A DNA stretch of 64,000 nt from positions 1,045 to 65,044 of the forward strand of contig JAKSBK010000148.1 of assembly GCA_022361155.1 (NCBI GenBank). The letters run 5' to 3'. Made by a program: the position numbers and the translations under genes. Of this stretch, positions 1 through 64,000 are shown piece by piece. Positions within the stretch are counted from its first letter, which is position 1, and every line of letters starts with the position of its first letter. This DNA is from Pseudomonadota bacterium. Its GTDB lineage: Bacteria > Myxococcota_A > Polyangia > Polyangiales > JAKSBK01. The notes under the pieces were generated by a model. That model was not told the DNA's origin. It searched no databases and saw only the letters and a list, made by a program, of their open reading frames with translations.

Positions 1-1291
1 CTTCCCTTGCAGCGATTGGGGCACGTCCGTCGTGGTGGACGGCTCGCAGCGCACGATCGTGGGAGGCGCCGCCGCGGACAACCGAGTGCTTGAGTGGGAA
101 AGTGGACATGCCCACTACGGGAACTTCGCACTCGCCCGCCTGGACGCCAGCGGGCGCCTGGACCCGTCCTTCGGAGACGAGGGCAGCTTCATCCTGGACG
201 AGGGCGATTTCGACTCGGTGGCGGACCTGGCGCTGGATTCGGAGGGCGTCATCGTCGGCGGTACGACGCAGCAGCGTGATGCGGGTCGCACCGGGCCGAG
301 GCGGGCCGTGGTATTCAGGCTGGACGATGACGGCGAGCTGGATGAGTCGTTCGGTGATCGGGGGATTGCGGGGCTCGGCCTCGGCGGCAGCGAGGCGGTC
401 GAAAGCGTGGCGGCGGGCCGGGAGGGGGACGTGTACGTCGCCGGGACCCTCGAGCGTGCCGGATGGACGCAAGGGTTTGTCGCGCGCTTGGACGATGAGG
501 GCAGGTTGGACCCCGCTTTCGGCAACCACGGCGTGGTGTACTTGGGCGCGCTTGCCGGGATGCATCGTGTTCACGGCATGCGCAGGACCGGCGGCGCGTT
601 GCTGGTTGCCGGAGCGCGGTCGTCCGACGGCACGACAGAGGCGATGGTAGTCCGCCTGAATCGCGACGGTCGGCTGACTCGTCGCTTTGCGGACGCAGGC
701 GTGGCCACCGTTGAGGTCCCGCACGCTGTGGCCGGCCAGGGTACGGCCTTCTTTTCCCGCCGTGGTGCAACGGCGGTCTCGCTTCAGGTGGTTGCTGAAG
801 CGGGGAGCCGCATCGCAACGGTGGTATTCGACCCGCGCGGGCACGCACAGCAGGGGACCGATGGGTATCTCGATGTGCTTGACGCACCGACGGGAGCGCT
901 GGATTTTGCCAATGCTGGTGCGTTCTTGTGGGGCCGCGCGATGTACCTGGCAGGTGCAACCTACCCCCAAGACTTCGCTACAGGGGACGCTTTTTTGGCG
1001 CGCAAACGCGCGCAGGACGCCGGCTACGACGTCACGTCCGCCCACTTCGACCTCGAGTACGCCGCGTACAACGACCTCGCTGTGAACCGGAAGACGGTCA
1101 CAGCCGTGGGCTGGAACTTCGGAGAGGCCGACGACACGCTGCCCCCGAGCGACGCGCTGGTCGTGCGCTACCTGCATGACGGTAGGCTCGACACGACGTT
1201 CGGCGACGCAGGCGTCCTGAAGCTCGATTTCATGCGCGGTCAGGCCGTCTGCGGGCCTCGCGTCGTGGACTGCGCAACCGCTACCTGCTAG
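1..1291 (+). CDS. delta-60 repeat domain protein, 5' end outside the window
   Basis: The frame of the listed ORF (32..1291) stays open back to base 2, so the gene probably starts upstream. Five clear copies of the unit core G(R/E)L(D/T)xxF(G/A)(D/N)xG are present (GRLDPSFGDEG, GELDESFGDRG, GRLDPAFGNHG, GRLTRRFADAG, GRLDTTFGDAG), spaced about 55-60 aa apart. This is the signature of the TIGR02608 delta-60 repeat. Stop TAG at 1289-1291. Confidence 0.75.
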   Translation, partial: FPCSDWGTSVVVDGSQRTIVGGAAADNRVLEWESGHAHYGNFALARLDASGRLDPSFGDEGSFILDEGDFDSVADLALDSEGVIVGGTTQQRDAGRTGPRRAVVFRLDDDGELDESFGDRGIAGLGLGGSEAVESVAAGREGDVYVAGTLERAGWTQGFVARLDDEGRLDPAFGNHGVVYLGALAGMHRVHGMRRTGGALLVAGARSSDGTTEAMVVRLNRDGRLTRRFADAGVATVEVPHAVAGQGTAFFSRRGATAVSLQVVAEAGSRIATVVFDPRGHAQQGTDGYLDVLDAPTGALDFANAGAFLWGRAMYLAGATYPQDFATGDAFLARKRAQDAGYDVTSAHFDLEYAAYNDLAVNRKTVTAVGWNFGEADDTLPPSDALVVRYLHDGRLDTTFGDAGVLKLDFMRGQAVCGPRVVDCATATC

Positions 1292-1378
1292 AGGACCGCA
1301 TAGTTGCCTGTGGCAGGTAGCTGGCCGGGCTAGGACAAGCGGGCGGCCGCGGTCGATGAGCTCGGTCTGACTCACGCC

Positions 1379-4195
1379 GTGGACGCCGCATGCTGCTGGG
1401 AAGAGCCGGCCCGCCATGTTCGAGTGGACCGGCGCTCCCTGTGCCCGCACACCAACCGCCGCGCGAGCTCGCCCAGCGGCTCGCGCAGAGAGCGCGACGG
1501 CTTGAAGCAGGTGAGCGACAGATCTCCTCGTGGACCGCCGGCAGGTATCCGCACGCCGGACCGCCGCTCCAGTCCCGCTCGCGCTGCGATCCTGCTGGCC
1601 GTTTTGAGCGGGGCCGCAGCGCTCAGCCACGAGCTGCTTTGGACACGGCGCCTGTTCGACGCACTGGGGGGCAGCGCATCGGCCGCGGCGCGTGTCTTTG
1701 GAGCCTTTTTTCTGGGTTTGTCGCTCGGCGCGGCGCTCGTGAGCTGGCTGCCGAACCTCGCCCGGCGCCCGTGGCTTGCGCTGGCTCGAGCCGAACTCGC
1801 CATCGGCTTGCTTTCGCTGCCGATGCTGCTGCTTCCGGAGCTTGCCGACGAGCTGTGGCCTTGGCTGGGCGGCGCGGCGCTTACCGGCACGGCCGGCAGC
1901 TGGACGAAGCTCACCATCTCGCTTGCGGTGGTGTGTCCGCCCGCGATCGCCATGGGCATGACCCTGCCCTTGTTGACGGCAGCGTGTGTACGGAGCGCCA
2001 ACGCGTCGGGCCGCAGTGTTGCATCGAGCCGCAGTGTTGCATCGAGCCGCAGTGTTGCATCGAGCCGCAGTGTTGCATCGAACCGCAGTGTTGCATCGAA
2101 CCGCAGTGTGGTCTGGCTCTACGCGGCCAACACGGCCGGTGGCGTGCTCGGCTTGACCGCCGCGCTGTTGTTGTGCTTGCCAGCCCTGGGCACGGTCGGC
2201 TCGCTGGTGGCAACGGCGGCGCTCAATCTCGCCGTCGCCGCCTGCGCCTGGGTCCTGGCACGGCAAGACGGCTCGGAACAGGCTCAGACCAAACTTCCTG
2301 CGCCCCCCTTGCAACCGCCGGACAGACCGATCTGGCTGTACGCACTTTCGTTGCTGTCAGGCTTCGCAGTGCTCGCGGTAGAGGTCGCGCTGCTGCGCAT
2401 GCTCATGCTGGCCGCCACGACCTCCATGCACGCCCCTTTTGCGGTCTTGGTGGCGGTGATCGCTGCACTCGCGGCCGCCGCCTGGGCTGCGCCGCATCTG
2501 TTGCCGTCCCTGCCGATCCATACCCGGATTGCGATCCTGCTTGTGGGCGCTGCCCTGTGTTTTGGACTTGCGCCGCTCGCCTTCGCCAAACTGGCTGCAG
2601 TGCCCGGACTGCTCACGGCCAAGAGCGCCGAGGGCTTTGTGTTGCGTCTGACCGGCCTCACGCTCGTCGTTGGCGGACCGGCGTTGTGGTTGGCCGGCGC
2701 GGTCTTTCCGACGCTGCTCCAGACGCTCTCGGTGGGAAAACAAGCTGCGACCGGCCTCGCTCGCCTCCTCGCCTGCAACGGCGTGGGAGGGTTGCTAGGA
2801 GCCGAGACGGCATACCGGGTCCTCTTGCCTCGGTTCGGACCGTATCAAACGCTGGGAATCTGCGGCCTGCTCTACGTCGCGCTCGGCTCCCTGTGGTTCT
2901 TGAAGACGGCTCGCCCGAGTCGTGCGCTCGGTTACGCCTCGCCGGCATGGCTCGGCATCGCCGTCTTGAGCTTCGGGGTCTTGCCCGAGCTTCCCGTAGT
3001 CAACCCACATATGAGCTTCAACCTGCTCCAGGTCGAAAGCGGCCGCGAGGGCACGCTGGTGGTCGCCGAGCATCCCAAGATGGGACGACTCATGCTGGTG
3101 GACAACCAGTACGTCCTGGGCAGCACCCGCGCGCGCTACAACCAGGAGCGGCAGGCGCACCTGGCCTTGCTGGCGCACCCCCACCCCACGCAGGTCGGAT
3201 TCATCGGCATCGCAACCGGGTCGACGCCCGGCGCAGCCCTGCTGCACCCCGAAGTAGAGACGATTCACGCGGTGGAGATCTCGACCACGGTCGCACGGAT
3301 GGCAGAGCGCCACTTTGGCGACATGAATCACGGCGTCATGCGCGACCCGCGCACACGCCTCGTTCTCGAGGACGGGCGAATGTATGTGGCTGCAACTCGC
3401 GAGGCCCTGGACGTAGTCGCGGGCGACCTGTTCCTGCCGTGGGGCGCCGGTGCGGGGCGTCTGTACAGCGTGGAGCACTTCCGCAACGTGCGTCGCGCGT
3501 TGCGTGACGGCGGCGTGTTCTGCCAGTGGCTGCCGATGTACCAGCTCACGAGTAGGCAGCTTGCCATGGTGGTCAGGACGTTCCTGCAGGTCTTTCCGAA
3601 CGCGCACCTGTTCCGAGGCGGGTTCCACCCGGACCGCCCGGTGCTCGGCGTGCTTGGCATCAAGGGCGGAACACTCGACTGGTCGGTCATCGCAGACCGG
3701 ACACGGGCGGTGCGTAGCCATGACCGGATCAAGGACCCCACATGCCGCTGGGCCGAGGGCGTGGGGCTGCTCTATCTTGGTCCGGCAAACACGCTAGAGC
3801 TTCCGGAGGCACCCATCGTTCGGTTGTCCAACGTCGACTTCGAGCATGACGCAAGCAGCGTGCGCTTGTCCGGAGCCGGCCGGGAGGCGTACCTGTACAA
3901 CCGCAATTGGACGGAGTTCCTGAAGCGCCGGCACGCGTGGTTCAGCCGCGCAGCCGCGAACCAAGTGCCGGCCAACGTACGCGATCGGGCGCGGCTAGGA
4001 ATCGCGCTCACGAACCTCGATGTCGCGCGCCGCACGCGCCACCCGGCGACCGCGAAGCTTGCGCAACACATCGCCCGTACGTTTCCGGCTCAGATCTCTC
4101 TAGACCAGGGAGCCGAACGGTCCCAGTGGCCTGGGATCGGTCCCTGGAATCCTCCTCGAGCGAGCCGGGCGACCGAGGATCGTCCGAAGCTCTAA
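1379..4195 (+). CDS. fused polytopic membrane / spermidine synthase-like (SAM-MTase fold) protein
   Basis: The N-terminal two thirds is made of long hydrophobic segments (AAILLAVLSGAAALSHELLWTRRLF..., many Ala/Leu/Gly-rich spans). The C-terminal part carries spermidine-synthase-like motifs (LMLVDNQYVLGS, VGFIGIATGSTPGAAL, IHAVEISTTVARMAERHF, LDVVAGDLFLPW, GGVFCQWLPMYQL). The start is uncertain: GTG 1379 is listed, and the in-frame GTG 1511 would remove an Arg/Pro-rich leader. Confidence 0.7.
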   Translation: MDAACCWEEPARHVRVDRRSLCPHTNRRASSPSGSRRERDGLKQVSDRSPRGPPAGIRTPDRRSSPARAAILLAVLSGAAALSHELLWTRRLFDALGGSASAAARVFGAFFLGLSLGAALVSWLPNLARRPWLALARAELAIGLLSLPMLLLPELADELWPWLGGAALTGTAGSWTKLTISLAVVCPPAIAMGMTLPLLTAACVRSANASGRSVASSRSVASSRSVASSRSVASNRSVASNRSVVWLYAANTAGGVLGLTAALLLCLPALGTVGSLVATAALNLAVAACAWVLARQDGSEQAQTKLPAPPLQPPDRPIWLYALSLLSGFAVLAVEVALLRMLMLAATTSMHAPFAVLVAVIAALAAAAWAAPHLLPSLPIHTRIAILLVGAALCFGLAPLAFAKLAAVPGLLTAKSAEGFVLRLTGLTLVVGGPALWLAGAVFPTLLQTLSVGKQAATGLARLLACNGVGGLLGAETAYRVLLPRFGPYQTLGICGLLYVALGSLWFLKTARPSRALGYASPAWLGIAVLSFGVLPELPVVNPHMSFNLLQVESGREGTLVVAEHPKMGRLMLVDNQYVLGSTRARYNQERQAHLALLAHPHPTQVGFIGIATGSTPGAALLHPEVETIHAVEISTTVARMAERHFGDMNHGVMRDPRTRLVLEDGRMYVAATREALDVVAGDLFLPWGAGAGRLYSVEHFRNVRRALRDGGVFCQWLPMYQLTSRQLAMVVRTFLQVFPNAHLFRGGFHPDRPVLGVLGIKGGTLDWSVIADRTRAVRSHDRIKDPTCRWAEGVGLLYLGPANTLELPEAPIVRLSNVDFEHDASSVRLSGAGREAYLYNRNWTEFLKRRHAWFSRAAANQVPANVRDRARLGIALTNLDVARRTRHPATAKLAQHIARTFPAQISLDQGAERSQWPGIGPWNPPRASRATEDRPKL
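2011..2110 (+). repeat. 18-bp in-frame tandem repeat, about 5.5 copies (SRSVAS/NRSVAS)
   Basis: The unit ccgcagtgttgcatcga(g/a) repeats head to tail at 2011, 2029, 2047, 2065 and 2083, with a partial copy at 2101. It translates as GRSVAS-SRSVAS-SRSVAS-SRSVAS-NRSVAS-NRSV inside the membrane domain. Confidence 0.95.
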
Positions 4196-4272
4196 TGCAA
4201 TCGACTTGCACCAATTGACTGGGGACCTACGATGCCAGCTGGTGACCGATGCAAGCTAGATGCGCCAGCGCC
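4195..4272. repeat. dispersed short element, copy A (intergenic)
   Basis: ATGCAATCGACTTGCA ... GATGCCAG CTGGTGACCGATGC AAGCTAGATGCGCCAGCGCC. It shares ATGCRATCKACTTGCA, GGTGACCGATGC and AAGCTMGAYGCGC blocks, in the same order, with 11215-11315. Confidence 0.5.
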
Positions 4273-4302
4273 CCAAAACCGAGCGGCTTCCGGACTCTGG
4301 CC

Positions 4303-4968
4303 ATGCGTTGCCCGGCTGTGCTTTGCCTCCTGGCGTCGGCGTGTGCCGCCGAGCAGCCGGAAGCAAGGGCTCGCTACACGACGGGGCATGCGGACCTGCT
4401 CATGGCCCTGGGGCCGGATGCGACCGCCGGTATGCAGGTCTTTCTCGCGGCGGGCGGTGCGGTCATTGATGGCGAGCGAAAAACGAACCGCCGTTACGCG
4501 CTCACCGCCGTCGAGATCGTCTCAAGCGCCGTTTTCGAGCGGCCGGCGAAGGACAACGGTGCTTTCGATCTCCTGTGCACCGATCCCGGCGAAAGCGTGC
4601 GCTGGTTGCCCCAGAATCTCCAAGACGCTTCTCGGCGCGAGGCCCCCTTCCTCGGCCTTAGCGTGAAGGCCCCTTCCGGCTTGTTGGTCGATGACCAGCT
4701 GCGGCTTCGGCTCGTCTCCGTGACGCCCGATTCGGACACTGGCCACTACGCGCTGTGGCGAGACGGCTTGCGCCCAGAGTTCCACATGTCTACCTGCGAC
4801 GGCATCGATGCAGAGGACGAGCTTCCCCTTCCGATCGGCCACGACCACTTCAACATGGCCTTTTCCGCCCCGGGGCAGTGGTCTGTCCGCTACGGCGTTT
4901 CGGCCGCCACCCCGGAGGGCGGCATGATCGAGTCCGAGTTTTCAGTCAACTACACCCTGCTGAAGTGA
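4303..4968 (+). CDS. putative lipoprotein, possibly TIGR03769/choice-of-anchor-M-like metal-associated domain
   Basis: The internal ATG 4303 gives MRCPAVLCLLASAC, a signal peptide with lipobox LASAC. The motifs TTGHADLLMAL and LPIGHDHFNMAFSAPGQWSVRY resemble the H-x-H...W/F-x-F...G-x-Y core of the TIGR03769 domain. The stop overlaps the next gene's start (GTGA at 4965-4968). Confidence 0.55.
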   Translation: MRCPAVLCLLASACAAEQPEARARYTTGHADLLMALGPDATAGMQVFLAAGGAVIDGERKTNRRYALTAVEIVSSAVFERPAKDNGAFDLLCTDPGESVRWLPQNLQDASRREAPFLGLSVKAPSGLLVDDQLRLRLVSVTPDSDTGHYALWRDGLRPEFHMSTCDGIDAEDELPLPIGHDHFNMAFSAPGQWSVRYGVSAATPEGGMIESEFSVNYTLLK

Positions 4969-7346
4969 AACGTCCCGCCGACACCCGCTGGGGGGCGCTC
5001 GTACTCCTCGGCCCGCTGCTCCTGCTGGGCGCGTTCGATCGGGAGGCCCAGGCGGAAGACCGGCGTGCGGCCTTTGTGCTGTTTGTGAAAGACGCTCACA
5101 CGGACGGGCCCGTAGCGGGCGCGGTGATATCCGGAGCCGATGAGGCGGAGCTTGCGCGCTCGGGACGCGATGGCAAGGTAGTCGCAGCGCTCGCGCTCGC
5201 GCAGACGCAGATTCGCATAGACCACCCGAGCTACCGGGCGCGCAGCTTGCGGGTATCCGAGCTTGCCTCCGGCGGCGACCCGTTTCTCATCCTTTTGGAG
5301 CCGGCGGCCGCTCGGCCGGCGAAGGCAGTTGCGCAGGAGCCGGAGGAGACGGTTGCGCAGGAGCCGGAGCAGATCGTGGTCACCGCCCGCAAGCGGCGTG
5401 TCATCGCGCAAGTGACGGCGTTGTCGGGCATGGAGCTGCAGGACGCCATGCGGTCCAGCATGCCGGCAACCCTTGCCAGGTTGCCCGGGTTCTTCGCGGC
5501 CTACAATGGACCTGCCGCCTCGCGCCCCTCGGCCCGCGGCATGTCCGGCGACCGCCTTCTGATTCTCGAGGACGGGTTTCGAACCGGGGGCCTGTATTGG
5601 AGTGCCGCAGACCATGGCGTCATGGTCGAACCGCTTTCCGCTGCCACGATCGAGGTCGTTCGGGGAGCCGCCAGCCTGGCCTACGGAGCCGACGCCATCG
5701 GCGGCGCCGTAAACGTGCGGCGAGCCGATATCCCGGGTGTGCTTCCGGACGGCGTTGCAGTTCGGCTCGCGTCCCACCTCGAGTCGGTCAACCGGCAGTG
5801 GGCCCAGGCGGCCAACGTCTCTGCAGGCGCTGGGGACTGGGCTTTCCGCGTAGAGGAATCGACGAGTCGAGGCGGCGAGACGAGAACGCCACGCGGCAGA
5901 CTCACAGGCACCAGCTTTCGAGCGCGGGGGGCCGCCGCCGGCCTGGCCTGGCACCCGGTCTGGGGCGCCGCAGGGGTCGCATTGCGTTACTACGGCAACC
6001 AGTACGGTGTTCCCGGCGAGTTCGGGGGACAGCTGATCCCGGGCGGCCATCCCGGCGGCGCGTGGATTGAAACCAGTCGCATGCTAGGACGGGCAAGAGT
6101 CGTGCTCGAGCCGGACGCGGGCGCCCTGCTGCGTCGCGTGACCGTCGAAGGCAACCTCACGCAGTACGAGCACGACGAAATCGAGGCCCGCTTGCTGGGA
6201 CGCGCGAGCTTTGGCGCTCGCTTCAGGCTGCGGACCACCGAAGCCAGGGTGCTGTGCGAACACGGCAAGACCCAGGGGTCGAATGCCGGCACCTGGCATG
6301 GGGCGCTCGGGCTGTTGCTGTTGAGCCAAGAGCTCCAGTCGGGGGGCACGTCCCCGGGCAACCGGGGGGGCTCCAGCGTCAACTTCGCGGCCTTCGCCTA
6401 CGAGGAGGTCCCCGTTCGGGCCCTTCGAATTCAGGCGGGTGTTCGTTGGGATCTGCGAGCCAGCGCGCCCGGCTGGCTCGACCCGATCGCTGTTCGCACC
6501 GCGCAGCGGCGGATCCACAAAGAGGTCTCGCGACGCCGCTTCTCCGGCGGCTCCGGCTCCTTGTCGGTCCTGTGGCCCTTTGCGGATGGCTTCAGCGTTG
6601 GAACCACGGTGGCCCGTTCCTTTCGCGCCCCGACGCTTCAAGAGCTGTACTCGGATGGACCGCACCTGGCCGATTTCTCCTTCGATATCGGCAGCCCCGA
6701 CCTGCGAGCCGAGGTTGGAACCGGGATCGATGTCTTCCTCCGGGGGACCATACAACGCTTGCAGCTTCGGGGGTCGCTGTATGCGAGCCGCGTGAGCGGC
6801 TACGTGTACTACCTGGCCACGGGAGAGACGCGGCGGTTGATTCGCGAGGGCTTGCGTCCGGTCGAAACACCCGTGTACGAGGCTCGGTCGGCCGAGGCGC
6901 AGATCCTCGGCGGCGAAGGGCAACTCAAGTGGCACTTCATGCCGCCCCTCTCGGCCGAGGTGACCGCTTCCTATACGCGGGCCGAAACTGCCGCGGGCGA
7001 TCCCCTGCCGTTCATTCCACCCCTTTCGGGCGCCGCTTCTCTCCGATACGAGGGCGCCGTCGTGTTCGCTTCGCTGGAGTTGCGAACCAATGCGGGCCAG
7101 AGACGCGTGCCACGTCCCGTGAGCGTAGGGACACGCCAGCTTCTGCCGCAGCTCCCCACCGCTGGTACCACGCTCATCGGGGCCAAAGCCGGCCTGCGAC
7201 TGCAGCGGGGTGGCGCGGAGCACATGCTGACGGCCGAGCTGGCCAACGCCACCAACCGCGATTGGCGGTCCCACCTTTCCCGTGTCAAAGACATCGCCCC
7301 TCAGCCGGGGCGCAACTTGCTGCTTACCTACTCGCTAACCTTTTGA
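4965..7346 (+). CDS. TonB-dependent outer-membrane receptor with N-terminal carboxypeptidase-regulatory-like domain
   Basis: GTG 4965 gives a signal peptide (KRPADTRWGALVLLGPLLLLGAFDREAQA), followed by FVLFVKDAHTDGPVAGAVISG (CarboxypepD_reg-like). Plug-domain motifs are present (LARLPGFFAAYNGPAASRPSARGMSGDRLLILEDGFR, IEVVRGAASLAYGADAIGGAVNV). The C-terminal beta-barrel ends in RNLLLTYSLTF with a terminal Phe. The listed ORF start 4755 lies inside the upstream gene. Confidence 0.9.
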   Translation: MKRPADTRWGALVLLGPLLLLGAFDREAQAEDRRAAFVLFVKDAHTDGPVAGAVISGADEAELARSGRDGKVVAALALAQTQIRIDHPSYRARSLRVSELASGGDPFLILLEPAAARPAKAVAQEPEETVAQEPEQIVVTARKRRVIAQVTALSGMELQDAMRSSMPATLARLPGFFAAYNGPAASRPSARGMSGDRLLILEDGFRTGGLYWSAADHGVMVEPLSAATIEVVRGAASLAYGADAIGGAVNVRRADIPGVLPDGVAVRLASHLESVNRQWAQAANVSAGAGDWAFRVEESTSRGGETRTPRGRLTGTSFRARGAAAGLAWHPVWGAAGVALRYYGNQYGVPGEFGGQLIPGGHPGGAWIETSRMLGRARVVLEPDAGALLRRVTVEGNLTQYEHDEIEARLLGRASFGARFRLRTTEARVLCEHGKTQGSNAGTWHGALGLLLLSQELQSGGTSPGNRGGSSVNFAAFAYEEVPVRALRIQAGVRWDLRASAPGWLDPIAVRTAQRRIHKEVSRRRFSGGSGSLSVLWPFADGFSVGTTVARSFRAPTLQELYSDGPHLADFSFDIGSPDLRAEVGTGIDVFLRGTIQRLQLRGSLYASRVSGYVYYLATGETRRLIREGLRPVETPVYEARSAEAQILGGEGQLKWHFMPPLSAEVTASYTRAETAAGDPLPFIPPLSGAASLRYEGAVVFASLELRTNAGQRRVPRPVSVGTRQLLPQLPTAGTTLIGAKAGLRLQRGGAEHMLTAELANATNRDWRSHLSRVKDIAPQPGRNLLLTYSLTF
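5328..5375 (+). repeat. 24-bp in-frame tandem duplication (VAQEPEET / VAQEPEQI)
   Basis: gttgcgcaggagccggag(gagacg/cagatc) occurs at 5328 and 5352, in the linker between the N-terminal domain and the plug. Confidence 0.9.
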
Positions 7347-7360
7347 GCGGAGTCCCCATC

Positions 7361-8221
7361 ATGTACACGTATGCTCCGGCATGTAGGCTTCGAGCGCCAT
7401 TGCGACTCCGATCCGGCAAAGCCATCCCGAGCCGCAGCCCGACCTTCATCGGCATGGCATGCAGCCTCTGTGCGGCATGCAGCCAGCCAGTGCCCGAAGA
7501 ATCGTTCTGGCCGGGGGGCCACGGACATCTGGCGCGCGTCGAGCTCTACGACCTGGGTTCATCGACGCGCCTGGCGACATGGACCGAGAGCGCGGCCGCC
7601 TGGGAGATTGCGGCTGTAGATCCTCGGGCTTCCACCAGCGAGCACCCCTTGACGCTCGCGCAGCTGCCGCAGCTTGCTGGGTGGCGCCGCGGCAAGAAAG
7701 TCCAGCCCGCCGCGAAGGAGCCCGCAGCCGTCCACCTCCCCCCGGCCAGGCCAGCGAGCTCGCGCGAACACCTCCGCCCGGCCAAGCCAGCGAGCTCGCG
7801 CGAACCAGGGAGGTCGAGGGCGTCCGGTAGCGGCGTTGGCACGCTGCGGCTTCACCTCGCGGATGGTCCTCGGACCTTGCAGGTGAAGTACTTCGACACC
7901 CGAAAGGAGCTGGACCTGAGCCCCGCTGGACCCGACAGCCCGGCCGGGACACCGCAGTGTGGCGAGTTTTCGGCGCGCTACTATCCGTTCGATGACGAGA
8001 CGACCGCCATCACCTGGCCGAATGTGCCCCATTCGGAGGAACCGGACGGGCAGGCGCTCTATGGAGTGCAGGAGGAGGGAGCCATGGTCAGGATGTTCGA
8101 GTGCGATCGCGTCACGCTTTACCCGGAGCGCGCAGGCACGGTCGCGCTTGCCTTCGTACTGTGGCACGTCAACCACGCCGATCAGGAGACAGAACGGTTG
8201 ACGATCGAAATCGTCCGGTAG
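7361..8221 (+). CDS. hypothetical protein (possibly exported), function unknown
   Basis: Only the 3' part of listed ORF 6254..8221 is free of the TonB-receptor frame. The first ATG after the receptor stop is 7361, and a second candidate, ATG 7454, gives MACSLCAACSQ. The C-terminal half looks globular (VKYFDTRKELDL..., YYPFDDETTAITWPNVPH..., VALAFVLWHVNHADQETERLTIEIVR). I recognise no family. Confidence 0.5.
   Translation: MYTYAPACRLRAPLRLRSGKAIPSRSPTFIGMACSLCAACSQPVPEESFWPGGHGHLARVELYDLGSSTRLATWTESAAAWEIAAVDPRASTSEHPLTLAQLPQLAGWRRGKKVQPAAKEPAAVHLPPARPASSREHLRPAKPASSREPGRSRASGSGVGTLRLHLADGPRTLQVKYFDTRKELDLSPAGPDSPAGTPQCGEFSARYYPFDDETTAITWPNVPHSEEPDGQALYGVQEEGAMVRMFECDRVTLYPERAGTVALAFVLWHVNHADQETERLTIEIVR
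7741..7806 (+). repeat. 36-bp in-frame tandem duplication (PARPASSREHLR / PAKPASSREP)
   Basis: cccggcca(g/a)gccagcgagctcgcgcgaac occurs at 7741 and 7777, in the linker of the hypothetical protein. Confidence 0.85.
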
Positions 8222-8296
8222 CGCTCCCGCGCATGCGTTCAACGGCGGCGTGCGATCGGCCGCAGGACATGGGGTCATCACCCCACCGCCCGTCGG

Positions 8297-8641
8297 TCAC
8301 GCCCGGTAGAGCGGCCCGTGGTCGTCGCAGTGTTCGCCGTGGGGATGATGCAGGTGGCCGTCGACCCAGTAGTCAACGTGGTCCCCATGAGGAACCGCTT
8401 CATGGCCGCAACCCGGCCCATGCGTATGGGTGTTCGCGTGGCCGCCGCAGGCGTGGTCGGGAGTGCAGCCAGCAGGGTTGTTCGCGCCGACGTCGATCGC
8501 GTGCTCGTCTACATGATCCTCATGGGGATGATGAAGATGCCCGTCGTGCAAGTAATCGACGTGGTCACCGTGCCGGACCGCCGTGTGGCCGCAGTCGACT
8601 CCGTGCTGGTGACCGTGATTGGCGTGAGGTTTGCAGCTCAT
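8297..8641 (-). CDS. His/Cys-rich metal-binding protein with an internal duplication
   Basis: From ATG 8641 the protein reads MSCKPHANHGHQHGVDCGHTAVRHGDHVDYLHDGHLHHPHEDHVDEH, and a second copy reads GCGHEAVPHGDHVDYWVDGHLHHPHGEHCDDH. It lies 36 nt downstream of, and co-oriented with, the ArsR/SmtB gene. Confidence 0.75.
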   Translation of the reverse strand: MSCKPHANHGHQHGVDCGHTAVRHGDHVDYLHDGHLHHPHEDHVDEHAIDVGANNPAGCTPDHACGGHANTHTHGPGCGHEAVPHGDHVDYWVDGHLHHPHGEHCDDHGPLYRA

Positions 8642-8676
8642 GACAAGGCTCCTTTCTTGGCAATTTGACTCAGCTT

Positions 8677-9036
8677 TCATTCCGAAATCTCCAGGCCCGC
8701 GATACGTGCCTCGTGGCTCGCCACGTGACGAGCGTGCTCGAGCACGACGTCCAGGAGTTTGGTGACGTGCTCATCGGCCAGCCGGTAGTACTGGTGCCGC
8801 TCTTCACGCCGCCTGGCCACGAGACCTTCTCGTGCAAGCAGCTGCAGGCGATTCGATGTTGTGGTAACGGCTTCGCCGAGGTGCTCCGCGAGCCCCGACA
8901 CACATGCTTCGCCCTCACGCAGACACTCCAAGAGGCGGAGGCGCTCGGGACTGCTCGCGGCTTTGAGCATCGTGGCCGCGCGCCTCAGCAGCGCATCGGA
9001 AACGTGCTGGCTGTGCTTGGGCGACACATGGGTCAT
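8677..9036 (-). CDS. ArsR/SmtB-family metalloregulatory transcription factor
   Basis: Winged-HTH core LKAASSPERLRLLECLREGEACVSGLAEHLGEAVTTTSNRLQLLAREGLVARRREERHQYYRLAD. The ATG at 9036 is preferred; the listed GTG at 9051 is an alternative. Confidence 0.85.
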   Translation of the reverse strand: MTHVSPKHSQHVSDALLRRAATMLKAASSPERLRLLECLREGEACVSGLAEHLGEAVTTTSNRLQLLAREGLVARRREERHQYYRLADEHVTKLLDVVLEHARHVASHEARIAGLEISE

Positions 9037-9054
9037 GGTATCTGCGGGCACTGT

Positions 9055-9070
9055 TCCATGGATTCATGAA
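9055..9070. promoter_or_regulatory. two abutting 8-bp perfect palindromes, candidate ArsR/SmtB operator
   Basis: TCCATGGA (9055-9062) is immediately followed by TTCATGAA (9063-9070). They sit in an AT-enriched patch directly upstream of the arsR-like start, in the divergent region shared with the permease gene. Confidence 0.3.
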
Positions 9071-9251
9071 ATATGCAAGCCGAGGATGCCAGGAAAGGAA
9101 GACGCGGCTGCTTGCGCGGGCGGATAGGCCGATCGAGCCGGGCGCCGGTGATGGATGCGGGCTCAAGGCGGCGCAACACCGCTGGACGGGATGGATCGAA
9201 ATCGAAGCGGCGATGTTATGTTGACCGGATGCCCAAGGAGCGACCGCCGCG

Positions 9252-11144
9252 ATGACTCCCCTCGCACCTCTGGTCCTGGCTTCGCTCGGTCTCATCGTCG
9301 GTCCGCTGTGCGGCTCGCTCGGCGCGCGATCTCGGCCGGTTCATGCGCTGGTAGATGGGTTCGCGCTGGCCCTGGTGGGCGGCCTGTGCCTGGTTTTCGT
9401 TCTTCCCCACGCGGTAGGAGAGTTGGGTATTTTGGCGCTCGCGCTCGCGGGAGCCGGCGTCGCGCTGCCCTCCGTGGGCCAGAGGTTTTGGCGCAGCAGG
9501 TCGTGGTCGCTTGCGTTCGTCGTACTCTCGCTTTTGGCGCACGTCGTGCTCGACGGCATGGTGCTAGCCACCCAGAGCGATGGCGCCCCCCTTGCCTGGG
9601 CGGTTGTGGCACATCGACTGCCTGTTGGCTTTGCCGTCGTGGTTACTACTCAGGCGGCGCGGAGGTCGGCAGCGGTCTCGTGGGGGCTCACGCTGATGAT
9701 GGTAGCCGCGACGGTCGTGGGATACGCCTGGGGCGCGAGTATCGCGGCCTGGCTTCCACACAACACCCCAGGTGCGTGGGAAGCGCTCGTGGCGGGTGTG
9801 CTGCTGCACGTCGTCTTCCTGCCTCACGTGATGGAACGAGCATCGCATGCGCCCGGGCGTGCAGCTGCGCGAGATGCGGCACACGAGCAAGATGGATGCG
9901 GCCACGGTCGCTCGGACCGGCACCATCACGACGAGCAACCCGACCCAAGCGGCGGCGCGTGCTCCGACCCGGCGCGTTCTATCGCGCCCCGGCCTGGCGA
10001 AGGTCACACGGTGGATTCGGCGAGAGCTGCGCCATGGGCCGCAGCCGGCACGCTGGCGGGCCTCGTCGTGGTGTTCGCAGGAGGAACGCTCGTCGGACCG
10101 CATCCCCCCGAAGGCAGCGTGGTCGCCTTCCTGCGGACATTTTGCGTCCTGGTCCTGGAGAGTGCGCCAGCATTACTGCTCGGGTATGGGCTGGCGGGTG
10201 CGCTCCCGTATCTCTTGACGCCTGCCAGGACGAGCTCCCTGGCGCGCGGCGGCGGGCTCAGGCAATCCCTGCGCGGTGTCGCGTTTGGGCTCCCCATTCC
10301 CGTGTGCTCGTGCGGCGTGCTCCCGCTTTACCAGTCGCTCGTCCGCCGGGGCGCTCCGCCGATAGCCGCGATGGCCTTCTTCGTGGCCACGCCCGAGATC
10401 GGGCTCGACGCGGTGCTGCTGTCGGTGCCGTTGCTCGGGTCGTCATTGACCCTCGCGCGGGTGCTGTCGGCCTTCGCGGTCGCGCTGCTCGTTGCGCTTC
10501 TTGTGGGAAGTCGCACCTTGACCCGCACGTTGCCGGGAGAGGAGCCGGCACCGGACTCCGGCACGAGCTCTTGGAGCGCACGCATGCGGGCGGGGATGCG
10601 TTTCGGCTTCGTCGAGGTGTTCGACCACACGATGCCGTGGATCGCTCTGGGTCTGATCGTTGCGGCCATGGCGGAGCCGATGCTCTCGCACAGCGCGATC
10701 GAAACCATCCCGCGTGCTTTGCAGGTGCCCATCGCCGCGCTGGTCGGAGTACCCGTGTATGTCTGCGCGTCGGGCGCTACTCCCGTCGCCGCCCTGGCGC
10801 TGCACAAAGGCCTTTCTTCCGGCGCTGCCATCGCGTTTCTCATCGCCGGGCCGGCAACCAACGTTACGACCTTCGGTGTGCTTGCCAGCCTCCATGGGCG
10901 TCGAATCGCCCTGCTCTTCGGCTTCTCAGTAACCGCCTTGGCGGTGCTGGCCGGCTGGCTGGTCGACGTTATCGGCATTCCCGCGGCGCCTGTCCTCGAA
11001 GCACACGCGGACGCCGAGGCCCACGGGTCCTGGTTCGCCTGGATCTGCGTCGGCAGCCTCGCTGCGCTGGCGGTAGCCTCGCTCTTTCGGCAGGGGCCTC
11101 GGGGCGCCCTGCGTCAGGTTCTGGAGCCGATCCACGCTAACTGA
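9252..11144 (+). CDS. fused metal transporter: ZIP-like N-terminal half, His-rich loop, SO_0444/UPF0718-type permease C-terminal half
   Basis: An RBS (aaggag) lies 11 nt upstream of ATG 9252. The N-terminal half has TM helices with HVVLDGMVLA and LLHVVF. The loop is HEQDGCGHGRSDRHHHDEQ. The C-terminal half has PIPVCSCGVLPLYQSLVRRGAPPIAAMAFFVATPEIGLDAVLLS and VYVCASGATPVAALALHKGLSSGAAIAFLIAGPATN, which are typical of the CxC-containing predicted Cu/Zn efflux permeases. Confidence 0.8.
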   Translation: MTPLAPLVLASLGLIVGPLCGSLGARSRPVHALVDGFALALVGGLCLVFVLPHAVGELGILALALAGAGVALPSVGQRFWRSRSWSLAFVVLSLLAHVVLDGMVLATQSDGAPLAWAVVAHRLPVGFAVVVTTQAARRSAAVSWGLTLMMVAATVVGYAWGASIAAWLPHNTPGAWEALVAGVLLHVVFLPHVMERASHAPGRAAARDAAHEQDGCGHGRSDRHHHDEQPDPSGGACSDPARSIAPRPGEGHTVDSARAAPWAAAGTLAGLVVVFAGGTLVGPHPPEGSVVAFLRTFCVLVLESAPALLLGYGLAGALPYLLTPARTSSLARGGGLRQSLRGVAFGLPIPVCSCGVLPLYQSLVRRGAPPIAAMAFFVATPEIGLDAVLLSVPLLGSSLTLARVLSAFAVALLVALLVGSRTLTRTLPGEEPAPDSGTSSWSARMRAGMRFGFVEVFDHTMPWIALGLIVAAMAEPMLSHSAIETIPRALQVPIAALVGVPVYVCASGATPVAALALHKGLSSGAAIAFLIAGPATNVTTFGVLASLHGRRIALLFGFSVTALAVLAGWLVDVIGIPAAPVLEAHADAEAHGSWFAWICVGSLAALAVASLFRQGPRGALRQVLEPIHAN

Positions 11145-11214
11145 CCAGACAACCCAGGCAACCCGCAGGTCGAGCCTCCTTGGGCTTGGGCGTCGCATCG
11201 TTTGGCCGCACATC

Positions 11215-11315
11215 ATGCGATCTACTTGCATTATTGGCCCAGATCGGACGCGGACGCCTCCGGCGATTGGCCTCGAAGTTGGTGACCGATGCGGGCCAAG
11301 CTCGACGCGCGCGCC
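11215..11315. repeat. dispersed short element, copy B (between convergent genes)
   Basis: ATGCGATCTACTTGCA ... CTCGAAGTTGGTGACCGATGCGGGC CAAGCTCGACGCGCGCGCC. Positions 11272-11296 are identical over 25 nt to 59816-59840. Confidence 0.55.
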
Positions 11316-11340
11316 GGCCCGGCGAACCCCTCCCGGGCGA

Positions 11341-13647
11341 TCAGCTGGGATGCCAAAGCGCGACAAGCAACCGTGCTTCGGGCTGGTGGGTCGAGAGCAT
11401 CAGGATCTTGTCGCGGTAGGGCAGGGCTGCCATGTGGCGCGTGTTGAAGGGCAGCTTGTCGATCAGCGTCTGCCAGCGTTTGGCGGCGGGATCATAGACC
11501 TGCACCGACTTTGCGGCACGCATGCTTCTGCCGTCCCGCACCGAGCCGCCGATCAAGTACAGTCGCTCCCGAAGCGCGAGCAGATGTCCTGACAAGCGAG
11601 GCCGAGAGGGACAGCTCAGCGGGGCGAAGCGCTGCTGGGCGAAGTCGAACACCAGGCAGTCGCCGACGAGCTGGAAGCCTTCGCGCATGCCACCGATGAT
11701 GTAGTAGCGCCCGTTCAACGTGGCAGCGGCGAAGGCGCGGCGCGGTCCCGGCATGCGCACACGCTGCGTCACGAAAGGCTCGCTCGCCTGGTCCGTGGGG
11801 GCGCTGAGGATGCTCGTGACATGGTCGAAGGCTTGCATCCCCTTGCGTGCCGGGTCGTAGTTCAGACCGCCGAAGATCCAGGTCCGCTCGCCGTGCTCGG
11901 CGATCCCGAACTGGGTGCGCCCGCGGGGCAGGCCTGGCCGGCGGCTCCAGCGCTCCGTCTTGAAGTCGAACGCGTACGCGTCCGCGTGGGATACCGCCGC
12001 CGAGCCATCGTGGCCAAAACCGCCCATCACCACGGCGTGATCCGAGCCTGCATTGGTGCGCATGCTCTGCCGAGCATGCGGATAATCGGCGACGCGCTGC
12101 CAGCGTAGCGAGGGGAGATGCAGGCGCCAGCCCTGTGCCACGAAATTCGACGGTTCAAAGGCGTGCTGCTCCAGGGTGTTGTTGCCCCCAACGAAGTACA
12201 CGAAATCGCCCTTGACGAAGATCGCCTGGCGGTTCTTGGCAACGCCGGGGTAGTCCATGCTCCAGGACCAAAAATGGCCGGGCTCGAGACCTCGGCTGGC
12301 TTCCGTCTCGTCTAGCTTGCGTGCGTCTGCGCTGCCCCCATCCGATGGCACGGCGGAATCGACGGGCAGCCGCTCCACATGGCGCGTGCGGCCGGAGGTG
12401 TGCATGCCGCTTATGCCACCAATGGCGAGCAACTCGCCTTCGGAGCCCGGCACCAGCTGGTGGAAGAAGCGGGGGAACGCGAGCTTGCCTGCGGGCCGCC
12501 AGCGAGCCGTGCCAACGCGCCAGGCATAGAGCGTGCCCCCGCGCGCCGACGCGTACACTCGGTCGCCAATTCCATACGCCGATAGCCCGAAGGCCTTGCC
12601 CGGAAACTCCGGTCCCTGTCCCCAAGCGCCCGTTTGGGGGTCGAAGACGTGCACTTCGCGCGAGAGCCTGCGCTCGGGCGTGATGCCTCCGATCGCGACG
12701 ATCCGGCCAGCTGCGGCCGCGACTCCTAGAGCCCGGCACTTGAACGGCGCGGGGATCTCGCGCCAGGTCGCCCCGGGTCTTGCAAGGTCGAGCGCCAGCA
12801 AAGCGTCATGCCATCGAGCCTCGCGCGGCCCTCCCGAAAGACGCCAGCCGCCTGCCAGGTACACGTCGTGGCCGAGCAATGCGGCGCCGTGGGACGAGCG
12901 CGCGGCCGGCAACGGCGGCAATCGATTCCATCGCCCGCGTTGCGGATCGAAACAGGTGCTCTCATTCAGCGACGCCATGTGAGTTGGATCACCCCGCCGA
13001 TTGTGGATGCGCAGCCCGCCGAAGGCGCAGATGCGCCCCGCGTGGGCGACCAGCGCTGCGCTCTGGACGCCACCTGCAGCGAGCCGTGAGATTTCCTCCC
13101 AGTGGCGACCCCCATCGAGGGCGGTTTTCCCGAGGGCAGCGGTTGTCCCGAAAGCAACGCGCCACAGCGAGCGAGATTGGCCTTCCCGGGAATACCGGTG
13201 CGGCACCCCCGCGTAGCCGCCCAGCACATAGACGTGCTGCCCATCCGACGCAGCGCCGAAGCTTGTAACCGCAACCGGCATGGGTGGCAGCAGGCCGAAT
13301 AAGACCTGAACATGGTCGGCCGCTGGCGCGAGCGGGTTGATTTCATTGTGGGACTGGAGCTGCCGTGGCTGCTGGGATGCAGCCGCCGAGGAACGCGCCG
13401 TCGAAGCGGCGTGCGCCGGCGGCGCGCTCGAGCCGCCACAGCCGGCGAGCACCACGCCCATCGCCAACAGGCTGGTGCAAGCTGGGATCAAGACCCTGCA
13501 AACCCGGTGGCCGGGCCCGTGCGCTACCTCCTGGTCAGGCGACGGCAGCCAGCGATCCCTCTTCAGGGCTGCAGCCACCGACGATCCCTTTCTGAAGGGC
13601 TTGCGGCGTGTGCGATTGCACGGATCGAATCGGCTGAAGGGTAGCAT
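11341..13647 (-). CDS. Kelch-repeat (double beta-propeller) lipoprotein
   Basis: Repeated Kelch blades are present (HVYVLGGY, RICAFGGL, DVYLAGGW, RIVAIGGI, LLAIGGI, FVYFVGGN, AVVMGGF, TWIFGGL, YYIIGGM, LYLIGGS). The lipobox is VLAGCGG. ATG 13647 is preferred over the listed GTG 13677 because a good sigma70-like promoter (13678-13705) would start transcription downstream of 13677. Confidence 0.8.
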   Translation of the reverse strand: MLPFSRFDPCNRTRRKPFRKGSSVAAALKRDRWLPSPDQEVAHGPGHRVCRVLIPACTSLLAMGVVLAGCGGSSAPPAHAASTARSSAAASQQPRQLQSHNEINPLAPAADHVQVLFGLLPPMPVAVTSFGAASDGQHVYVLGGYAGVPHRYSREGQSRSLWRVAFGTTAALGKTALDGGRHWEEISRLAAGGVQSAALVAHAGRICAFGGLRIHNRRGDPTHMASLNESTCFDPQRGRWNRLPPLPAARSSHGAALLGHDVYLAGGWRLSGGPREARWHDALLALDLARPGATWREIPAPFKCRALGVAAAAGRIVAIGGITPERRLSREVHVFDPQTGAWGQGPEFPGKAFGLSAYGIGDRVYASARGGTLYAWRVGTARWRPAGKLAFPRFFHQLVPGSEGELLAIGGISGMHTSGRTRHVERLPVDSAVPSDGGSADARKLDETEASRGLEPGHFWSWSMDYPGVAKNRQAIFVKGDFVYFVGGNNTLEQHAFEPSNFVAQGWRLHLPSLRWQRVADYPHARQSMRTNAGSDHAVVMGGFGHDGSAAVSHADAYAFDFKTERWSRRPGLPRGRTQFGIAEHGERTWIFGGLNYDPARKGMQAFDHVTSILSAPTDQASEPFVTQRVRMPGPRRAFAAATLNGRYYIIGGMREGFQLVGDCLVFDFAQQRFAPLSCPSRPRLSGHLLALRERLYLIGGSVRDGRSMRAAKSVQVYDPAAKRWQTLIDKLPFNTRHMAALPYRDKILMLSTHQPEARLLVALWHPS

Positions 13648-13677
13648 CCGGACCTCGGCATTCGTAATCGCCGCCAC

Positions 13678-13705
13678 GTTATACGACTTTGAAAATCAAA
13701 GTCAA
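13678..13705 (-). promoter_or_regulatory. candidate sigma70-type promoter of the Kelch gene
   Basis: On the minus strand: TTGACT (13705-13700), a 16-nt spacer, then TATAAC (13683-13678). The -35 and spacer are formed by AT-rich box 1. Confidence 0.4.
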
Positions 13706-13709
13706 ATTC
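13689..13709. promoter_or_regulatory. AT-rich box 1 (TTGAAAATCAAAGTCAAATTC), candidate Fur-family or other metalloregulator operator
   Basis: 20 of 21 nt are identical to box 2, which lies 179 bp downstream. It is built of hexamers GAAAAT-CAAAGT-CAAATT, and it forms an isolated AT island in otherwise very GC-rich DNA. Confidence 0.5.
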
Positions 13710-13827
13710 GATTCGAGCAGGGGAACCTGCACCGGGCAGCACGCCGGACGGACCCGTGGATGACCTCGGCCGGCTCGATGGCGCCAAGCAGGTCCGCGCC
13801 AAAAACAGCCCAGATCCCGGTTTTTCG

Positions 13828-13856
13828 TTGACAGGCTCAGCACGCTGGCCTAAGAA
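13828..13856 (+). promoter_or_regulatory. candidate promoter of the TonB-receptor/HmuY operon
   Basis: TTGACA (13828-13833), a 17-nt spacer, then TAAGAA (13851-13856). Box 2 begins 12 nt downstream of the -10. Confidence 0.3.
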
Positions 13857-13867
13857 CATCACCGATA

Positions 13868-13888
13868 TTGAAAATCAAAGTCAATTTC
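13868..13888. promoter_or_regulatory. AT-rich box 2 (TTGAAAATCAAAGTCAATTTC), candidate metalloregulator operator
   Basis: Second copy of the 21-mer. It contains the inverted hexamers TTGAAA ... TTTCAA. It lies between the candidate promoter and ATG 13904. Confidence 0.5.
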
Positions 13889-13903
13889 AAATTTGTCCCA
13901 AGC

Positions 13904-16102
13904 ATGAGACTCCGGTTACCACAGCAGTCGTTGAGAGCGCGAAGCCGCGACCGGCTGTGGACGGGCAGCGCCGTCCGAGTCGCGCATGCCAGTCGCAAGC
14001 CGCGTCAAGGGGATGCATGGGGACACGGGGGACACAAGTCGCCGCCTGGGCTGCACAGCCAGGCCGGAATACCGGCAGCACACGCCTTTCCGGGAAGCCG
14101 GGCACCGCTCAGGCGGCGATTCCTGTGCTGTACGTGGGTAATGGCCGTGGTGGGCGCCGGGGGCCTCGCGAGGTCCGAGCGGGCGATTGCCCAGGGACCA
14201 TCCGACCAGTCCCGGAGCGACCACGAGCAGCCAGCCCAACGCAGCGCGCCACCGCAGGATGGGCAGGAGCAGCCCGCCGAGGTGATCGTCGTCACCGGCT
14301 CGCGCCGCGAGGAGCGGGCCCGTGACGCGGTCGTCGCGACCGAGGTCATCGGCCGGCACGCCATCGAACAGAGCGGGACGCGCAACGTCGGGGAGTTGCT
14401 GCAGGAACGCGCCGGCCTGCAGCTCAGGCGATCGTACCGGGGCAGCGCGCTTCTGTTGCGCGGGCTGGGCTCGGAATACACCCTCGTGTTGGTCAATGGC
14501 GACCGTGTGCCAGGTCGGATCGGGGGGGCGATCGATCTGTCGCGCTACGGTGTCGAGAACGTCGAACGTGTGGAAATCGTGCGCGGGCCGAGCTCGGCGC
14601 TCTACGGTGCCGACGCCCTGGGCGGTGTGATCAACATCATCACGCGCAGGCCGCACGCAGGGCTCGAAGGCGACGCGCTGCTGAGCGTTGGGCAAAACGG
14701 CAGCCTGGATCTCACGTCGCGCGTGGGGGGCCGGCCGGCGCGGCGCGTCGACTTCCAGCTAACGGCGGGTCTGCATCGAGCCGGTGCGTTTCGCAGCGGC
14801 GCGGTAGAGGCCACTCGAGGCAGCGCTCGCCGGCAGTGGTCGGCGGGCCTGCGCGTAGGACTGCATGCCGGCACCTCGCACGAGCTTCGCGCGCAGGCGG
14901 ATTATGTGCAGCTCGAGCTGCGCGGGATCGACGAGGGTGCCGGATCTGCCGTGTTCGATCGCACGCAGTTGCAGGAGCAGCTGGTCGCAAGTGTCGAGCA
15001 GCGTCTGGGCGTCTCGGACGCGGCGCTCCTTGTCAGCAGGGTGAGCTATAACGAGTTCCGCGAGCAATACCTGCTCGACCAGCGCCAGGGCAGCGCGCTC
15101 GACAAGGACGAAGACAACCGCGAGCGGCTCGCGCAGGCGACGCAGCTGCTGCATCTGCGGGCATCCGGCGTGCATGAGCTGAGCTTTGGTCTGGAGGGGC
15201 TGTCGCAGCAGCTGGACTCGCCTCGTATTGACAGCCGGGGCCGCCGCGTACGCCTGTCGGTGTTCGGCCAGGATGAGTGGCAAGTGCTGGTCCAGGGCCA
15301 GACGCGGCTGCGCGTGGTGCCGGGCTTGAGGCTCGACGCCGACTCGCAATTCGGCCGCCAGCTTTCTCCCAAGCTCGCACTGCGGCTGGACGCCGGCCCG
15401 GCGCTGGTGCTGCGTGCCATGTACGGGCGCGGCTTCCGAGCCCCGTCGTTCAAGGAGCTGCTGCTGCGTTTCGAGAATCCCACCGCAGGCTATGCCGTAT
15501 CGGGAAACCCGGACCTGCGCGCGGAACGCAGTCATGGCGTCGATCTAGGTGTCGCGTGGCGGCCTCACGACGTGCTCGACCTGCGAACCAGCCTCTTCCG
15601 TAATGACCTCGACGGCATGATAGCGGTGGTCATGCTCGACACGAGCGCGACAGGTCGGCGTTTTTCCTATCAGAACCTCCGCTCGGCATGGACCATGGGA
15701 GTGGAGTCGGCCGCCGAGTTGCGCCCGGGCGGCGTTTTCGCGTTGAGTCTCGCTCACACCCTCACGCAAACGTGGGATGCCGACAAGCACCGCCGCCTCG
15801 AAGGTCGCCCCCTGCATCGACTGACAGCAGCACCCCGCTTTCGTTGCTCGGACTGGGGATCCGACGCCTCGGTACGTGTCGCGCTTCTGCTCGGGCGGGT
15901 CTTTTACGAGGACGAGAACAACGATGGCGTCGAAGAACAGCTGCGCGCCCCGGTGCTCGCGCAGGTCGATCTGCGCCTGGCCAAGCACTTTGGCCGTGAA
16001 TTCGAGTTGGCCTTTGGCATCGACAATCTTCTCGATGCCGGAGATCGATACTCTGTCCTGAGGCCCCGCACCGCGTATGGGGCGGTGCGGGGCCGCTATT
16101 GA
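13904..16102 (+). CDS. TonB-dependent receptor (HmuR/BtuB-like)
   Basis: Plug motifs are present (VIVVTGSRREERARDAVVATEVIGRHAIEQSGTRNVGELLQERAGLQL, LLRGLGSEYTLVLVNGDRV, VERVEIVRGPSSALYGADALGGVINIITR). The barrel ends in RTAYGAVRGRY with a terminal aromatic residue. The listed TTG start at 13868 lies inside box 2, so ATG 13904 is used. The real start and signal peptide remain uncertain; RRRFLCCTWVMAVVGAGGLA looks like the hydrophobic core. Confidence 0.85.
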   Translation: MRLRLPQQSLRARSRDRLWTGSAVRVAHASRKPRQGDAWGHGGHKSPPGLHSQAGIPAAHAFPGSRAPLRRRFLCCTWVMAVVGAGGLARSERAIAQGPSDQSRSDHEQPAQRSAPPQDGQEQPAEVIVVTGSRREERARDAVVATEVIGRHAIEQSGTRNVGELLQERAGLQLRRSYRGSALLLRGLGSEYTLVLVNGDRVPGRIGGAIDLSRYGVENVERVEIVRGPSSALYGADALGGVINIITRRPHAGLEGDALLSVGQNGSLDLTSRVGGRPARRVDFQLTAGLHRAGAFRSGAVEATRGSARRQWSAGLRVGLHAGTSHELRAQADYVQLELRGIDEGAGSAVFDRTQLQEQLVASVEQRLGVSDAALLVSRVSYNEFREQYLLDQRQGSALDKDEDNRERLAQATQLLHLRASGVHELSFGLEGLSQQLDSPRIDSRGRRVRLSVFGQDEWQVLVQGQTRLRVVPGLRLDADSQFGRQLSPKLALRLDAGPALVLRAMYGRGFRAPSFKELLLRFENPTAGYAVSGNPDLRAERSHGVDLGVAWRPHDVLDLRTSLFRNDLDGMIAVVMLDTSATGRRFSYQNLRSAWTMGVESAAELRPGGVFALSLAHTLTQTWDADKHRRLEGRPLHRLTAAPRFRCSDWGSDASVRVALLLGRVFYEDENNDGVEEQLRAPVLAQVDLRLAKHFGREFELAFGIDNLLDAGDRYSVLRPRTAYGAVRGRY

Positions 16103-16121
16103 GGGCAAGGAGGCAAGACCC

Positions 16122-17861
16122 ATGTGTCTGCACCATACGAGAGCACGCGATCGGATCACATCGGTGTTGCCAAGGCCACACCAAACCATCGTGGTGGAAC
16201 GCACCGCGCTGGTCGCTGCTGCCGTCGTGCTGGCAGGGTGTGCGGGTGATCTCGAAGCCACGCAGGATCCCATGGGCGACCCGGCCACCACGCCCGGCGG
16301 CAGTAACCCGAGTCGCGATGGGGCGTTCGCGTTTTCGGAGGAAGCCTCCGGCCACGTTGTGGTGAGCGCCGATGCGAGCGACCGCATGCTGTGGCGCTAC
16401 CTCGATCTCGACCAGCGCAGGGCGCTCGAAGAAGGCAGTGCGGGCTGGGACCTGGCGTTCAAGCGTTACCGGGTGCTCAGCAACGGTGGAGTCAGCGGTC
16501 CCGGAGGGGTTCAAGTCGCAGCGCTCGTGGGCAAGAGCTTCGAGCAGGTCGAAAGGGCTCCCGACTCGGGCTGGAGCGTCGACCAACCCGATGGGCCGGA
16601 CGGCGACCAAGAGGTCGACAACGTCTTCACCAACGGGGTCGACACAGAAGGGACGGGTGCCTGGTACGCGTACGACCCGGCCACGCACGTGTTGACACCC
16701 GAGGACGTCACCTACGCCGTGGTTTCGACTCAGGGTCGCTTCTACAAGCTGCGCTTCGAGGACTACTACGACAGCGCGGGCACGCCCGGCCACCTGAGCT
16801 TTCGCTTCGCAGCCATCGACGCGCCCCCAAAGGGTGCTCCCGCAGTGCCGGGACAGCCCCCTCGGGCGCCCGCGATGCCCGCGGGCACGCCGACCGCGCC
16901 GGTCATGCCACCCGTTACGATACCGAGCGCTGCCCTGCGCGTCGACGCCTCGGACCGCATGAAGTGGGTCTACGTCGGTGTTCAAGACGGCCTCGTGGTG
17001 CCGAAGACCCCCGAGACCGACCTCGGTTGGGATCTGGCCCTGCGGCGCACCGGCATCCGCACCAATTCCGGCACCAGCGGGGCGGGGCTCGGTGGTGCCA
17101 AGGAGGACGACAGCATGCTCGCCTTCGCCGACGTCTCCGAAAGCTCGACGCTCGCGTTCGAGGTGGATGAAGTTGCCGGCGGTGCGTCCCCGGGCAGCAT
17201 GCCGGCGAGCAGCAATCCGGTTCTCGCGGACTGGTACGACTACGACGTCGCGACGCATCGAGTGAGCCCCAAGGAGCGCACCTTCTTGCTGCGCACGGCT
17301 GCGGGCCATTACGCCAAGCTCAGGGTCTGGGACTGGAAGGACGGCGTGTACAGCCTGTCGCTGGCTCCGGTCGAGCGCCGGGTGCAGATCGTCGAGCTCG
17401 AGCTGGACGCCTCCAAGCCGGACGCTTGGACGTACCTGAGCTTGCGGGACGCCAGACAGGTCGAGATCGCGGATCCAGCCCAAAGCGACCTCTGGGACCT
17501 CGCCCTGCGGCGCACCCAAATGCGTACCAACTCCGGCACAAGCGGTACGGGCAAGGGCGGGGCCGCGCAGGCGCACGTGATGATGATCGATGCCCTTGCG
17601 ATGCTGCCCTCCGCGGGCTGGCAGGCCGACCAAGAACGTCCTGCGAGCGATCCATCGGCACCACCGCAGAGCCTCAACCCGGTGCTCTCCGAGTGGTTTG
17701 ACTACGATGCGAGCACGCATCGCGTGACACCGCGCAAGGTGGTGTTCGCGCTACGCACTGCCGACGGTCACGGCGCGGCCGTACAGGTGCTCGGGTACCG
17801 CGACGGCGTCTACTCGCTGCGCATGGCCTTTGCAGGCCCGGGCAGCGGGAGCTTCCGATGA
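16122..17861 (+). CDS. HmuY-like lipoprotein with three tandem HmuY-type domains
   Basis: An RBS (aaggagg, 16107-16113) precedes ATG 16122. The lipobox is VLAGCAG. Three copies of the HmuY signature are present: WDLAFKRYRVLSNGGVSGPGG, WDLALRRTGIRTNSGTSGAGLGGA and WDLALRRTQMRTNSGTSGTGKGGA (compare P. gingivalis HmuY WDMALHRYDVRLNCGESGKGKGGA). Each is followed by a ...KLR(F/V)...DGVYSL strand motif. Confidence 0.85.
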   Translation: MCLHHTRARDRITSVLPRPHQTIVVERTALVAAAVVLAGCAGDLEATQDPMGDPATTPGGSNPSRDGAFAFSEEASGHVVVSADASDRMLWRYLDLDQRRALEEGSAGWDLAFKRYRVLSNGGVSGPGGVQVAALVGKSFEQVERAPDSGWSVDQPDGPDGDQEVDNVFTNGVDTEGTGAWYAYDPATHVLTPEDVTYAVVSTQGRFYKLRFEDYYDSAGTPGHLSFRFAAIDAPPKGAPAVPGQPPRAPAMPAGTPTAPVMPPVTIPSAALRVDASDRMKWVYVGVQDGLVVPKTPETDLGWDLALRRTGIRTNSGTSGAGLGGAKEDDSMLAFADVSESSTLAFEVDEVAGGASPGSMPASSNPVLADWYDYDVATHRVSPKERTFLLRTAAGHYAKLRVWDWKDGVYSLSLAPVERRVQIVELELDASKPDAWTYLSLRDARQVEIADPAQSDLWDLALRRTQMRTNSGTSGTGKGGAAQAHVMMIDALAMLPSAGWQADQERPASDPSAPPQSLNPVLSEWFDYDASTHRVTPRKVVFALRTADGHGAAVQVLGYRDGVYSLRMAFAGPGSGSFR

Positions 17862-19006
17862 TGTCGCTTTCAGACACGCAGCAGGCGCTGCATCCGGCCG
17901 AGGTCATGCCGCGCGAGCTCTACCAGCAGGTCAGGCCGCAGTTCTTGCAGGGCATGGTGGAGCTCAAGCGCCGGCGTCGCGTGGCGCTCGAGCCCTACGC
18001 CACCTTGGTGTTCGAGAATCGAGATACGGTGCTTTTCCAGATCCAGGAGGTGCTGCGCATAGCGCCTGATGCGAGCCCGGCGCGCGTGCGGCGCCAGATC
18101 GACGAATACGATCCGCTCGTGCCGCGTGCAGATGAGCTGCGGGCTACCCTGATGTTCGACGGCCAACCCGGAGACCAGAGCGCGTCGCGGGCATTACAGA
18201 TCGGCCGCGCGGGCGCGTTGAGCCTGCGCGTGGGCGACGCCGAGATTCAGGCACAACCGCTCGAGGACGAGCGAGAGGTGGCACACCCGGTTCAGTTCCT
18301 GCGTTTTGCTCTGACGCGCGAGATCGCGCGGGCACTCGATGACCCCGAATCAGCGGCCGCGCTGCATTTGCGAGCTCGCGACCACATCGCAAGCGCACCG
18401 CTCGCGCCCGAGACCCGCTCCGAGCTCTTGCAGGATTTGCAGCCATGCGCCGGCGTGGCTCGTTTGGCGGCGGTTCAGCGCAGGGAAGTCCATCCGCAAC
18501 GGGGGGAGCATGGCGCAACCGCGCAGGGCACGAGCTGTGGCGTCCGGATCCCTGGTCGTGGCACCGGTCCCGGCTCGACCCACGCTGGCCGCGCGCCCTG
18601 CTGGCCCGAGATCGTGCGTTCCGGAGCCATTACGGTGGACCTGCTAGGCTATCGGGCCTGGGTGGACGCGCACGAGGTCCATTTGACTCCGGCGGAGTTT
18701 CGGCTGCTGCGGGAACTGCTCGGCCATCCGGGCCAGGTGCGCTCGCGTCGCGAGCTGCTGCGCGATGCCTGGGACATCCGGGGAAACGTGGTCACCCGCA
18801 CGGTAGACACCCATGTTACGCGCCTGCGCGCGAAGTTGGGTCGTGCGGGAAGCAGCATCGAGTGCGTGCGGGGTGCAGGCTATCGCTACACCCAAGTACG
18901 GGACCTGGCACGCATTGGTCCTCCGGCCCGATTGGCCGATCCGCCCGCGCAAGTGGCTGCGGCCTCGTTTCGACGACCAGCGCGCACCAGGAGCAGACCG
19001 GCATGA
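17858..19006 (+). CDS. DUF3501-like domain fused to an OmpR/PhoB-type winged-helix DNA-binding domain
   Basis: The ATG overlaps the HmuY stop (ATGA at 17858-17861). The N-terminal ~190 aa read RELYQQVRPQFLQGMVELKRRRRVALEPYATLVFENRDTVLFQIQEVLRIA...IDEYDPLVPRADELRATLMF, matching my recollection of DUF3501 proteins. The C-terminal ~100 aa read LLGYRAWVDAHEVHLTPAEFRLLRELLGHPGQVRSRRELLRDAWDIRGNVVTRTVDTHVTRLRAKLGRAGSSIECVRGAGYRY, a canonical Trans_reg_C domain. No stop codon separates the two parts. Confidence 0.7.
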   Translation: MMSLSDTQQALHPAEVMPRELYQQVRPQFLQGMVELKRRRRVALEPYATLVFENRDTVLFQIQEVLRIAPDASPARVRRQIDEYDPLVPRADELRATLMFDGQPGDQSASRALQIGRAGALSLRVGDAEIQAQPLEDEREVAHPVQFLRFALTREIARALDDPESAAALHLRARDHIASAPLAPETRSELLQDLQPCAGVARLAAVQRREVHPQRGEHGATAQGTSCGVRIPGRGTGPGSTHAGRAPCWPEIVRSGAITVDLLGYRAWVDAHEVHLTPAEFRLLRELLGHPGQVRSRRELLRDAWDIRGNVVTRTVDTHVTRLRAKLGRAGSSIECVRGAGYRYTQVRDLARIGPPARLADPPAQVAAASFRRPARTRSRPA

Positions 19007-19275
19007 AACGCAACGACTCCAAACCCAATCACCCGCCTATGCGCCATGGTTGCCGGCAGACACGCCTCGCTCAAGGGGCAGTCGCCGCGGTGGACATGTG
19101 CGAGTGCGGCATGATTCAGCTGCACGTGGGCGCCATCACGCTGCGACTGGAGCCCCGGGCGCTGTCGGAGCTGCTGGCGACCTTGGGGCAGGCTGTTGCC
19201 GAGCACGATCGAACCAGCGCCAGCGAGCAGCCGGCGGCCGTTCCGTTTCGCCGACGGCACCGGGGCGAGGCATGA
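19003..19275 (+). CDS. small hypothetical protein (90 aa)
   Basis: The ATG overlaps the previous stop (ATGA at 19003-19006), suggesting translational coupling. It contains the Cys-rich motif CRQ...DMCECGMIQLHVGAITLRLEPRALSELLATLGQA. I recognise no family. Confidence 0.45.
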   Translation: MKRNDSKPNHPPMRHGCRQTRLAQGAVAAVDMCECGMIQLHVGAITLRLEPRALSELLATLGQAVAEHDRTSASEQPAAVPFRRRHRGEA

Positions 19276-19387
19276 GTCGCCGCCCGGCCATGCTGCCCCG
19301 CACGATCGAACGGCCCCCGGTCGCTCCGCCCCGGCGTTGCTGGCTGGGCTGGCCGCAGAACAAAGCAAACACAAAGGAAGCAAACCC

Positions 19388-19933
19388 ATGATCAATCCAG
19401 GAACCAAGTTGCCGGAGCTCACGGCCCCGGCTTGCGTCGGTGTGCAAGAGGGCAAGGAGTTCTCTACCTTCACGACGCGCAGCGTCGCAGGCAAGTGGCT
19501 GGTGCTGTACACGTACCCCAAGGACTTCACCTTCGTGTGTCCAACCGAGATTGTGGAGTTCGACCGGAACCTGCCCGCTTTCGACAAGCGTGACGCGCTG
19601 CTGGTGGGCGGTTCCACCGACAACGAATACGCCCATCTGGCGTGGAGGCGAAGCGACGAGGCGCTGCGGGGGCTTTCCCACCCGCTCATCCACATCTCTC
19701 CCGAGCTCGCGCAAGCGCTCGACATCGTGCATCCGAGCGCCGGGGTTGCGCTTCGCGCCACGATCATCAGCGACCCCGAAGGCGTCGTGCGTTTTGCGAG
19801 TGCCAATTACCTCAGCGTTGGCCGCAACGTCGAAGAAGTGCTGCGTGTGCTCGACGGCCTCCAAACGGGAGAGCTCACGGCCTGCAACTGGAGACCGGGA
19901 GAGGTCACGCTTTCCGGGAGCGGGACGCGATGA
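19388..19933 (+). CDS. ahpC: AhpC/Prx1-type 2-Cys peroxiredoxin
   Basis: The internal ATG 19388 is preceded by aaaggaag. Motifs: KWLVLYTYPKDFTFVCPTEIVEF (peroxidatic Cys), DNEYAHLAWRR, VALRATIISDPEGVVR, and LQTGELTACNWRPGE (resolving Cys region). Confidence 0.9.
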   Translation: MINPGTKLPELTAPACVGVQEGKEFSTFTTRSVAGKWLVLYTYPKDFTFVCPTEIVEFDRNLPAFDKRDALLVGGSTDNEYAHLAWRRSDEALRGLSHPLIHISPELAQALDIVHPSAGVALRATIISDPEGVVRFASANYLSVGRNVEEVLRVLDGLQTGELTACNWRPGEVTLSGSGTR

Positions 19934-19966
19934 GGCTGCGACGCCACCGCTGTTGCCGAAACCGCC

Positions 19967-20506
19967 ATGCACGTTGAGCCTGCTGCCGGACTCGAAGGGC
20001 AAGAAGCGTGTTGCCGTCGCTTGGCGGCACCCGACGTCTTGCGCGTCGTCCTGACGGTCGCCCTTGATCGCGCGGCTGCCGCTCGCTGCCTCGGCCTTAG
20101 CGCTGAGCAGGCCGAAACGCTCTGGTCTTCGAGCCTGTACCAGCTTCTCGCGCTGAGAGCCTCGCGATCGTCCATCGTCTGGCGGCGTTGCGCCCGTGCC
20201 CTCGATCGTTGGCTGGAACGTGTGCGCCGGCAGCACGGTCGTAGCCTCTCGCTCGAGCGTATGTTGGGCGAAGATCGCAAACTGCTCTCGGGAACCGAGC
20301 TTGCCGCTCTGTTGTGGGCTCTGGTGAGACAACAAAGCCCGGCAAGCGACCTGCTCGCGCGCCGGCTGGGTGCCGAGCTCGAGACGCTGGCCGAACGCCG
20401 TTTGGGTGAGCTAACGGATCTCCGGTTCGTCGCGGCCCGCTTGCCGGCAATGGGGCGCAAAATCGTAACAAAAAGGTGCCTTGACAACCCAATGTACCGG
20501 GCGTAG
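19967..20506 (+). CDS. hypothetical helical protein, possible HTH
   Basis: The ORF has a plausible amphipathic-helix composition. The segment LRVVLTVALDRAAAARCLGLSAEQAETLWSSSLYQLL loosely resembles a sigma70-region-4/HTH. Third-position GC is lower than in neighbouring genes, and there are competing antisense ORFs. Confidence 0.35.
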   Translation: MHVEPAAGLEGQEACCRRLAAPDVLRVVLTVALDRAAAARCLGLSAEQAETLWSSSLYQLLALRASRSSIVWRRCARALDRWLERVRRQHGRSLSLERMLGEDRKLLSGTELAALLWALVRQQSPASDLLARRLGAELETLAERRLGELTDLRFVAARLPAMGRKIVTKRCLDNPMYRA

Positions 20507-20789
20507 CAAGAAGGCGACGCTGCGTGCATTCGGGCACCGGCGGCAGCGGCCAGAGGCCACTCGTCCCCACCCCATTGTCGCGGCTGGCGCAGCCACCTGT
20601 GAGCTTACTTGCCAGGTGTTGTGTTCAGCAAGAGCCGCGGTCGGTGTACCGGGACCAGGCAAACGCCCAGCGCCCGTCATGGCGGCTGACTCGTGCGTTC
20701 CTTCGGGGCGTGCAGCCGGCTGCGTGGTGGAGCGGTGTCCCGGTGAGGAGCCACCGCCTTTGACGGCAAATGCCCTGGAGAGGAATCGA

Positions 20790-21515
20790 ATGAGCAGTCA
20801 ATCTAGAGAATTCAACAAGACGCGATGGATAACTGGGCTCTCGTGTTTGCTCGCGCTGGGCGTGTGCGGAGCATTCGCGGTGGGGACGGCACCGGTCAAA
20901 GCAGAGCAAGACTCCGAAGACGTTCTTGCCGGCACCAAGTGTTGGGTGCTGGATCCGGTCGTCGGCAAGGGGTCCTTCATGACCTTGACGTTCCTGCCCC
21001 TGAGCGATGAACAGGCCATCTTCAGCGGTCAAATCGTACGCACCGACGGCAAGAAGCCCGATCGCGTTTTGCAGGTTCTGGGCAGCGCGGGTACGCACAC
21101 GTTCGTCGGCGACGGGGGCGTGCAAATCGATCGGATCTTGTTCAATCTCAACTACGCGTTTTCCAAGACTGGGACCAAGCCGGCCAGGGCGTTTGCCGAG
21201 ACCGGCGCTGCGCTCCGTGGCCAATACGCCATGCGCATCAACCCCGTGGACGGGTCGGGCGTGTTCCAGGGCAACGATTTCGTGATCGACTGGAAGCCTC
21301 CACTGACCGGGCCTTCCGCCACCTACACGGCGGATAACCCCGCGAACGGCTACAGCGGCATCGCCAACAACTACCTGGGAGGCATTCGTTGCGATGGAAG
21401 CCTAGGCTTCGGTTTCGATAACTGCGGGACCGTGATTCCGCTCAACAACGCCGGTACGTTGAGGCTCGCCGGTAGCGACGCACAAGCCTGCGCCCAGGCC
21501 AATCCCTTCAACTGA
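20790..21515 (+). CDS. secreted hypothetical protein
   Basis: ATG 20790 is preceded by ggagagg. The signal peptide is MSSQSREFNKTRWITGLSCLLALGVCGAFAVGTAPVKA. The mature part is rich in Gly/Asn/Thr beta-type sequence with four Cys. I recognise no family. Confidence 0.6.
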   Translation: MSSQSREFNKTRWITGLSCLLALGVCGAFAVGTAPVKAEQDSEDVLAGTKCWVLDPVVGKGSFMTLTFLPLSDEQAIFSGQIVRTDGKKPDRVLQVLGSAGTHTFVGDGGVQIDRILFNLNYAFSKTGTKPARAFAETGAALRGQYAMRINPVDGSGVFQGNDFVIDWKPPLTGPSATYTADNPANGYSGIANNYLGGIRCDGSLGFGFDNCGTVIPLNNAGTLRLAGSDAQACAQANPFN

Positions 21516-21670
21516 GGCCCGGAGCCAACGCGCACGGGCACACCCGCCGGCACGGGTGCGGTCACGAGTCCCCGGTTTGTGATCCGGCGGGCTCGTGATC
21601 CCCGGGCGCCGGGAAGCCGGAGGCACGTAAGAACAGGAAGGATGGGCAGGGGGGAAAGAAGAAGGAATAC

Positions 21671-22651
21671 GTGCATTACGAGCCCCGCCCGGCGTCGCTT
21701 CGCGCCGCAGTGCCGTCCGACTCGACGGCAAGGCTCTGCGAGCGGCATCCCTTCGCGGTGATTCGCGCTGGCGCTGCTGCGAGCGCGGAGGAACTTTCTC
21801 AGCTGGCGCGAGCCATGGTGAGCGAGACCTTGCACGAGGTTGGGGCCGTGCTGTTTCGCAACTACCCGGTCGCATCCGAGAGCGACTTCGAGCGGGTAGC
21901 CGAGGATGTCACACCGGAGCTGCTCGAATACGACTACGCATCCACTCCGCGCACGCGCAGAACGGGCCGCATCTACACGTCGACCGAGTACCCGGCGCAC
22001 CAGCGTATCCCGCCGCACAACGAGATGTCGTACAGCACCAGCTGGCCCCGGGTTCTGTGGTTTTGTTGCCTGACGGCGGCCGGCCAGGGAGGCGCCACCA
22101 CCCTGGCCGACAGCCGTGAAGTCTACCTGAGGCTCGATCCCGGCCTTCGCCGGCGTTTCGAGGAGCGCAAGGTGCTCTACGTGCGCAACTACGGTACGGG
22201 CCTGGATCTGAGCTGGCAGCAAGCTTTCGCTACCGAGCAGCGCAGCAGCGTCGAGGCCTACTGCAGGCGCATGAACATGGCGCACGAGTGGAAGCCCGGC
22301 GGTGTGCTCGAGACCCGGCAGGTGTGTCAGGCCGTGGCGTCGCATCCAGTCAGTAGGGACCCCGTGTGGTTCAATCAAGCGCACCTCTTTCACGTGTCGC
22401 AGCTCGACCCGGAGGTTCGCGAAGCCTTGCTGGAGTCAGTAGCGCCGGAGGATCTGCCGCGTAACGCCTACTACGGCGACGGTGAGCCGCTCGAGGAAAG
22501 CGCGATAGCGGAGATTCGAGCGGCCTACGAGATGTGCAGTTTCGAATTCCCCTGGCAGGAGGGTGACGTGCTGCTGGTCGATAACGTTCGGGTCGCACAT
22601 GGCCGGGCGCCTTTTCGGGGCAAGCGCAGCGTGTTGGTGGCAATGGCCTGA
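21671..22651 (+). CDS. TauD/TfdA-family Fe(II)/2-oxoglutarate dioxygenase (SyrP/AsnO-like amino-acid beta-hydroxylase candidate)
   Basis: GAVLFRNYPV, RIYTSTEYPAHQRIPPHNEMSY (the H-x-D/E facial-triad region), GGATTLADSREVY, VWFNQAHLFH and WQEGDVLLVDNVRVAHGRAPF. It lies 18 nt upstream of the first NRPS gene. Confidence 0.85.
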   Translation: MHYEPRPASLRAAVPSDSTARLCERHPFAVIRAGAAASAEELSQLARAMVSETLHEVGAVLFRNYPVASESDFERVAEDVTPELLEYDYASTPRTRRTGRIYTSTEYPAHQRIPPHNEMSYSTSWPRVLWFCCLTAAGQGGATTLADSREVYLRLDPGLRRRFEERKVLYVRNYGTGLDLSWQQAFATEQRSSVEAYCRRMNMAHEWKPGGVLETRQVCQAVASHPVSRDPVWFNQAHLFHVSQLDPEVREALLESVAPEDLPRNAYYGDGEPLEESAIAEIRAAYEMCSFEFPWQEGDVLLVDNVRVAHGRAPFRGKRSVLVAMA

Positions 22652-22669
22652 GCGCCCCAGGATGATCAC

Positions 22670-24530
22670 GTGACCGGCGACGAGCAAGGGTACCGGCGGG
22701 GGCTGTCTTTGGCAGCGGGCTTCGATCCGCAGGCGAACATCGTTTCGGTGCTGCGAGCGAGAGCCGCCCGCGAGCCGGATCTGCCGGCCTATGTGCTCCT
22801 GGCCGACGGAGACAACGAGCAGCGGCGCCTGAGCTACCGGCAGCTGGACACGGGGGCCGCGCGGATCGCGGGTGCGCTGCAAGCGCGTGGCGCTGCCGGC
22901 GAAACCGTGCTGCTGCTGCACGACGACGGCCTGGATTTCCTGACTGCGTTCTTCGGCTGCCTGTACGCAGGCGCGATCGCGGTGCCTGCGTATCCACCGC
23001 GCAGGCGGCAGCTGCAGCTGCTGGGCGGGATCGTGGCAAGTGCCGACCCACGCCTGATCCTGACGAGCGCGAAGCGTCGCGATTCACTCCAGCGTCGGAC
23101 CAGCGAGCTGCCGATGTTTGCCAACCGGCACTGGCTGGCGTCGAACACGCTTCCGCGGTCGGAGCAGAGCGTGCCGGTGCCGAACGATCCGCCACCAGAG
23201 GCGGTCGCGTTCCTGCAGTACACTTCCGGCTCGACTTCCAGCCCCAAAGGCGTTGTGGTCACGCACGCCAGCTTGGCGGTCAACCTGCATGAGCTTCGTG
23301 TTTCGTTCGCGCATCCCGCTGGCGCGTGGATCGTTTCCTGGTTACCGCTCTACCACGATATGGGGCTGATCAGTGCAGCGCTGCTGGGCGTATACACCGG
23401 CTCACCGGTGGTGCTGATTCCGCCAGTGCGCTTCATCGAACGTCCGGTTCGTTGGCTGAGAGCGATCTCGCGCTACCGGGTGGCGCTGAGCGGCGCTCCG
23501 AATTTCGCATTCGATCTTTGTGTATCCGGGATTGACCCGGCCGAGCGCCAAGGACTCGACCTGCGCAGCTGGCGCTTGGCCTACAACGGCGCCGAACCCG
23601 TATTTGCAGACACGCTCGAGCGCTTTGCCGCGGCCTACGCTCCGTACGGTTTCTCGGCCAACGCGCTATGTCCGAGCTACGGCATGGCCGAGACGTGCGT
23701 ATTCGTTTCGTGCAGCAAGAACGCGCCCAAAGCGCTGACCGCCGGTTTCGACTCCGAGGCACTGGCGCGAGGCCGGGCTCGCCTCGTCAACCCCGCCAAC
23801 CCAGATAACCCGGATAGCCCTGACAGTTCCCACAAGCCTGACACCCGTAACAACCGGACCTCAAGCATTCCTGACACCCGTAACAACCGGACCTCAAGCA
23901 TTCGGCAGCTGGTGGGCTGCGGGCTGCCGCCGTTTGGCGAGCTCGCAATCGTGGATCCCGAGCGACGAACGGCTTGCGAGGACGGACGCATCGGAGAGAT
24001 CTGGCTGCGTGGAGCGAACGTATGCTCCGGGTACTGGAAGAATCCCGAGGCGACGGCGGAGACCTTTGGGGTAGCGCGTGCAGACGTTCCGGTCCAGAGC
24101 GGCGATCCGGGCCGAACCTACCTGCGTACCGGCGACCTGGGTTTCGTCCACCAGGGTCATGTCTTTCTGACGGGACGCAGCAAGGATCTGGTCATCGTCC
24201 GCGGGCGCAACTACTACCCGCAGGACCTCGAGCGCTGCGTCTGCGACGCGGCGCCCGAAATCAGGCCCAACGCCAGCGTGGCCTTCTCGTACGGTGATTC
24301 AAGCCACAAACAGCTGGTGCTGGTTTGCGAGCTCGAGCGCACCCAGGTACGCAAGGACCACGAACGGGTTTTTTTCAAGATCCGCCGGGCACTGAGCCAA
24401 ACGTTCGAGCTACAGCCGGATGCGATCGTGCTGATTCGACCGGGCGCGTTGCCGAGAACTTCCAGCGGTAAACTGCGCAGGCGCACCACCGGACAGCTCT
24501 GGTCGGAGGGCTCGCTCGACGTCGTCGAGC
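22670..24530 (+). other. fatty acyl-AMP ligase (FAAL) loading domain
   Basis: The motifs are FAAL-type rather than A-domain-type: AVPAYPPRRR, FLQYTSGSTSSPKGV, LPLYHDMGLI, GEIWLRGANVCSGYW, DLVIVRGRNYYPQDLE, SSGKLRR. It is followed directly by a carrier domain and a C domain. Confidence 0.85.
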
Positions 24531-27500
24531 GAGACGGGTTGCATCCGCGGCCCCGGGCAGATGGCTCGCCCAGGACCGATGAGTACACGGCCGACGAGCA
24601 CAGGCCCGACGAGCACAGGCCCGACGAGTACACCGTTTTGCGCCGAATGCTCGAGATCGGCGCGAGCGCGCAGCGTGAGGCCTTGTTGCTGCAGTTCGTC
24701 TGCGTGCAGCTCGCCGAGCTGGTGGGTCTGTCGGCGGGAGAGGTGGATCCGAGCGTTACGGCGGTTGAAGCTGGCTTGGGCTCGCTCGGCGCGCTACAGC
24801 TGTGCCAGCGGCTGGGCAGGCTGCTTGGGCGGCCGGTCGATGTGCCGCTGGTGCTCGGCGACCGCTCGCTCCGCGAACTGGTCGGCCTGCTGCTGAGCCC
24901 ACCAGCCGGCGATCCTGGAGCGCACGCCAGCGCGCCGCCCCGCTCGCGCCTCAGCGCGAGCGAATCGACACCAGCGCGCCTCAGCGCGAGCGAATCGGCA
25001 CCAGCGCGCCTCAGCGCGAGCGAATCGACAGCCGCACGCTCCGGCGTAAGCGAATCGGCTCCGCCGCGCTGCAGCGCGGGCGGGCGACAAATCGTTCACA
25101 GCGACCCGAGCGACTATCCACTTTCCTACTCGCAAGAAGCGATCTGGGCGGTCGACCGGCGGGCTACCGGCGCTATCGGCCACAACGTCCACTTGCGCTT
25201 GGGGCTCGAGGGCGCAGTCGACGAAGCTGCGTTGCGCCGTTCGTTTGACGCGCTCGTGCGCCGTCATGCGGCCTTACGCACCCGGTATGTCGAGCAGGCA
25301 GGAAAACCCCGCGCGCAAGTATGCCAGCGCGCCAGCTGCGATTTCGAGCGAATCGAGCTTGTTGCCACGAACGGCGCTCAACAGGAAGCTCGGGTCGCCG
25401 AGCTGATTCGGGAGCCCTTCGATCTCACGCGGGGCGACTTGCTACGCGTGCGTCTGCTCTGCCGGGCCGCCGGGCCCCGCATCCTGTTGCTGGTTGCGCA
25501 CCACATCGCGCTCGATTTCTGGTCGCTGGTCGTTCTCCTGAAGGAGCTCAAGACACTGTACGCCGGCGAACGAGCGGGCGCTGCAGTCTGTCTCCCAGAG
25601 CTCGCTGCGGACTACGCGCAGTTCGCGAGCTGGCAGCGTGCTCGTCTTGCCGCCGAGGGCGCGCGCGACTGGGAGTACTGGCGCAGGGAGCTCGCGGGTG
25701 AGCTGCCGGTGCTCGCGCTGCCGTGGGACCGAGCCCGCGCGGCGTCGCGGGAGTTTCGAGGCGCTTGTGTCACAAGGCTGCTGGGGCGTAAAACAAGCGC
25801 CGAGCTGCTTGGCTTGGGTCGAGCCTGCGCTGCGACGCCCTACACCACCGCATTGGCGCTGTTCGCTGCGCTCCTCGAGCGCTACACCGGGCAGCACGAT
25901 TTCGTTGTCGGTACTCCAAGCGCCGGGCGCACGGACGAGCGCTTTGCCCACGTGGTAGGTTACTTCGTCAATCCCATGGCTCTGCGCCTGCGGGTTCGGG
26001 TGCAGATGTCGTTCCGGGACTTGCTGCACGCGGTGCGCGAAACCGTCAACGGGGCGCTGGCACACCAGCACTACCCGTTTTCCAAGCTGGTGGAACGCTT
26101 GAATCCGGAGCGCAGTGCCGAGCTGTGGCCGCTCTATCAAGTGGCCTTTACGTTGCAGGCCGCTCAGCGGCCGGAGGAGGCGGAGCTGGCGCCGCTTGCG
26201 CTCGGCGACTACCCCATGCGCACGAATTGGGGTGGGCTCGAAATCGCCTCCGCTCGCCTTGGCGAGCGCGTCGAGAACTTCGATCTGAAGCTCGTGATGG
26301 CCCAGACACCGGACGGCCTGGCGGCCTGCTTCCAGTACAACCGCGAGCTGTTCGAGCCGGCAACGCTGGAGCAACTGGCCGGGCACTACGCGCGGCTTGC
26401 CGAAGCCGTAGTCGAGCGCCCGGAGGCGCCGCTTTCCGAGCTTTCGCTCCTGTTCGCCCAGGAGGCGCGCGAGCTCGTCTCGCGCTGGAATGCCACGGGG
26501 TGCGTGCTCGAGCACGCCGACAAACCGGTCGACTGGCACTTCGAGCAGCAAGTGCAGCGGTGCGCCGGATTGCCGGCGCTGGTGGAAGGCAGCCAGACGC
26601 TGAGCTACCAGGCGCTCGACAGGGCGGCGAACCGGCTGGCGCACGCACTTCGAGCCCGAGGCGTGGGGCCGGAGAGCCGCGTCGGCGTGTGCTTGCCGCG
26701 CTCGGCAGATCTGGTGGTCGCACAGCTCGGCGTGCTCAAGGCAGGCGCCGCCTACGTGCCACTGGATCCGGCGTACCCGCCGGCGCGTCTTTCGTGGATG
26801 CTCGGCGACGCATCGATCGAGACCGTGGTGTCTCGGCAAGTGCTGCTTGCGCGTTTGCCTCGACACGTACGCGCCTTGTGCCTGGATCGCGACGCAGCGC
26901 TCCTCGCTGGCTTCGATGCCAGCAAGCCTCCTGTCCGTACCAGCATCGGCTGCAGCCTCGCCTACGTGATCTACACTTCCGGCTCCAGCGGAGTACCCAA
27001 GGGCGTCCAGGTCAGCCACGCTGCGCTGCTCAACTTGGCACGCTGGCACCAGAAGCGCTACGCGGTCACGCCGCTCGATCGCGCCAGCATGGTTGCCAGC
27101 GTCGGCTTCGACGCTTCGGTGTGGGAGCTCTGGCCGTACCTGCTCTCGGGCGCAGCCGTGTACGTTGCACGGGACGCACTGATCGCTGACCCCGATCAGC
27201 TGCTGGGGTGGGTAGCCGAGCGGCGAATCTCGCTGATGTTCTTGCCCACGCCGCTCGCCGAGTTGGTGCTCCGAGCCCATTGGCCCAAGCAGGCAAGGCT
27301 GCGCGCGCTGCTGACGGGCGGCGATCGGTTGGGTCCGGTCACCGGCGATGCTCCGCTGGCAGGGCTCGAGCTCATAAACCACTACGGTCCCACCGAAGCG
27401 GCGGTGGTGACCACGGCGGGCGAGGTCGCGTTCGGGGCGCTCGACGTGCCGGACATCGGCAAACCCATTGCCGATCTGCAGGTTTACGTGCTGGACGAAG

Positions 27501-30500
27501 CGCTACGGCCGGTTCCGAGCGGCGCTTTGGGTGAGCTCTGCATTGCAGGTACGGGGTTGGCTCGGGGGTATGTCGCTCGCCCGGCATGGACCGCGGAGCG
27601 CTTTGTGCCGGATCCTTTTTCGCGTGTGTCAGGCGCGCGCATGTACCGCAGCGGGGACCGAGCGCGGCAACGTGCGAGCGGCGCTATCGAGTACGTGGGT
27701 CGAGCGGATCGCCAGGTCAAGGTACGAGGCCACCGCGTCGAGCTTGGTGAGCTGGAAGCCGCTCTGAAGGCGCTGCCTGGGATCAGGGCCGCCGCGGCTG
27801 CGACCTACCGTGATGCGAACGCCGAGCAGCGCCTGGCGGCCTATGTGGTGCTTGAAGAGGGGAATGCGCCGGGCGCCGGGGACCGGGCGCAGCAGGAAAG
27901 CGCGCACGTCGAGCGCTGGGCCGCGCTCTACGAACAAACATACGCCGGCAGCAACCAGCAGCCCGGCGTGGACTCGCGTTTCAATTTTGCAGGCTGGAAC
28001 AGCAGCTTCACGGAGCGTCCCATTCCTCAGCAGGACATGCGCGAATGGGTGGACGAGACCGCGAAGCGCATTCGCTCGCTCGGAACGCGTCGCGTGTGGG
28101 AGATCGGGTGCGGGATTGGCCTTCTATGCTCGAGACTTGCGGACCGCTGTGCCTACTACCACGGCACGGACCTGTCCGAGCGCGCGATCGAGCAGCTCGG
28201 AGAGCAGCTCGATTCCGATCGGCGTCAAGGCAAGATCACGGGCGAGTTTTGCCTCGAACGGGCGGCCGCCGATCAGGCTCCGGGTTTGCAGCTCCCGGCG
28301 GGCACACAGCTCGATGGGGTGATCCTGAATTCCGTGATCCAGTATTTCCCGTCGCGGCAGTACTTGGAGCGCGTGCTTGAGCGAGCTCTCGATAGCTTGA
28401 AGCAAGGGTACCTGTTCATCGGAGACGTGCGCGATCTCGGGCTGCTCGAGCTGTTCCACACCGATGTGCAGCTTTATCAGGCGCGGCCTGGGCTCTCGCT
28501 GGCCGACTTACGGGTGCGGGCGCGCCAGTTTCGAGAGCGCGAGCAGGAGCTGGCGGTCGGCGCGGCTTTCTTCCACCAGCTCGCGGATCGCTACCCGGGG
28601 GTGGCGGCCGTGGAAGTGCGGCTCAAGCGCGGCCGCTGCCAGAACGAGCTGACGCGCTACCGCTACGATGTGGTGGTCTTCGTGGGGGAGCATCCGCCGA
28701 TCTTCGAGCCGCGGCTCGAGCCCTGGAACACGATCGGATCGCTGGCGGAGCTCGAGCGACGGCTCGAACGCGAGGCGCCCGAATGGTTGGCGCTCGGCGG
28801 TCTGGCTTCGGCGAGGGTGGGGCGCGCGCTCGCGGCGCGCGAGCGGCTGCGGAACCTGGATGCCGGGGCGCTTTCCGCGACGACGGTGGCGGAGCTCTCG
28901 TCTTCGCTTGCCGCGTACGAGGGCGATGCAGTGGATCCCGATGCGCTCTGGCGGCTCGCATCACGCAAGGGCTACCATGCACAGTTGCTGCAGCCGGCGG
29001 ATGGCCAGCCAGGCAGGTTCGACGCGGTGCTGCGGCGTTTGGACTCGCCCCTGCGTGCTTCTCCGCTGCGTCCGAGCGCCGCGGGGCCGGGCACGTTCGA
29101 CGCCGCCGCCTTGACGAACGAGCCTTTGCGGCACCAGCGGATCGCCCAGCACCTGGCTGAGCTGAAGCTGGAGCTCGCGGAGCGGCTTCCCGCACATTCG
29201 CTGCCGAGTGCCTGGCTCGCGCTCGCGTCCCAGCCTCTGGGCCCGAACGGCAAGCTCGACCGGCGCGCTTTGCCGGCCCCCGAGGCGATGACGGCGAGCG
29301 CCCGCTATCGGGCGCCCACGACTGCCTTGGAATGCGAGCTCGCCGGCGTCTGGGAGCAAAAACTGGCGCTGCCGCGCGTGGGCGTGCACGACAACTTCTT
29401 CGAGCTGGGCGGCGACTCCGTGCTTGCGATCCTGGTGGTCAGCGCGCTGCGCGAACGCGGCATCGAAATACACGCGCGCCAGCTTTTTGACACCCAGACC
29501 GTGGCAAGCCTCGCGAACGCGATCGAGGCTGACCGTCGCGGGCGTGCCGGCGACGCGGGCGGGCAGCCTGCGGGGGACGCTACCCCGGGGCCGGATCCGA
29601 CCGATCCGGCCGGCAGCAAGCACGGGCACGGGCTCAGCCCGCTTCAGCAGGGCCTGCTGTTCCACACGCTCTTCGAGCCCCAAGGCGAACGCGCCGAGCC
29701 GTTCTATGTCGAACAAGTTCGGCTCGATCTGCGCGGGCCGTGCGATCCCGATGCGCTGCGGGCTGCCTTGCGCTGTCTGCTCGAACGACACGAGGCGTTG
29801 CGCACGGCGTTCGATGTCTCCGATCCCGAAGTCTTGCAGGCGCACGTGGTGGAGCCCGCGCGGTCTCGACTTCCGTTCGAGCTGCGGGTCGACGCTTGTG
29901 CGAGCGGTGAGCAGGAGCTTGCTCGCTGGCTCGAAGCCGAGCGCGCCCGACCATTCGACTATGCTGTCGCGCCGCTGATGCGTTTCGTCCTGCTGCAGCG
30001 AGCAGCGGACCATGCCTTGTTGGTATGGACCTATCCACACGCGTTGCTCGACGGCTGGAGCAGCGCGCTGCTGGTGCGGGAGCTTCTGGTCATCTACGGC
30101 GCCGTCAAACGCGCGACCGCTCCAAGTCTGCCGAAGCCGGTACCGTTTCGACGCTACCTGGGATGGCTCGAGCGCCAAGATCGGACGCTCGCGCAACGGT
30201 TTTGGACCCGGTACCTGGCAGACTTCGTGCAGGTCCCTCGATTGCGTGATGCCACCGCGTTGCCGGAGCGAACCGCGTCGCCGGAGCGAACCGCGTTGCC
30301 GGAGCGAACCGCGTTGCCGGAGCGAACCGCGTTGCGTGATGCGCGTGACGCCGGGCACACGCCAGGCCGGCCGGCCGCGGTGGAACGCGAGACCGTCGAT
30401 CTCGGCCTGGAGCTGACCGAGACGCTTGCAGCCCGAGGGCGAGAGCTGCGCGTTGCAACAAGCACCTGGTTGCACGCGGCTTGGGCTTTGGTGCTCGGTC

Positions 30501-33500
30501 GCTTTCTGGGCTCCGATCGTGTCTGCTTCGGATTGGTCGGCTCCGGGCGTGAGGCCGACATTCCACATGTGGAATCCGCAGTGGGGCTGTTGATCAACAC
30601 GGTGCCATTCGCGGTGTCGCTGCCGGCCGAGGCCACGGTTGCACAGTGGCTGAAGCAGCTGCAGCGCAGCGAGATCGAGGTGCTGGGACATGGGTTCGTC
30701 GGGCTGATCGAGCTTCAACGCTGGCTCGGAACGGGCACGCCACTGTTCGATTCGTTATTCGCCTTCGAAAACTATCCGCGCCAAGGCGTGTTGGAGCGAG
30801 AGCAGGCGGGCTTGCGCCTGGCCGAAATCACCCACCGTGGTGCGACCCACTACCCGTTGACCCTCGTCGTGACTCCCGGCAGCAGGCTGCATGCGGAGCT
30901 TGGCTACCGTAGCGACCGGTATCGGGCGCGATTTGTGCGGCGGCTGCTAGCCGGCTTCGGAGCCGCGCTGAAGGCCCTGGTCGATAATCCACGAGCGCGT
31001 CTGGGTCAGCTGTCGCTCGGCTTGACGGGCGGAACGAAAGCGCGCGTTGCCTCGGGCGTCATCTCGGCAGCGGGCGCTCGACGGGAACGTGGCGCGGCCA
31101 AAGAACCCACCGAGCTCGCTCCGGCCTGCGATTTGGCGGCGGCGTTCGAGCGCAGCGTCCAGCAAAACCCGAACGCGCCGGCCTTGCGCTGGCAGGGCAA
31201 CGCGATCAGCTACGTCGAGCTGAACCAGCGGGCCAACCGCCTGGCGCATCTGCTCCGCGAGCGGGGGATCGAGAGCGAGCGTCGGGTCGGGCTCTGCTTC
31301 GAGCGGTCGGACGAACTGGTGGCGGCGATTCTTGGTGTGCTCAAAGCTGGGGGCGCCTACGTGCCATTGGATCCTGCGTTACCGCCGCAGCGGCTGGCGT
31401 TCATGCTCGAGGACGCAGGTGTAGATCTCGTGCTCACGCATGGCGCAGTTCAGGTTCCGCCCGTGACACGGTGCTCGATCGTCGCTGTCGATGAGGCACG
31501 CGAGGCAGTCGCACGCCAGTGCAGCGAGGACCTTGCGCTGGCGCGCCATCCCGAGCAGCTTGCGTACGTCATCTATACTTCCGGCTCCACCGGAACGCCG
31601 AAGGGTGTGGGGGTTACGCACGGCAACGTGAGCAAGCTCTTCGCGGCCTGCGCGCAACGCTTCGAGTTCTCCTGCAAGGACGTCTGGAGCCTGTTTCACT
31701 CCTACGCTTTTGATTTCTCGGTTTGGGAGCTGTGGGGCGCGTTGCTGCACGGTGGCAGCGCGGTGGTCGTGCCGCATTGGGTGAGCCGAGATCCGCGTGC
31801 TTTTGCCGATCTGTTGCTGGATGAAGGCGTGACGGTCCTTAGCCAGACTCCGTCGGCCTTCTACCCGCTGGCTGCCCAGCTCCTTGCCTCGACCACTACG
31901 CTGCCTGCGCTGCGCTGTGTGGTGTTCGGTGGCGAGGCCCTGGATTCGTCACGGCTCACAGCTTGGTTCGCGCGTTTCGGCGGGCGAGGTCCACGGCTCG
32001 CCAACATGTTTGGAATCACGGAGACCACGGTTCACGTCACCCACTGTCCGCTTGCTGCAGGCGATGCGGCTTCGGCTCGGCGGAGCATAGGCACGGCATT
32101 ACCCGGGATGGCCTGCCGTGTGCTGGATCCGCACTTGCATCCGCTGCCGGATGGTGTGCGAGGAGAGCTGTGTGTGGCCGGTACGGGCGTCGCTCGGGGC
32201 TACGTAGGACGGCCGGGGCTGACCGCCGAGCGCTTCGTTCCCGATCCCTGTTCGGCGGCGCCTGGTGCAAGGCTCTATCGAAGCGGGGATCGAGGCTGCC
32301 GCGATGACGCAGGTGACTTGCTTTACCTGGGACGCGCGGACAACCAGGTCAAATTGCGCGGCTTGCGCATAGAGCTGGCTGAGATCGAGGCCGAGCTGCG
32401 TCGCTGCCCTGGCGTGCACGCGGCAGTGGCGCGGCTGCAGCCGCGGGATGTCCGGGAGGGTGAGGAAGCGGGCGATCAGCTGGTGGCTTACCTGGTCGGC
32501 GCAGATGCCGATTCAGCGCTCGACACAGCGCTCGACACGGCGCTCGACACGATGCGAATCAGCCGCGAGCTGGCTCATAGGCTACCGGCGTACATGATTC
32601 CGAGCGCGTACGCCCGGCTTTCGGAGCTCCCGCTAACACCCAACGGAAAACTGGATCGCGACGCGTTGCCGCGGGTGAGCGGCATGACCCGGACTCCGGA
32701 GCGGCCGGCGGCACGTGCTTGTGCCTGGACGCCCCTGGAGCGGCAGCTGGCGGAGATCTGGCGAGCCGTCTTGCGCGTGGAGCAGGTGTCCCGTGACGAC
32801 GATTTTTTTGCGCTGGGCGGGGACTCCATCTCGAGCATGCAGGTCGCGGCTCGCGCGCGCCAGCATGGCCTCGAGCTCAGCCCGCGCGAGCTCTTCGAGC
32901 ACCCCAAGCTGGCTTTGTTGGCCAAACGACTGGCAGCCTCCAATCCGGCGCAGGGTGATCGCGCACAGGCAGCAAGCGCGGGCGAAGAACCCGCCGGGGA
33001 CGTGCCGCTGGCCCCTATTCAACACTGGTTTTTCGAGCGCAGGCTGGCCCGTGCCGAGCATTTCAATCAATCCGTGTTGTTGGAGCTCGCGTCGAGTCGA
33101 GGTATCGACACGCTCGAGGCAAGCTTGCGTTCCGTGGCACGCCACCACCATGCGTTTCGCTTGCGTTACGATACCGGTCTTGCCAGGCAGGCCTACGTCG
33201 CAGCAAACGATGCCGATTGGCCGCTTGCGACCATAGACCTGCGTCCATGGTCTCTCGACGCACGTGCAGCCGAGCTGCAACGCCATGCCGCGCAGGCGCA
33301 GCGCTGCCTCGAGCTAGCCAAAGGACCGGTTTGCCGTGCGCTCTACTTCAGGTGCAGCCCGGAGCCCGATCGGCTGCTGCTGGTAATCCATCACCTGCTG
33401 GTAGATGCAGTTTCTTGGCGCATTTTGCTTGAAGATCTGGACAAGGCGTATCGCCAGCTCGAGGAGGGTGGCGTGATCGACTTGCCTCCGAGCACCAGCA

Positions 33501-34405
33501 GCTACCGTCGTTTTGGCCAAGCGCTCGCAACCTATGCCCGGAGCGATTCACTGCGCGCCGAGCTCGGTTTCTGGCTGGCGCTGCCGTGGCCGCGTGTTGG
33601 CTCGCTCGAACTGGATCGGCCCGCGGCCTCGACACGCGAAGCAGATCGCGCCGAGCTTCTGCTGAGCCTGGATGCTGCGACAACGCGCCAGCTGCTGCGC
33701 GACGCAGGCCAGGCTTACCACACGCGAGTGGAAGATCTGTTGTTGGTGGCGCTGGCGCGATCGCTGGGCCGGTTGTCGAGCGCCGAGTGGCTGCGGGTCG
33801 ACATGGAGGGTCACGGGCGGGAGGATCTGCTCGATGGCGTCGATTTGAGCCGGACGGTGGGCTGGTTCACCACCCTTTTTCCTGTCTTGCTGCGTCCGGT
33901 GCAAGAGGAGCTGGATCGTCAAATCGAAGAGATCAAGGAGGCGCTGCGCGCGTTGCCGGCGCGGGGGCTCGGTTTTGGGGTCTTGCGCTATCTGGGCGAC
34001 GAGAGGGCTCGCCATGCGCTGCGCGAGCTACCCGCCGCGCAGGTCAGCTTCAACTACCTGGGGCGGCTGGATGCGAGCCTGCGCGGGAGCTCGCGCCTGC
34101 TTGGCGCTCCGGAGCAACGGTCGCCGGGCCCGCAGCAGGCGCCGGAGAACGAGCGGGCCTACGCGCTCGACCTCAACCTGAGCCTGGTCGGGGACGAGCT
34201 GCTGATCCACGTGGCGCACAGCGCAAGCCTGTCCGAGCAGACGGTTCAGGAGCTGGGCGTCGAGTACCTCGAGCAACTGCGCGTGATCACGATGCACTGT
34301 GCCGGGCGAGGGCGTGCCCGTTACACGCCGTCGGATTTCGAGCTCGCGCGAGGCCTCGACCAAGCCGGCCTCGACGCCATCTTGACGCATCTGGAGGCCG
34401 AATAG
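22670..34405 (+). CDS. NRPS 1: FAAL-ACP-C-A(N-MT)-T-C-A-T-E (loading plus modules 1-2)
   Basis: FAAL: LQYTSGSTSSPKGVVVTHASLAVNL, WLPLYHDMGLI. ACP: EAGLGSLGALQL. C: HHIALDFWS. A1: YVIYTSGSSGVPKG, FDASVWE, NHYGPTE, GRADRQVKVRGHRVELGE, then the MT insert, then PNGKLDRRAL. T: FFELGGDSV. C2: PHALLDGWS. A2: YVIYTSGSTGTPKG, FDFSVWE, NMFGITETTVH. T: FFALGGDSIS. E: PIQHWFF, HHLLVDAVSWRIL. The tail has a COM-donor-like YTPSDFELA. Confidence 0.95.
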   Translation: MTGDEQGYRRGLSLAAGFDPQANIVSVLRARAAREPDLPAYVLLADGDNEQRRLSYRQLDTGAARIAGALQARGAAGETVLLLHDDGLDFLTAFFGCLYAGAIAVPAYPPRRRQLQLLGGIVASADPRLILTSAKRRDSLQRRTSELPMFANRHWLASNTLPRSEQSVPVPNDPPPEAVAFLQYTSGSTSSPKGVVVTHASLAVNLHELRVSFAHPAGAWIVSWLPLYHDMGLISAALLGVYTGSPVVLIPPVRFIERPVRWLRAISRYRVALSGAPNFAFDLCVSGIDPAERQGLDLRSWRLAYNGAEPVFADTLERFAAAYAPYGFSANALCPSYGMAETCVFVSCSKNAPKALTAGFDSEALARGRARLVNPANPDNPDSPDSSHKPDTRNNRTSSIPDTRNNRTSSIRQLVGCGLPPFGELAIVDPERRTACEDGRIGEIWLRGANVCSGYWKNPEATAETFGVARADVPVQSGDPGRTYLRTGDLGFVHQGHVFLTGRSKDLVIVRGRNYYPQDLERCVCDAAPEIRPNASVAFSYGDSSHKQLVLVCELERTQVRKDHERVFFKIRRALSQTFELQPDAIVLIRPGALPRTSSGKLRRRTTGQLWSEGSLDVVERDGLHPRPRADGSPRTDEYTADEHRPDEHRPDEYTVLRRMLEIGASAQREALLLQFVCVQLAELVGLSAGEVDPSVTAVEAGLGSLGALQLCQRLGRLLGRPVDVPLVLGDRSLRELVGLLLSPPAGDPGAHASAPPRSRLSASESTPARLSASESAPARLSASESTAARSGVSESAPPRCSAGGRQIVHSDPSDYPLSYSQEAIWAVDRRATGAIGHNVHLRLGLEGAVDEAALRRSFDALVRRHAALRTRYVEQAGKPRAQVCQRASCDFERIELVATNGAQQEARVAELIREPFDLTRGDLLRVRLLCRAAGPRILLLVAHHIALDFWSLVVLLKELKTLYAGERAGAAVCLPELAADYAQFASWQRARLAAEGARDWEYWRRELAGELPVLALPWDRARAASREFRGACVTRLLGRKTSAELLGLGRACAATPYTTALALFAALLERYTGQHDFVVGTPSAGRTDERFAHVVGYFVNPMALRLRVRVQMSFRDLLHAVRETVNGALAHQHYPFSKLVERLNPERSAELWPLYQVAFTLQAAQRPEEAELAPLALGDYPMRTNWGGLEIASARLGERVENFDLKLVMAQTPDGLAACFQYNRELFEPATLEQLAGHYARLAEAVVERPEAPLSELSLLFAQEARELVSRWNATGCVLEHADKPVDWHFEQQVQRCAGLPALVEGSQTLSYQALDRAANRLAHALRARGVGPESRVGVCLPRSADLVVAQLGVLKAGAAYVPLDPAYPPARLSWMLGDASIETVVSRQVLLARLPRHVRALCLDRDAALLAGFDASKPPVRTSIGCSLAYVIYTSGSSGVPKGVQVSHAALLNLARWHQKRYAVTPLDRASMVASVGFDASVWELWPYLLSGAAVYVARDALIADPDQLLGWVAERRISLMFLPTPLAELVLRAHWPKQARLRALLTGGDRLGPVTGDAPLAGLELINHYGPTEAAVVTTAGEVAFGALDVPDIGKPIADLQVYVLDEALRPVPSGALGELCIAGTGLARGYVARPAWTAERFVPDPFSRVSGARMYRSGDRARQRASGAIEYVGRADRQVKVRGHRVELGELEAALKALPGIRAAAAATYRDANAEQRLAAYVVLEEGNAPGAGDRAQQESAHVERWAALYEQTYAGSNQQPGVDSRFNFAGWNSSFTERPIPQQDMREWVDETAKRIRSLGTRRVWEIGCGIGLLCSRLADRCAYYHGTDLSERAIEQLGEQLDSDRRQGKITGEFCLERAAADQAPGLQLPAGTQLDGVILNSVIQYFPSRQYLERVLERALDSLKQGYLFIGDVRDLGLLELFHTDVQLYQARPGLSLADLRVRARQFREREQELAVGAAFFHQLADRYPGVAAVEVRLKRGRCQNELTRYRYDVVVFVGEHPPIFEPRLEPWNTIGSLAELERRLEREAPEWLALGGLASARVGRALAARERLRNLDAGALSATTVAELSSSLAAYEGDAVDPDALWRLASRKGYHAQLLQPADGQPGRFDAVLRRLDSPLRASPLRPSAAGPGTFDAAALTNEPLRHQRIAQHLAELKLELAERLPAHSLPSAWLALASQPLGPNGKLDRRALPAPEAMTASARYRAPTTALECELAGVWEQKLALPRVGVHDNFFELGGDSVLAILVVSALRERGIEIHARQLFDTQTVASLANAIEADRRGRAGDAGGQPAGDATPGPDPTDPAGSKHGHGLSPLQQGLLFHTLFEPQGERAEPFYVEQVRLDLRGPCDPDALRAALRCLLERHEALRTAFDVSDPEVLQAHVVEPARSRLPFELRVDACASGEQELARWLEAERARPFDYAVAPLMRFVLLQRAADHALLVWTYPHALLDGWSSALLVRELLVIYGAVKRATAPSLPKPVPFRRYLGWLERQDRTLAQRFWTRYLADFVQVPRLRDATALPERTASPERTALPERTALPERTALRDARDAGHTPGRPAAVERETVDLGLELTETLAARGRELRVATSTWLHAAWALVLGRFLGSDRVCFGLVGSGREADIPHVESAVGLLINTVPFAVSLPAEATVAQWLKQLQRSEIEVLGHGFVGLIELQRWLGTGTPLFDSLFAFENYPRQGVLEREQAGLRLAEITHRGATHYPLTLVVTPGSRLHAELGYRSDRYRARFVRRLLAGFGAALKALVDNPRARLGQLSLGLTGGTKARVASGVISAAGARRERGAAKEPTELAPACDLAAAFERSVQQNPNAPALRWQGNAISYVELNQRANRLAHLLRERGIESERRVGLCFERSDELVAAILGVLKAGGAYVPLDPALPPQRLAFMLEDAGVDLVLTHGAVQVPPVTRCSIVAVDEAREAVARQCSEDLALARHPEQLAYVIYTSGSTGTPKGVGVTHGNVSKLFAACAQRFEFSCKDVWSLFHSYAFDFSVWELWGALLHGGSAVVVPHWVSRDPRAFADLLLDEGVTVLSQTPSAFYPLAAQLLASTTTLPALRCVVFGGEALDSSRLTAWFARFGGRGPRLANMFGITETTVHVTHCPLAAGDAASARRSIGTALPGMACRVLDPHLHPLPDGVRGELCVAGTGVARGYVGRPGLTAERFVPDPCSAAPGARLYRSGDRGCRDDAGDLLYLGRADNQVKLRGLRIELAEIEAELRRCPGVHAAVARLQPRDVREGEEAGDQLVAYLVGADADSALDTALDTALDTMRISRELAHRLPAYMIPSAYARLSELPLTPNGKLDRDALPRVSGMTRTPERPAARACAWTPLERQLAEIWRAVLRVEQVSRDDDFFALGGDSISSMQVAARARQHGLELSPRELFEHPKLALLAKRLAASNPAQGDRAQAASAGEEPAGDVPLAPIQHWFFERRLARAEHFNQSVLLELASSRGIDTLEASLRSVARHHHAFRLRYDTGLARQAYVAANDADWPLATIDLRPWSLDARAAELQRHAAQAQRCLELAKGPVCRALYFRCSPEPDRLLLVIHHLLVDAVSWRILLEDLDKAYRQLEEGGVIDLPPSTSSYRRFGQALATYARSDSLRAELGFWLALPWPRVGSLELDRPAASTREADRAELLLSLDAATTRQLLRDAGQAYHTRVEDLLLVALARSLGRLSSAEWLRVDMEGHGREDLLDGVDLSRTVGWFTTLFPVLLRPVQEELDRQIEEIKEALRALPARGLGFGVLRYLGDERARHALRELPAAQVSFNYLGRLDASLRGSSRLLGAPEQRSPGPQQAPENERAYALDLNLSLVGDELLIHVAHSASLSEQTVQELGVEYLEQLRVITMHCAGRGRARYTPSDFELARGLDQAGLDAILTHLEAE
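23837..23902 (+). repeat. 33-bp exact in-frame tandem duplication (PDTRNNRTSSI x2) in the FAAL domain
   Basis: cctgacacccgtaacaaccggacctcaagcatt occurs at 23837 and 23870. It is preceded by NPANPDNPDSPDSSHK. Locally the third-position GC is unusually low. Confidence 0.95.
24578..24634 (+). repeat. 15-bp in-frame tandem repeat (DEYTA-DEHRP-DEHRP-DEYTV) between FAAL and ACP
   Basis: gacgagcacaggccc occurs at 24593 and 24608, flanked by the degenerate copies gatgagtacacggcc and gacgagtacaccgtt. Confidence 0.9.
24947..25036 (+). repeat. 30-bp in-frame tandem repeat x3 (RLSASES(T/A)PA) in the ACP-C linker
   Basis: cgcctcagcgcgagcgaatcg(a/g)caccagcg occurs at 24947 and 24977, a third copy starts at 25007, and a degenerate copy follows (SGVSESAPP). 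Confidence 0.9.
27895..29115 (+). other. methyltransferase domain embedded in the module-1 A domain (between core motifs A8 and A10)
   Basis: ERWAALYEQTY...FNFAGWNSSFTERPIPQQDMREWVDETAKRI...RVWEIGCGIGLLCSRLA...YHGTDLS...VILNSVIQYFPS...GYLFIGDVRD. The flanks are VKVRGHRVELGELE (A8) upstream and PLGPNGKLDRRALP (A10) downstream. Confidence 0.8.
30257..30328 (+). repeat. 18-bp in-frame tandem repeat x4 (ALPERT/ASPERT) inside the second C domain
   Basis: gcg(t/c)(t/c)gccggagcgaacc occurs at 30257, 30275, 30293 and 30311. It is bracketed by LRDAT upstream and ALRDARD downstream, which are themselves a direct repeat. Confidence 0.95.
32516..32551 (+). repeat. 12-bp in-frame tandem repeat x3 (ALDT) near the end of the module-2 A domain
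   Basis: gcgctcgacac(a/g) occurs at 32516, 32528 and 32540. Confidence 0.9.
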
Positions 34406-34407
34406 CG

Positions 34408-37400
34408 ATGGCGGCTGCCGAAACGGTCGAAGACATCTACGCCTTGTCGCCACTTCAGCGCGGCATGCTCTTTCATCGGCTCTACAGCGAAGGGTCGCGC
34501 ACGTATTTCGTGCAGGCCCGTTTGCGTATCGACGGCTTGTTGGACAGGGAGCGCTTCCGCACTGCGTGGCAACAGCTGATCGATCGCCATCCAGCGCTGC
34601 GTACGTTCTTCGTCTGGCAAGGCGTGGAGGAACCGCTGCAGGTCGTACAGCCGCGGGGAACCGTCACGCTGCGCTGGGAGTACCGGGACTGGCGCAATGC
34701 CTCGGAGCCCAAGCTCGCTGAACGACTCGAGGAATTCTTCGAGCGGGACCATGCGCGCGGGCTCGATCTTGGAAAGGCGCCCCTGTTTCGCATCACGCTG
34801 CTGCGGCTACCCGAGTGGCATCTGTGTGTCTTCAGCCATGAGCACTTGATTCTCGATGGTTGGTGTCTGCCGCTTCTGATTTCGGAATTGCTCGAGCTCT
34901 ACGAATCCGGCCGCTCGGGCAGGCCACCGGACCTCGCGCCTGCGGTGCCGTACAAGCGCTTGATCGCCTGGCTTGCGGCCCAACCGCAAGCAGCGGCGGA
35001 GCGCCACTGGAAGCAACGCCTGCGGGGTTTTGGCGAGCCCACCCCCTTGCCGCTGCGCCGCACGAGCGCGCCGAATCACCTCCCCGCTGCCAAAGCGGGC
35101 TTCGCCGAGGCCCTGCTGGTGCTCGACCAGACCCAGACCGAGCGGTTGCAGACCTTCGCGCGCGCGAGCGGGCTCACCCTCAATACCCTGGTGCAGGGAG
35201 CGTGGGCTCAGTTGCTCGCCCGCCACGCTGCCCAGGATGAGGTGGTGTTTGGTGTCACCGTTTCCGGCCGAGCCGCCGAGCTCGAGGACGCCGAGCTCGT
35301 CGTGGGTCCTTGCTTGAACACGCTGCCATTGCGCATCCGCAGTGAGCCTTGGCGACGGCTGGTGCCCTGGCTGCGTAGCCTGCAGCAGCAAAACCTCGAG
35401 CTCAGGCAGTTCGGGCATGTGGGGCTTAGCGAGCTGCAGCACTGCAGAGCGCCGGGCACTCGCGGGGAGCAGCCCGCACCGCTGTTCGAGAGCATCGTCG
35501 TATTCGAGAACTATCCTTCCCGCGCCCTCGTGAGCAAGGGTCCACAGCCCCTGCGCGTGTGCCCGTTGCAGTTGCCGCTCGACAGCGCGGCGCGCTTGCG
35601 TTCGGCGGAGCGCAACAACTATCCGTTGACCCTCGTTGCCGCGCCCGGGCCCCGGCTCGAGTTGATGCTGGCCCATGCCAAGTCCGAGATCGAGTTGCAG
35701 GACGCCGGGCGGCTCTTGGTCGAGCTGACTACGATCTTGAACGCTTTTGCCGAGGTGCCACGCGGGCTGCCCGGCCCCGCGCTGGGCGCGTTGCCCTCGC
35801 TCGCCGGCGCTCCGAGCGGTCGCGTGTCTCCCGTCCCGCGGCCGAGCCGGCAGGCAGCCAGTATTGTCCGCCGTTTCACGGGGAACGTCACGAAGCGGCC
35901 CGACGCCACCGCGCTCGTCAGCGGGGAGGTTTCGCTGAGCTACTCCGAGCTTGAGCGCCGTTCTTCGGCCGTGGCGCAACGTCTGTTGGGCCACTTTGCA
36001 GCCCGCGCCTCCGCCGAGCGCCGCATCGCCATCTGCACCCGTGGCTGGCAGGGCGTGGCCGCCCTCTTGGGCGCGTTGCGCGCGGGCGCGAGCTATGTTC
36101 CGATCGATCGCGATTGGCCGGCGGCCCGCAGAAGCTGGGTGCTCGAGGATAGCCAGGCGAGCGCGGTCCTGGTGGACGAGCCAAGTCGGTCGCTCGTGGA
36201 CGGCCACGGGTGCATCGAAGTCATGGTGTTGGGCGGCGTAGCCGAGGAGGGCTTGCAGCAGCCTGCCGGCCCGGCGCCGCTGCCGGCTACATGCGAGCCA
36301 ACGGGCGAAGAAATAGCCTATGTCATCTACACCTCGGGTTCGAGCGGTCGGCCCAAGGGCGTGGCGGTGAGCCATGCGGCGCTTCTGCACTACGTGGAGG
36401 CCGTCGGTGAAACGCTAGGCTTCCAACCTGGTCTCAGCTTCGGGCTCATGTCCTCGTTCGCCTCGGATCTTGGACACACCGCGACCTTCGGCAGCCTTGG
36501 TTTCGGTGGCACGCTGCACGTGCTGGCACCCGAGGTGGCGCTCGACGGGGGGGCTTTTGGTGCCTATCAGCGCGAGCACGCGCTCGACGTCCTCAAGCTG
36601 ACCGCGTCGCAGCTGCAGATCCTGCTCGATGCCCCGGAGCCGGGTACGGTGCTGCCCAGGCGGCACCTGATTCTGGGAGGGGAAGCGCTTACTTCGGAGC
36701 TGGTAGACAAGCTTGATGTGCTTGTCTCCGAACACGCCCCGGGTTGCCGGGTCAGCAACCACTACGGCCCGACCGAGGCAACGATCGGAGCGCTGCTCGA
36801 GCCTGTGTTGCCGCGCTCCGAATCCGAGCGCGGGATCTCGCTCGCGCCGGCCATCGGCCGGCCGCTGCCACGCATGTACGCGACGGTGGCCGATCGGCAT
36901 GGGCGTACGCTCCCCGAGGGTGCCGCCGGGGAGCTGTACCTCGGTGGTCCGGGGCTGGCCCTCGGGTATCTGGACAGGCCCGCGTTGACCGCGGAGCGGT
37001 TCGTGCCGGACCCGGCTGGGACGTATCCAGGGACGCGGCTGTACCGAACCGGCGATCGTGTCCGTCGCCGGCGCGACGGGCGCATGGAGTTTCTGGGTCG
37101 TACCGACCGCCAGCTCAAGCTGCGTGGCCATCGTATCGAGCCATGCGAGATCGAGACCCTGCTGCGACGGGCTCCCGAGCTGCGCGATGCCGCGGTCAAG
37201 GCCGTGTTGATCGACGGTGAGGCGCAGCTCGTGGCGTACTGCCTCGCGAAAGGCACGCTGCGCGCGAGCGAGAGCACGCTGCGGGCCCGACTTGCCGAGC
37301 GGCTGCCCGACGCCATGGTGCCGGCGCACTTCGTCCAGCTCGACACCTGGCCGCTGACGCACAACGGCAAGCTGGACTACGGGGCGCTGCCAAGCCCGCG

Positions 37401-40400
37401 CCTGCAGGCTGCGTCGTTCACCGCGCCCCGCGGCGAGACCGAAGCCGTGCTGGCAGAGCTTTGGGCCGCGGTGCTCGGGCGTGAGGACATCGGAGTTCAC
37501 GCCAGTTTCTTCGAGCTGGGCGGCGACTCGATACAGAGTCTGCAGATCGTGGCGCGCGCGCGCCGCCGCGGGTTGTGCTTCACGCCCAAGGATGTGTTCG
37601 AAGCGCGGACGATCGCTCGTCTTGCGGAACGGATCGAGGCAAGCCAAGCGGTCGGGTCCGGCGCAGCCCAGGCGCGGCTCTCGGGAGACGGCGCCGAGCT
37701 CGACGGCTCGAGAGCTTTTGCGCTGACGCCCATCCAGCAACGCTTCTTCGAGGCCCGGCACCCGAACCCGAACCGCTGGAATCAGGCCTTGATCCTGCGC
37801 GTGGCCGGCCGCCTACAGCCCAAGACCGTAGTCCGCGCCGTTCAGCAGTTGTACCGGCGTCACCCCGCGCTGCGGCTGCGTTTCGAGCACGATTGCGAGC
37901 TCGGCTGGAAGCAGCGGGCCGCCAGCGCGAGCGAGCCGGTGGCGGTGCAGCTCGTCGATCTGTCCCACCTGCCCGAGGTGGAGCAGGGTACGGCCATCGA
38001 GTCGTTTTCGGAAAGGGCGCAGCACAGCCTCGATCTCGAACGCGGTCCGCTCTTCGGCGCGGTCTGGTTCGACTGCGGGACGGGTCGTGCCGCGCGCCTG
38101 TTGCTCTTTGCGCATCATCTGGCCGTAGACGTCGTGTCCTGGCAGGTGCTGCTGTCGGAGCTCGGCGCCCTCTGCTCCGGTCAGAACCTGCCTGACGCTG
38201 CGACCTCCTATCTGCGCTGGGCTGCTGCGCTGGCGCAGGCGGCCGCGGCTCCCGAGCTGCTGGAGCAACTGCCGTATTGGCTGCGCGCAACCGGGCAAGA
38301 GCTTCCGCGAGATGGCGAGCCCGCGGGCGGCTTTACCTGTGATCGGGCCGTGGGGCTTCAACGCACGCTTCCGGCGAGCCTGACGCGGGCTCTGTGGCAG
38401 CGAGCGCCGGCCGCCTATCGGGTCGAGGTGGACGACATCCTGCTTGCCGCGGTCGCCGTTTCGCTCGGCAAGTCGTGGGGTCTATCGCAGGTAGTGATCG
38501 AGTGCGAGGCGCACGGCCGCGGGCACCCGCGGCTGGCGCTCGATCTCTCGTCCTCGGTCGGTTGGTTTACCTCGCGCTACCCGTTGCGTCTCGATCTGGC
38601 TGGCGAGCTCGACCCCGAGCACGTGCTGGCGAGTGTGCACGCGCAGCGTCGCGCACTGCCGCATCAGGGAATCGGCTACGGCCTGCTACGCTACCTGCGC
38701 TCCGCCGACAGCGAGCCGCTGCGGCGCTTGCGAGCGCTGCCGGCGCCCCAAATCGGCTTCAACAACCTGGGTCGCATCGGGCTCGGCGTCGAACCGCAGG
38801 GTCTGTTCGCACGCGCAGCCGAGTCGGTTCGCGGAATGCGCGATCCACAGAGCCTGCGCTCGCAGCCGCTCGAGCTCACCGTGCGCGTCGAAGACGATGG
38901 GCTCCGCCTGGATTGGATCTACGATCCAGAGCTTCATCGCCAACAGACCATCGAGCAGCTTGCCGGCGCGTGCGAGTTGGCGCTCCGGAAGTTGCTGCAA
39001 CGGCTCGCCGCCCCCTGCGATCGGCCGACGGCGAAGCTCGACGCGGAAGCGCTGGTACTTTCGGGGTTGACCCAATCCCAGCTCGACTCGCTGGCGCTTG
39101 CGGCGCACGAGGTCGAGGATCTGTATCGCTGCTCACCTATGCAGGAGGGGCTTTTGGCGCACAGCCTCACCCGTCCGAGCGACTACATCAATCAGCTGAG
39201 CTTACGGGTGCAAGGCCTTGGTCCGCGTGCGCTGGAGCACGCGTGGCAGGCGTTGATGGACCGGCACCCCATCCTGCGTACCGGCTTCGTTTGGCGGCTT
39301 GCTCGAAGCGCGGAACGGGCGAGCGAGCTGCCTTGGCCGGTCCAGGTCGTGTACCGGCACGTGCCGGTGCAGGTCGAACGGCGCGATCTGTCGCACTTGG
39401 ACCCGGCGGAGCAGGAGCAGTCCTGGAGCCGCTTGCTCGAGCAGGACCGCGAGGCCGGCTACGATCTGACCCGGGCTCCCCTGTGGCGTGTGCTGGTCGC
39501 CGAGTGTGGCGCGGATCGGCAGCGCATCTTGTGGAGTCGCCATCACGTGCTGCTGGATGGCTGGTGCTCCTCGCGCCTGCTGGCGGAGTGGCTGGAGCTC
39601 TACGAGAGCCATAGGCGCGGCCGCCCGGTCCGTCCCGGCACCGTTGCTCCTTACCGTGACTACATCGCCTGGTTGGCCAAGCAGGACCACGAAGCAGCGC
39701 GCGCGTTCTGGGATAGCAGCCTGGCACAGTTCGAACACCCCACGGCGCTGCCTTTCCAGGATGCCGATCCTGCGTTCGGTTCGCCCCGGCGCTCTGGCGC
39801 CGCGACTGAACAGGTGGTGCTCGAAGTAGGCAGGGGCCAATGCGCCGAGCTTCGGCGCTGGGCGGGCACGCACCAGCTCACGCTGGGCAGCGTGTGCCAA
39901 GGGGCGTGGGCATTGCTCTTGGCACGCATGAGCGGCGAACGCACGGTCACGTTCGGAGTGACCGTGTCTGGGCGGCCCGCGACGCTCGCAGGCGTCGAGC
40001 ACATGCTGGGGCTCTTCATCAACAGCCTGCCCATGCGAGTCTCCTGTCCGCCGGAGCAAACCGTTTGCCAATGGCTTGCGGAGCTTCAGGCGCACAACAG
40101 CGAGCTTCGCGAGTACGAGTACAGCTCGCTCGCGAGCATTCAGGAGCGGGTCCAGCAGCGCGAGCGGGCCAACGGCAACGGCAACGCCGGCGAAGCGCTT
40201 TTCGATAGCCTGTTCGTGTTCGAGAACTACCCTGTCGACGCTGCACTAACCCAGGCTCGTGCAGGCTTGCAGCTACTCGGCGTATCCCGCCGGGATCCGA
40301 GCCACTACGGTCTGACGCTGGTGGTCCTGCCGGGCGCCGAGTTGCGGCTCGAGCTCCAGTACGACAGCGCGCGTTACACGGGCAAGCGTGCGGCCCGGGT

Positions 40401-42372
40401 GCTGGAGCTGTACAGGGCGCTCTTGCTCGATCTGCCGCGGCTGCACGACAACGCACGCCTCGGTACAGTGCAGCTGGCTACCGGCGGCAAGCAGGCAGCC
40501 AGGCAGCAGCTTGCACGGCACGCGGTTCAACCTGGATTGCTGGAACAGTTCGCGCAGCAGGTGCGTCGCAGCCCTGACCAGACGGCCGTGCGCTGCGGGC
40601 AACGCGAGCTGAGCTATGGCGAGCTTGACGTGTCGGCGAGCCGCGTCGCGCAGGCGCTCGTTGCCCGTGGCGTGGGCGCGGAGGTGCGAATCGGCCTGTG
40701 CCTGGAGCGCTCGCTCGAGTCGGTCATCGGCCTGCTGGGCATCCTCAAAGCCGGTGCGTGCTACATGCCGCTGGAACCCGGGTTGCCCGAAGCGCGCCAG
40801 CGCATCTTGTTGGCCGACGCCCAGGTCGAGTGGGTGCTGGGAGAAGTGGACGCCGGCTTGAGAGCTTCGGTGGGGGCGCTGGCCCTTGACGAGCTCCTCG
40901 CCGAGCCCCCGCACAGCACGCAGCCGCCGCCGCTCGAGCGCAACCCGCAGGGGCTAGCGTACGTGATCTACACCTCGGGCTCGACAGGCAGGCCGAAGGG
41001 TGTGGGGATCAGCGATGCACAAGTGCTCCGCCTTTTCGAGGCAACCAGGGGGCTGTTCCGGTTCGGGGAGCACGACGTGTGGACGCTGTTTCATTCGCAC
41101 GCCTTCGATTTTTCGGTGTGGGAGCTCTGGGGCGCCCTGCTGTACGGCGGGACGCTCGAGGTGGTGCCGTACGAAGTAAGCCGCGACCCGGCGGCCTTGT
41201 ACAAGCTGCTGGTCGAGCGCGGCGTAACCGTGCTCAGTCAGACCCCTTCGGCGTTCCATGCGCTTTGCGCGCATGTGTCGAGCTTGGAGCAACCCGAAGC
41301 AGGGCTCAAGCTCGGCACGGTCGTGCTCGGCGGCGAGGCACTGGATGTCCGGCGGCTCGAGCCCTGGTTCGAAGTGTTCGGCCGCGCAGGACCCAGACTG
41401 TTCAACATGTACGGCATCACCGAAACCACGGTCCATGTCACCTGCGCCGAGATCACCCCGCGGCTTGCGGCAGCTGATGGTCCCAATTGGATCGGCAAGC
41501 CGCTGGCCGATCTCGAGGTGTACGTTTTGGACCCGTTGGGAAACCCGTTGCCGGAAGGCGTCGCCGGTGAGCTGTGCATCGGAGGCGCGGGTGTAGGGCG
41601 CGGCTACGTCGGGCATTCGGGTTTGACAGCGGAACGTTTCGTCCCGAATCGTTTCGGAGCGCCCGGCGCTCGTCTGTACCGAAGCGGTGACTTGGGACGG
41701 ATCCGAAGCGACGGCAGCCTGGAGTACCTCGGCCGCATCGATAGCCAGGTGAAGCTGCGCGGCTATCGCATCGAGCCAGGCGAGATCGCAAGCGTGCTGC
41801 GCGCGCATCCGCAGGTGCGGGATGCCGTGGTGTTGCTCGACGCTGGTGAGGGATCAAGCCGCTGCCCGGACGATGCACGCCTGGTTGCATGCCTGGTCGC
41901 TGATGCGGATGAGCTCGCGGTTGAAGGCGTGCGGGCCTTTTTGCGGGAGCAGCTGCCGCAGTACATGCTGCCGAGCCAGTGTCTAGTGCTGCAGGCGCTT
42001 CCTCTCACGTTCAACGGCAAGCTCGACACCCGAGTGCTCTTCGAGCGCGCGCGGCAGGAGCGGGCCACGTCGGGCACGAGCCCGGCGCGCGTGGCGCCCC
42101 GCAACGAAACCGAACGCGTGCTGGCCGCGCTCTGGGCCGATGTGCTCGAGGTTTCCGATGTGGGCGTATTCGACGACTTCTTCGCGCTCGGCGGGCACTC
42201 GCTTTCGGCAATGCGGATCGCGGCCCGGATCCGCACGGAGCTGGGACTGGACCTGCCGCCCAGGCACCTGTTCGAAGCCAGCACGGTCGCCACGCTGGCC
42301 TCGGTGGTCGCGGAGCTGCGCGCGCGTAACGACACCGAGCACGCGGGCTCCGGCGCGGGAGCGGGGCCATGA
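34408..42372 (+). CDS. NRPS 2: C-A-T-E-C-A-T (modules 3-4)
   Basis: ATG 34408 is 2 nt after the NRPS 1 stop; the listed ORF start 33586 overlaps the NRPS 1 E domain. C: IYALSPLQRGMLFH, EHLILDGWC. A: YVIYTSGSSGRPKG, SDLGHT, LKLTASQL, NHYGPTEATIG. T: FFELGGDSIQS. E: HHLAVDVVSW. C: LYRCSPMQEGLL, HHVLLDGWCS. A: FDFSVWE, NMYGITETTVH. T: FFALGGHSLSA. Confidence 0.95.
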   Translation: MAAAETVEDIYALSPLQRGMLFHRLYSEGSRTYFVQARLRIDGLLDRERFRTAWQQLIDRHPALRTFFVWQGVEEPLQVVQPRGTVTLRWEYRDWRNASEPKLAERLEEFFERDHARGLDLGKAPLFRITLLRLPEWHLCVFSHEHLILDGWCLPLLISELLELYESGRSGRPPDLAPAVPYKRLIAWLAAQPQAAAERHWKQRLRGFGEPTPLPLRRTSAPNHLPAAKAGFAEALLVLDQTQTERLQTFARASGLTLNTLVQGAWAQLLARHAAQDEVVFGVTVSGRAAELEDAELVVGPCLNTLPLRIRSEPWRRLVPWLRSLQQQNLELRQFGHVGLSELQHCRAPGTRGEQPAPLFESIVVFENYPSRALVSKGPQPLRVCPLQLPLDSAARLRSAERNNYPLTLVAAPGPRLELMLAHAKSEIELQDAGRLLVELTTILNAFAEVPRGLPGPALGALPSLAGAPSGRVSPVPRPSRQAASIVRRFTGNVTKRPDATALVSGEVSLSYSELERRSSAVAQRLLGHFAARASAERRIAICTRGWQGVAALLGALRAGASYVPIDRDWPAARRSWVLEDSQASAVLVDEPSRSLVDGHGCIEVMVLGGVAEEGLQQPAGPAPLPATCEPTGEEIAYVIYTSGSSGRPKGVAVSHAALLHYVEAVGETLGFQPGLSFGLMSSFASDLGHTATFGSLGFGGTLHVLAPEVALDGGAFGAYQREHALDVLKLTASQLQILLDAPEPGTVLPRRHLILGGEALTSELVDKLDVLVSEHAPGCRVSNHYGPTEATIGALLEPVLPRSESERGISLAPAIGRPLPRMYATVADRHGRTLPEGAAGELYLGGPGLALGYLDRPALTAERFVPDPAGTYPGTRLYRTGDRVRRRRDGRMEFLGRTDRQLKLRGHRIEPCEIETLLRRAPELRDAAVKAVLIDGEAQLVAYCLAKGTLRASESTLRARLAERLPDAMVPAHFVQLDTWPLTHNGKLDYGALPSPRLQAASFTAPRGETEAVLAELWAAVLGREDIGVHASFFELGGDSIQSLQIVARARRRGLCFTPKDVFEARTIARLAERIEASQAVGSGAAQARLSGDGAELDGSRAFALTPIQQRFFEARHPNPNRWNQALILRVAGRLQPKTVVRAVQQLYRRHPALRLRFEHDCELGWKQRAASASEPVAVQLVDLSHLPEVEQGTAIESFSERAQHSLDLERGPLFGAVWFDCGTGRAARLLLFAHHLAVDVVSWQVLLSELGALCSGQNLPDAATSYLRWAAALAQAAAAPELLEQLPYWLRATGQELPRDGEPAGGFTCDRAVGLQRTLPASLTRALWQRAPAAYRVEVDDILLAAVAVSLGKSWGLSQVVIECEAHGRGHPRLALDLSSSVGWFTSRYPLRLDLAGELDPEHVLASVHAQRRALPHQGIGYGLLRYLRSADSEPLRRLRALPAPQIGFNNLGRIGLGVEPQGLFARAAESVRGMRDPQSLRSQPLELTVRVEDDGLRLDWIYDPELHRQQTIEQLAGACELALRKLLQRLAAPCDRPTAKLDAEALVLSGLTQSQLDSLALAAHEVEDLYRCSPMQEGLLAHSLTRPSDYINQLSLRVQGLGPRALEHAWQALMDRHPILRTGFVWRLARSAERASELPWPVQVVYRHVPVQVERRDLSHLDPAEQEQSWSRLLEQDREAGYDLTRAPLWRVLVAECGADRQRILWSRHHVLLDGWCSSRLLAEWLELYESHRRGRPVRPGTVAPYRDYIAWLAKQDHEAARAFWDSSLAQFEHPTALPFQDADPAFGSPRRSGAATEQVVLEVGRGQCAELRRWAGTHQLTLGSVCQGAWALLLARMSGERTVTFGVTVSGRPATLAGVEHMLGLFINSLPMRVSCPPEQTVCQWLAELQAHNSELREYEYSSLASIQERVQQRERANGNGNAGEALFDSLFVFENYPVDAALTQARAGLQLLGVSRRDPSHYGLTLVVLPGAELRLELQYDSARYTGKRAARVLELYRALLLDLPRLHDNARLGTVQLATGGKQAARQQLARHAVQPGLLEQFAQQVRRSPDQTAVRCGQRELSYGELDVSASRVAQALVARGVGAEVRIGLCLERSLESVIGLLGILKAGACYMPLEPGLPEARQRILLADAQVEWVLGEVDAGLRASVGALALDELLAEPPHSTQPPPLERNPQGLAYVIYTSGSTGRPKGVGISDAQVLRLFEATRGLFRFGEHDVWTLFHSHAFDFSVWELWGALLYGGTLEVVPYEVSRDPAALYKLLVERGVTVLSQTPSAFHALCAHVSSLEQPEAGLKLGTVVLGGEALDVRRLEPWFEVFGRAGPRLFNMYGITETTVHVTCAEITPRLAAADGPNWIGKPLADLEVYVLDPLGNPLPEGVAGELCIGGAGVGRGYVGHSGLTAERFVPNRFGAPGARLYRSGDLGRIRSDGSLEYLGRIDSQVKLRGYRIEPGEIASVLRAHPQVRDAVVLLDAGEGSSRCPDDARLVACLVADADELAVEGVRAFLREQLPQYMLPSQCLVLQALPLTFNGKLDTRVLFERARQERATSGTSPARVAPRNETERVLAALWADVLEVSDVGVFDDFFALGGHSLSAMRIAARIRTELGLDLPPRHLFEASTVATLASVVAELRARNDTEHAGSGAGAGP

Positions 42373-45300
42373 GCCTGACTGCGGAGCGCGCTGGCAATCA
42401 CACGGCCGATCGCGAGTACCCAGCCAGCTGCGAGCAGCAGCGGCTTTGGACGCTGGCGCAGCTCGAGCCGGCGGGCTCGGCGTACCACATCGCAGCCGCC
42501 CTACGCCTGCGCGGCAGTCTGGACGAGTCCGCGTTGCGGGAAGCCTTTCGTCGGCTCGTGGCGCGGCATCCGAGCTTGCGCACCTGTTTCGTGCACGACG
42601 GCAGGCAGCTGCTGCAACGCGTGTCCGACCAGCTGGACTGGCCCTTCGAGCGCCTGGATCCCTCTTCGCTCACCTGTGCGGCGCGCGCTCGCCTGCAGCG
42701 AGAATCGGCTGGATGGACGCAGCCGGGTGAGCTGGCGCAGCTGCACGAGGCGCTCCAGCGTCCGTTTCCGCTTGCGAACGGCCCACTCGGACGTGTGACG
42801 CTGCTGTCCCTGGCTGCGCGCGAACATATCCTCGTTGTGACCGTGCACCACCTCGTCGCCGATGGGGTCTCCATGCAGGTGCTGGCGCGGCAGTGGGCCG
42901 AGCTGTATGCCGCGCTCAGCTCGGGCGCCGCCTTGCCGTGTGACGAACCGTGTGCGCCCTATTCCGCCTACAGCGAGTGGCAGCGTGACTGGCTGGAAGG
43001 CGACACCGCCCGCGAGCAGCTCGATTACTGGCGTCTCGAGCTCAGTCCCGTGGCAAGCGGTCCCTTTGCTCGCGGTCGAGGGTCGGATCCGTCCGGTGCG
43101 GGTCGCAAGGCCGGACGTCTCGCCCTCGAGCTGCCTGCGCGGTTGTGCCGGGAATTGGCGGACTTGAGCCGCCGCCAGCGGGCATCGCTCTTCATGACCC
43201 TGCACGCCGCGCTGCACGCGTTGCTCTACCGCTACGGGGGACCGGGTGACGTGCGCGTTGGCACACCGATCGCCAACCGCATGCGCCCGGAATGGACCGA
43301 GAGCGTGGGGTTGTTCGCCAACACCGTGGTGCTGCGCAGCCGCTGTCAGGGTAGCCTGCGCTTCAGCGAGCTGCTCGAGCAGATCAAGGCCCGCGCACTG
43401 AAAGCGTACGGGAACCAAGCGCTTCCGTTCGATCGGATCGTGGAGCGACTGGCGCCCGCTCGGGAGCCCGGGCGAAACCCGCTGTTTCAGGTCCTGTTCT
43501 CCATGCAACAGATGCCGGCACCTTTTCGCGCCGGCGGGCTCGCGTGCGAGCCGCTTTCCTTGCCGCCCCGCGACGCGAAGCTCGAGCTCGCGCTGCACGC
43601 GTTCACGAACACGCGTGCGGCGGGCGCTGCGCCCGGGCTCGCGCTTGCGCTCGAGTACGAGCGAGGGCTGCTGGATGCCGCCCGAGCGCAACGTTTGCTC
43701 GACAGCTACCGCGGCCTCTTGAAACGCGTAGTCCACGACCCGCATGTTCGCCTGGGCAACCTCGAGCTCGTGGGCGAGCCAAAGCCACGCCCGCCGCAGC
43801 AGGCCACGAGCGGCACGGCAACGTCGCTGACCAACTTGGTCGAGTGGTTTGCCGCCCGGGCGGCGAGCACACCCGAACGGATTGCGCTCAGCTACGAAAA
43901 CCGGAGCCTTACCTACCGCGAGCTGGACGAGCTATCGAACCGCCTGGCGCACGCGCTGTGCGACCGCGGCGCGGGCCCGGAGAAACGCATAGCGGTAGCG
44001 CTCCCGAGCTCGCTAGAGCTTGTGATCGCAATCCTGGGGACGCTCAAGGCGGGCGCGGCCTACGTTCCAATCGAGCAGCAGCTGCCCGAGGCACGGCAAC
44101 GCTACCTGGTAAAGGACGCCGGAGCCATGCTGGTACTCGCGGATTCGGCGCCTTCCCTGGGCGACAACGCACAGGTGCTTTCCGTACCTCGGCTGCTCGA
44201 AAGCGCGAGCCAGCACGCCGATCGACCGCTCGTGGATCTCGATCCGGACAACCTGGCTTACGTTATCTACACCTCGGGCTCGACGGGCAGACCCAAGGGC
44301 GTCGGCATCTCCCACCGGCAAGTCGTGCGCTTGTTTCGCGCCACGCAGCCTGATTTTGGCTTCGGTCCACGAGACGTGTGGGCGCTTCTTCATTCGCACG
44401 CCTTTGATTTCTCCGTCTGGGAGCTGTGGGGCGCGTTGCTCTATGGAGGGCAGCTGGTGGTGGTTCCCTCCCGGGTGAGCCGTGATCCGGGTGCACTGCA
44501 GGACTTGCTCGTGAGCCGCGGGGTCACGGTCCTGAACCAAACCCCTTCCGCCTTCTACGAGCTCGCCCGGCAGTTGATCGCGTTTCCGGAGCCGGGGCTT
44601 GGGCTGCACACGATCGTGTTTGGTGGCGAGGCGCTGGACAGGCGTCGCCTGGACGGTTGGTTTTCGCATTTCGGGCGACACCCGCGTTTGGCCAACATGT
44701 ACGGGATCACAGAAACCGCCGTGCACGTGACCTGCGCGTGGCTTGGGCCGGCACCAAGCCAGCCCGCGGGCGCGGGCGCGAGCTTGGTCGGCGAACCTCT
44801 TCGAGATCGGTACGTTCGGCTGCTGGACGGCGATGGGAATTGCGTGCCCGAGGGCATGCCCGGCGAGCTTTGTGTTGGCGGCGGCGGCATCGGGCGAGGC
44901 TACCTCGACCGGCCCGGGCTAACAGCGGAGCGGTTCGTCCCCGACGCGCTGGGGCCGGCCGGCAGCCGCCTGTATCGCAGCGGTGACCTGGCCCGGACAA
45001 GCGAGCACGGCCTCGAGTTTCTAGGGCGCCTCGATGCGCAGATCAAGCTTCGCGGCTACCGCATCGAGCCCGGTGAGATAGCGGCCGTATTGCGCGAGCA
45101 CCCGCGCGTGCGCGACGCAGTGGTGCTCTTGACACGGCGCGATACAACGGCTTGCGACGACCACAGCCGGCCGGGCATGTTGATCGCCTATGTCGTGCCC
45201 GACCGCTGCCAGGACCAAGCGCCGGATCGGGATTCCGCTCATGGGCTGGATCACGACGACCTCCGAGCTGGTGCGCTGGCGTTCGCCGCGACTCGACTGC

Positions 45301-48300
45301 CCGAGTACATGCTGCCGGCGGAAGTCGTCCTGCTTGAACGCCTGCCGCTGACGCCCAACGGCAAGCTGGATCGGCAAGCGTTGCCTGGTGTGCAGTCGGC
45401 CGAGGCCCCAAGCAGACACGCGCGGCCACACAACGAACGCGAGCGCAAGCTGGCGGCGATATTCGCGAGCGTCCTGGGGTTATCCGAAGTCAGTGTCCAC
45501 GACAGTTTCTTTCAGCGCGGCGGCGACTCCATCTTGGCGATGCAGGTGGTCCACCGCGCTCGCAAGGCCGGCATCGAGCTCACTCCGCAGCAGCTGTTCC
45601 GGCACCAGAGCGTCGAGGCGCTTGCGGTCTCGAGTCGCGAGCGTGCCAAGCCCCTGCCGAGCTCCGTCGCTCCGAGGCCGCAAGACGAGGATTGGCAGCG
45701 CCGGCAACGCGAGCGCTTGGCGGCTCGCTTCCCCGCCCTCGAACAGGTCTTGCCGCTTACGTCGCTGCACAAGGGCCTGTGGTTCCAGAGCCAGCATGCT
45801 CCCGAGGACCCGGTATACCACGAGCAGCTGACGCTGAGCTTCCGCGGCGAGTACCGGCTTGCGGCATGGCGGAGCGCCTGGACCCGGGTGCTGGAGCGCC
45901 ACCCGGTGCTTCGCAGCGCTTTTATTTGGGAAGGAAGCGAGGATCCCTGCCAGCTGGTGCTCGAGCCCGGCGCGCTGGACCTGCCGCTGGTGATTCACGA
46001 CCTGTCCCGGCTTCCATCCGCTCAGCAGGGCGCTCGCCTCGAGGACCTGCAAAAGGAAGCCTACGCGCAGCCCTTCCGCTTCGATGAGGCGCCGCTGTTC
46101 AGGCTGCAGCTCGTGACCACGGCGGCGCGCGAGTTTCACCTGATATGGACCCACCACCACCTTCTGCTCGACGGCTGGAGCGTGGCTCAGGTGCTCGGCG
46201 AATTGCTGGCGGCGCACCGTTCGGCGCGCACGGGTGAAGCAGCAGCCCTGGCTCCGGTGCCTTCGTACCAGGAGTACCTGCGCTGGCGAGCCGCGCGCGA
46301 CACCCGGGCAGCCGAACGCTTCTGGAAACGAGAGCTCGAGGCCTTGCCGGCCCCTACCCGTCTGGTTGATCCCTCGGCCGGCCCGCGTCCTGCCGGGGCC
46401 GGATCGCACGAGCGGGCCGAGCTGACCCTCGACCTCGAGCAAACCGAAGCACTGCGTGCATTCTGTCGCAGCCATGCGCTGACGCCGAATAGCGTGCTGT
46501 CGGCGGTCTGGGCACTGTTGCTCGGCCGGTACACCGGCGCGACCGACGTCTGTTTTGGCATCACGCTTGCCGGGCGTCCGAGCGAGCTTCAAGGCATCCA
46601 GCGCGCGGTGGGCTTGTTCATCGAGACGCTGCCCCTGCGAATCAAGCTCGCATCCGAGCAGCGTCTGATCGATTGGCTGGCCGATTCTCAGCTTCGGCAA
46701 GCCGCCATGCAAGAGCACTTGGGTCATGGGCTGCCCGAAGTGGCACGCTGGGCAGGCCGGGCGCCCGGCGAGCTTTTCGAGTGCCTGTGGGTGTTCGAGA
46801 ACTACCGGCTCGACGAGGACATGCGGAAGCCAGACCCCGAGCTCGAGCTGCACGCGTACCGCTATGCCGACCGCACTCACTACCCCCTGACCGTAGCAGC
46901 CTCGTGCGGCAGGCGGGTGCTGATTCGTGTCAACCACGAGAGCCGGCGTTTTGGCTCTCGCTTCGTCTCGCAGTTGCTCGAGCACTACCGGCAGCTCTTG
47001 CTCGACGTGCTTTGCGAGGACGCAAGCGACCGTGTCTTGGCATCGCTCGGTCTGCGGGCTGCCGGGCCGGCGAGCGTAGCCGCGGTTTCCGCCTTCTCGC
47101 GCGGGCCCGGAAACGCGCTCGATTGGGCGCACCCGGCTTCGGACGTAATTGCCCAGTTCGAGGCCCACGTGCAGCACCGGCCGTCGGCCAGTGCACTGCG
47201 AGACGGGCGGTGTACGTTGAGCTACGCCGAGCTCGACGCCCGCGCGAACCGACTGGCGCACGCGCTTGCTACCCGGATCGAGGCCGAGCCGGATGTTGGC
47301 GTGGCCGTGTTGCTGCCGCGGTCGATCGAGTGGGTGGTGGCATTGCTTGGAACGCTCAAGTCGGGCTGCGCGTACATCCCGATCGATCCGCAGACGCCTG
47401 CAGCGCGCGTGCTCGCGTTGTTGAAGGATGCCGCCCCGGCGGCCGTGATCTCCGATCGGCAGCACGAGCCCGTGCTTGCCCGTTGTGGCGCGCCCGTCCT
47501 TTACCTGGATGCGCTGAGCGATGCAGCGGCCGCCGCCGAGCCCCGTTTCCGGCGGAGCGCGATCCATGCTTCGCAGCTGGCGTACGTGATCTACACCTCG
47601 GGTTCCACGGGCACGCCCAAAGGCGTGGCTGTCAGTCGCGGCTCGCTGCTGAATCTGTGCGCCTGGCATCGGGACCAGTACCGGCTCGGCGTGGGCGATC
47701 GCGGCAGTCTGGTCGCGGGCCTGGGCTTCGACGCTGCGGTCTGGGAGCTGTGGCCGTACCTGTGCGGTGGGGCGAGCCTGCAGATCATCGACGAGTGCAC
47801 GCGGCATGATCCGGCTGCGTTGCTCCGAGAGCTGACCCGGCAAGGAGTGACGATCGCGTTCGTGCCCACGCCGCTTGCCCAGCGCATGCTGGAGCTCCCG
47901 TGGCCGCAACAGTCCACGCTGCGCTGCCTGCTTACGGGCGGAGACCGATTGCAGCCGCTCGATGCGGCACCGCCCGTCCAGCTGGTCAATCACTACGGCC
48001 CCACGGAGCACACGGTGGTTGCAACGGCCACGGTCATCGACGAGTGCGCTGGCCGGCATCCACCGATCGGTCGCCCCATCGGCGATACCCGGGCGTACGT
48101 TTTGGACAGCGCCATGAACCCGCTGCCCGCGGGAGTGCCCGGCGAGCTCTGGCTGGGCGGCAAGAGCCTGGCGCGAGGCTATCTAGGTAGTCCGGCACGA
48201 ACCGCAGCCCGTTTTCGACCTGATCGGTTCGGCTGCGCGGGCGAGCGGCTCTATCGCACCGGTGATCGCGTGCGCTGGCGATCGGACGGGCAGCTCGAGT

Positions 48301-51300
48301 TTCTCGGCCGCATCGATCGCCAGCTCAAGCTCCAAGGGGTACGGATTGAACTGGCCGAAGTCGAAGCCGCCTTGGCTGCGCAACCGACGCTGCGCCGGGC
48401 GGCCGTCGTGCTGTCCGAGCCCGGCCAGGCGCCGCCGCAGCTGGTAGCGTTCGTGAGCTCAGAGCCCGGGACTTTCGACGAGGCCGCGCTGCGCCGGGCT
48501 CTGCTCGAATCGCTGCCGCCGGCCATGGTGCCGGCGCGGTTCATCGAAATCGAGCAATTGCCGCTGACGAGCCGGGGCAAGGTCGATTACGAGGCGCTGC
48601 GCCGGTCCGTACCCGGCGCCGGCAAGCGCGAGCTCGCTGCGACCGAGGGCCGCGATCGGATCGAGCGCACGCTGCTCGAAATCTGGCGTGATCTCCTGCG
48701 GGCACGCGACTTTGGTGTGCACGATAACTTCTTCACTCTGGGTGGGGACTCGATTGTCAGCCTGCAGATGCTCAACCGCGCTCGTGAACGCGGAATCGAG
48801 CTCAAGTCTCGCCAGGTATTCGAAGCGCCTACGGTTGCCGCCCTGGCGCGCGTTGCCCGCTCGCCCCACCAACCGGATCAAGCTGCTGCCGCACGCCCGG
48901 TTCGGGTTTCGGAAGCAGATTTGAATCGGCTCGCGACGCTGCTTCGTAGCAAAGGCGTGCTCGGCGCCAAGGATCGAGCGAGCGCGGCGATCGAGGACGC
49001 CTATCGACTCGCGCCGCTGCAGGAAGGGCTGCTTTTTCACGAACTGACCCGAGATCGCGAACCAGGCCCCGGGACCTACATACAACAGGCGAGCGTGCTG
49101 TTGCGCGGCGTGCTTGACGCGAGCGCGCTGGCCGCGGCCTGGCGGCTGATGCTCGAGCGGCACGCTGCCTTGCGCACCGCGATCGTGTGGGAACAGGTCG
49201 AGCGCCCGCAGCAGGTGGTGCTGGCGCCTCGTGAACCGGGAGCTCGAAGCGAGCTTGTACGGCGTGACCTGCGCTCGCTGTCCCGACCCGCGCGCAAGCA
49301 GCGTCTCGAGCAGCTCTTGGCCGCTGAACGCGAACAACGCTTCGAGCTCTGTGCACCACCCCTGTGCCGGGCCTTGCTCGTGCAAACACACGACCAGCGC
49401 TGGCAGCTCGTGTTGACACATCATCACGCGATTCTCGACGGTTGGTCGCTTGGCTTGTTGCTCGAGGAGTGGTCACGGGCCTACGCGGCACTCGCCAAGG
49501 GCGCGCAGCCACGCTTCGCGCCGCCGGGCTCGTACCGCGCTTTTGTGGACTGGCTGGCGGGTCAAGACGCGGCGGCTGCTTGTGCCCACTTCCGATGCGA
49601 GCTGAATGGAGCGGCGCCCACGCTCGTTGCCGAAACCACGCTCGTTGCCGAAACCACGGCTGCGTGGCTGGCATCGGAGCGAGCACCGCATCCGTCCGGG
49701 GCCGGTCGTGCCGAGCTCGTAGCCCGGCTGCCCCGCGACCTCGAAGACCGACTGCGGGAGCAGGCTCGAGGGACAGGTTTGACGCTCAACACGTTCTGTC
49801 AGGCAGCATGGGCGCTGGTGCTTGCGCGGCGCTGTCGTGCGGACCAGGCCGTCTTTGGCGTGACCGTGGCCGGACGTCCCGCCGGCGTGGCCCAGACCGA
49901 GCGCGCGCTGGGACTCTTCATCAATACCCTGCCCGCTCGGATCGAGCTTCCGCCGGCCGCCGTCGTGGGTGCTTGGCTTGCCAGCGTGCAGGCACAGAAC
50001 GCCGAGCGCACGGAGCATGCGTTCTTGCCGCTATCCGAAGCGATTCGCGCCTGGCTGCCTGCCGGTTCAGCGCCCGCCGGGGACGGCCGGCCGACGCTAT
50101 TCGACAGTCTGTTCGTGTTCGAGAACTACCCTGTGGAACGCGCCTTGGGGCAGCTCGTGGGGCTCGAGGTCGAGTCCGTTCGCGTACACCACTTCACTCA
50201 TTACCCGCTTGCGGTCGTCGTCATGCCGGGCCCGCCCTTGCGGCTTCGCTTGACGTTCCGGACCGATCGCCTGTCCGAATCCGATGCGCATCGGCTCGCG
50301 AGCTCCATGATCACCGTGCTCGGGCAATTGGCCGGCCGGCCCGGCGCCCGATTGGGTGAGCTTTCGTCGTGTCTCCAGGTTGGACTGCAGGCAGGAACGC
50401 ACCCGGAACCGTTCATCCCTGTGCATTCGCGCTTCGAGGCACAGGTCGAGCGGGCTCCCGACGCTCCAGCCCTGCTATGGCGTGACGCCGCCTGGAGCTA
50501 CGCGTCACTGAACCGGGCTGCCAATCGCGCCGCGCGTGCGTTGCTGACCCTCGGGCTCGAGCCCGAGCAACGCGTGGCAGTGGCTTTGCGGCGCTCCCCG
50601 CGCCAAATCGCGTTGCTTCTCGGTGTGCTCAAGGCCGGCGGCGCCTTTGTCGTGCTCGAGCCCGAGCAACCCGTGGCGCGCCTGCGCTCCATGCTGCAGC
50701 AGGCCGGCGCGCGCTTGCTCCTCACGGATCTCGACCCGGCGCATCCCTTGCGGTGCGGCGCGAGCGCCGGCTGTACCGTGCTTGAAGGGCGCGGCGCGAG
50801 CGCCGGCTGTACCGTGCTTGAAGCGGAATCGTTGGATGGCTGCCCGGGCGGAGGCAATCCGGGCCTGCACGTGCATGAGCAAGCACTGGCTTACGTGTTG
50901 TTTACATCGGGATCGACCGGGCGCCCGAAGGGCGTGGCGATCGGGCACGGCAGCTGGAGCAATCATCTCGGCTGGCTGTGCCGCGAGCGCGAGCTGAGCG
51001 CGGCGGACCGCGTACTGTACAAGTCGTCGCTGGGCTTCGATGGCGCGCTGTGGGAGGTGTTTGGCGCTCTTGCCGCGGGCTCGAGCGTGGTCGTTGCCGG
51101 CAGTGGGCTCGAGCGCGACGCGGAGGGTTTGCTGGCGCTGGCCGTTCGACATCAGGTCAGCGTGGCGCAGTTCGTGCCTTCCCTGCTCGCCGCGCATCTC
51201 GACAGCTGGGCCTTGCGCCCGGAGCTTTGCCGCCTTCCCCTGCGCCTGCTGGCGTGCGGCGGCGAGGCGCTGCCCGTTGAGCTCGCTACCAGAGTATTAC

Positions 51301-53645
51301 GACTGTTTCCCGGCGTGCGGCTTCAGAACGTCTACGGTCCGACCGAGGCTACGGTGGACGCGACGGCATGGTCCACGGGCGCTGTGTCGATGGCGGGCGC
51401 GGCTCGCGCGGGCGTTGTGCCGATCGGCGCTCCGATCGACGGGGTGCGCTGCTTGGTGCTCGACCGACATCTGCATCCGGTTGCCGCAGGCGCGGTGGGG
51501 CAGCTCTACCTGGGCGGCGCCGGTCTCGCCCGCGGCTATATCGCGCAACCCGGCTTGACAGCCGAGCGCTTCGTTCCAGACCCGTGCGCGCAAGTGCCCG
51601 GTGCGCGCTTGTACCGAACCGGTGATCTCGTAGTGCAGGAGCAAGATGGGAGCCTGGGCTTCGTTTCACGGGACGACGCACAGGTCAAGCTGCACGGCCA
51701 GCGCGTCGAGCTCGGTGAAATCGAAACGGCACTGCGTTCTCTTGCCGCAGTGGGACAGGCGGCTGTAGCGCTAGGGAAGCTCGACAAGGGGGGCGTTCCA
51801 GTGCTGGTCGCGTATGTCACAGCCTCCGGCGGGCAGCTCGATCAAGATCGGTTGCGGCGGGGTCTCGCAGAGCGCCTCCCGGCCTACATGGTCCCTGGCG
51901 TGTTTCGCGTGCTCGAGCGGATGCCGCTCGCGCCCAGCGGCAAGCTCGACCGTGCGGCGTTGCCGGACGTGTTGCCCGAGCCTCGCGCAACCAGCCGTTC
52001 GCGCGTCGAGCCTCGAGGCCCCGCGGAACGTAGCCTTGCTGCGCTTTGGCAAGAGTTGCTGCGCGTGCCGAGCGTGGGCCGAGAAAATGAGTTCTTCGAG
52101 CTCGGCGGTGATTCGATCCTGAGCATCCAACTGGTGAGCCGCGCCCGCCGGCTCGGCTTCGTCTTGAGCCCTCGCGACGTGTTCGAGCACCCGACCCTGG
52201 CAGCGTTGGCTGAACGTTGCGCGGCGCGCGGCCCTGTGCCGCAGCTCGACGAAGCGCCCGAAGGCACGGTGCCTCCAACACCGATTCAGTGCTGGTTCAT
52301 GGAACAGGAACTAGCCAATCCACACCACTACAACCAGGCCGTCTTTCTGGAATTGCCGAGTCCTCGTGATCCCGATCGGCTGCGGCGTGCGCTGCAACAT
52401 CTGGTACATGAGCATGCGGCGCTGCGATTGCGCTTCGAGCTGGGAGCGAGACGGCAGTACTACGCCAGCCCGGGTGGGGATGGTTGGCCGCTGTCGATCG
52501 TGAATCTGGCCCGGCGAACCCCGGCCGAGCAGGAACGCGCGTTCCGGCGTCACAACCGGCGGGCGCAAGCAACGCTGCATCTCGAGCGGGGACCCGTGTG
52601 CCGGGCCGTCTACTACCGGTGCGGTCTTGCGCGCGCCGACAGGCTCTTGTTGGTCCTGCATCACCTGGTCGTAGACACGGTGTCCTGGCGCATCCTGCTG
52701 GAGGACCTCGAGGCGGCGTACACGGAGTTGCAGTCAGGCACAGCACCCGAGCCAAGGCACCGAACCGCCAGCTACCAGCGCTGGGCCGCGCGCTTGCATG
52801 CCTATGCCGGGACGCCCGAGCTGCGGCGGGAGGCCGGCTACTGGCAGAGCCTGGCGTGGACCGAGGTCAAGCGCCTGCCCCAGGAGGCCACGGAATATAA
52901 TGCGGGTCGCGGTGAGGTACGCGCTTCGCTGTCTGTGCAGGCGACGGAACATCTGCTGCGCAGCGTGCCTCCCGTCTACGACACGCGCATTCAGCACGCG
53001 CTGCTGGCCGGGCTTACCCAAGTGATCGGTGCCTGGCTCGACTGTTCGCAGGTACTGCTCGACCTCGAGGGCCACGGGCGCAGCACGCACTTCGAAGATA
53101 GCGACGTGTCGCGGACCGTGGGCTGGTTTACCACCATCTACCCGGTCTTGTTGCCCGTGCGGGATGGACCCGGCGAAGTCTTACGCGGCGTGCGCGATAC
53201 CTTGCGGGCGGTCCCCGGCGAAGGGCTTGGTTTCGGTATCCTGCGTTACTTGACCGAGCCGCCGGCGTTGTCTCGCACGCTGCCAAGCCCCGAGCTCAGC
53301 TTCAACTACCTCGGGCAACTCGACGCAGGCGCAGGCGCCGGCACCGGCGTGCGCCTCATCGAAGGTGCGGGGCCTACCAGCGACCCAGGTAATCGCTTTC
53401 GCCACCCGATGGACGTCAGCGCTTACATTCGTGGCGGCCAGCTGCACGTGTGTTGGAGCTACGCCCCGGGTCGATTGCTTGCCAGGACCGTCGCAGCACT
53501 GAGCGATGCCTACTTGCACGCGCTCGAACGCCTGGTTGCCCACTGCCTGCAGCAGGGAAGAGCTCGCTACGCGCCGTCGGACTTCCCTGAAGCCGCGCTC
53601 GATCAGGCGTCGCTTGCACGGATCGTGGAGACGATGGAGCCATGA
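42369..53645 (+). CDS. NRPS 3: C-A-T-C-A-T-C-A-T-E (modules 5-7)
   Basis: The ATG overlaps the NRPS 2 stop (ATGA). C: YPASCEQQRLW, HHLVADGVS. A: FDFSVWE, NMYGITETAVH. T: FFQRGGDSIL. C: HHHLLLDGWS. A: FDAAVWELWPYL, NHYGPTEHTVV. T: FFTLGGDSIVS. C: APLQEGLLFH, HHHAILDGWS. A: FDGALWEVF, NVYGPTEATVD. T: FFELGGDSILS. E: HHLVVDTVSWRIL. The tail is YAPSDFPEA. Confidence 0.95.
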   Translation: MSLTAERAGNHTADREYPASCEQQRLWTLAQLEPAGSAYHIAAALRLRGSLDESALREAFRRLVARHPSLRTCFVHDGRQLLQRVSDQLDWPFERLDPSSLTCAARARLQRESAGWTQPGELAQLHEALQRPFPLANGPLGRVTLLSLAAREHILVVTVHHLVADGVSMQVLARQWAELYAALSSGAALPCDEPCAPYSAYSEWQRDWLEGDTAREQLDYWRLELSPVASGPFARGRGSDPSGAGRKAGRLALELPARLCRELADLSRRQRASLFMTLHAALHALLYRYGGPGDVRVGTPIANRMRPEWTESVGLFANTVVLRSRCQGSLRFSELLEQIKARALKAYGNQALPFDRIVERLAPAREPGRNPLFQVLFSMQQMPAPFRAGGLACEPLSLPPRDAKLELALHAFTNTRAAGAAPGLALALEYERGLLDAARAQRLLDSYRGLLKRVVHDPHVRLGNLELVGEPKPRPPQQATSGTATSLTNLVEWFAARAASTPERIALSYENRSLTYRELDELSNRLAHALCDRGAGPEKRIAVALPSSLELVIAILGTLKAGAAYVPIEQQLPEARQRYLVKDAGAMLVLADSAPSLGDNAQVLSVPRLLESASQHADRPLVDLDPDNLAYVIYTSGSTGRPKGVGISHRQVVRLFRATQPDFGFGPRDVWALLHSHAFDFSVWELWGALLYGGQLVVVPSRVSRDPGALQDLLVSRGVTVLNQTPSAFYELARQLIAFPEPGLGLHTIVFGGEALDRRRLDGWFSHFGRHPRLANMYGITETAVHVTCAWLGPAPSQPAGAGASLVGEPLRDRYVRLLDGDGNCVPEGMPGELCVGGGGIGRGYLDRPGLTAERFVPDALGPAGSRLYRSGDLARTSEHGLEFLGRLDAQIKLRGYRIEPGEIAAVLREHPRVRDAVVLLTRRDTTACDDHSRPGMLIAYVVPDRCQDQAPDRDSAHGLDHDDLRAGALAFAATRLPEYMLPAEVVLLERLPLTPNGKLDRQALPGVQSAEAPSRHARPHNERERKLAAIFASVLGLSEVSVHDSFFQRGGDSILAMQVVHRARKAGIELTPQQLFRHQSVEALAVSSRERAKPLPSSVAPRPQDEDWQRRQRERLAARFPALEQVLPLTSLHKGLWFQSQHAPEDPVYHEQLTLSFRGEYRLAAWRSAWTRVLERHPVLRSAFIWEGSEDPCQLVLEPGALDLPLVIHDLSRLPSAQQGARLEDLQKEAYAQPFRFDEAPLFRLQLVTTAAREFHLIWTHHHLLLDGWSVAQVLGELLAAHRSARTGEAAALAPVPSYQEYLRWRAARDTRAAERFWKRELEALPAPTRLVDPSAGPRPAGAGSHERAELTLDLEQTEALRAFCRSHALTPNSVLSAVWALLLGRYTGATDVCFGITLAGRPSELQGIQRAVGLFIETLPLRIKLASEQRLIDWLADSQLRQAAMQEHLGHGLPEVARWAGRAPGELFECLWVFENYRLDEDMRKPDPELELHAYRYADRTHYPLTVAASCGRRVLIRVNHESRRFGSRFVSQLLEHYRQLLLDVLCEDASDRVLASLGLRAAGPASVAAVSAFSRGPGNALDWAHPASDVIAQFEAHVQHRPSASALRDGRCTLSYAELDARANRLAHALATRIEAEPDVGVAVLLPRSIEWVVALLGTLKSGCAYIPIDPQTPAARVLALLKDAAPAAVISDRQHEPVLARCGAPVLYLDALSDAAAAAEPRFRRSAIHASQLAYVIYTSGSTGTPKGVAVSRGSLLNLCAWHRDQYRLGVGDRGSLVAGLGFDAAVWELWPYLCGGASLQIIDECTRHDPAALLRELTRQGVTIAFVPTPLAQRMLELPWPQQSTLRCLLTGGDRLQPLDAAPPVQLVNHYGPTEHTVVATATVIDECAGRHPPIGRPIGDTRAYVLDSAMNPLPAGVPGELWLGGKSLARGYLGSPARTAARFRPDRFGCAGERLYRTGDRVRWRSDGQLEFLGRIDRQLKLQGVRIELAEVEAALAAQPTLRRAAVVLSEPGQAPPQLVAFVSSEPGTFDEAALRRALLESLPPAMVPARFIEIEQLPLTSRGKVDYEALRRSVPGAGKRELAATEGRDRIERTLLEIWRDLLRARDFGVHDNFFTLGGDSIVSLQMLNRARERGIELKSRQVFEAPTVAALARVARSPHQPDQAAAARPVRVSEADLNRLATLLRSKGVLGAKDRASAAIEDAYRLAPLQEGLLFHELTRDREPGPGTYIQQASVLLRGVLDASALAAAWRLMLERHAALRTAIVWEQVERPQQVVLAPREPGARSELVRRDLRSLSRPARKQRLEQLLAAEREQRFELCAPPLCRALLVQTHDQRWQLVLTHHHAILDGWSLGLLLEEWSRAYAALAKGAQPRFAPPGSYRAFVDWLAGQDAAAACAHFRCELNGAAPTLVAETTLVAETTAAWLASERAPHPSGAGRAELVARLPRDLEDRLREQARGTGLTLNTFCQAAWALVLARRCRADQAVFGVTVAGRPAGVAQTERALGLFINTLPARIELPPAAVVGAWLASVQAQNAERTEHAFLPLSEAIRAWLPAGSAPAGDGRPTLFDSLFVFENYPVERALGQLVGLEVESVRVHHFTHYPLAVVVMPGPPLRLRLTFRTDRLSESDAHRLASSMITVLGQLAGRPGARLGELSSCLQVGLQAGTHPEPFIPVHSRFEAQVERAPDAPALLWRDAAWSYASLNRAANRAARALLTLGLEPEQRVAVALRRSPRQIALLLGVLKAGGAFVVLEPEQPVARLRSMLQQAGARLLLTDLDPAHPLRCGASAGCTVLEGRGASAGCTVLEAESLDGCPGGGNPGLHVHEQALAYVLFTSGSTGRPKGVAIGHGSWSNHLGWLCRERELSAADRVLYKSSLGFDGALWEVFGALAAGSSVVVAGSGLERDAEGLLALAVRHQVSVAQFVPSLLAAHLDSWALRPELCRLPLRLLACGGEALPVELATRVLRLFPGVRLQNVYGPTEATVDATAWSTGAVSMAGAARAGVVPIGAPIDGVRCLVLDRHLHPVAAGAVGQLYLGGAGLARGYIAQPGLTAERFVPDPCAQVPGARLYRTGDLVVQEQDGSLGFVSRDDAQVKLHGQRVELGEIETALRSLAAVGQAAVALGKLDKGGVPVLVAYVTASGGQLDQDRLRRGLAERLPAYMVPGVFRVLERMPLAPSGKLDRAALPDVLPEPRATSRSRVEPRGPAERSLAALWQELLRVPSVGRENEFFELGGDSILSIQLVSRARRLGFVLSPRDVFEHPTLAALAERCAARGPVPQLDEAPEGTVPPTPIQCWFMEQELANPHHYNQAVFLELPSPRDPDRLRRALQHLVHEHAALRLRFELGARRQYYASPGGDGWPLSIVNLARRTPAEQERAFRRHNRRAQATLHLERGPVCRAVYYRCGLARADRLLLVLHHLVVDTVSWRILLEDLEAAYTELQSGTAPEPRHRTASYQRWAARLHAYAGTPELRREAGYWQSLAWTEVKRLPQEATEYNAGRGEVRASLSVQATEHLLRSVPPVYDTRIQHALLAGLTQVIGAWLDCSQVLLDLEGHGRSTHFEDSDVSRTVGWFTTIYPVLLPVRDGPGEVLRGVRDTLRAVPGEGLGFGILRYLTEPPALSRTLPSPELSFNYLGQLDAGAGAGTGVRLIEGAGPTSDPGNRFRHPMDVSAYIRGGQLHVCWSYAPGRLLARTVAALSDAYLHALERLVAHCLQQGRARYAPSDFPEAALDQASLARIVETMEP
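49620..49655 (+). repeat. 18-bp exact in-frame duplication (TLVAET x2) in the module-7 C domain
   Basis: acgctcgttgccgaaacc occurs at 49620 and 49638. Confidence 0.95.
50755..50826 (+). repeat. 36-bp in-frame tandem duplication (GASAGCTVLEGR / GASAGCTVLEAE) in the module-7 A domain
   Basis: gcggcgcgagcgccggctgtaccgtgcttgaag occurs at 50755 and 50791, between A-domain core motifs A2 and A3. Confidence 0.95.
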
Positions 53646-56600
53646 GCATACAGGCGCCGGTCACGGCAGCGACAGCGAGTCGGCGGGCGATCGAGGACAT
53701 CCTTCCGTTGTCGCCCGCTCAGCAGGGCATGCTCTTCCACAGCGTGCTCAGCCCGGAGGCGGCTAGCTATCGCGTCTCGGCCGTGTACCGTCTGGCGGGC
53801 GCGCTCGGCCCCGCGCAGTTTCGCCGCGCATGGAGTGAGGTCTTACGGCGCCACGACGCGCTGCGCAGCGCCTTCGTCTGGCAGGAAGCAGAGCAGCCCC
53901 TGCAGATCGTGCTGCGGGCCGACACCCTCCCGTTGCCGCTCGAGTTTCTGGATTGGCGGGATGCCTCGCCCGCCGGGCAGCGCGCCAGGTTGGAAGCGTT
54001 GCTCGAACAGGAGCTGGCGCGAGGTTTCGAGCTCAAACAGGCGCCCCTGCTGCGCCTTTACCTGGCGACCCTGAGCTCGGACTCATTTTACGTGATCTTC
54101 AGTCATCACCACCTGATTCTCGATGGCTGGAGCAGCGTCGTCTTGCTGGGCGAGGTACTGCGCTTGTGCCAGGAGAATCCGCCGGTGCAAAGCACGCAGC
54201 TCCCACCTGCTACGGCGTACTCGGACTACATTCGCTGGTTGGGCAAGCAGGATCGAGCGGCGGCCCGGTCGTACTGGCAGCGCAGCCTGGCGGGTGTCCC
54301 CGTGCCGACTCCGCTCCCAGGCGATCGCTCCGGCCACGACGGCGGTGCCCGCGGCGACGCGCACGCCTACGCGGAAACCGTCTCTCGTCTGAGCTTGGAC
54401 CAAACCGCACGCCTCAGGGGCTCAGCCGGCAGGCAGCACGTTACGCTGAGCACGCTCCTGCAAGCCGCGTGGGGTCTCGTGCTGGGACGCTATGCCGGCA
54501 CTTCGGATGTGGTTTTTGGAGCTACCGTGTCAGGCCGGCCACCGGGGCTGCCAGAAAGCGAGCGCATGGTTGGCCTGCTCGTCAACAGCCTGCCGGTGCG
54601 TGTGCGCTGGACCGCAGGCACCAACCTCTCGCAGCTGCTGGCCACGCTACATAAGCAGTGCTTGTCGGTACGCGAGCTCGAGTTTAGCGCGCTCTCGGAC
54701 ATCCAGCGCTGGTGCGGAGCCGGGAGGCTATTCGACAGCTTGTTGGTCGTGGATAATTTCCCGCTCGAGCCCCTCAGGGGCGCCGGCTCCCAGCGCTTGC
54801 AGGCGCAGCCGCTGACCAGTGAAGAGCGGGCATTGATCGACCGCTGGACGGCCCAGCGCAATCACTATCCTCTTACGCTGGTCGTTGTGCCTGGTGACCG
54901 ACTGCAGCTCCGTTTGTCCTATCAGCGCAGCCTCTTCAGCGACAAACGCGCCAGGCACTTGCTTGCCGGCGTGCGCGAGACCCTGATCGGGCTCGCCGCA
55001 GCCGCGCCCGGGGCTCCCGCCGGGAGCCTTTGCTTCGCAGCCCGAGACCCCGGCGTGGCGCCGGCGCGGCGCCAGCGGCCGGCCGCGGCCGGTTGGCTGG
55101 CGGCGCTGAGCCTACAGGCCCACAGCGATCCGTGCGCTCCTGCGCTCTTGTGCGAACAGACCGCCGTCGATTGGCGTTCGCTCGATCGGCGCTCGAGCCT
55201 CGTGGCCGCGCGCCTCCGCGCGCGCGGCGTAGTGGAGGAGACTCGGGTGGCGTTGCTGCTGCCGCGCGCTAGCGAGTGGATCGTGGCCATGCTCGGCGTG
55301 CTCAAGGCCGGTGGTGCCTACGTGCCGCTCGATAATCAGGCTCCCCCTGCGCGCCTGCACTACTGCTTGCGGGATTCGGGCGCGCGGTTTGTAATCGCCA
55401 CCTCGGAGCACGACGCACGCCATCGCTGCGGCGAGCAGGCGGCAGCTCGTTTTCTGGTGTGGTCGGACCTCGAGGCCGGGGCCGGCACCGCATCGAACGA
55501 CCCGAGCACGAAGCTCGAATTCGCGCCTCCGCACGCGCAACAGCTCGCCTACATACTTTATACGTCGGGCTCTACCGGCCACCCCAAAGGCGTGGCGGTC
55601 ACGCACCAGAATCTGAGCGAGTACGTGGCGGCTCTCCAGGAGCGGGTGCAGCTGCCGCGCAACGCCCGCTGGGGCTGGCTTTCGAGCGTGGCCGTGGATC
55701 TCGGCAACACCAGCGTGTTTGGCGCCCTCGGCACGGGGCGCCCGCTGGTGGTGGTGAGCGAGCGTGAGGCCGAAAACGCAGATCAGGTGGCGGCACGACT
55801 GCGCTCGGCACAAGTCGATTGCCTGAAGATCGCCCCTTCGCACCTGAGCGCACTACTGAGCGCGGCCGCCGCACCGCAGGGGCTCATTCCACGTCACACG
55901 TTGCTGCTCGGCGGCGAGCCGTTGCACGAGTCGTGCGTACGGCGGGTTCGCGCTCTCGAGCCGGAGTGCCGGATCCTGAACCACTACGGCCCGACCGAAA
56001 CCACGATCGGTGTTACGGCGCACGGGCTGCCCCCGTCCGATGCCGATGAGGCCCGATCCGGCCTCGACAGCGGCGAGCCCGAGGCGCGGCGTATCCATCC
56101 CATCGGTGCTCCCTTCGGGCACGTCGCGATTCGGATTCTAGACAGCAGCGGCCAACCCGCGCCCGAAGGCGGCGCGGGTGAGCTGTGTGTTGCCGGCAGC
56201 GCGCTCGCGCGCGGTTACTTCGGGCGCCCGTCAATGACCGCGGAACGCTTCGTGCCGGATCCCTTTGGGTGCGGCGGGCGACTCTATCGCACGGGCGACA
56301 AGGTGTGCATGCGCGCCGGCCTGTTGCATTTCCTGGGGCGGCTCGACTCGCAGCTGAAGCTGCACGGCCAGCGTATCGAGCCTCAAGAGATCGAGCGTTG
56401 CCTCGCTGGCTGCGCGGGCGTGCTGGCGGCCGCGGTGGACCTGCAGTCTGGACCGCAGGGCGAGCGCTTGGTGGGTTTCTTGGTGTCCGGTCCGGGCTCG
56501 GCGCTCGACCTTACGGCGATCGAGCACGTGCTGCGCGCCGAATTGCCGCGAGGCATGATTCCGGCCGCCTGGAGGGTCTTGTCCGAGCTGCCGCTTTTGC

Positions 56601-59600
56601 CGAGCGGCAAGCTCGACCGCGCATCGCTGCGCAAGCGAGCACCCGATGTGGAACAAGCTCGCTACGACGCTCCCAAGGATGCGCTCGAGGAGCAGCTGGC
56701 CACGATCTGGCGGCACGTGCTGAAGCGCGCACGTATCGGAACGAACGAGAGTTTCTTTGCGCTGGGGGGCGATTCCATCCTCGGCTTGCAGGTCGTGGCG
56801 CGGGCCCGGCGGGCAGGCATTCCGGTCACCCCAAGGCAGCTGTTCGAGGCCAGGACCGTTGCCCGCCTCGCCGAGCTGGTCGGGGACGCGATCGACTCGT
56901 CCGGCAGCCTGCCGGCCCAAACCGGGTCGTGGCTGCTGACGCCGATCCAGCGCTGGTTCTTCGAGCAGGCCATCCCCGACCGCAACCACTTCAACCAAGC
57001 GCTGCTCTTGCCTCTTTCCGAGGCCTTGGAGCGACAGGCGCTGCAACGTGCCTTGGCCCGGATCATCGAGCATCACCCCGTGCTTCGATCGCGCTTTGTG
57101 GCGCGCGAGCAGGACATGGCCGAGCGAGGCTTTCGCCAGGAGCTGCTTGCGAACGCACCGCCGCCGCAGCTGCAGTGGATCACGTCCGAAGGCTTCGACG
57201 AGCTGGAGCTCGGACGCACGGTCGAGCGGGTCTCGCAGGGTTTGCAGCGTTCGCTCGATCTTGGCCGGGGCCGGGTCGTTGCCGCAGCCTATGTTGGCGC
57301 AGCCCATGGCAAGCCGGCCACCGAGCAGGCTCGTGATGCCGACCTGCACGACCGGGCGCCGGCCGGCTACCTGCTCTTGGTGGCGCACCATCTGGTGGTC
57401 GACGCGGTATCGTGGCGGATTCTACTTGACGACTTGCATGCGGCCTACACCGGTAGCCGCCTGTCGGAGCCGTCGCTGCCCTACTCGGCCTGGTCCGAAC
57501 GATTGGCCGCCCGCGCGCGTTCTCCGGAGCTGGCAGGGCAACTCCAGTACTGGCGGCGCCAAGCGCGGCCGCTGGACTTGCCGCTCGACTACACTGGCGA
57601 CCCTGCAAGCGATAATCGCTATCGGGATATGGGCACCGTGCGGCTGGCGCTCGATGCCGGCGAGACCGGCGCCCTGCTACAACACGTTCCAGTGACCTTT
57701 CGCGCGACGCTCGCGGAAGCTGCTCTGTTCGCAGTGGCGCGCGTGCTTGCACGCTGGTGTGGCGGCGAGCGGGCGGGGGTCGAGCTCGAGAGCCACGGCC
57801 GCGAGCTCCCGGGCGCTGAAGAGCTCGACTTGTCGAGCAGCGTGGGCTGGTTCACCGCGCGCTTTCCACTTTCGTTGCACGCGGATCCGAAACTCGACTG
57901 TGCCGCTGGTTTGATTTCGATCAAAGAGCAGCTGCGAGGCGCACCGGATGCGGGCGTGAGCTACGGTGTGTTGCGCTACCTGGATCCGGCCGGTCATGAG
58001 CTCGCTCTCTTGCCTCGCCCGGAAGTCAGCTTCAACTACCTCGGTCGAATCGATCTCGGCCTGCGCAGCGAACGCTGGCTGGCTACCGAGCGCGCCAGGA
58101 CTTTCGAGCTTCCTCATGCGGGCGACCAGCGCGATCCCAACGCCGAGCGCGCGACGTTGCTCGCGATCAATGCGCAGCTGGATGCTGGCTGCCTGCGTTT
58201 TTCCTGGTCCTTCAGCAACGCCCTGCACAAGGCCGAGACCATCCAGGATCTGGCCGAATCGGTACGAGCCGAGCTGCGGGAGCTCGCGGCGAGCGCGGAG
58301 GCTGCCCAACGGGGCGTGATCAGCCCGAGCGACGTTCGGCTTTCGGGTTTTAGCGCACGCGAGCTCGAGGCGCTCGCCGTGGACGGCCGGCAGATCGAGG
58401 ATGTGTACCGCTGCGCTCCGCTGCAGGAGGGGTTGCTCGTTCATGGATTGCTGGATCGGGCGGGGTATGTCTGCCAACTCGCCGCGGAAGTGCAAGGGCT
58501 GGACGCGGATGTGCTCGAGCGCGCCTGGCGCGAGCTCGTGCAGCGGCATGCCATGCTGCGTACCGAGTTCCGGTGGCAGCGCGAAGACGGGGGCGAGCTG
58601 CCTTGGCCCGTGCAAGTAGTTCGTCACGAGGTGGCCGTGCGGGTGCGGCGGCTCGATCTGTCGCAGCTAAGCGAACAGGAGCAGGAGGAGCGCTGGCTCG
58701 CCGAGCTGCGAAACGACACCGAGCAAGGCTACGACCTGGCAAGGGCGCCGCTTTGGCGCTGGCTGGTAGCCGACTGCGGCGGGGGAAGGCAGCGCGTGCT
58801 CTGGAGCAGGCACCACGTCTTGCTCGATGGCTGGTGCTCCTCGCGGCTGCTTGGCGAGCTGACGCTGCTGATCGCAGGGCAGGCGCGCGATCGATCCGTC
58901 CAGTTGCCGCCCGTCGCCGCGTACCGCGACTACATCGCCTGGCTGGCGGCCCAGGACTTGGACGCAGCGGACGCGTTCTTTGAGCGCTGTCTTCGCAGCT
59001 TCGAGCAAGCTACGTCTTTGCCTCTCGACAGCTCTCCAGCGCGGGCTCAGGCCGGCCTGGGTGCTGGGACGCCGCGCGAACGCATGGCTCAGGCGACGCT
59101 CGAGCTCGATGCGTCGGCCAGCGGTCAATTGCGAACCTGGGTTGCGACCCGTGAGCTAACGCTCAACACGCTGTGCCAGGGGGCATGGGCGCTCTTACTT
59201 GCACGAACAAGTGGCGAACAGCGCGTGACTTTCGGCGTCACGGTGAGCGGGCGGCCGGCCGAGCTGCCGGATGTGGAGCACATGTTGGGGCTCTTCATCA
59301 ACAGCCTGCCCCTTTGCGTGGCTTGCCCCTCGGCCGCCCCCGTGGTCGCGTGGCTGAAGCAGCTGCAGGCGTACAACAGCGAGCTGCGACGCTACGAATA
59401 CAGCTCGCTGCGGCGGCTTCAGGCGCGAGCGCATGCGCAGTCTTCGGGCTCGATCAGGGTGCTCTTCGAGAGCTTGTTGGTGTTCGAGAACTATCCACTG
59501 GACGCAGCGCTCCGCCGCCCGGGCCCGCTCAAAGTTCTCCGCGCACACAGTCGGGACTATACCCACTATCCGCTGGCGCTCGTCGTGGTGCCCGGCGAAC

Positions 59601-61741
59601 GCCTGGTCCTGCAGCTGCAGTACGATACGGAGCGCTACAGCGAGCAACGGGCGCGCCGTGTCCTCGACCTGTATTCGAACCTGCTCGGCACCTTGACCCG
59701 GGAGCGCACGGGAGCGCGTCTGGGCGAAATCGGGCTGGCCACGAACAGCAGAGCCTCGCGGGCGAGGCCGCCGCGAGAGCCGCCTCGGGCATGCGGCTCT
59801 GGATCGCTGGGGCGTCTCGAAGTTGGTGACCGATGCGGGCTGGCCGAGCGATTCGAGCGCCAAGTGCGCCGCACTCCGGAACGCGTCGCCGTGAGCTGTG
59901 GTCACAGGAGCTTGAGCTACCGCGAGCTCGACACGCTCGCCAACGGCGTGGCGCAGGCACTGGTGGAGCGCGGTGTAGGTCCCGAATCGGGCGTGGGATT
60001 GTGCGTGGAGCCTTCGCTCGAGCTCGTTCTTGCGGTTCTGGCCGTCCTCAAGACGGGCGCCTACTACGTGCCTTTCGAGCCGCAGCTTCCCGAAGCTAGG
60101 AAGAAGTTCGTGGTGAGCGACGCCAGGCTCAACTGGATCCTGGTCGAGCAGGGACTGGGCGGCGCTTTCGCAGAGCTCGGACCCGGGGTGGAGCTGCTTT
60201 CGGCCTCCGCGCTGAGCGCGAGCTATGGAGCGCGCACCAGGCCGCCAGCCCGAAGCCCACACCCCGAACAGCTCGCGTACGCCATCTACACGTCGGGCAC
60301 CACGGGCAAGCCGAAGGCCGTAGCCGTTGCGCAGCATCAAGTCCTGCGCTTGTTCGCGTCGGCCGAATCTCTGTTCGACTTTCGGGAGCACGACGTGTGG
60401 GCCCTGTTCCACTCGCACGCGTTCGATGTGTCTGTTTGGGAAATCTGGGGCGCGCTGCTTCATGGAGGACGGCTGGTGGTGGTTCCCCAGCAGGTCCGCC
60501 GCGATCCCGACGCGCTCTACGAGTTGCTCGTCAACAACGGTGTGACGGTGCTAAACCAGACCCCCTCCGCGTTCTATCCGTTGGCCGAGCACGTGCTTGG
60601 CCTGCGCGAGCATGAGGGCAACAGCCGGCGTGCGGGACTGAGCCTGCGAAAGATCGTTTTTGCCGGCGAGGTACTGGATCGCGCGCGCCTGCGTCCCTGG
60701 CTGCAAGCATTCGGGGCCACGCATCCGGCGCTGATCAACATGTACGGCATCACCGAAACGACCGTGCACGCAACCTACAGCGAAGTCTTGCCCGAGCAGG
60801 CGGCGCCAGGCCAAGCCGGGTCCATCGGGAGCGCGCTCGACGGCGTGCAAATGCATGTGTTGGATACCGGCGGCAATCCGGCGCCCGAAGGCGTGGCCGG
60901 CGAGCTCTGTGTGGCTGGAGCGGGTGTCGCTCGCGGCTACCTCGATCGGCCGGGCCTGACCGCGGAGCGGTTCGTGCCGAATCCCTTTGGCCCGGCCGGA
61001 AGCCGCATGTACCTGAGCGGGGACCTGGGTCGCCGCCGCGACGATGGCGCGCTCGATTACCTGGGCCGGAGGGATACGCAGGTAAAACTGCGCGGCTACC
61101 GAATCGAGCTAGGCGAGATAGCGGCGGTCTTGCGCCGGCACACGGCCGTCCGCGATGCCGTGGTGACGCTGCTGGACGGCGCCCGGAGCACCGCAAGCAA
61201 GCAAGGGGGGCAACCAAGGCAGCAGCTGGTGGCCTATGTTTCGGGCGACGAGCTGCCTGCCGCGGAGCTCCAGGCATATACCGCGCGCCGGCTGCCCGAG
61301 TACATGGTACCGGCGCACGTCGTATGGCTTCGGTCGCTTCCCCTGACTGCGAACGGCAAGCTCGACGCCAAGGCATTGCCGCCGCCCGAGCCGACGGCGA
61401 GCGGATCGTTCGCCAGCCCGCGCAGCGAGCACGAGCGGGTGTTGTGCGCGATCTGGGCCGAGGTGCTCGAGCGAGAGCGGGTCGGCATCTTCGATGATTT
61501 CTTCGCGCTGGGCGGGGATTCCCTCGCGGCCATGCGCTTGCTGTCGCGCATCTGCTGTGCCCTGCGATGCAGGCTCTCGCTCAGAGACATCTTCGAATGC
61601 CCTAACGTGGCGGCGCTCGGCCTGCGAGTGGCAGTTGCACGTCCAAGGGCGGGTGCCACGGACATCGACCGGATCTCGGCGTTGCTGAGCCGGGCCGAAC
61701 ACGCCAGCGACGACGCCGGCGAGGACGACGCCGGAGACTAG
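53642..61741 (+). CDS. NRPS 4: C-A-T-E-C-A-T (modules 8-9)
   Basis: The ATG overlaps the NRPS 3 stop (ATGA). C: ILPLSPAQQGMLFH, HHHLILDGWS. A: YILYTSGSTGHPKG, VDLGNT, LKIAPSHL, NHYGPTETTIG. T: FFALGGDSILG. E: HHLVVDAVSWRIL. C: VYRCAPLQEGLL, HHVLLDGWCS. A: YAIYTSGTTGKPKA, FDVSVWE, NMYGITETTVH. T: FFALGGDSLAA. The tail is acidic (SDDAGEDDAGD). Confidence 0.95.
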   Translation: MSIQAPVTAATASRRAIEDILPLSPAQQGMLFHSVLSPEAASYRVSAVYRLAGALGPAQFRRAWSEVLRRHDALRSAFVWQEAEQPLQIVLRADTLPLPLEFLDWRDASPAGQRARLEALLEQELARGFELKQAPLLRLYLATLSSDSFYVIFSHHHLILDGWSSVVLLGEVLRLCQENPPVQSTQLPPATAYSDYIRWLGKQDRAAARSYWQRSLAGVPVPTPLPGDRSGHDGGARGDAHAYAETVSRLSLDQTARLRGSAGRQHVTLSTLLQAAWGLVLGRYAGTSDVVFGATVSGRPPGLPESERMVGLLVNSLPVRVRWTAGTNLSQLLATLHKQCLSVRELEFSALSDIQRWCGAGRLFDSLLVVDNFPLEPLRGAGSQRLQAQPLTSEERALIDRWTAQRNHYPLTLVVVPGDRLQLRLSYQRSLFSDKRARHLLAGVRETLIGLAAAAPGAPAGSLCFAARDPGVAPARRQRPAAAGWLAALSLQAHSDPCAPALLCEQTAVDWRSLDRRSSLVAARLRARGVVEETRVALLLPRASEWIVAMLGVLKAGGAYVPLDNQAPPARLHYCLRDSGARFVIATSEHDARHRCGEQAAARFLVWSDLEAGAGTASNDPSTKLEFAPPHAQQLAYILYTSGSTGHPKGVAVTHQNLSEYVAALQERVQLPRNARWGWLSSVAVDLGNTSVFGALGTGRPLVVVSEREAENADQVAARLRSAQVDCLKIAPSHLSALLSAAAAPQGLIPRHTLLLGGEPLHESCVRRVRALEPECRILNHYGPTETTIGVTAHGLPPSDADEARSGLDSGEPEARRIHPIGAPFGHVAIRILDSSGQPAPEGGAGELCVAGSALARGYFGRPSMTAERFVPDPFGCGGRLYRTGDKVCMRAGLLHFLGRLDSQLKLHGQRIEPQEIERCLAGCAGVLAAAVDLQSGPQGERLVGFLVSGPGSALDLTAIEHVLRAELPRGMIPAAWRVLSELPLLPSGKLDRASLRKRAPDVEQARYDAPKDALEEQLATIWRHVLKRARIGTNESFFALGGDSILGLQVVARARRAGIPVTPRQLFEARTVARLAELVGDAIDSSGSLPAQTGSWLLTPIQRWFFEQAIPDRNHFNQALLLPLSEALERQALQRALARIIEHHPVLRSRFVAREQDMAERGFRQELLANAPPPQLQWITSEGFDELELGRTVERVSQGLQRSLDLGRGRVVAAAYVGAAHGKPATEQARDADLHDRAPAGYLLLVAHHLVVDAVSWRILLDDLHAAYTGSRLSEPSLPYSAWSERLAARARSPELAGQLQYWRRQARPLDLPLDYTGDPASDNRYRDMGTVRLALDAGETGALLQHVPVTFRATLAEAALFAVARVLARWCGGERAGVELESHGRELPGAEELDLSSSVGWFTARFPLSLHADPKLDCAAGLISIKEQLRGAPDAGVSYGVLRYLDPAGHELALLPRPEVSFNYLGRIDLGLRSERWLATERARTFELPHAGDQRDPNAERATLLAINAQLDAGCLRFSWSFSNALHKAETIQDLAESVRAELRELAASAEAAQRGVISPSDVRLSGFSARELEALAVDGRQIEDVYRCAPLQEGLLVHGLLDRAGYVCQLAAEVQGLDADVLERAWRELVQRHAMLRTEFRWQREDGGELPWPVQVVRHEVAVRVRRLDLSQLSEQEQEERWLAELRNDTEQGYDLARAPLWRWLVADCGGGRQRVLWSRHHVLLDGWCSSRLLGELTLLIAGQARDRSVQLPPVAAYRDYIAWLAAQDLDAADAFFERCLRSFEQATSLPLDSSPARAQAGLGAGTPRERMAQATLELDASASGQLRTWVATRELTLNTLCQGAWALLLARTSGEQRVTFGVTVSGRPAELPDVEHMLGLFINSLPLCVACPSAAPVVAWLKQLQAYNSELRRYEYSSLRRLQARAHAQSSGSIRVLFESLLVFENYPLDAALRRPGPLKVLRAHSRDYTHYPLALVVVPGERLVLQLQYDTERYSEQRARRVLDLYSNLLGTLTRERTGARLGEIGLATNSRASRARPPREPPRACGSGSLGRLEVGDRCGLAERFERQVRRTPERVAVSCGHRSLSYRELDTLANGVAQALVERGVGPESGVGLCVEPSLELVLAVLAVLKTGAYYVPFEPQLPEARKKFVVSDARLNWILVEQGLGGAFAELGPGVELLSASALSASYGARTRPPARSPHPEQLAYAIYTSGTTGKPKAVAVAQHQVLRLFASAESLFDFREHDVWALFHSHAFDVSVWEIWGALLHGGRLVVVPQQVRRDPDALYELLVNNGVTVLNQTPSAFYPLAEHVLGLREHEGNSRRAGLSLRKIVFAGEVLDRARLRPWLQAFGATHPALINMYGITETTVHATYSEVLPEQAAPGQAGSIGSALDGVQMHVLDTGGNPAPEGVAGELCVAGAGVARGYLDRPGLTAERFVPNPFGPAGSRMYLSGDLGRRRDDGALDYLGRRDTQVKLRGYRIELGEIAAVLRRHTAVRDAVVTLLDGARSTASKQGGQPRQQLVAYVSGDELPAAELQAYTARRLPEYMVPAHVVWLRSLPLTANGKLDAKALPPPEPTASGSFASPRSEHERVLCAIWAEVLERERVGIFDDFFALGGDSLAAMRLLSRICCALRCRLSLRDIFECPNVAALGLRVAVARPRAGATDIDRISALLSRAEHASDDAGEDDAGD
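59816..59840. repeat. dispersed short element, copy C (inside NRPS 4, C-A linker)
   Basis: CTCGAAGTTGGTGACCGATGCGGGC is identical over 25 nt to 11272-11296. It is read in frame as LEVGDRCG. Confidence 0.6.
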
Positions 61742-61749
61742 GCACCGCG

Positions 61750-64000
61750 ATGACCATGGCTTCTCGCAGGCCCCGACCGCAGCCCGCGTCGTCGCCCAGG
61801 GAGCTCGCCGAGCTCGGCCGGCGTCTGACCGCGCTGCCGCAAGCCAAGCGCGAGCGCTTCCTGCAGACGCTGGCACAACAGGGCATCGATCCCTGGCTCA
61901 TTCCCATTGCGTCGCGCCCTGTGTCGCAGCTCGAGGCGAGCCGGTGTGCTCCGCTCTCGTTCGCCCAGGAACGGCTGCGTCTCCAGCAAGCGCTCGTACC
62001 CGATAGCCCGCGTCTCAACCTGTTCGGTGCTTTTCGTTTGAGCGGCCGTCTGGAATTGGATGCGCTACGGCGCGCTTTTCTGCGCGTTGTCCGCCGTCAC
62101 GAAAGCCTGCGGACCAGTGTGGTCACCGACGGCACCGGTAGCTGGCAGCGAATTCATGCGCCCGAAGAGGTAACCCTGCCGCAATGGCCCGAGGGAGTCC
62201 TAGAGCTCGAGGGCTGTGGCGAAGCAGCCCAAGAGGCGGTGTTGCGTGCCCGGGCGCTGCGGGAGGCGAGTAAACCCTTCGAGCTTTCCAGCGCGCCGCT
62301 TTGGCGCGTTCGCGTGCTTAGGCTGGCTGCGGGCGAGCATGCGTTGCTGCTGGTGCTGCACCACCTGATCGCCGACGCCTGGTCGCTCAAGACGCTGGTC
62401 GAGGAACTGGGCAATGCGTACCGGTACGAGCTCGGTGAGCCCGGTGGCCCCGCCGAGCACGACGAAGCGCGCCCGCCTGTCCAGTACGCGGACTTCGCCC
62501 TCTGGCAGCGACAGTGGTTGCGAAGCGCTGCGGGCGAGCAGCAGCTCGCCTACTGGAAGGCCCAGCTGGTCGGGACGGAACCAAGCCTGGCGCTGATCGA
62601 AGAGCGTGCGGCGTCGCGGTCCGATGCTTTCGACGGGCGGATCGAACGCTTGCTGTTGTCGCCGGAGCTGTCGCTCCAGATCCGCGAGCGTGCAGCCGCG
62701 CTCGGCATGACGCCCTATATGCTGTTGCTCGCGGCGTTTCAGATCCTGCTTCACCGCCTGACGGGTCAGCAGGAGCTGTGCGTGGGAGCGTCCGTGGCCG
62801 ATCGTCCTCGGCCCGAGCTGGAGCGTTCGATTGGCTTTTACGTGAATCTGGTCGCGTTACGTGCCCGCTTCGAGCGCACTGCCAGCGCGAGCCAGCTGCT
62901 GGCGCAGGCACGCGACGCAGTGCTCGGAGCCATGGACCACCGTGACGTTCCCTTCGATCGCGTTGTCGAGGCGGTGCGCCCGGAGCGCAACCCGGTCGAG
63001 CAACCGCTTTTTCAGGCCTTGTTCGTGATGCAGAATGCGCCTCGAGCCGAGCTGGTATTGCCGGGTTTGCAGCTCATACCAATCGAGCTCGAGCAGCGCT
63101 TTGCGCGCTACACCCTGAGCCTGCGGGTAACCCCTCGCGTTGCTGGGCGCTTTGGTTTCGGCCTGGAGTACCGTGTGGATTGCTGGAGCGCCGAGACCGC
63201 CCGGAGCGCGCTCCGGCAATACGCAGGATTGATCGAGCAGCTGGTTGCCCACCCGCAACGACGGCTACGTGAGCTGGTTTGGAGCGGGCCGCTGCCCGCC
63301 GGGGCGCCGCCGGCAGTCGAGCCAACCGAGCCGATGACACCCCGCAAGCGTATCGAGACCTGCTTCATGGACGCGGCGGCTCGCCACCCCGAGCGGATCG
63401 CGGTAGCCACGCCGGCGCGGTCGGTCTGTTATGGCGAGCTTGCCGGCGCTGCTCGTGAGCTGGCGGTGCAGCTACGCGAGCGCGGTGTGGGCCTCGAGGA
63501 ACCGGTCGCCGTATGCCTCGAGCCGGGTATCGAGATCATCGAGGCCTTGCTCGCGGTGCTCCAGGCTCGAGCCGTGTTCGTGCCGCTGGATCCGCAATGG
63601 CCTGAGGCGCGAATCGAGAGCGTGGCGCTTGCCTCGGGTGCGCGCTGGTTGATAGCCGCTGCGGGTCAGCAACGGCCACGAGCCCCCGAGCCGGCCGGGC
63701 AGGAGGCTGGTGACCGCTGCGGGCTGGAGCTCAGGCCGGTCGCGGGCGCGCGGAAGCGTCCGGCGCGCTCCGGCGGAGTCGGGCCGTACCCCGCACAGCT
63801 GCCGGCAGCGACCCTGGCCTACATCATGTTCACGTCGGGCTCCACGGGCCGGCCCAAAGGGGTGGGCGTCACGCACGAGAGCGTGCTCGCGTACGTCGAG
63901 ACGCTGTCGGCGCGCATGGCCTTGTCCGGCGCCGCGCGCTTGTTGTGGGCCTCGGGCGTTGCCGCCGACCTGGGCTATACGAGCGTCTGGTGCGCGCTGT
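61750..64000 (+). CDS. NRPS 5, 3' end outside the window: N-terminal extension, C, start of A (module 10)
   Basis: This gene is not in the supplied ORF track because there is no stop in the window; I translated it by hand. The frame (positions = 1 mod 3) is open from ATG 61750 to the window end. It was checked in frame at HHLIADAWS (62359) and at YIMFTSGSTGRPKG (63820). C-domain start: APLSFAQERLRLQQ. A-domain: VCYGELAGAARELAVQLRERGVG, and then VAADLGYTSVW at the edge. Confidence 0.9.
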   Translation, partial: MTMASRRPRPQPASSPRELAELGRRLTALPQAKRERFLQTLAQQGIDPWLIPIASRPVSQLEASRCAPLSFAQERLRLQQALVPDSPRLNLFGAFRLSGRLELDALRRAFLRVVRRHESLRTSVVTDGTGSWQRIHAPEEVTLPQWPEGVLELEGCGEAAQEAVLRARALREASKPFELSSAPLWRVRVLRLAAGEHALLLVLHHLIADAWSLKTLVEELGNAYRYELGEPGGPAEHDEARPPVQYADFALWQRQWLRSAAGEQQLAYWKAQLVGTEPSLALIEERAASRSDAFDGRIERLLLSPELSLQIRERAAALGMTPYMLLLAAFQILLHRLTGQQELCVGASVADRPRPELERSIGFYVNLVALRARFERTASASQLLAQARDAVLGAMDHRDVPFDRVVEAVRPERNPVEQPLFQALFVMQNAPRAELVLPGLQLIPIELEQRFARYTLSLRVTPRVAGRFGFGLEYRVDCWSAETARSALRQYAGLIEQLVAHPQRRLRELVWSGPLPAGAPPAVEPTEPMTPRKRIETCFMDAAARHPERIAVATPARSVCYGELAGAARELAVQLRERGVGLEEPVAVCLEPGIEIIEALLAVLQARAVFVPLDPQWPEARIESVALASGARWLIAAAGQQRPRAPEPAGQEAGDRCGLELRPVAGARKRPARSGGVGPYPAQLPAATLAYIMFTSGSTGRPKGVGVTHESVLAYVETLSARMALSGAARLLWASGVAADLGYTSVWCAL
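63706..63729. repeat. dispersed short element, copy D (inside NRPS 5, A domain variable loop)
   Basis: GCTGGTGACCGCTGCGGGCTGG matches copy C GTTGGTGACCGATGCGGGCTGG with two mismatches. It is read in frame as AGDRCGL. Confidence 0.45.

Follow-up and report, generated by a model that had tools for sequence, protein, structure and literature searches.

An intact fusion of DUF3501 with a receiver-less PhoB-type winged helix in a heme-uptake operon of an uncultured member of the Polyangia

Gene content of the locus

The window, that is, the whole stretch of 64,000 nucleotides that was analysed, comes from an uncultured metagenome-assembled genome (MAG) in 608 contigs. Its forward strand carries an operon in which a TonB-dependent receptor gene is followed by a triple-HmuY lipoprotein gene, by the fusion gene studied here as third cistron, by a small gene that we call small90 and possibly by a gene for an AhpC-like peroxiredoxin. 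The receptor (13868..16102), of the heme/B12 type with plug and beta-barrel domains, matches TIGR01785 (TonB-hemin) with E = 3e-52; its real start is probably near 14141, and its orthologues in relatives, 35-44% identical, adjoin small90 or DUF3501 genes. The HmuY gene (16077..17861) matches PF14064 in three stretches (E = 6.4e-53). The fusion gene (17858..19006) encodes 382 aa, in which DUF3501, a linker, a receiver-less PhoB-type winged helix and a tail follow one another. A sequence-only reading of this DNA had noticed that the gene is chained by ATGA overlaps to hmuY upstream and to a small Cys-containing ORF downstream, and both overlaps are found in the sequence, at 17858 (stop of hmuY and start of the fusion) and at 19003 (end of the fusion and start of small90). 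With a good Shine-Dalgarno sequence ahead of the fusion start and an AGGAG inside the fusion's tail, 9 nt ahead of the ATG at 19003, these two overlaps point to the gene being translated together with the rest of the operon.

The product of small90 (19003..19275) is a conserved 90-aa protein with a C-x(25)-C-E-C motif, homologues of which, up to 64-68% identical, occur in 75 of the 301 genomes of the order, where the neighbouring genes encode TonB-dependent receptors or AhpC and usually lie behind a Fur-type box. It matches no Pfam family, and a HemP/HmuP-like identity was rejected, as six family members gave no Pfam match even at E <= 10. The AhpC-like 2-Cys peroxiredoxin (19388..19933; Pfam AhpC-TSA, NCBIfam peroxiredoxin C) shares 67% identity with the AhpC that is linked to small90 at another locus, L036. 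On the reverse strand, a divergent Kelch-repeat protein gene (11341..13677) is syntenic with a cluster in Paraliomyxa, and over aa 128-777 its product shares 42% identity with the Kelch protein whose gene directly precedes DUF3501 in locus L035. No riboswitch or other RNA was matched by Rfam in the window, the long leader included.

Integrity of the fusion gene

The gene fusion is genuine: DUF3501 and a receiver-less PhoB-type winged helix lie in one intact ORF on the forward strand, a frame of 1149 nt that is open and uninterrupted, with no in-frame stop, in a GC-rich genome. A profile check against Pfam confirmed both of the domains first recognised from the sequence. The DUF3501 domain (PF12007; aa 12-194, 17891..18439) is matched over profile positions 3-187 of 187 with E = 1.4e-35 and 123.4 bits (Pfam gathering score 25), and the OmpR/PhoB-type winged-helix DNA-binding domain (PF00486; aa 251-345, 18608..18892) is matched as Trans_reg_C over aa 273-343 (E = 6.4e-21, 74.7 bits). 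The receiver domain PF00072 has no Pfam match in the fusion, and NCBIfam response-regulator models align to it only from about aa 250 onward.

The DNA of the gene is 100% identical in the window and in three other metagenome contigs. These contigs stem from two assemblers and three or more samples; each has 3 to 10 SNPs relative to the window, none of them within the fusion gene. Because these four assemblies agree, a frameshift or missed stop in the linker, the alternative raised in the sequence-only reading, is unlikely. The gene is intact in both of two strains with differing flanks. The deficit of SNPs inside it (none seen, about 1.9 expected) is not significant, and an apparent 127-nt indel between contig L003 and the window is a scaffold gap of Ns.

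A related possibility is that two proteins are made, either because an undetected indel, for example in a G6 run (18501-18506), ends DUF3501 in the linker, or because an internal start, for example GTG at 18614, produces the winged helix as a protein of its own, about 130 aa long. The linker is indeed GC-rich and holds this run, many winged-helix-only proteins of 100-150 aa are among the database matches, and the ancestral DUF3501 genes stop 20-40 aa beyond the domain. We nevertheless consider two proteins highly improbable, since the linker and its G6 run are the same in all four assemblies and no convincing ribosome-binding site precedes GTG 18614; as there is no in-frame stop, translation must yield the full-length product in any event.

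The DUF3501 domain and its relatives

DUF3501 is widespread, from archaea to mitochondria. It has been described as part of a three-component aerobic-type rubrerythrin system, RBR-RFO-DUF3501 (Cardenas, Quatrini & Holmes 2016, PMC5114695). The N-terminal 194 aa of the fusion agree with this system in being a full-length, well-conserved DUF3501 with the fold of 3fjv, a family member of solved structure: 25 of the 29 family positions of at least 80% conservation are kept (including R26, R40, R41, E53 and E64), pLDDT in the AlphaFold2 model is mostly above 90, and the model matches 3fjv in Foldseek with E = 1.9e-14, TM 0.84-0.88 and rmsd 2.3-2.7 Å. The nearest known homologue of the domain is at most 44% identical. 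Beyond 3fjv, Foldseek found no fold resemblance in the PDB, and the structure thus offers no ligand hint.

The fusion's DUF3501 sits in a Myxococcota-only clade of 17 members (the fusion and 16 others; support 0.999) without RBR/RFO partners: neither a rubredoxin-less rubrerythrin nor an RFO-type CCG-domain Fe-S oxidoreductase lies beside the DUF3501 gene in any of the 17, and none was found near the fusion among the ORFs scanned, which cover 12-24 kb of the window. The canonical rubrerythrin-RFO-DUF3501 operon is also present in the genome, on another contig. By contrast with that system, the neighbours of DUF3501 in the clade are genes for an AhpC-like peroxiredoxin, directly downstream, or in one case a cytochrome c peroxidase, often together with TonB-receptor/HmuY genes for heme and iron uptake, and the fusion copy alone carries a DNA-binding domain. 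In Sorangium, Enhygromyxa, Paraliomyxa and related MAGs, DUF3501 genes of the same clade form bicistrons with peroxiredoxin genes. Like the fusion locus, these bicistrons are preceded by a Fur-type box and lie in a neighbourhood of genes for a Kelch protein, a TonB receptor, HmuY and an AhpC-like protein. They differ from it in that their DUF3501 proteins are stand-alone, as are all 16 other members of the clade (roughly 200-250 aa), with the peroxidase gene directly after, and no winged helix occurs within the flanks examined. This iron-controlled peroxiredoxin bicistron near heme/iron uptake genes constitutes, in the Polyangia, a second conserved context of DUF3501 besides the rubrerythrin system. 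The expectation that the locus would give DUF3501 a functional context was thus borne out, the context being one of iron, heme and peroxide.

The sequence-only reading had gone further, taking DUF3501 as a sensor of heme, iron or redox state through which the protein would directly control the 13.8-kb promoter of its own operon. The position of the gene within a heme-uptake operon speaks for such a sensor, as do a divergent DUF3501 protein (P0117) that includes part of a HemS/ChuX domain for heme utilisation and the Cys-Pro motifs that several clade members have near aa 143 or in their tails. However, the DUF3501 domain of the fusion contains no Cys and has His-Pro at the position equivalent to Cys-Pro of its relatives, its fold, similar to 3fjv alone, suggests no ligand, and the constant neighbour of DUF3501 in relatives is a peroxidase gene and not a heme protein; with the promoter boxes described below, which also count against it, direct control by a DUF3501 sensor is in our view very unlikely. 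A Cys-Pro heme-regulatory motif was dismissed as speculation, its position not being conserved in the clade and the motif being missing from the fusion.

Winged helix, linker and tail

PhoB-like regulators have C-terminal domains that share 50-60% identity with the winged helix, whose closest known homologue is at most 60% identical and whose counterparts within its own genome are 51-54% identical; in a whole-genome scan the winged helix scores 78 bits, and the six other such domains of the genome 74-93 bits. Both halves of the fusion fold confidently in AlphaFold2, and the winged helix matches the effector domains of PhoB and GlnR in Foldseek (TM 0.87-0.90). The C-terminus thus has the fold of PhoB/OmpR response regulators (1gxp, 1qqi; GlnR 8hig, 8hml), with an RTVDTHV-RLR recognition helix and wing. 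Unlike them, the fusion has neither a receiver nor a phospho-acceptor Asp, which makes control by a histidine kinase impossible, and a disordered tail of 37 aa follows the wing.

Between the domains, the low-complexity linker, previously estimated at about 60 aa, was found to span about 55 aa (aa 195-250, 18440..18607); it is G/A/R/P-rich, contains Cys197, Cys227 and Cys248, and is largely disordered, a short helix (aa 199-211) being followed by disorder with pLDDT below 50 for aa 214-250 in AlphaFold2. It has no codon periodicity (GC1/2/3 = 0.77/0.73/0.73), and protein searches found no homologue. The A/R/P-rich C-terminal tail (aa 346-382, 18893..19003), which carries the Shine-Dalgarno sequence of small90, has an inverted codon signature (GC2 0.73, GC3 0.57), with pLDDT below 50 for aa 355-376 in AlphaFold2. 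Both domains show a normal coding signature (GC2 0.43-0.51, GC3 0.77-0.79). The two domains look constrained, DUF3501 by its conserved positions and the winged helix by a score as good as those of bona fide regulators of the genome, in spite of the distance to their closest known homologues; judged by base composition, linker and tail look like recently recruited non-coding sequence, the tail apparently being formerly non-coding or leader DNA that is now read through. A phmmer stretch joining residues 195-344 to the protein P0063 was reduced by BLASTP to the winged helix alone and is no linker homology. When 25 full-length response regulators were compared by tblastn with all six frames of 17701-19400, the winged helix alone was recovered, and the idea that the linker is what is left of a receiver, or arose by a frameshift, was therefore rejected.

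No second protein with both domains was found in 1.84 billion cluster representatives (1.84e9), nor a second fusion in 40 genomes of the same order. The search for the same fusion in other genomes, which the sequence-only reading had proposed and whose failure it had named as evidence against itself, thus speaks against a conserved regulator family and for a lineage-specific one-off; with no second example, selection on the fused state is not demonstrable and the fusion cannot be dated. The protein probably represents a regulator of recent origin that is specific to its lineage, not a new conserved family.

The same observations bear on a quite different origin, namely a neutral or slightly deleterious accident, a deletion or read-through by which a working DUF3501 gene became continuous with the 3' half of a gene for a response regulator. 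DUF3501 would then go on with the peroxidase-linked work that it normally does, like its relatives in Sorangium, Enhygromyxa and Paraliomyxa, and the winged helix would be a passenger without regulatory role, or would bind DNA constitutively with no useful effect. A singleton fusion, a linker and tail that lack a coding signature and a clade whose other members are without exception unfused are what an accident would leave. On the other side, the winged helix is preserved as in functional regulators, yet it has no known parent closer than 60%, which implies either long divergence under constraint or an unsampled parent; in addition, the frame is open over its full 1149 nt in a GC-rich genome, and the gene has remained intact in two strains with unlike flanks. 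We regard an accident as possible, though rather unlikely.

Fur-type boxes and the search for an operator

Two 21-bp Fur-type boxes, 179 bp apart, are predicted ahead of the operon. Using a weight matrix trained only on the boxes of relatives, box 1 (TTGAAAATCAAAGTCAAATTC; 13689..13709, forward strand) scores 36.0 of a maximum of 40.2 and ranks second in the 5.4-Mb genome, and box 2 (TTGAAAATCAAAGTCAATTTC; 13868..13888, forward strand), which stands in front of the receptor-HmuY-fusion operon, is the top site of the genome with 37.1. The exact twin-box motif is found at no other locus in the genome. The next-best sites lie ahead of feoAB and in a contig region with MbtH/NRPS-type genes and an unannotated 882-aa ORF; this region may be a siderophore-type cluster, and some of the genes behind further boxes are iron-related. 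The predicted boxes are thus common to the fusion operon and to iron-uptake genes of the same genome, as for a Fur-type operator, and the genome contains three Fur-family genes.

In relatives without a fusion gene, too, related boxes precede genes for DUF3501, small90 and TonB receptors. The twin boxes, considered as a private operator of the fusion protein, were for this reason reassigned to a Fur-type regulator, and their presence both in these relatives and before feoAB indicates that the visible control of the operon is Fur-like and does not come from the fusion protein. The proposal that the fusion regulates the 13.8-kb promoter accordingly found no support, since the two boxes predicted there are of the kind that relatives carry without it. 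No specific operator for the fusion was found, the sole striking local motif being the Fur-type box, which is a further point in favour of an accidental fusion. An 11-bp-spaced repeat before ahpC (19360-19381) was discarded as a candidate: it is weak, overlaps the ribosome-binding site and does not occur in relatives.

Possible role of the fusion protein

Our preferred reading, to which we give an even chance, is that the fusion protein is a young one-component regulator, produced when iron is limiting, with DUF3501 standing in for the receiver. The one-component layout is present (DUF3501, linker and winged helix, without kinase or receiver domain), and this part of the sequence-only reading, an input-type domain on a winged helix with no receiver, stood; a regulator family is not supported, as no second fusion was found. 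The isolated effector domain of PhoB is active without its receiver, so that a receiver-less PhoB-type domain can function. On this basis, the fusion protein would be made when Fur-type repression is lifted by iron limitation and would act as a one-component transcription factor. DUF3501, in the place of the receiver, would allow or promote productive DNA binding by the winged helix, possibly through oligomerisation or through contact with its usual peroxidase-side partner, and the winged helix, like other PhoB-type domains, would recognise tandem repeats. The protein would then form a second regulatory tier below Fur and tie heme and iron import to peroxide defence.

Such a two-tier cascade, proposed here from the arrangement of the genes, has a parallel in the FecI-type sigma factors and PchR, where a regulator gene likewise lies under a Fur-type operator with uptake genes, although these protein families are unrelated to the fusion. 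ToxR/CadC/TcpP and SARP/AfsR/EmbR also have an OmpR-type winged helix governed by a non-receiver domain of the same polypeptide. In these proteins, however, the winged helix is N-terminal, whereas in the fusion it is C-terminal, as in response regulators, and their partner is a membrane/periplasmic sensor or a BTAD domain, in place of which the fusion has DUF3501; no membrane-associated domain was found among the domain matches of the fusion protein.

A more specific form of the one-component regulator, which we hold to be distinctly unlikely, would make DUF3501 a module that partners peroxidases (rubrerythrin, AhpC-type peroxiredoxin and cytochrome c peroxidase), reports their redox or iron state and is here wired directly to a DNA-binding domain. 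If this were true, the protein would be a bacterial transcription factor with a peroxidase-relay input, coupling heme/iron import to peroxide defence, and the fusion would amount to a natural experiment exposing what DUF3501 does.

As a regulator, the fusion adds one more domain combination to the large one-component class, and, with only one uncultured lineage known to have it, its reach is small. Its main value is as a clue to DUF3501, which has been used at least once in a place normally held by a signal-receiving domain. The unfused version occurs in Sorangium and Enhygromyxa, which can be cultured, so that the link between DUF3501 and peroxidase is directly testable in these organisms.

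The fusion gene and its integrity

The gene at 17858-19006 (+) is a single open frame of 382 aa with no interruption, and a profile check with Pfam found both of the domains that the sequence-only reading had proposed for its product: a complete DUF3501 domain (aa 12-194, + strand; E = 1.4e-35, with the profile covered from position 3 to 187 of 187) and an OmpR-type winged helix (Trans_reg_C; aa 273-343, + strand; E = 6.4e-21). Alignments to the NCBIfam response-regulator models (CseB, PhoB, MtrA and others) are confined to aa ~250 to 345, the effector domain, and no remnant of a receiver was detected in any frame of 17701-19400 by tblastn with 25 full-length response regulators. As the defining receiver was looked for and is absent, the protein is not a response regulator.

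The ATGA chaining to the neighbouring HmuY gene and small ORF, claimed in the same reading, was borne out by start/stop overlaps at both ends: the ATG of the fusion shares bases with the TGA of the preceding gene, whose 594-aa product contains three HmuY repeats, and the stop of the fusion overlaps the ATG of a 90-aa Cys-motif ORF (19003-19275, +; small90), the Shine-Dalgarno of which sits within the tail of the fusion. A heme/B12-type TonB-dependent receptor is encoded upstream, and an AhpC-like peroxiredoxin, a TauD-like dioxygenase and a large NRPS downstream.

The DNA of the fusion is 100% identical in three more metagenome contigs (two from CARD22-1 samples and one from a MEGAHIT assembly with another ENA accession), and the G6 run of the linker (18501-18506) is unchanged across all assemblies. 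Each of these contigs has 3 to 10 differences to the window, none inside the fusion gene, and they thus represent a slightly different strain. That the fusion is an artefact, or that two separate genes or proteins exist instead of one, is very improbable in view of this identical DNA, G6 run included, and of the lack of a receiver remnant.

In an AlphaFold2 model built on a curated alignment, the DUF3501 domain is predicted with confidence (pLDDT mostly >90) and is followed by an additional helix (aa 199-211), a disordered stretch (aa 214-250), the winged helix, also confident (aa 251-345), and a disordered tail (aa 355-376). Using Foldseek, the N-terminal half was matched to 3fjv (TM 0.85-0.88) and the C-terminal half to the PhoB and GlnR effector domains (TM 0.87-0.90); as 3fjv is the sole PDB match to the isolated DUF3501 domain, its fold gives no functional hint. 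The DUF3501 and winged-helix parts have a normal coding signature (GC2 of 0.43 and 0.51, GC3 of 0.79 and 0.77, respectively). The codon-position GC of the linker is flat (0.77/0.73/0.73) and that of the tail inverted (GC2 0.73, GC3 0.57), which suggests that both are lately recruited DNA, once non-coding or out of frame.

Rarity and divergence

In a word-indexed collection of 5.8 billion proteins, queried with the whole protein and with residues 1-200 under a length filter favouring extended DUF3501 proteins, PF12007 and PF00486 occur together only in the window's own protein. Phmmer against all 1.84 billion cluster representatives gave one match below 1e-30, the fusion protein itself, and each remaining match spans one half only. 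P0063, a protein of this library considered as a linker homologue, was rejected when its BLASTP alignment shrank to the winged helix. Within 40 genomes of the same order the halves were never found joined and always match separate places. Since neither the protein collections searched nor these genomes contain a second such protein, the fusion is a singleton. The sequence-only reading had named the lack of homologous fusions as a refuting outcome, and by that criterion the result counts against a conserved regulator family.

Of the 29 positions that are at least 80% conserved among 66 family members, the DUF3501 half retains 25, including all the invariant ones (R26, R40, R41, E53, E64); it is 42-44% identical to its nearest known relative and 30% identical to the canonical paralogue of its own genome. 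The winged helix scores 78 bits in a whole-genome Trans_reg_C scan (74-93 bits for the six other OmpR-type domains of the genome); no known regulator exceeds 60% identity to it, and the nearest one in its own genome reaches 51-54%. Low identity with retained family signatures means that both halves are far diverged from any known parent; this pattern argues for constraint acting on each domain, the divergence giving no age for the fusion. The main alternative to a regulatory role is that the fusion arose by accident, with DUF3501 still doing its former work and the winged helix carried along as a passenger; we consider this reading possible but somewhat unlikely.

A second genomic context for DUF3501

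DUF3501, a protein of untested function, is known solely from the aerobic-type rubrerythrin system, in which it is encoded by the third gene (RBR-RFO-DUF3501; PMC5114695, PMC7050145). The genome of the window carries this canonical operon on another contig (C466:19858-22832; loci L001 and L022), encoding a 157-aa rubrerythrin, a 492-aa CCG Fe-S protein and a 196-aa DUF3501; a Fur-family gene, maybe PerR-like, lies immediately upstream (C466:22554-22832). A scan of GTDB species genomes gave 80 DUF3501 loci, about 60 of them with rubrerythrin and/or RFO immediately upstream. The DUF3501 domain of the fusion belongs to a separate clade of 17 sequences, all from Myxococcota (SH-like support 0.999), in which no member has a rubrerythrin or RFO neighbour. 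The fusion is outside the aerobic-type rubrerythrin system, because it is not co-localised with these genes, neither of which was found among the ORFs scanned at 12-24 kb of the window.

An AhpC-like peroxiredoxin is encoded directly downstream of DUF3501 in 10 of the 17 clade members, including six Sorangium species, Enhygromyxa salina, Paraliomyxa miuraensis and one MAG, and in three of these ten loci genes for a TonB receptor and HmuY also lie within 8 kb. One clade member (L046) has a di-haem cytochrome c peroxidase downstream, and further members have PepSY_TM or DUF5074 neighbours. At the loci with one of these peroxidase genes downstream (L035, L039, L042-L046, L049, L052, L099, L107) a Fur-type box precedes the clade DUF3501, and TonB receptor, HmuY, PepSY_TM or Kelch genes often adjoin. 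Apart from the fusion, every member of the clade is a free-standing protein about 200-250 aa long. This peroxidase/Fur-box/uptake setting is a second conserved context of DUF3501, of which no description was found in the literature searched.

The Kelch protein directly upstream of DUF3501 in P. miuraensis (L035:5649-7688) is 42% identical to that encoded at 11341-13677 (-) of the window, a large Kelch-repeat protein being syntenic with the DUF3501/heme-uptake cluster in both genomes. Given the clade context and this synteny, the window locus is a derived form of a cluster conserved among myxobacteria. That cluster consists of Kelch, TonB receptor, HmuY, DUF3501 and peroxidase genes; in the window a winged helix has been joined to DUF3501, and a small90-AhpC pair comes next.

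Cys-Pro dipeptides like those of heme-regulatory motifs occur as LAACP(W/V/F) in the C-terminal tails of clade members L035, L064 and L099, and D-P-x-C-P-V-(H/Q)-Y is present in the domain near aa 143 in L039, L042 and L091; the Cys-Pro position varies among members and the fusion has His-Pro instead. P0117, a library protein of 281 aa, combines a divergent DUF3501 (93 bits) with the C-terminal portion of a HemS/ChuX heme-utilisation domain (aa 213-267); it may be a further DUF3501 fusion or the product of a faulty gene call.

Fur-type boxes

The 13.8-kb promoter has twin 21-bp AT-rich boxes (13689-13709 and 13868-13888), the exact motif of which is unique in the genome. Closely related boxes, whose consensus is near TTGAAAATGAAAGTSAATTTC and resembles a Fur-box array, stand before DUF3501, small90 or TonB-receptor genes at most related loci, and all the loci compared are without the fusion. 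Using a weight matrix trained on the relatives' boxes alone, the window's two boxes rank 1 and 2 in the 5.4-Mb genome; the next-ranked sites are before feoAB (contig C164), in a region of C534 that contains an unannotated 882-aa ORF besides MbtH/NRPS-type genes, and before other unannotated genes (sites C534:14958, C534:26035, C534:11704, C497:5353, C152:6581 and C164:28188). A small Zn-ribbon-like ORF also has such a site before it, and no Fur-type box was found before the window's NRPS cluster. The genome has three Fur-family genes.

A small putative Fur-type regulon can be read from this matrix. Because the boxes are common to fusion-less relatives and to iron-gene sites, the operon is, as far as can be seen, under Fur-type control, and the regulon is predicted to include the fusion protein itself. 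It had been proposed that DUF3501 senses heme or iron directly and acts on the 13.8-kb promoter; with boxes there that are of Fur type and present in relatives lacking the fusion, we regard this as unlikely. No fusion-specific operator was found. An A-rich 11-bp-spaced direct repeat (ACAAAGCAAAC/ACAAAGGAAGC, 19360-19381) overlaps the ribosome-binding site of the AhpC-like gene; as an operator before ahpC it was rejected, being weak and not conserved (absent from the orthologous spacer of related locus L036).

Possible role of the fusion

We give about an even chance to the fusion being a one-component-type DNA-binding regulator made under iron limitation, with DUF3501 in the role of the receiver. 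Iron limitation would derepress the operon and the fusion protein would be made; its PhoB-type domain would bind DNA, and DUF3501 would stand in for the receiver by oligomerisation or through a regulated interaction, which might be with the peroxidase-side partner that it serves in relatives. Isolated PhoB effector domains are active without a receiver. ToxR/CadC and the SARPs are one-component regulators with OmpR-type output, and the fusion would work in the same way; unlike them, it keeps the domain order of response regulators, and its partner domain is not known in this role from any other protein. A single-lineage fusion is a curiosity; the clade-level tie of DUF3501 to peroxiredoxins, heme/iron uptake and Fur-type control is a usable lead on a widespread protein of unknown function.

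The small Cys-motif gene

By comparison among genomes, small90 is a real gene and represents an uncharacterised small-protein family that no Pfam family matches. Homologues are present in 75 of 301 genomes of the order, with up to 64-68% identity and a conserved core C-x3-RLA-x6-(V/L)D-x-C-x-CG...LH-x-GA-x-TLR. In relatives, the genes downstream of small90 encode either orthologous TonB receptors or AhpC together with a homologue of the 179-aa ORF of the window; neither a winged helix nor DUF3501 adjoins small90 there, and it is almost always the first gene behind a Fur-type box (loci L025-L033, L036). At L031 and L033, a second, paralogous small ORF stands in tandem between small90 and ahpC.

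Follow-up and report, generated by a model that had tools for sequence, protein, structure and literature searches.

A FAAL-primed NRPS locus with an adjoining TauD/TfdA dioxygenase gene, predicted to specify an acidic lipopeptide, in a metagenome-assembled genome of probable myxobacterial origin

The lipopeptides daptomycin, CDA and A54145 are made with lipoinitiation by a fatty acyl-AMP ligase (FAAL) and an acyl carrier (ACP), which are usually separate proteins, and they combine multiple Asp, D-residues and TauD-type hydroxylation with an Asp-X-Asp-Gly motif and a cyclising TE domain. Teixobactin contains D-residues without dedicated E domains in its synthetases, a possible parallel to the orphan DCL-type C domains described below. 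In siderophore lines, Asp modules reportedly (in the work of Reitz et al. in 2019) have a partner 'interface' domain that is C-like and non-catalytic. The acyl-peptide siderophores potashchelin, taiwachelin, cupriachelin, serobactin and cyanochelin are made by lines with an acyl-loading module, a hydrophilic Ser/Thr/Asp peptide and an adjoining TauD-family Asp beta-hydroxylase (PMC7100376), which is a stand-alone TauD protein in the case of the potashchelins (PMC7100376). Such lines extend by up to about nine modules and end in hydroxamate residues, the corresponding monooxygenase and acetyltransferase genes being present. The syringomycin pathway protein SyrP is an Asp hydroxylase that serves an NRPS product (PMC3207962).

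The locus described here lies in a window of 64,000 nt (the whole stretch of DNA analysed) and very probably, judging from its sequence, specifies an NRPS thiotemplate line that would make an acidic, N-acylated peptide, ten or more residues long and rich in Thr, Ser and Asp; the genome is that of an uncultured, probably myxobacterial organism. It comprises six co-directional genes on the forward strand, a dioxygenase gene (g0) followed by five NRPS genes (g1 to g5). The latter are uninterrupted ORFs at nt 22670-34405, 34408-42372, 42369-53645, 53642-61741 and from 61750 past 64000, about 42 kb in all, with no internal stops or frameshifts. The g1/g2 junction consists of a TAG (nt 34403-34405) followed by an ATG at nt 34408, g2/g3 and g3/g4 are joined by ATGA overlaps at nt 42369 and 53642, and at g4/g5 a TAG (nt 61739-61741) is followed by an ATG at nt 61750; the NRPS gene junctions are translationally coupled. 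Matches to the Condensation, AMP-binding and PP-binding Pfam families had E-values of 1e-29 to 1e-277. The motifs of a multimodular linear type A NRPS were all found (A3, A7, A8 and A10, the His motifs of C and E, the serine of T), and no catalytic residue is lost, each C and E domain retaining its second His, each T domain its serine and the A10 motif its Lys. Nine modules are complete and a tenth is partial, with the line running off the window and being cut off by the end of the 66,324-bp contig, part of a short-read metagenome-assembled genome. Pfam and motif searches of the window returned no TE domain or GxSxG motif, and no genes for an MbtH-like protein, a transporter or a phosphopantetheinyl transferase occur within it. 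The host is probably, from sequence comparison, a deep-branching member of the Myxococcota, the sole indication of myxobacterial origin being one flanking protein that is 41-54% identical to proteins of Myxococcales and Myxococcota MAGs. A first-pass annotation of this DNA had described a FAAL-primed NRPS lipopeptide line without TE that continues past the window, and all checks bore this out; the domain order that it gave for the five NRPS genes was reproduced by per-domain mapping, and the junctions (34405/34408, 42369, 53642 and 61741/61750) are exactly as it placed them. It counted five genes instead of six and began the synthetase at nt 21671, having overlooked a TGA stop and merged the dioxygenase into gene 1; nt 21671-22651 are a separate TauD/TfdA gene, and the FAAL gene runs from nt 22670.

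Gene g1 (nt 22670-34405, 3911 aa) has a GTG start with AGGA 9 nt upstream and carries modules 1 and 2 in the order FAAL-ACP-C-A(MT)-T-C-A-T-E (Pfam and per-domain mapping). The loading part and module 1 comprise FAAL (aa 18-620), ACP (about aa 655-745), C (aa 815-1270), an A domain with N-methyltransferase (aa 1295-2195) and T (aa 2223-2285), and module 2 comprises C (aa 2320-2790), A (aa 2826-3327), T (aa 3359-3421) and E (aa 3444-3900). The FAAL domain (nt 22721-24529) scored best against the NCBIfam families PRK05850 (400.8 bits), PRK12476 (371.3 bits) and FadD32 (350.8 bits), with CoA-ligase families ranking next (158.6-286.6 bits), and also matched Pfam PF23024. All of these scores are below the whole-protein cut-offs because the domain is split by an insertion. 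The family profiles are interrupted at about aa 375-412 by a low-complexity insertion that includes a 33-nt tandem repeat, a candidate for the insertion specific to FAALs that blocks the CoA reaction. Its database relatives are FAAL-ACP and FAAL-ACP-C proteins. The divergent ACP that follows (nt 24632-24904) gave no Pfam call at 1e-5; it aligned column for column with five FAAL-ACP homologues, with an invariant phosphopantetheine serine at aa 705 (nt 24782-24784) set within AGLGS where GLDS is usual. Between A8 and A10 of module 1 lies a backbone N-methyltransferase (nt 27740-28816), which matched the interrupted A domain of TioS (PDB 5wmm, 187.8 bits) and contains the motifs VWEIGCGIG and NELTRYRYDV; Pfam methyltransferase matches fall at aa 1789-1927. 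FAAL would turn a free fatty acid into acyl-AMP and load the fused ACP, and an LCL-type C domain would then acylate residue 1, predicted to be Leu-like and to be N-methylated by the interrupted A domain. The first amino acid of teixobactin is likewise N-methylated by an interrupted A domain, in Txo1/Txo2, and Txo1 and Txo2 are the best solved-structure matches of the LCL-type C domains of g1, g3 and g5 (208.4 and 206.5 bits). Teixobactin differs in being betaproteobacterial, not lipidated, and composed of 11 residues of other composition.

Modules 3 and 4 are on g2 (nt 34408-42372, 2654 aa, C-A-T-E-C-A-T), which is identical to GenBank MCG8554678.1, modules 5-7 on g3 (nt 42369-53645, 3758 aa, C-A-T-C-A-T-C-A-T-E; Pfam and per-domain mapping) and modules 8 and 9 on g4 (nt 53642-61741, 2699 aa, C-A-T-E-C-A-T), identical to MCG8554680.1. 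Module 10 begins on g5 (nt 61750-64000, 750 aa seen), where a 66-aa N-terminal extension precedes a C domain (aa 67-512) and the first 210 or so residues of an A domain, cut at the window end. Specificity codes were extracted by alignment to GrsA-PheA (control output for the reference sequence, DAWTIAAICK), and all nine complete codes that had been read earlier were recovered. Modules 1 and 6 have the Leu-like code DAWFLGHVV, modules 2 and 4 the Thr code DFWSVGMVH and module 5 the Thr code DFWNVGMVH, the Thr assignments being backed by PMC12283262. Asp codes are found in modules 3 (DLTKIGHIG) and 8 (DLTKLGHIG), an unassigned, Gln/Glu-like code in module 7 (DGWQAGVVD), and the partial code of module 10 (D-L-x-x-T) is Asp-like; modules 2, 3, 7 and 8 are followed by E domains. 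Module 9, left unassigned in the first-pass annotation, can be assigned to Ser, as its code, DVWNVAMVH, is exactly that of the characterised L-Ser domain of tistrellabactin (PMC10391617, Table 1). DAWFLGHVV and DGWQAGVVD had no match in the searchable literature. By NRPS colinearity, residue 1 would be followed by Thr, Asp, Thr, Thr, a Leu-like residue, a Gln/Glu-like residue, Asp and Ser (residues 2, 3, 7 and 8 being epimerised), after which the tenth, Asp-like module begins.

The four E domains all carry HHxxxD. Those of g1 and g2, when compared with solved structures, matched only E domains (PvdL, BacC, TycA/B and GrsA), and the E domains after Asp modules are more divergent (192.1 vs 318 bits). 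Three C domains, those after modules 1, 5 and 6 (g1C2, g3C2 and g3C3), group in the DCL/dual clade and have no epimerase upstream. The stereochemistry predicted earlier is incomplete, colinear stereochemistry failing at residues 1, 5 and 6 because DCL-type C domains occur there without an upstream E domain. The three domains do not show the known hallmarks of dual E/C domains. The second His motif of that subtype, HH[I/L]xxxxGD near the N-terminus (PMC1894796), is absent: g1C2 has HTLFEPQGE, and nothing comparable is present in g3C2 or g3C3. Dual E/C domains also follow a T motif of LGGHSI at a T1-C1 spacing of 95-105 aa (PMC10212144); the T motifs here are GGDSV, GGDSI and GGDSI and the spacing is about 67-82 aa. 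The three domains share with the dual E/C domains of Pseudomonas lipopeptide synthetases the clade and the E-less upstream T domain, and differ from them in hallmark motifs and spacing.

The dioxygenase gene g0 (nt 21671-22651, GenBank MCG8554676.1) encodes a stand-alone, SyrP-like TauD/TfdA Fe(II)/2-oxoglutarate dioxygenase of 326 aa (PF02668, 168.8 bits). Its TGA stop (nt 22649-22651) is followed, 19 nt downstream, by the co-directional g1, whose GTG at nt 22670 is in the same frame. The stop is not an assembly error, since the independent ENA scaffold L144 (12 mismatches in 4919 nt) carries this 326-aa gene too and has the following gene 19 nt on. The protein falls in no NCBIfam equivalog and shares 54-65% identity with TauD proteins from Sorangium, Polyangiales and Pseudomonas cichorii, the P. 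cichorii proteins with the legacy SyrP-type name being at 54-55%. Some of these relatives are called 'pyoverdine biosynthesis regulatory protein', an old misannotation of SyrP (PMC3207962), and the residue that relatives hydroxylate may be Asp, Asn, Glu or another one (PMC7100376). Like SyrP and the pyoverdine-cluster homologues, g0 is a stand-alone PF02668 protein, and it adjoins an NRPS with three DLTK-type (Asp) modules; unlike in the SyrP system, E domains are present in the partner modules and the host lies outside Pseudomonas. Given the three Asp-code modules, g0 probably makes beta-hydroxy-Asp. It would act in trans on carrier-bound Asp at C-3, as its family and context suggest, placing beta-hydroxy-Asp at one or more of the three Asp positions; the first-pass annotation, with the stop codon missed, had also missed this probable modification. 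The Asp modules open their protein in all three cases. An extra C-like 'interface' domain is absent, each C-like domain being a C or E domain with its catalytic His.

We lean slightly towards a metal-binding amphiphile over an antibiotic that acts on membrane or cell wall. The peptide may belong with the beta-hydroxyaspartate acyl-peptide siderophores as an amphiphilic metallophore, in which three beta-hydroxy-Asp residues would each contribute a bidentate alpha-hydroxycarboxylate ligand to Fe(III) or some other metal; we hold this assignment tentatively and at less than an even chance. It is consistent with the SyrP-like hydroxylase and three Asp-code modules, with a Thr/Ser/Asp-rich headgroup and fatty acyl tail like those of potashchelins (PMC7100376), and with the module 9 code being that of a Ser domain of a siderophore, tistrellabactin. 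About 3.8 kb upstream of the cluster and co-directional with it is a TonB-dependent receptor-HmuY operon, preceded by two Fur-box-like repeats, and further metal-transport genes upstream specify a ZnuD-like receptor, an ArsP/ZIP permease and an ArsR-type regulator. However, for both receptors the heme-type or zinc-type models outscore the siderophore-type ones (TonB-hemin 178 vs TonB-siderophore 91.1 bits; ZnuD 122 vs 41.1 bits; all below curated cut-offs), and no Fur-like box lies directly upstream of g0. Hydroxamate or catecholate genes, a reductase and an exporter were not seen either, and N-methylation, Leu-like residues and a length of at least ten modules set the line apart from the known acyl-peptide siderophore lines, such features being unusual among these siderophores. 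Identity to their synthetases is at the generic NRPS level only.

At similar odds, again less than even, the product may instead be an antibiotic or surfactant of the acidic lipopeptide class, either calcium-dependent (as daptomycin, CDA, A54145 and malacidin) or a beta-hydroxy-Asp-rich lipodepsipeptide (as plusbacin and empedopeptin). FAAL/ACP lipoinitiation, several D-residues, N-methylation and at least ten residues would suit such a product, and FAAL and ACP lipoinitiation, multiple Asp, D-residues and TauD-type hydroxylation are all shared with daptomycin, CDA and A54145. The predicted residues 8-10, Asp-Ser-Asp, would fill positions one to three of an Asp-X-Asp-Gly-like triad (a lead only), though residue 11 and any release or cyclisation domain fall beyond the window, and Asp8 is followed by an E domain, unlike the stereo-pattern of the daptomycin motif. 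A TauD-family hydroxylase likewise occurs in CDA, A54145 and malacidin (in part from PMC7100376). Against this, no resistance or export genes lie in the window, actinobacterial synthetases show just generic NRPS identity (31-40%), and daptomycin, CDA and A54145 have no detectable orthology to the cluster, in which FAAL and ACP are fused.

No orthologue with high identity and the same module order was found in the public sequences searched, MIBiG being outside their scope. The best non-self identity was 44% for the FAAL-ACP region; module 3, searched against 1.84 billion representatives, reached 40%, and g5 reached 39% and 45%, in keeping with the earlier failure to recognise a characterised product, as no relative exceeds 45% identity. 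By sequence, this is a real cluster of an ordinary kind, with a predicted product that has no close relative in public data; thousands of similar orphan NRPS clusters are known through genome mining, and a truncated metagenome cluster by itself opens no long-standing question. If expressed, it would yield a new acidic lipopeptide from a lineage without a cultured representative, and acidic lipopeptides of such a kind are candidate antibiotics or metal chelators. With classical E domains and orphan DCL-type C domains side by side, the cluster could help to refine sequence-based rules of stereochemistry prediction. We think it unlikely, on present indications, that the cluster represents both a new family of N-methylated, beta-hydroxy-Asp-rich lipopeptides from deep uncultured Myxococcota and an epimerising or D-selective C-domain variant without dual E/C hallmarks.

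That the 42-kb array is a chimeric or collapsed assembly of several synthetases, or a set of decaying pseudogenes, is very improbable. In its favour, the sequence comes from a metagenome-assembled genome built from short reads, NRPS repeats tend to be misassembled, g1 and g3 as delimited here are absent from the protein collection, and scaffolds obtained independently from this population end at the cluster start or close to it, but the frames and catalytic motifs are intact throughout, modules are just 60-82% identical over at most 200 nt (too short to collapse), GC is even across the region (0.64-0.69), genes are linked by ATGA-overlap junctions, and C-domain types match E-domain placement across gene boundaries. 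Independent coverage, from short-read metagenome scaffolds only, extends over the first 1.7 kb of the cluster, and the GenBank gene models agree with ours for g0, g2 and g4.

The assembly line is real, and the first-pass annotation had read it largely correctly. It had counted five co-directional genes, the first starting at nt 21671, but the region comprises six, all on the plus strand. Nucleotides 21671–22651 are a separate gene (g0), previously overlooked, that ends in TGA (22649–22651) and encodes a 326-aa TauD/TfdA dioxygenase (PF02668, 168.8 bits). The fatty-acid–AMP ligase (FAAL) gene, g1, starts with GTG at 22670 and has AGGA 9 nt ahead of it; it is in frame with g0, which is probably why the two had been merged. 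A TauD–FAAL fusion arising by read-through or sequencing error is ruled out by an ENA scaffold assembled independently from the same population (window 18455–23373, 12 mismatches), which carries the same 326-aa gene with the next gene called 19 nt on, and by GenBank, where g0 is a gene of its own (MCG8554676.1). The g0 stop codon is genuine. All other boundaries remain as first given: TAG 34403–34405/ATG 34408 (g1/g2), ATGA overlaps at 42369 (g2/g3) and 53642 (g3/g4), and TAG 61739–61741/ATG 61750 (g4/g5). The array is unlikely to be an assembly artefact, as repeats between modules reach only 60–82% identity over at most 200 nt and so give no hint of collapse, and about 42 kb run without a stop or frameshift, with all checked catalytic residues intact.

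Domain layout was determined from Pfam scans, per-domain phmmer mapping, motif scans and an alignment of all 14 condensation (C)-like domains, which together reproduced the order proposed earlier: FAAL-ACP-C-A(MT)-T-C-A-T-E in g1, C-A-T-E-C-A-T in both g2 and g4, C-A-T-C-A-T-C-A-T-E in g3 and C-A (partial) in g5. The N-terminal adenylating domain of g1 has fatty-acid–AMP ligases as its top families (PRK05850, 400.8 bits; PRK12476, 371.3; FadD32, 350.8). Pfam at 1e-5 did not call the carrier domain behind it; in an alignment with FAAL-ACP homologues it nevertheless lines up with their ACPs and keeps the invariant serine (AGLGS versus YGLDS). The insertion in the adenylation (A) domain of module M1 is a TioS-type backbone N-methyltransferase by its match to 5wmm (187.8 bits) and its VWEIGCGIG and NELTRYRYDV motifs. 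No thioesterase, reductase or MbtH-like gene was found within the window, which agrees with the thioesterase having been reported as absent there. The C domain of g5 is preceded by a 66-aa N-terminal extension (…ELAELGRRLTALPQAKRERFLQTLAQQGIDPW…; 61750–61947) that may serve to dock it onto the C-terminus of g4. Loops and linkers of the NRPS also hold repetitive peptides, the products of in-frame tandem repeats in the DNA (33, 15, 30 and 18 nt; 23837–23903, 24571–24632, 24945–25082 and 30254–30335): these lie within the FAAL, ahead of the ACP, between the ACP and C domains (SRLSASESxPA) and within the second C domain (ERTALP).

Specificity codes were extracted by aligning each A domain to the GrsA-PheA sequence, and two local ambiguities were settled by multiple alignment. 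The residue numbering is validated by the reference itself, for which the procedure gave back the known code DAWTIAAICK. All of the earlier hand-extracted codes were confirmed. M1 and M6 share DAWFLGHVV, which is Leu-like and, as noted for M1, differs from the classical Leu code at a single position. M3 (DLTKIGHIG) and M8 (DLTKLGHIG) specify Asp, M5 (DFWNVGMVH) Thr, and M7 (DGWQAGVVD) is unassigned but Gln/Glu-like, while the partial M10 (D-L-x-x-T) is Asp-like. Neither DAWFLGHVV nor DGWQAGVVD occurs in the searchable literature. M2 and M4 (both DFWSVGMVH) fall in the Thr/Dhb group (PMC12283262). M9 (DVWNVAMVH), formerly left unassigned, can be assigned to L-Ser because exactly this code occurs in tistrellabactin's characterised L-Ser domain (DVWNVAMVHK; PMC10391617, Table 1). 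All three Asp-code modules (M3, M8 and M10) open their proteins, at 34408 (g2), 53642 (g4) and 61750 (g5).

The 14 C-like domains separated into four epimerisation (E), three LCL-type and seven DCL-type domains. The LCL-type trio comprises the first C domains of g1, g3 and g5 (g1C1, g3C1, g5C1), with Txo1, Txo2 and TycC as top solved structures. A starter-type or dehydrating role for g1C1 was rejected: it scored 208.4 bits against Txo1 (LCL type) versus 51.7–57.4 bits against starter-type domains (CDA peptide synthetase I, and 7c1h/7c1k/7c1p, presumably RzmA) and 46.4 bits against AmbE. Four DCL-type domains follow an E domain, as expected, and the other three (g1C2, g3C2 and g3C3) directly follow a T domain. 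g3C3 and the true post-E domain g2C1 share the same best structures, McyB, PvdL, BacC, SrfA-C and TycB, all of them C domains placed after an E domain; the two domains scored 244–250 and 271–308 bits against the top two, McyB and PvdL, and only 66–91 bits against LCL structures. The three orphan domains were rejected as canonical dual E/C domains on three hallmarks. They lack the HH[I/L]xxxxGD motif near the N-terminus (PMC1894796), their T-to-C spacing is about 67–82 aa versus 95–105 (PMC10212144), and the upstream T motif reads GGDS(I/V) instead of LGGHSI (PMC10212144). Eight of the nine carriers in g1–g4 have a GGDS core (e.g. 29396–29422), so that this E-type signature is the default of the line and does not discriminate here. 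Only the carrier of M4 has GGHSL (42178–42204), the core that typically precedes an LCL-type C domain. The stereochemistry first proposed does not account for the three DCL-type domains without an upstream E, so residues 1, 5 and 6 may be L or D. All four E domains cluster together, and the two submitted to the solved-structure search (g1E and g2E) matched E domains alone. A non-epimerising 'interface' role for the post-Asp E domains was not supported, g2E matching only E structures and retaining the HH motif; these two domains form a more divergent subgroup (37% mutual identity, 31–35% to the other two).

TauD proteins from Sorangium, Polyangiales and Pseudomonas cichorii are 54–65% identical to the g0 dioxygenase, and some of them still bear the outdated label 'pyoverdine biosynthesis regulatory protein', an old misannotation of SyrP, which is an aspartate hydroxylase (PMC3207962). 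Because the line has three Asp-code modules, the simplest interpretation is that g0 would β-hydroxylate carrier-bound Asp in trans; for relatives, Asn or Glu is also a substrate (PMC7100376). The predicted product would be acyl-(NMe)Leu-like, D-Thr, D-(β-OH?)Asp, Thr, Thr, Leu-like, D-Gln/Glu-like, D-(β-OH?)Asp, Ser, (β-OH?)Asp-like and onward.

No orthologous cluster was found in searches with FAAL-ACP (best non-self identity 44%, 5.8 billion clusters), module 3 (40%, 1.84 billion representatives) or g5 (39% in 185,579 species genomes, 45% in JGI metagenomes). In the g5 searches the rest of the cluster was absent and relatives reached only 27–45%. A characterised cluster in public databases would be expected to appear among these matches, and the earlier impression that no known product was recognisable is consistent with these searches. 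GenBank gives g2 (MCG8554678.1) and g4 (MCG8554680.1) no annotation beyond 'amino acid adenylation domain-containing protein', and neither clusters with any other protein at 90% identity. Exact look-ups with g3 and g4 matched no contig, ENA scaffolds of the same population in the position index are short and end at window 23373, and at most about 2.3 kb of the 66,324-bp contig lies beyond the window. The cluster is an orphan, truncated, new example of a very well-known type of system. What makes it of interest is the product itself and the non-canonical C-domain pattern; it introduces no new principle. An origin in a deep, uncultured lineage of Myxococcota is plausible, though not proven: Haliangium and Myxococcus are among module 3's closest named relatives, and a flanking fused MFS/spermidine synthase is closest to Myxococcales/Myxococcota MAG proteins (54, 43 and 41% identity). 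Flanking proteins are identical to MCG8554662–MCG8554674, from a MAG labelled 'Proteobacteria bacterium'.

Two roles for the product appear about equally likely. An acidic antibiotic or surfactant would be consistent with the D-residues, N-methylation and length, and with the Asp-Ser-Asp run at residues 8–10, for which acidic lipopeptide antibiotics offer a comparison that serves as a lead only. A metallophore would fit the three potential α-hydroxycarboxylate ligands, a Ser/Thr-rich headgroup resembling that of the potashchelins (PMC7100376), the co-directional TonB-receptor–HmuY operon behind two Fur-box-like repeats, and further metal-transport genes upstream; however, the best scores of both receptors are to heme-type or zinc-type families, not siderophore-type ones, hydroxamate and catecholate genes are absent, and no Fur-like box precedes the TauD gene.

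The direct repeat TTGAAAATCAAAGTCAA(A/T)TTC (13685–13709 and 13864–13888) lies in an AT-rich gap ahead of the TonB-dependent receptor gene; 12–14 of 19 positions fit the Fur-box consensus, the best such matches in the whole window. The operon-like run of overlapping plus-strand genes (13868–19275) encodes this receptor, whose best family is the heme/hemoglobin type; a protein of 594 aa containing three HmuY repeats; a DUF3501 protein fused, without a receiver domain, to an OmpR/PhoB-type DNA-binding domain; and a 90-aa ORF. Between this run and the TauD gene lie a peroxiredoxin gene and two ORFs without a family match. A second TonB-dependent receptor (4755–7346 and 8677–11144 region) scores best, if weakly, to the zinc-piracy receptor ZnuD, and has as neighbours a minus-strand ArsR-type HTH gene and a gene for an ArsP/ZIP-like permease of 630 aa, which together suggest a metal-homeostasis neighbourhood. 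Flanking the metal-transport genes, at 1379–4195, 11341–13677 (minus strand) and 32–1291, are genes for the fused MFS/spermidine-synthase-like membrane protein, a 778-aa Kelch-repeat protein and a DUF5122 beta-propeller.
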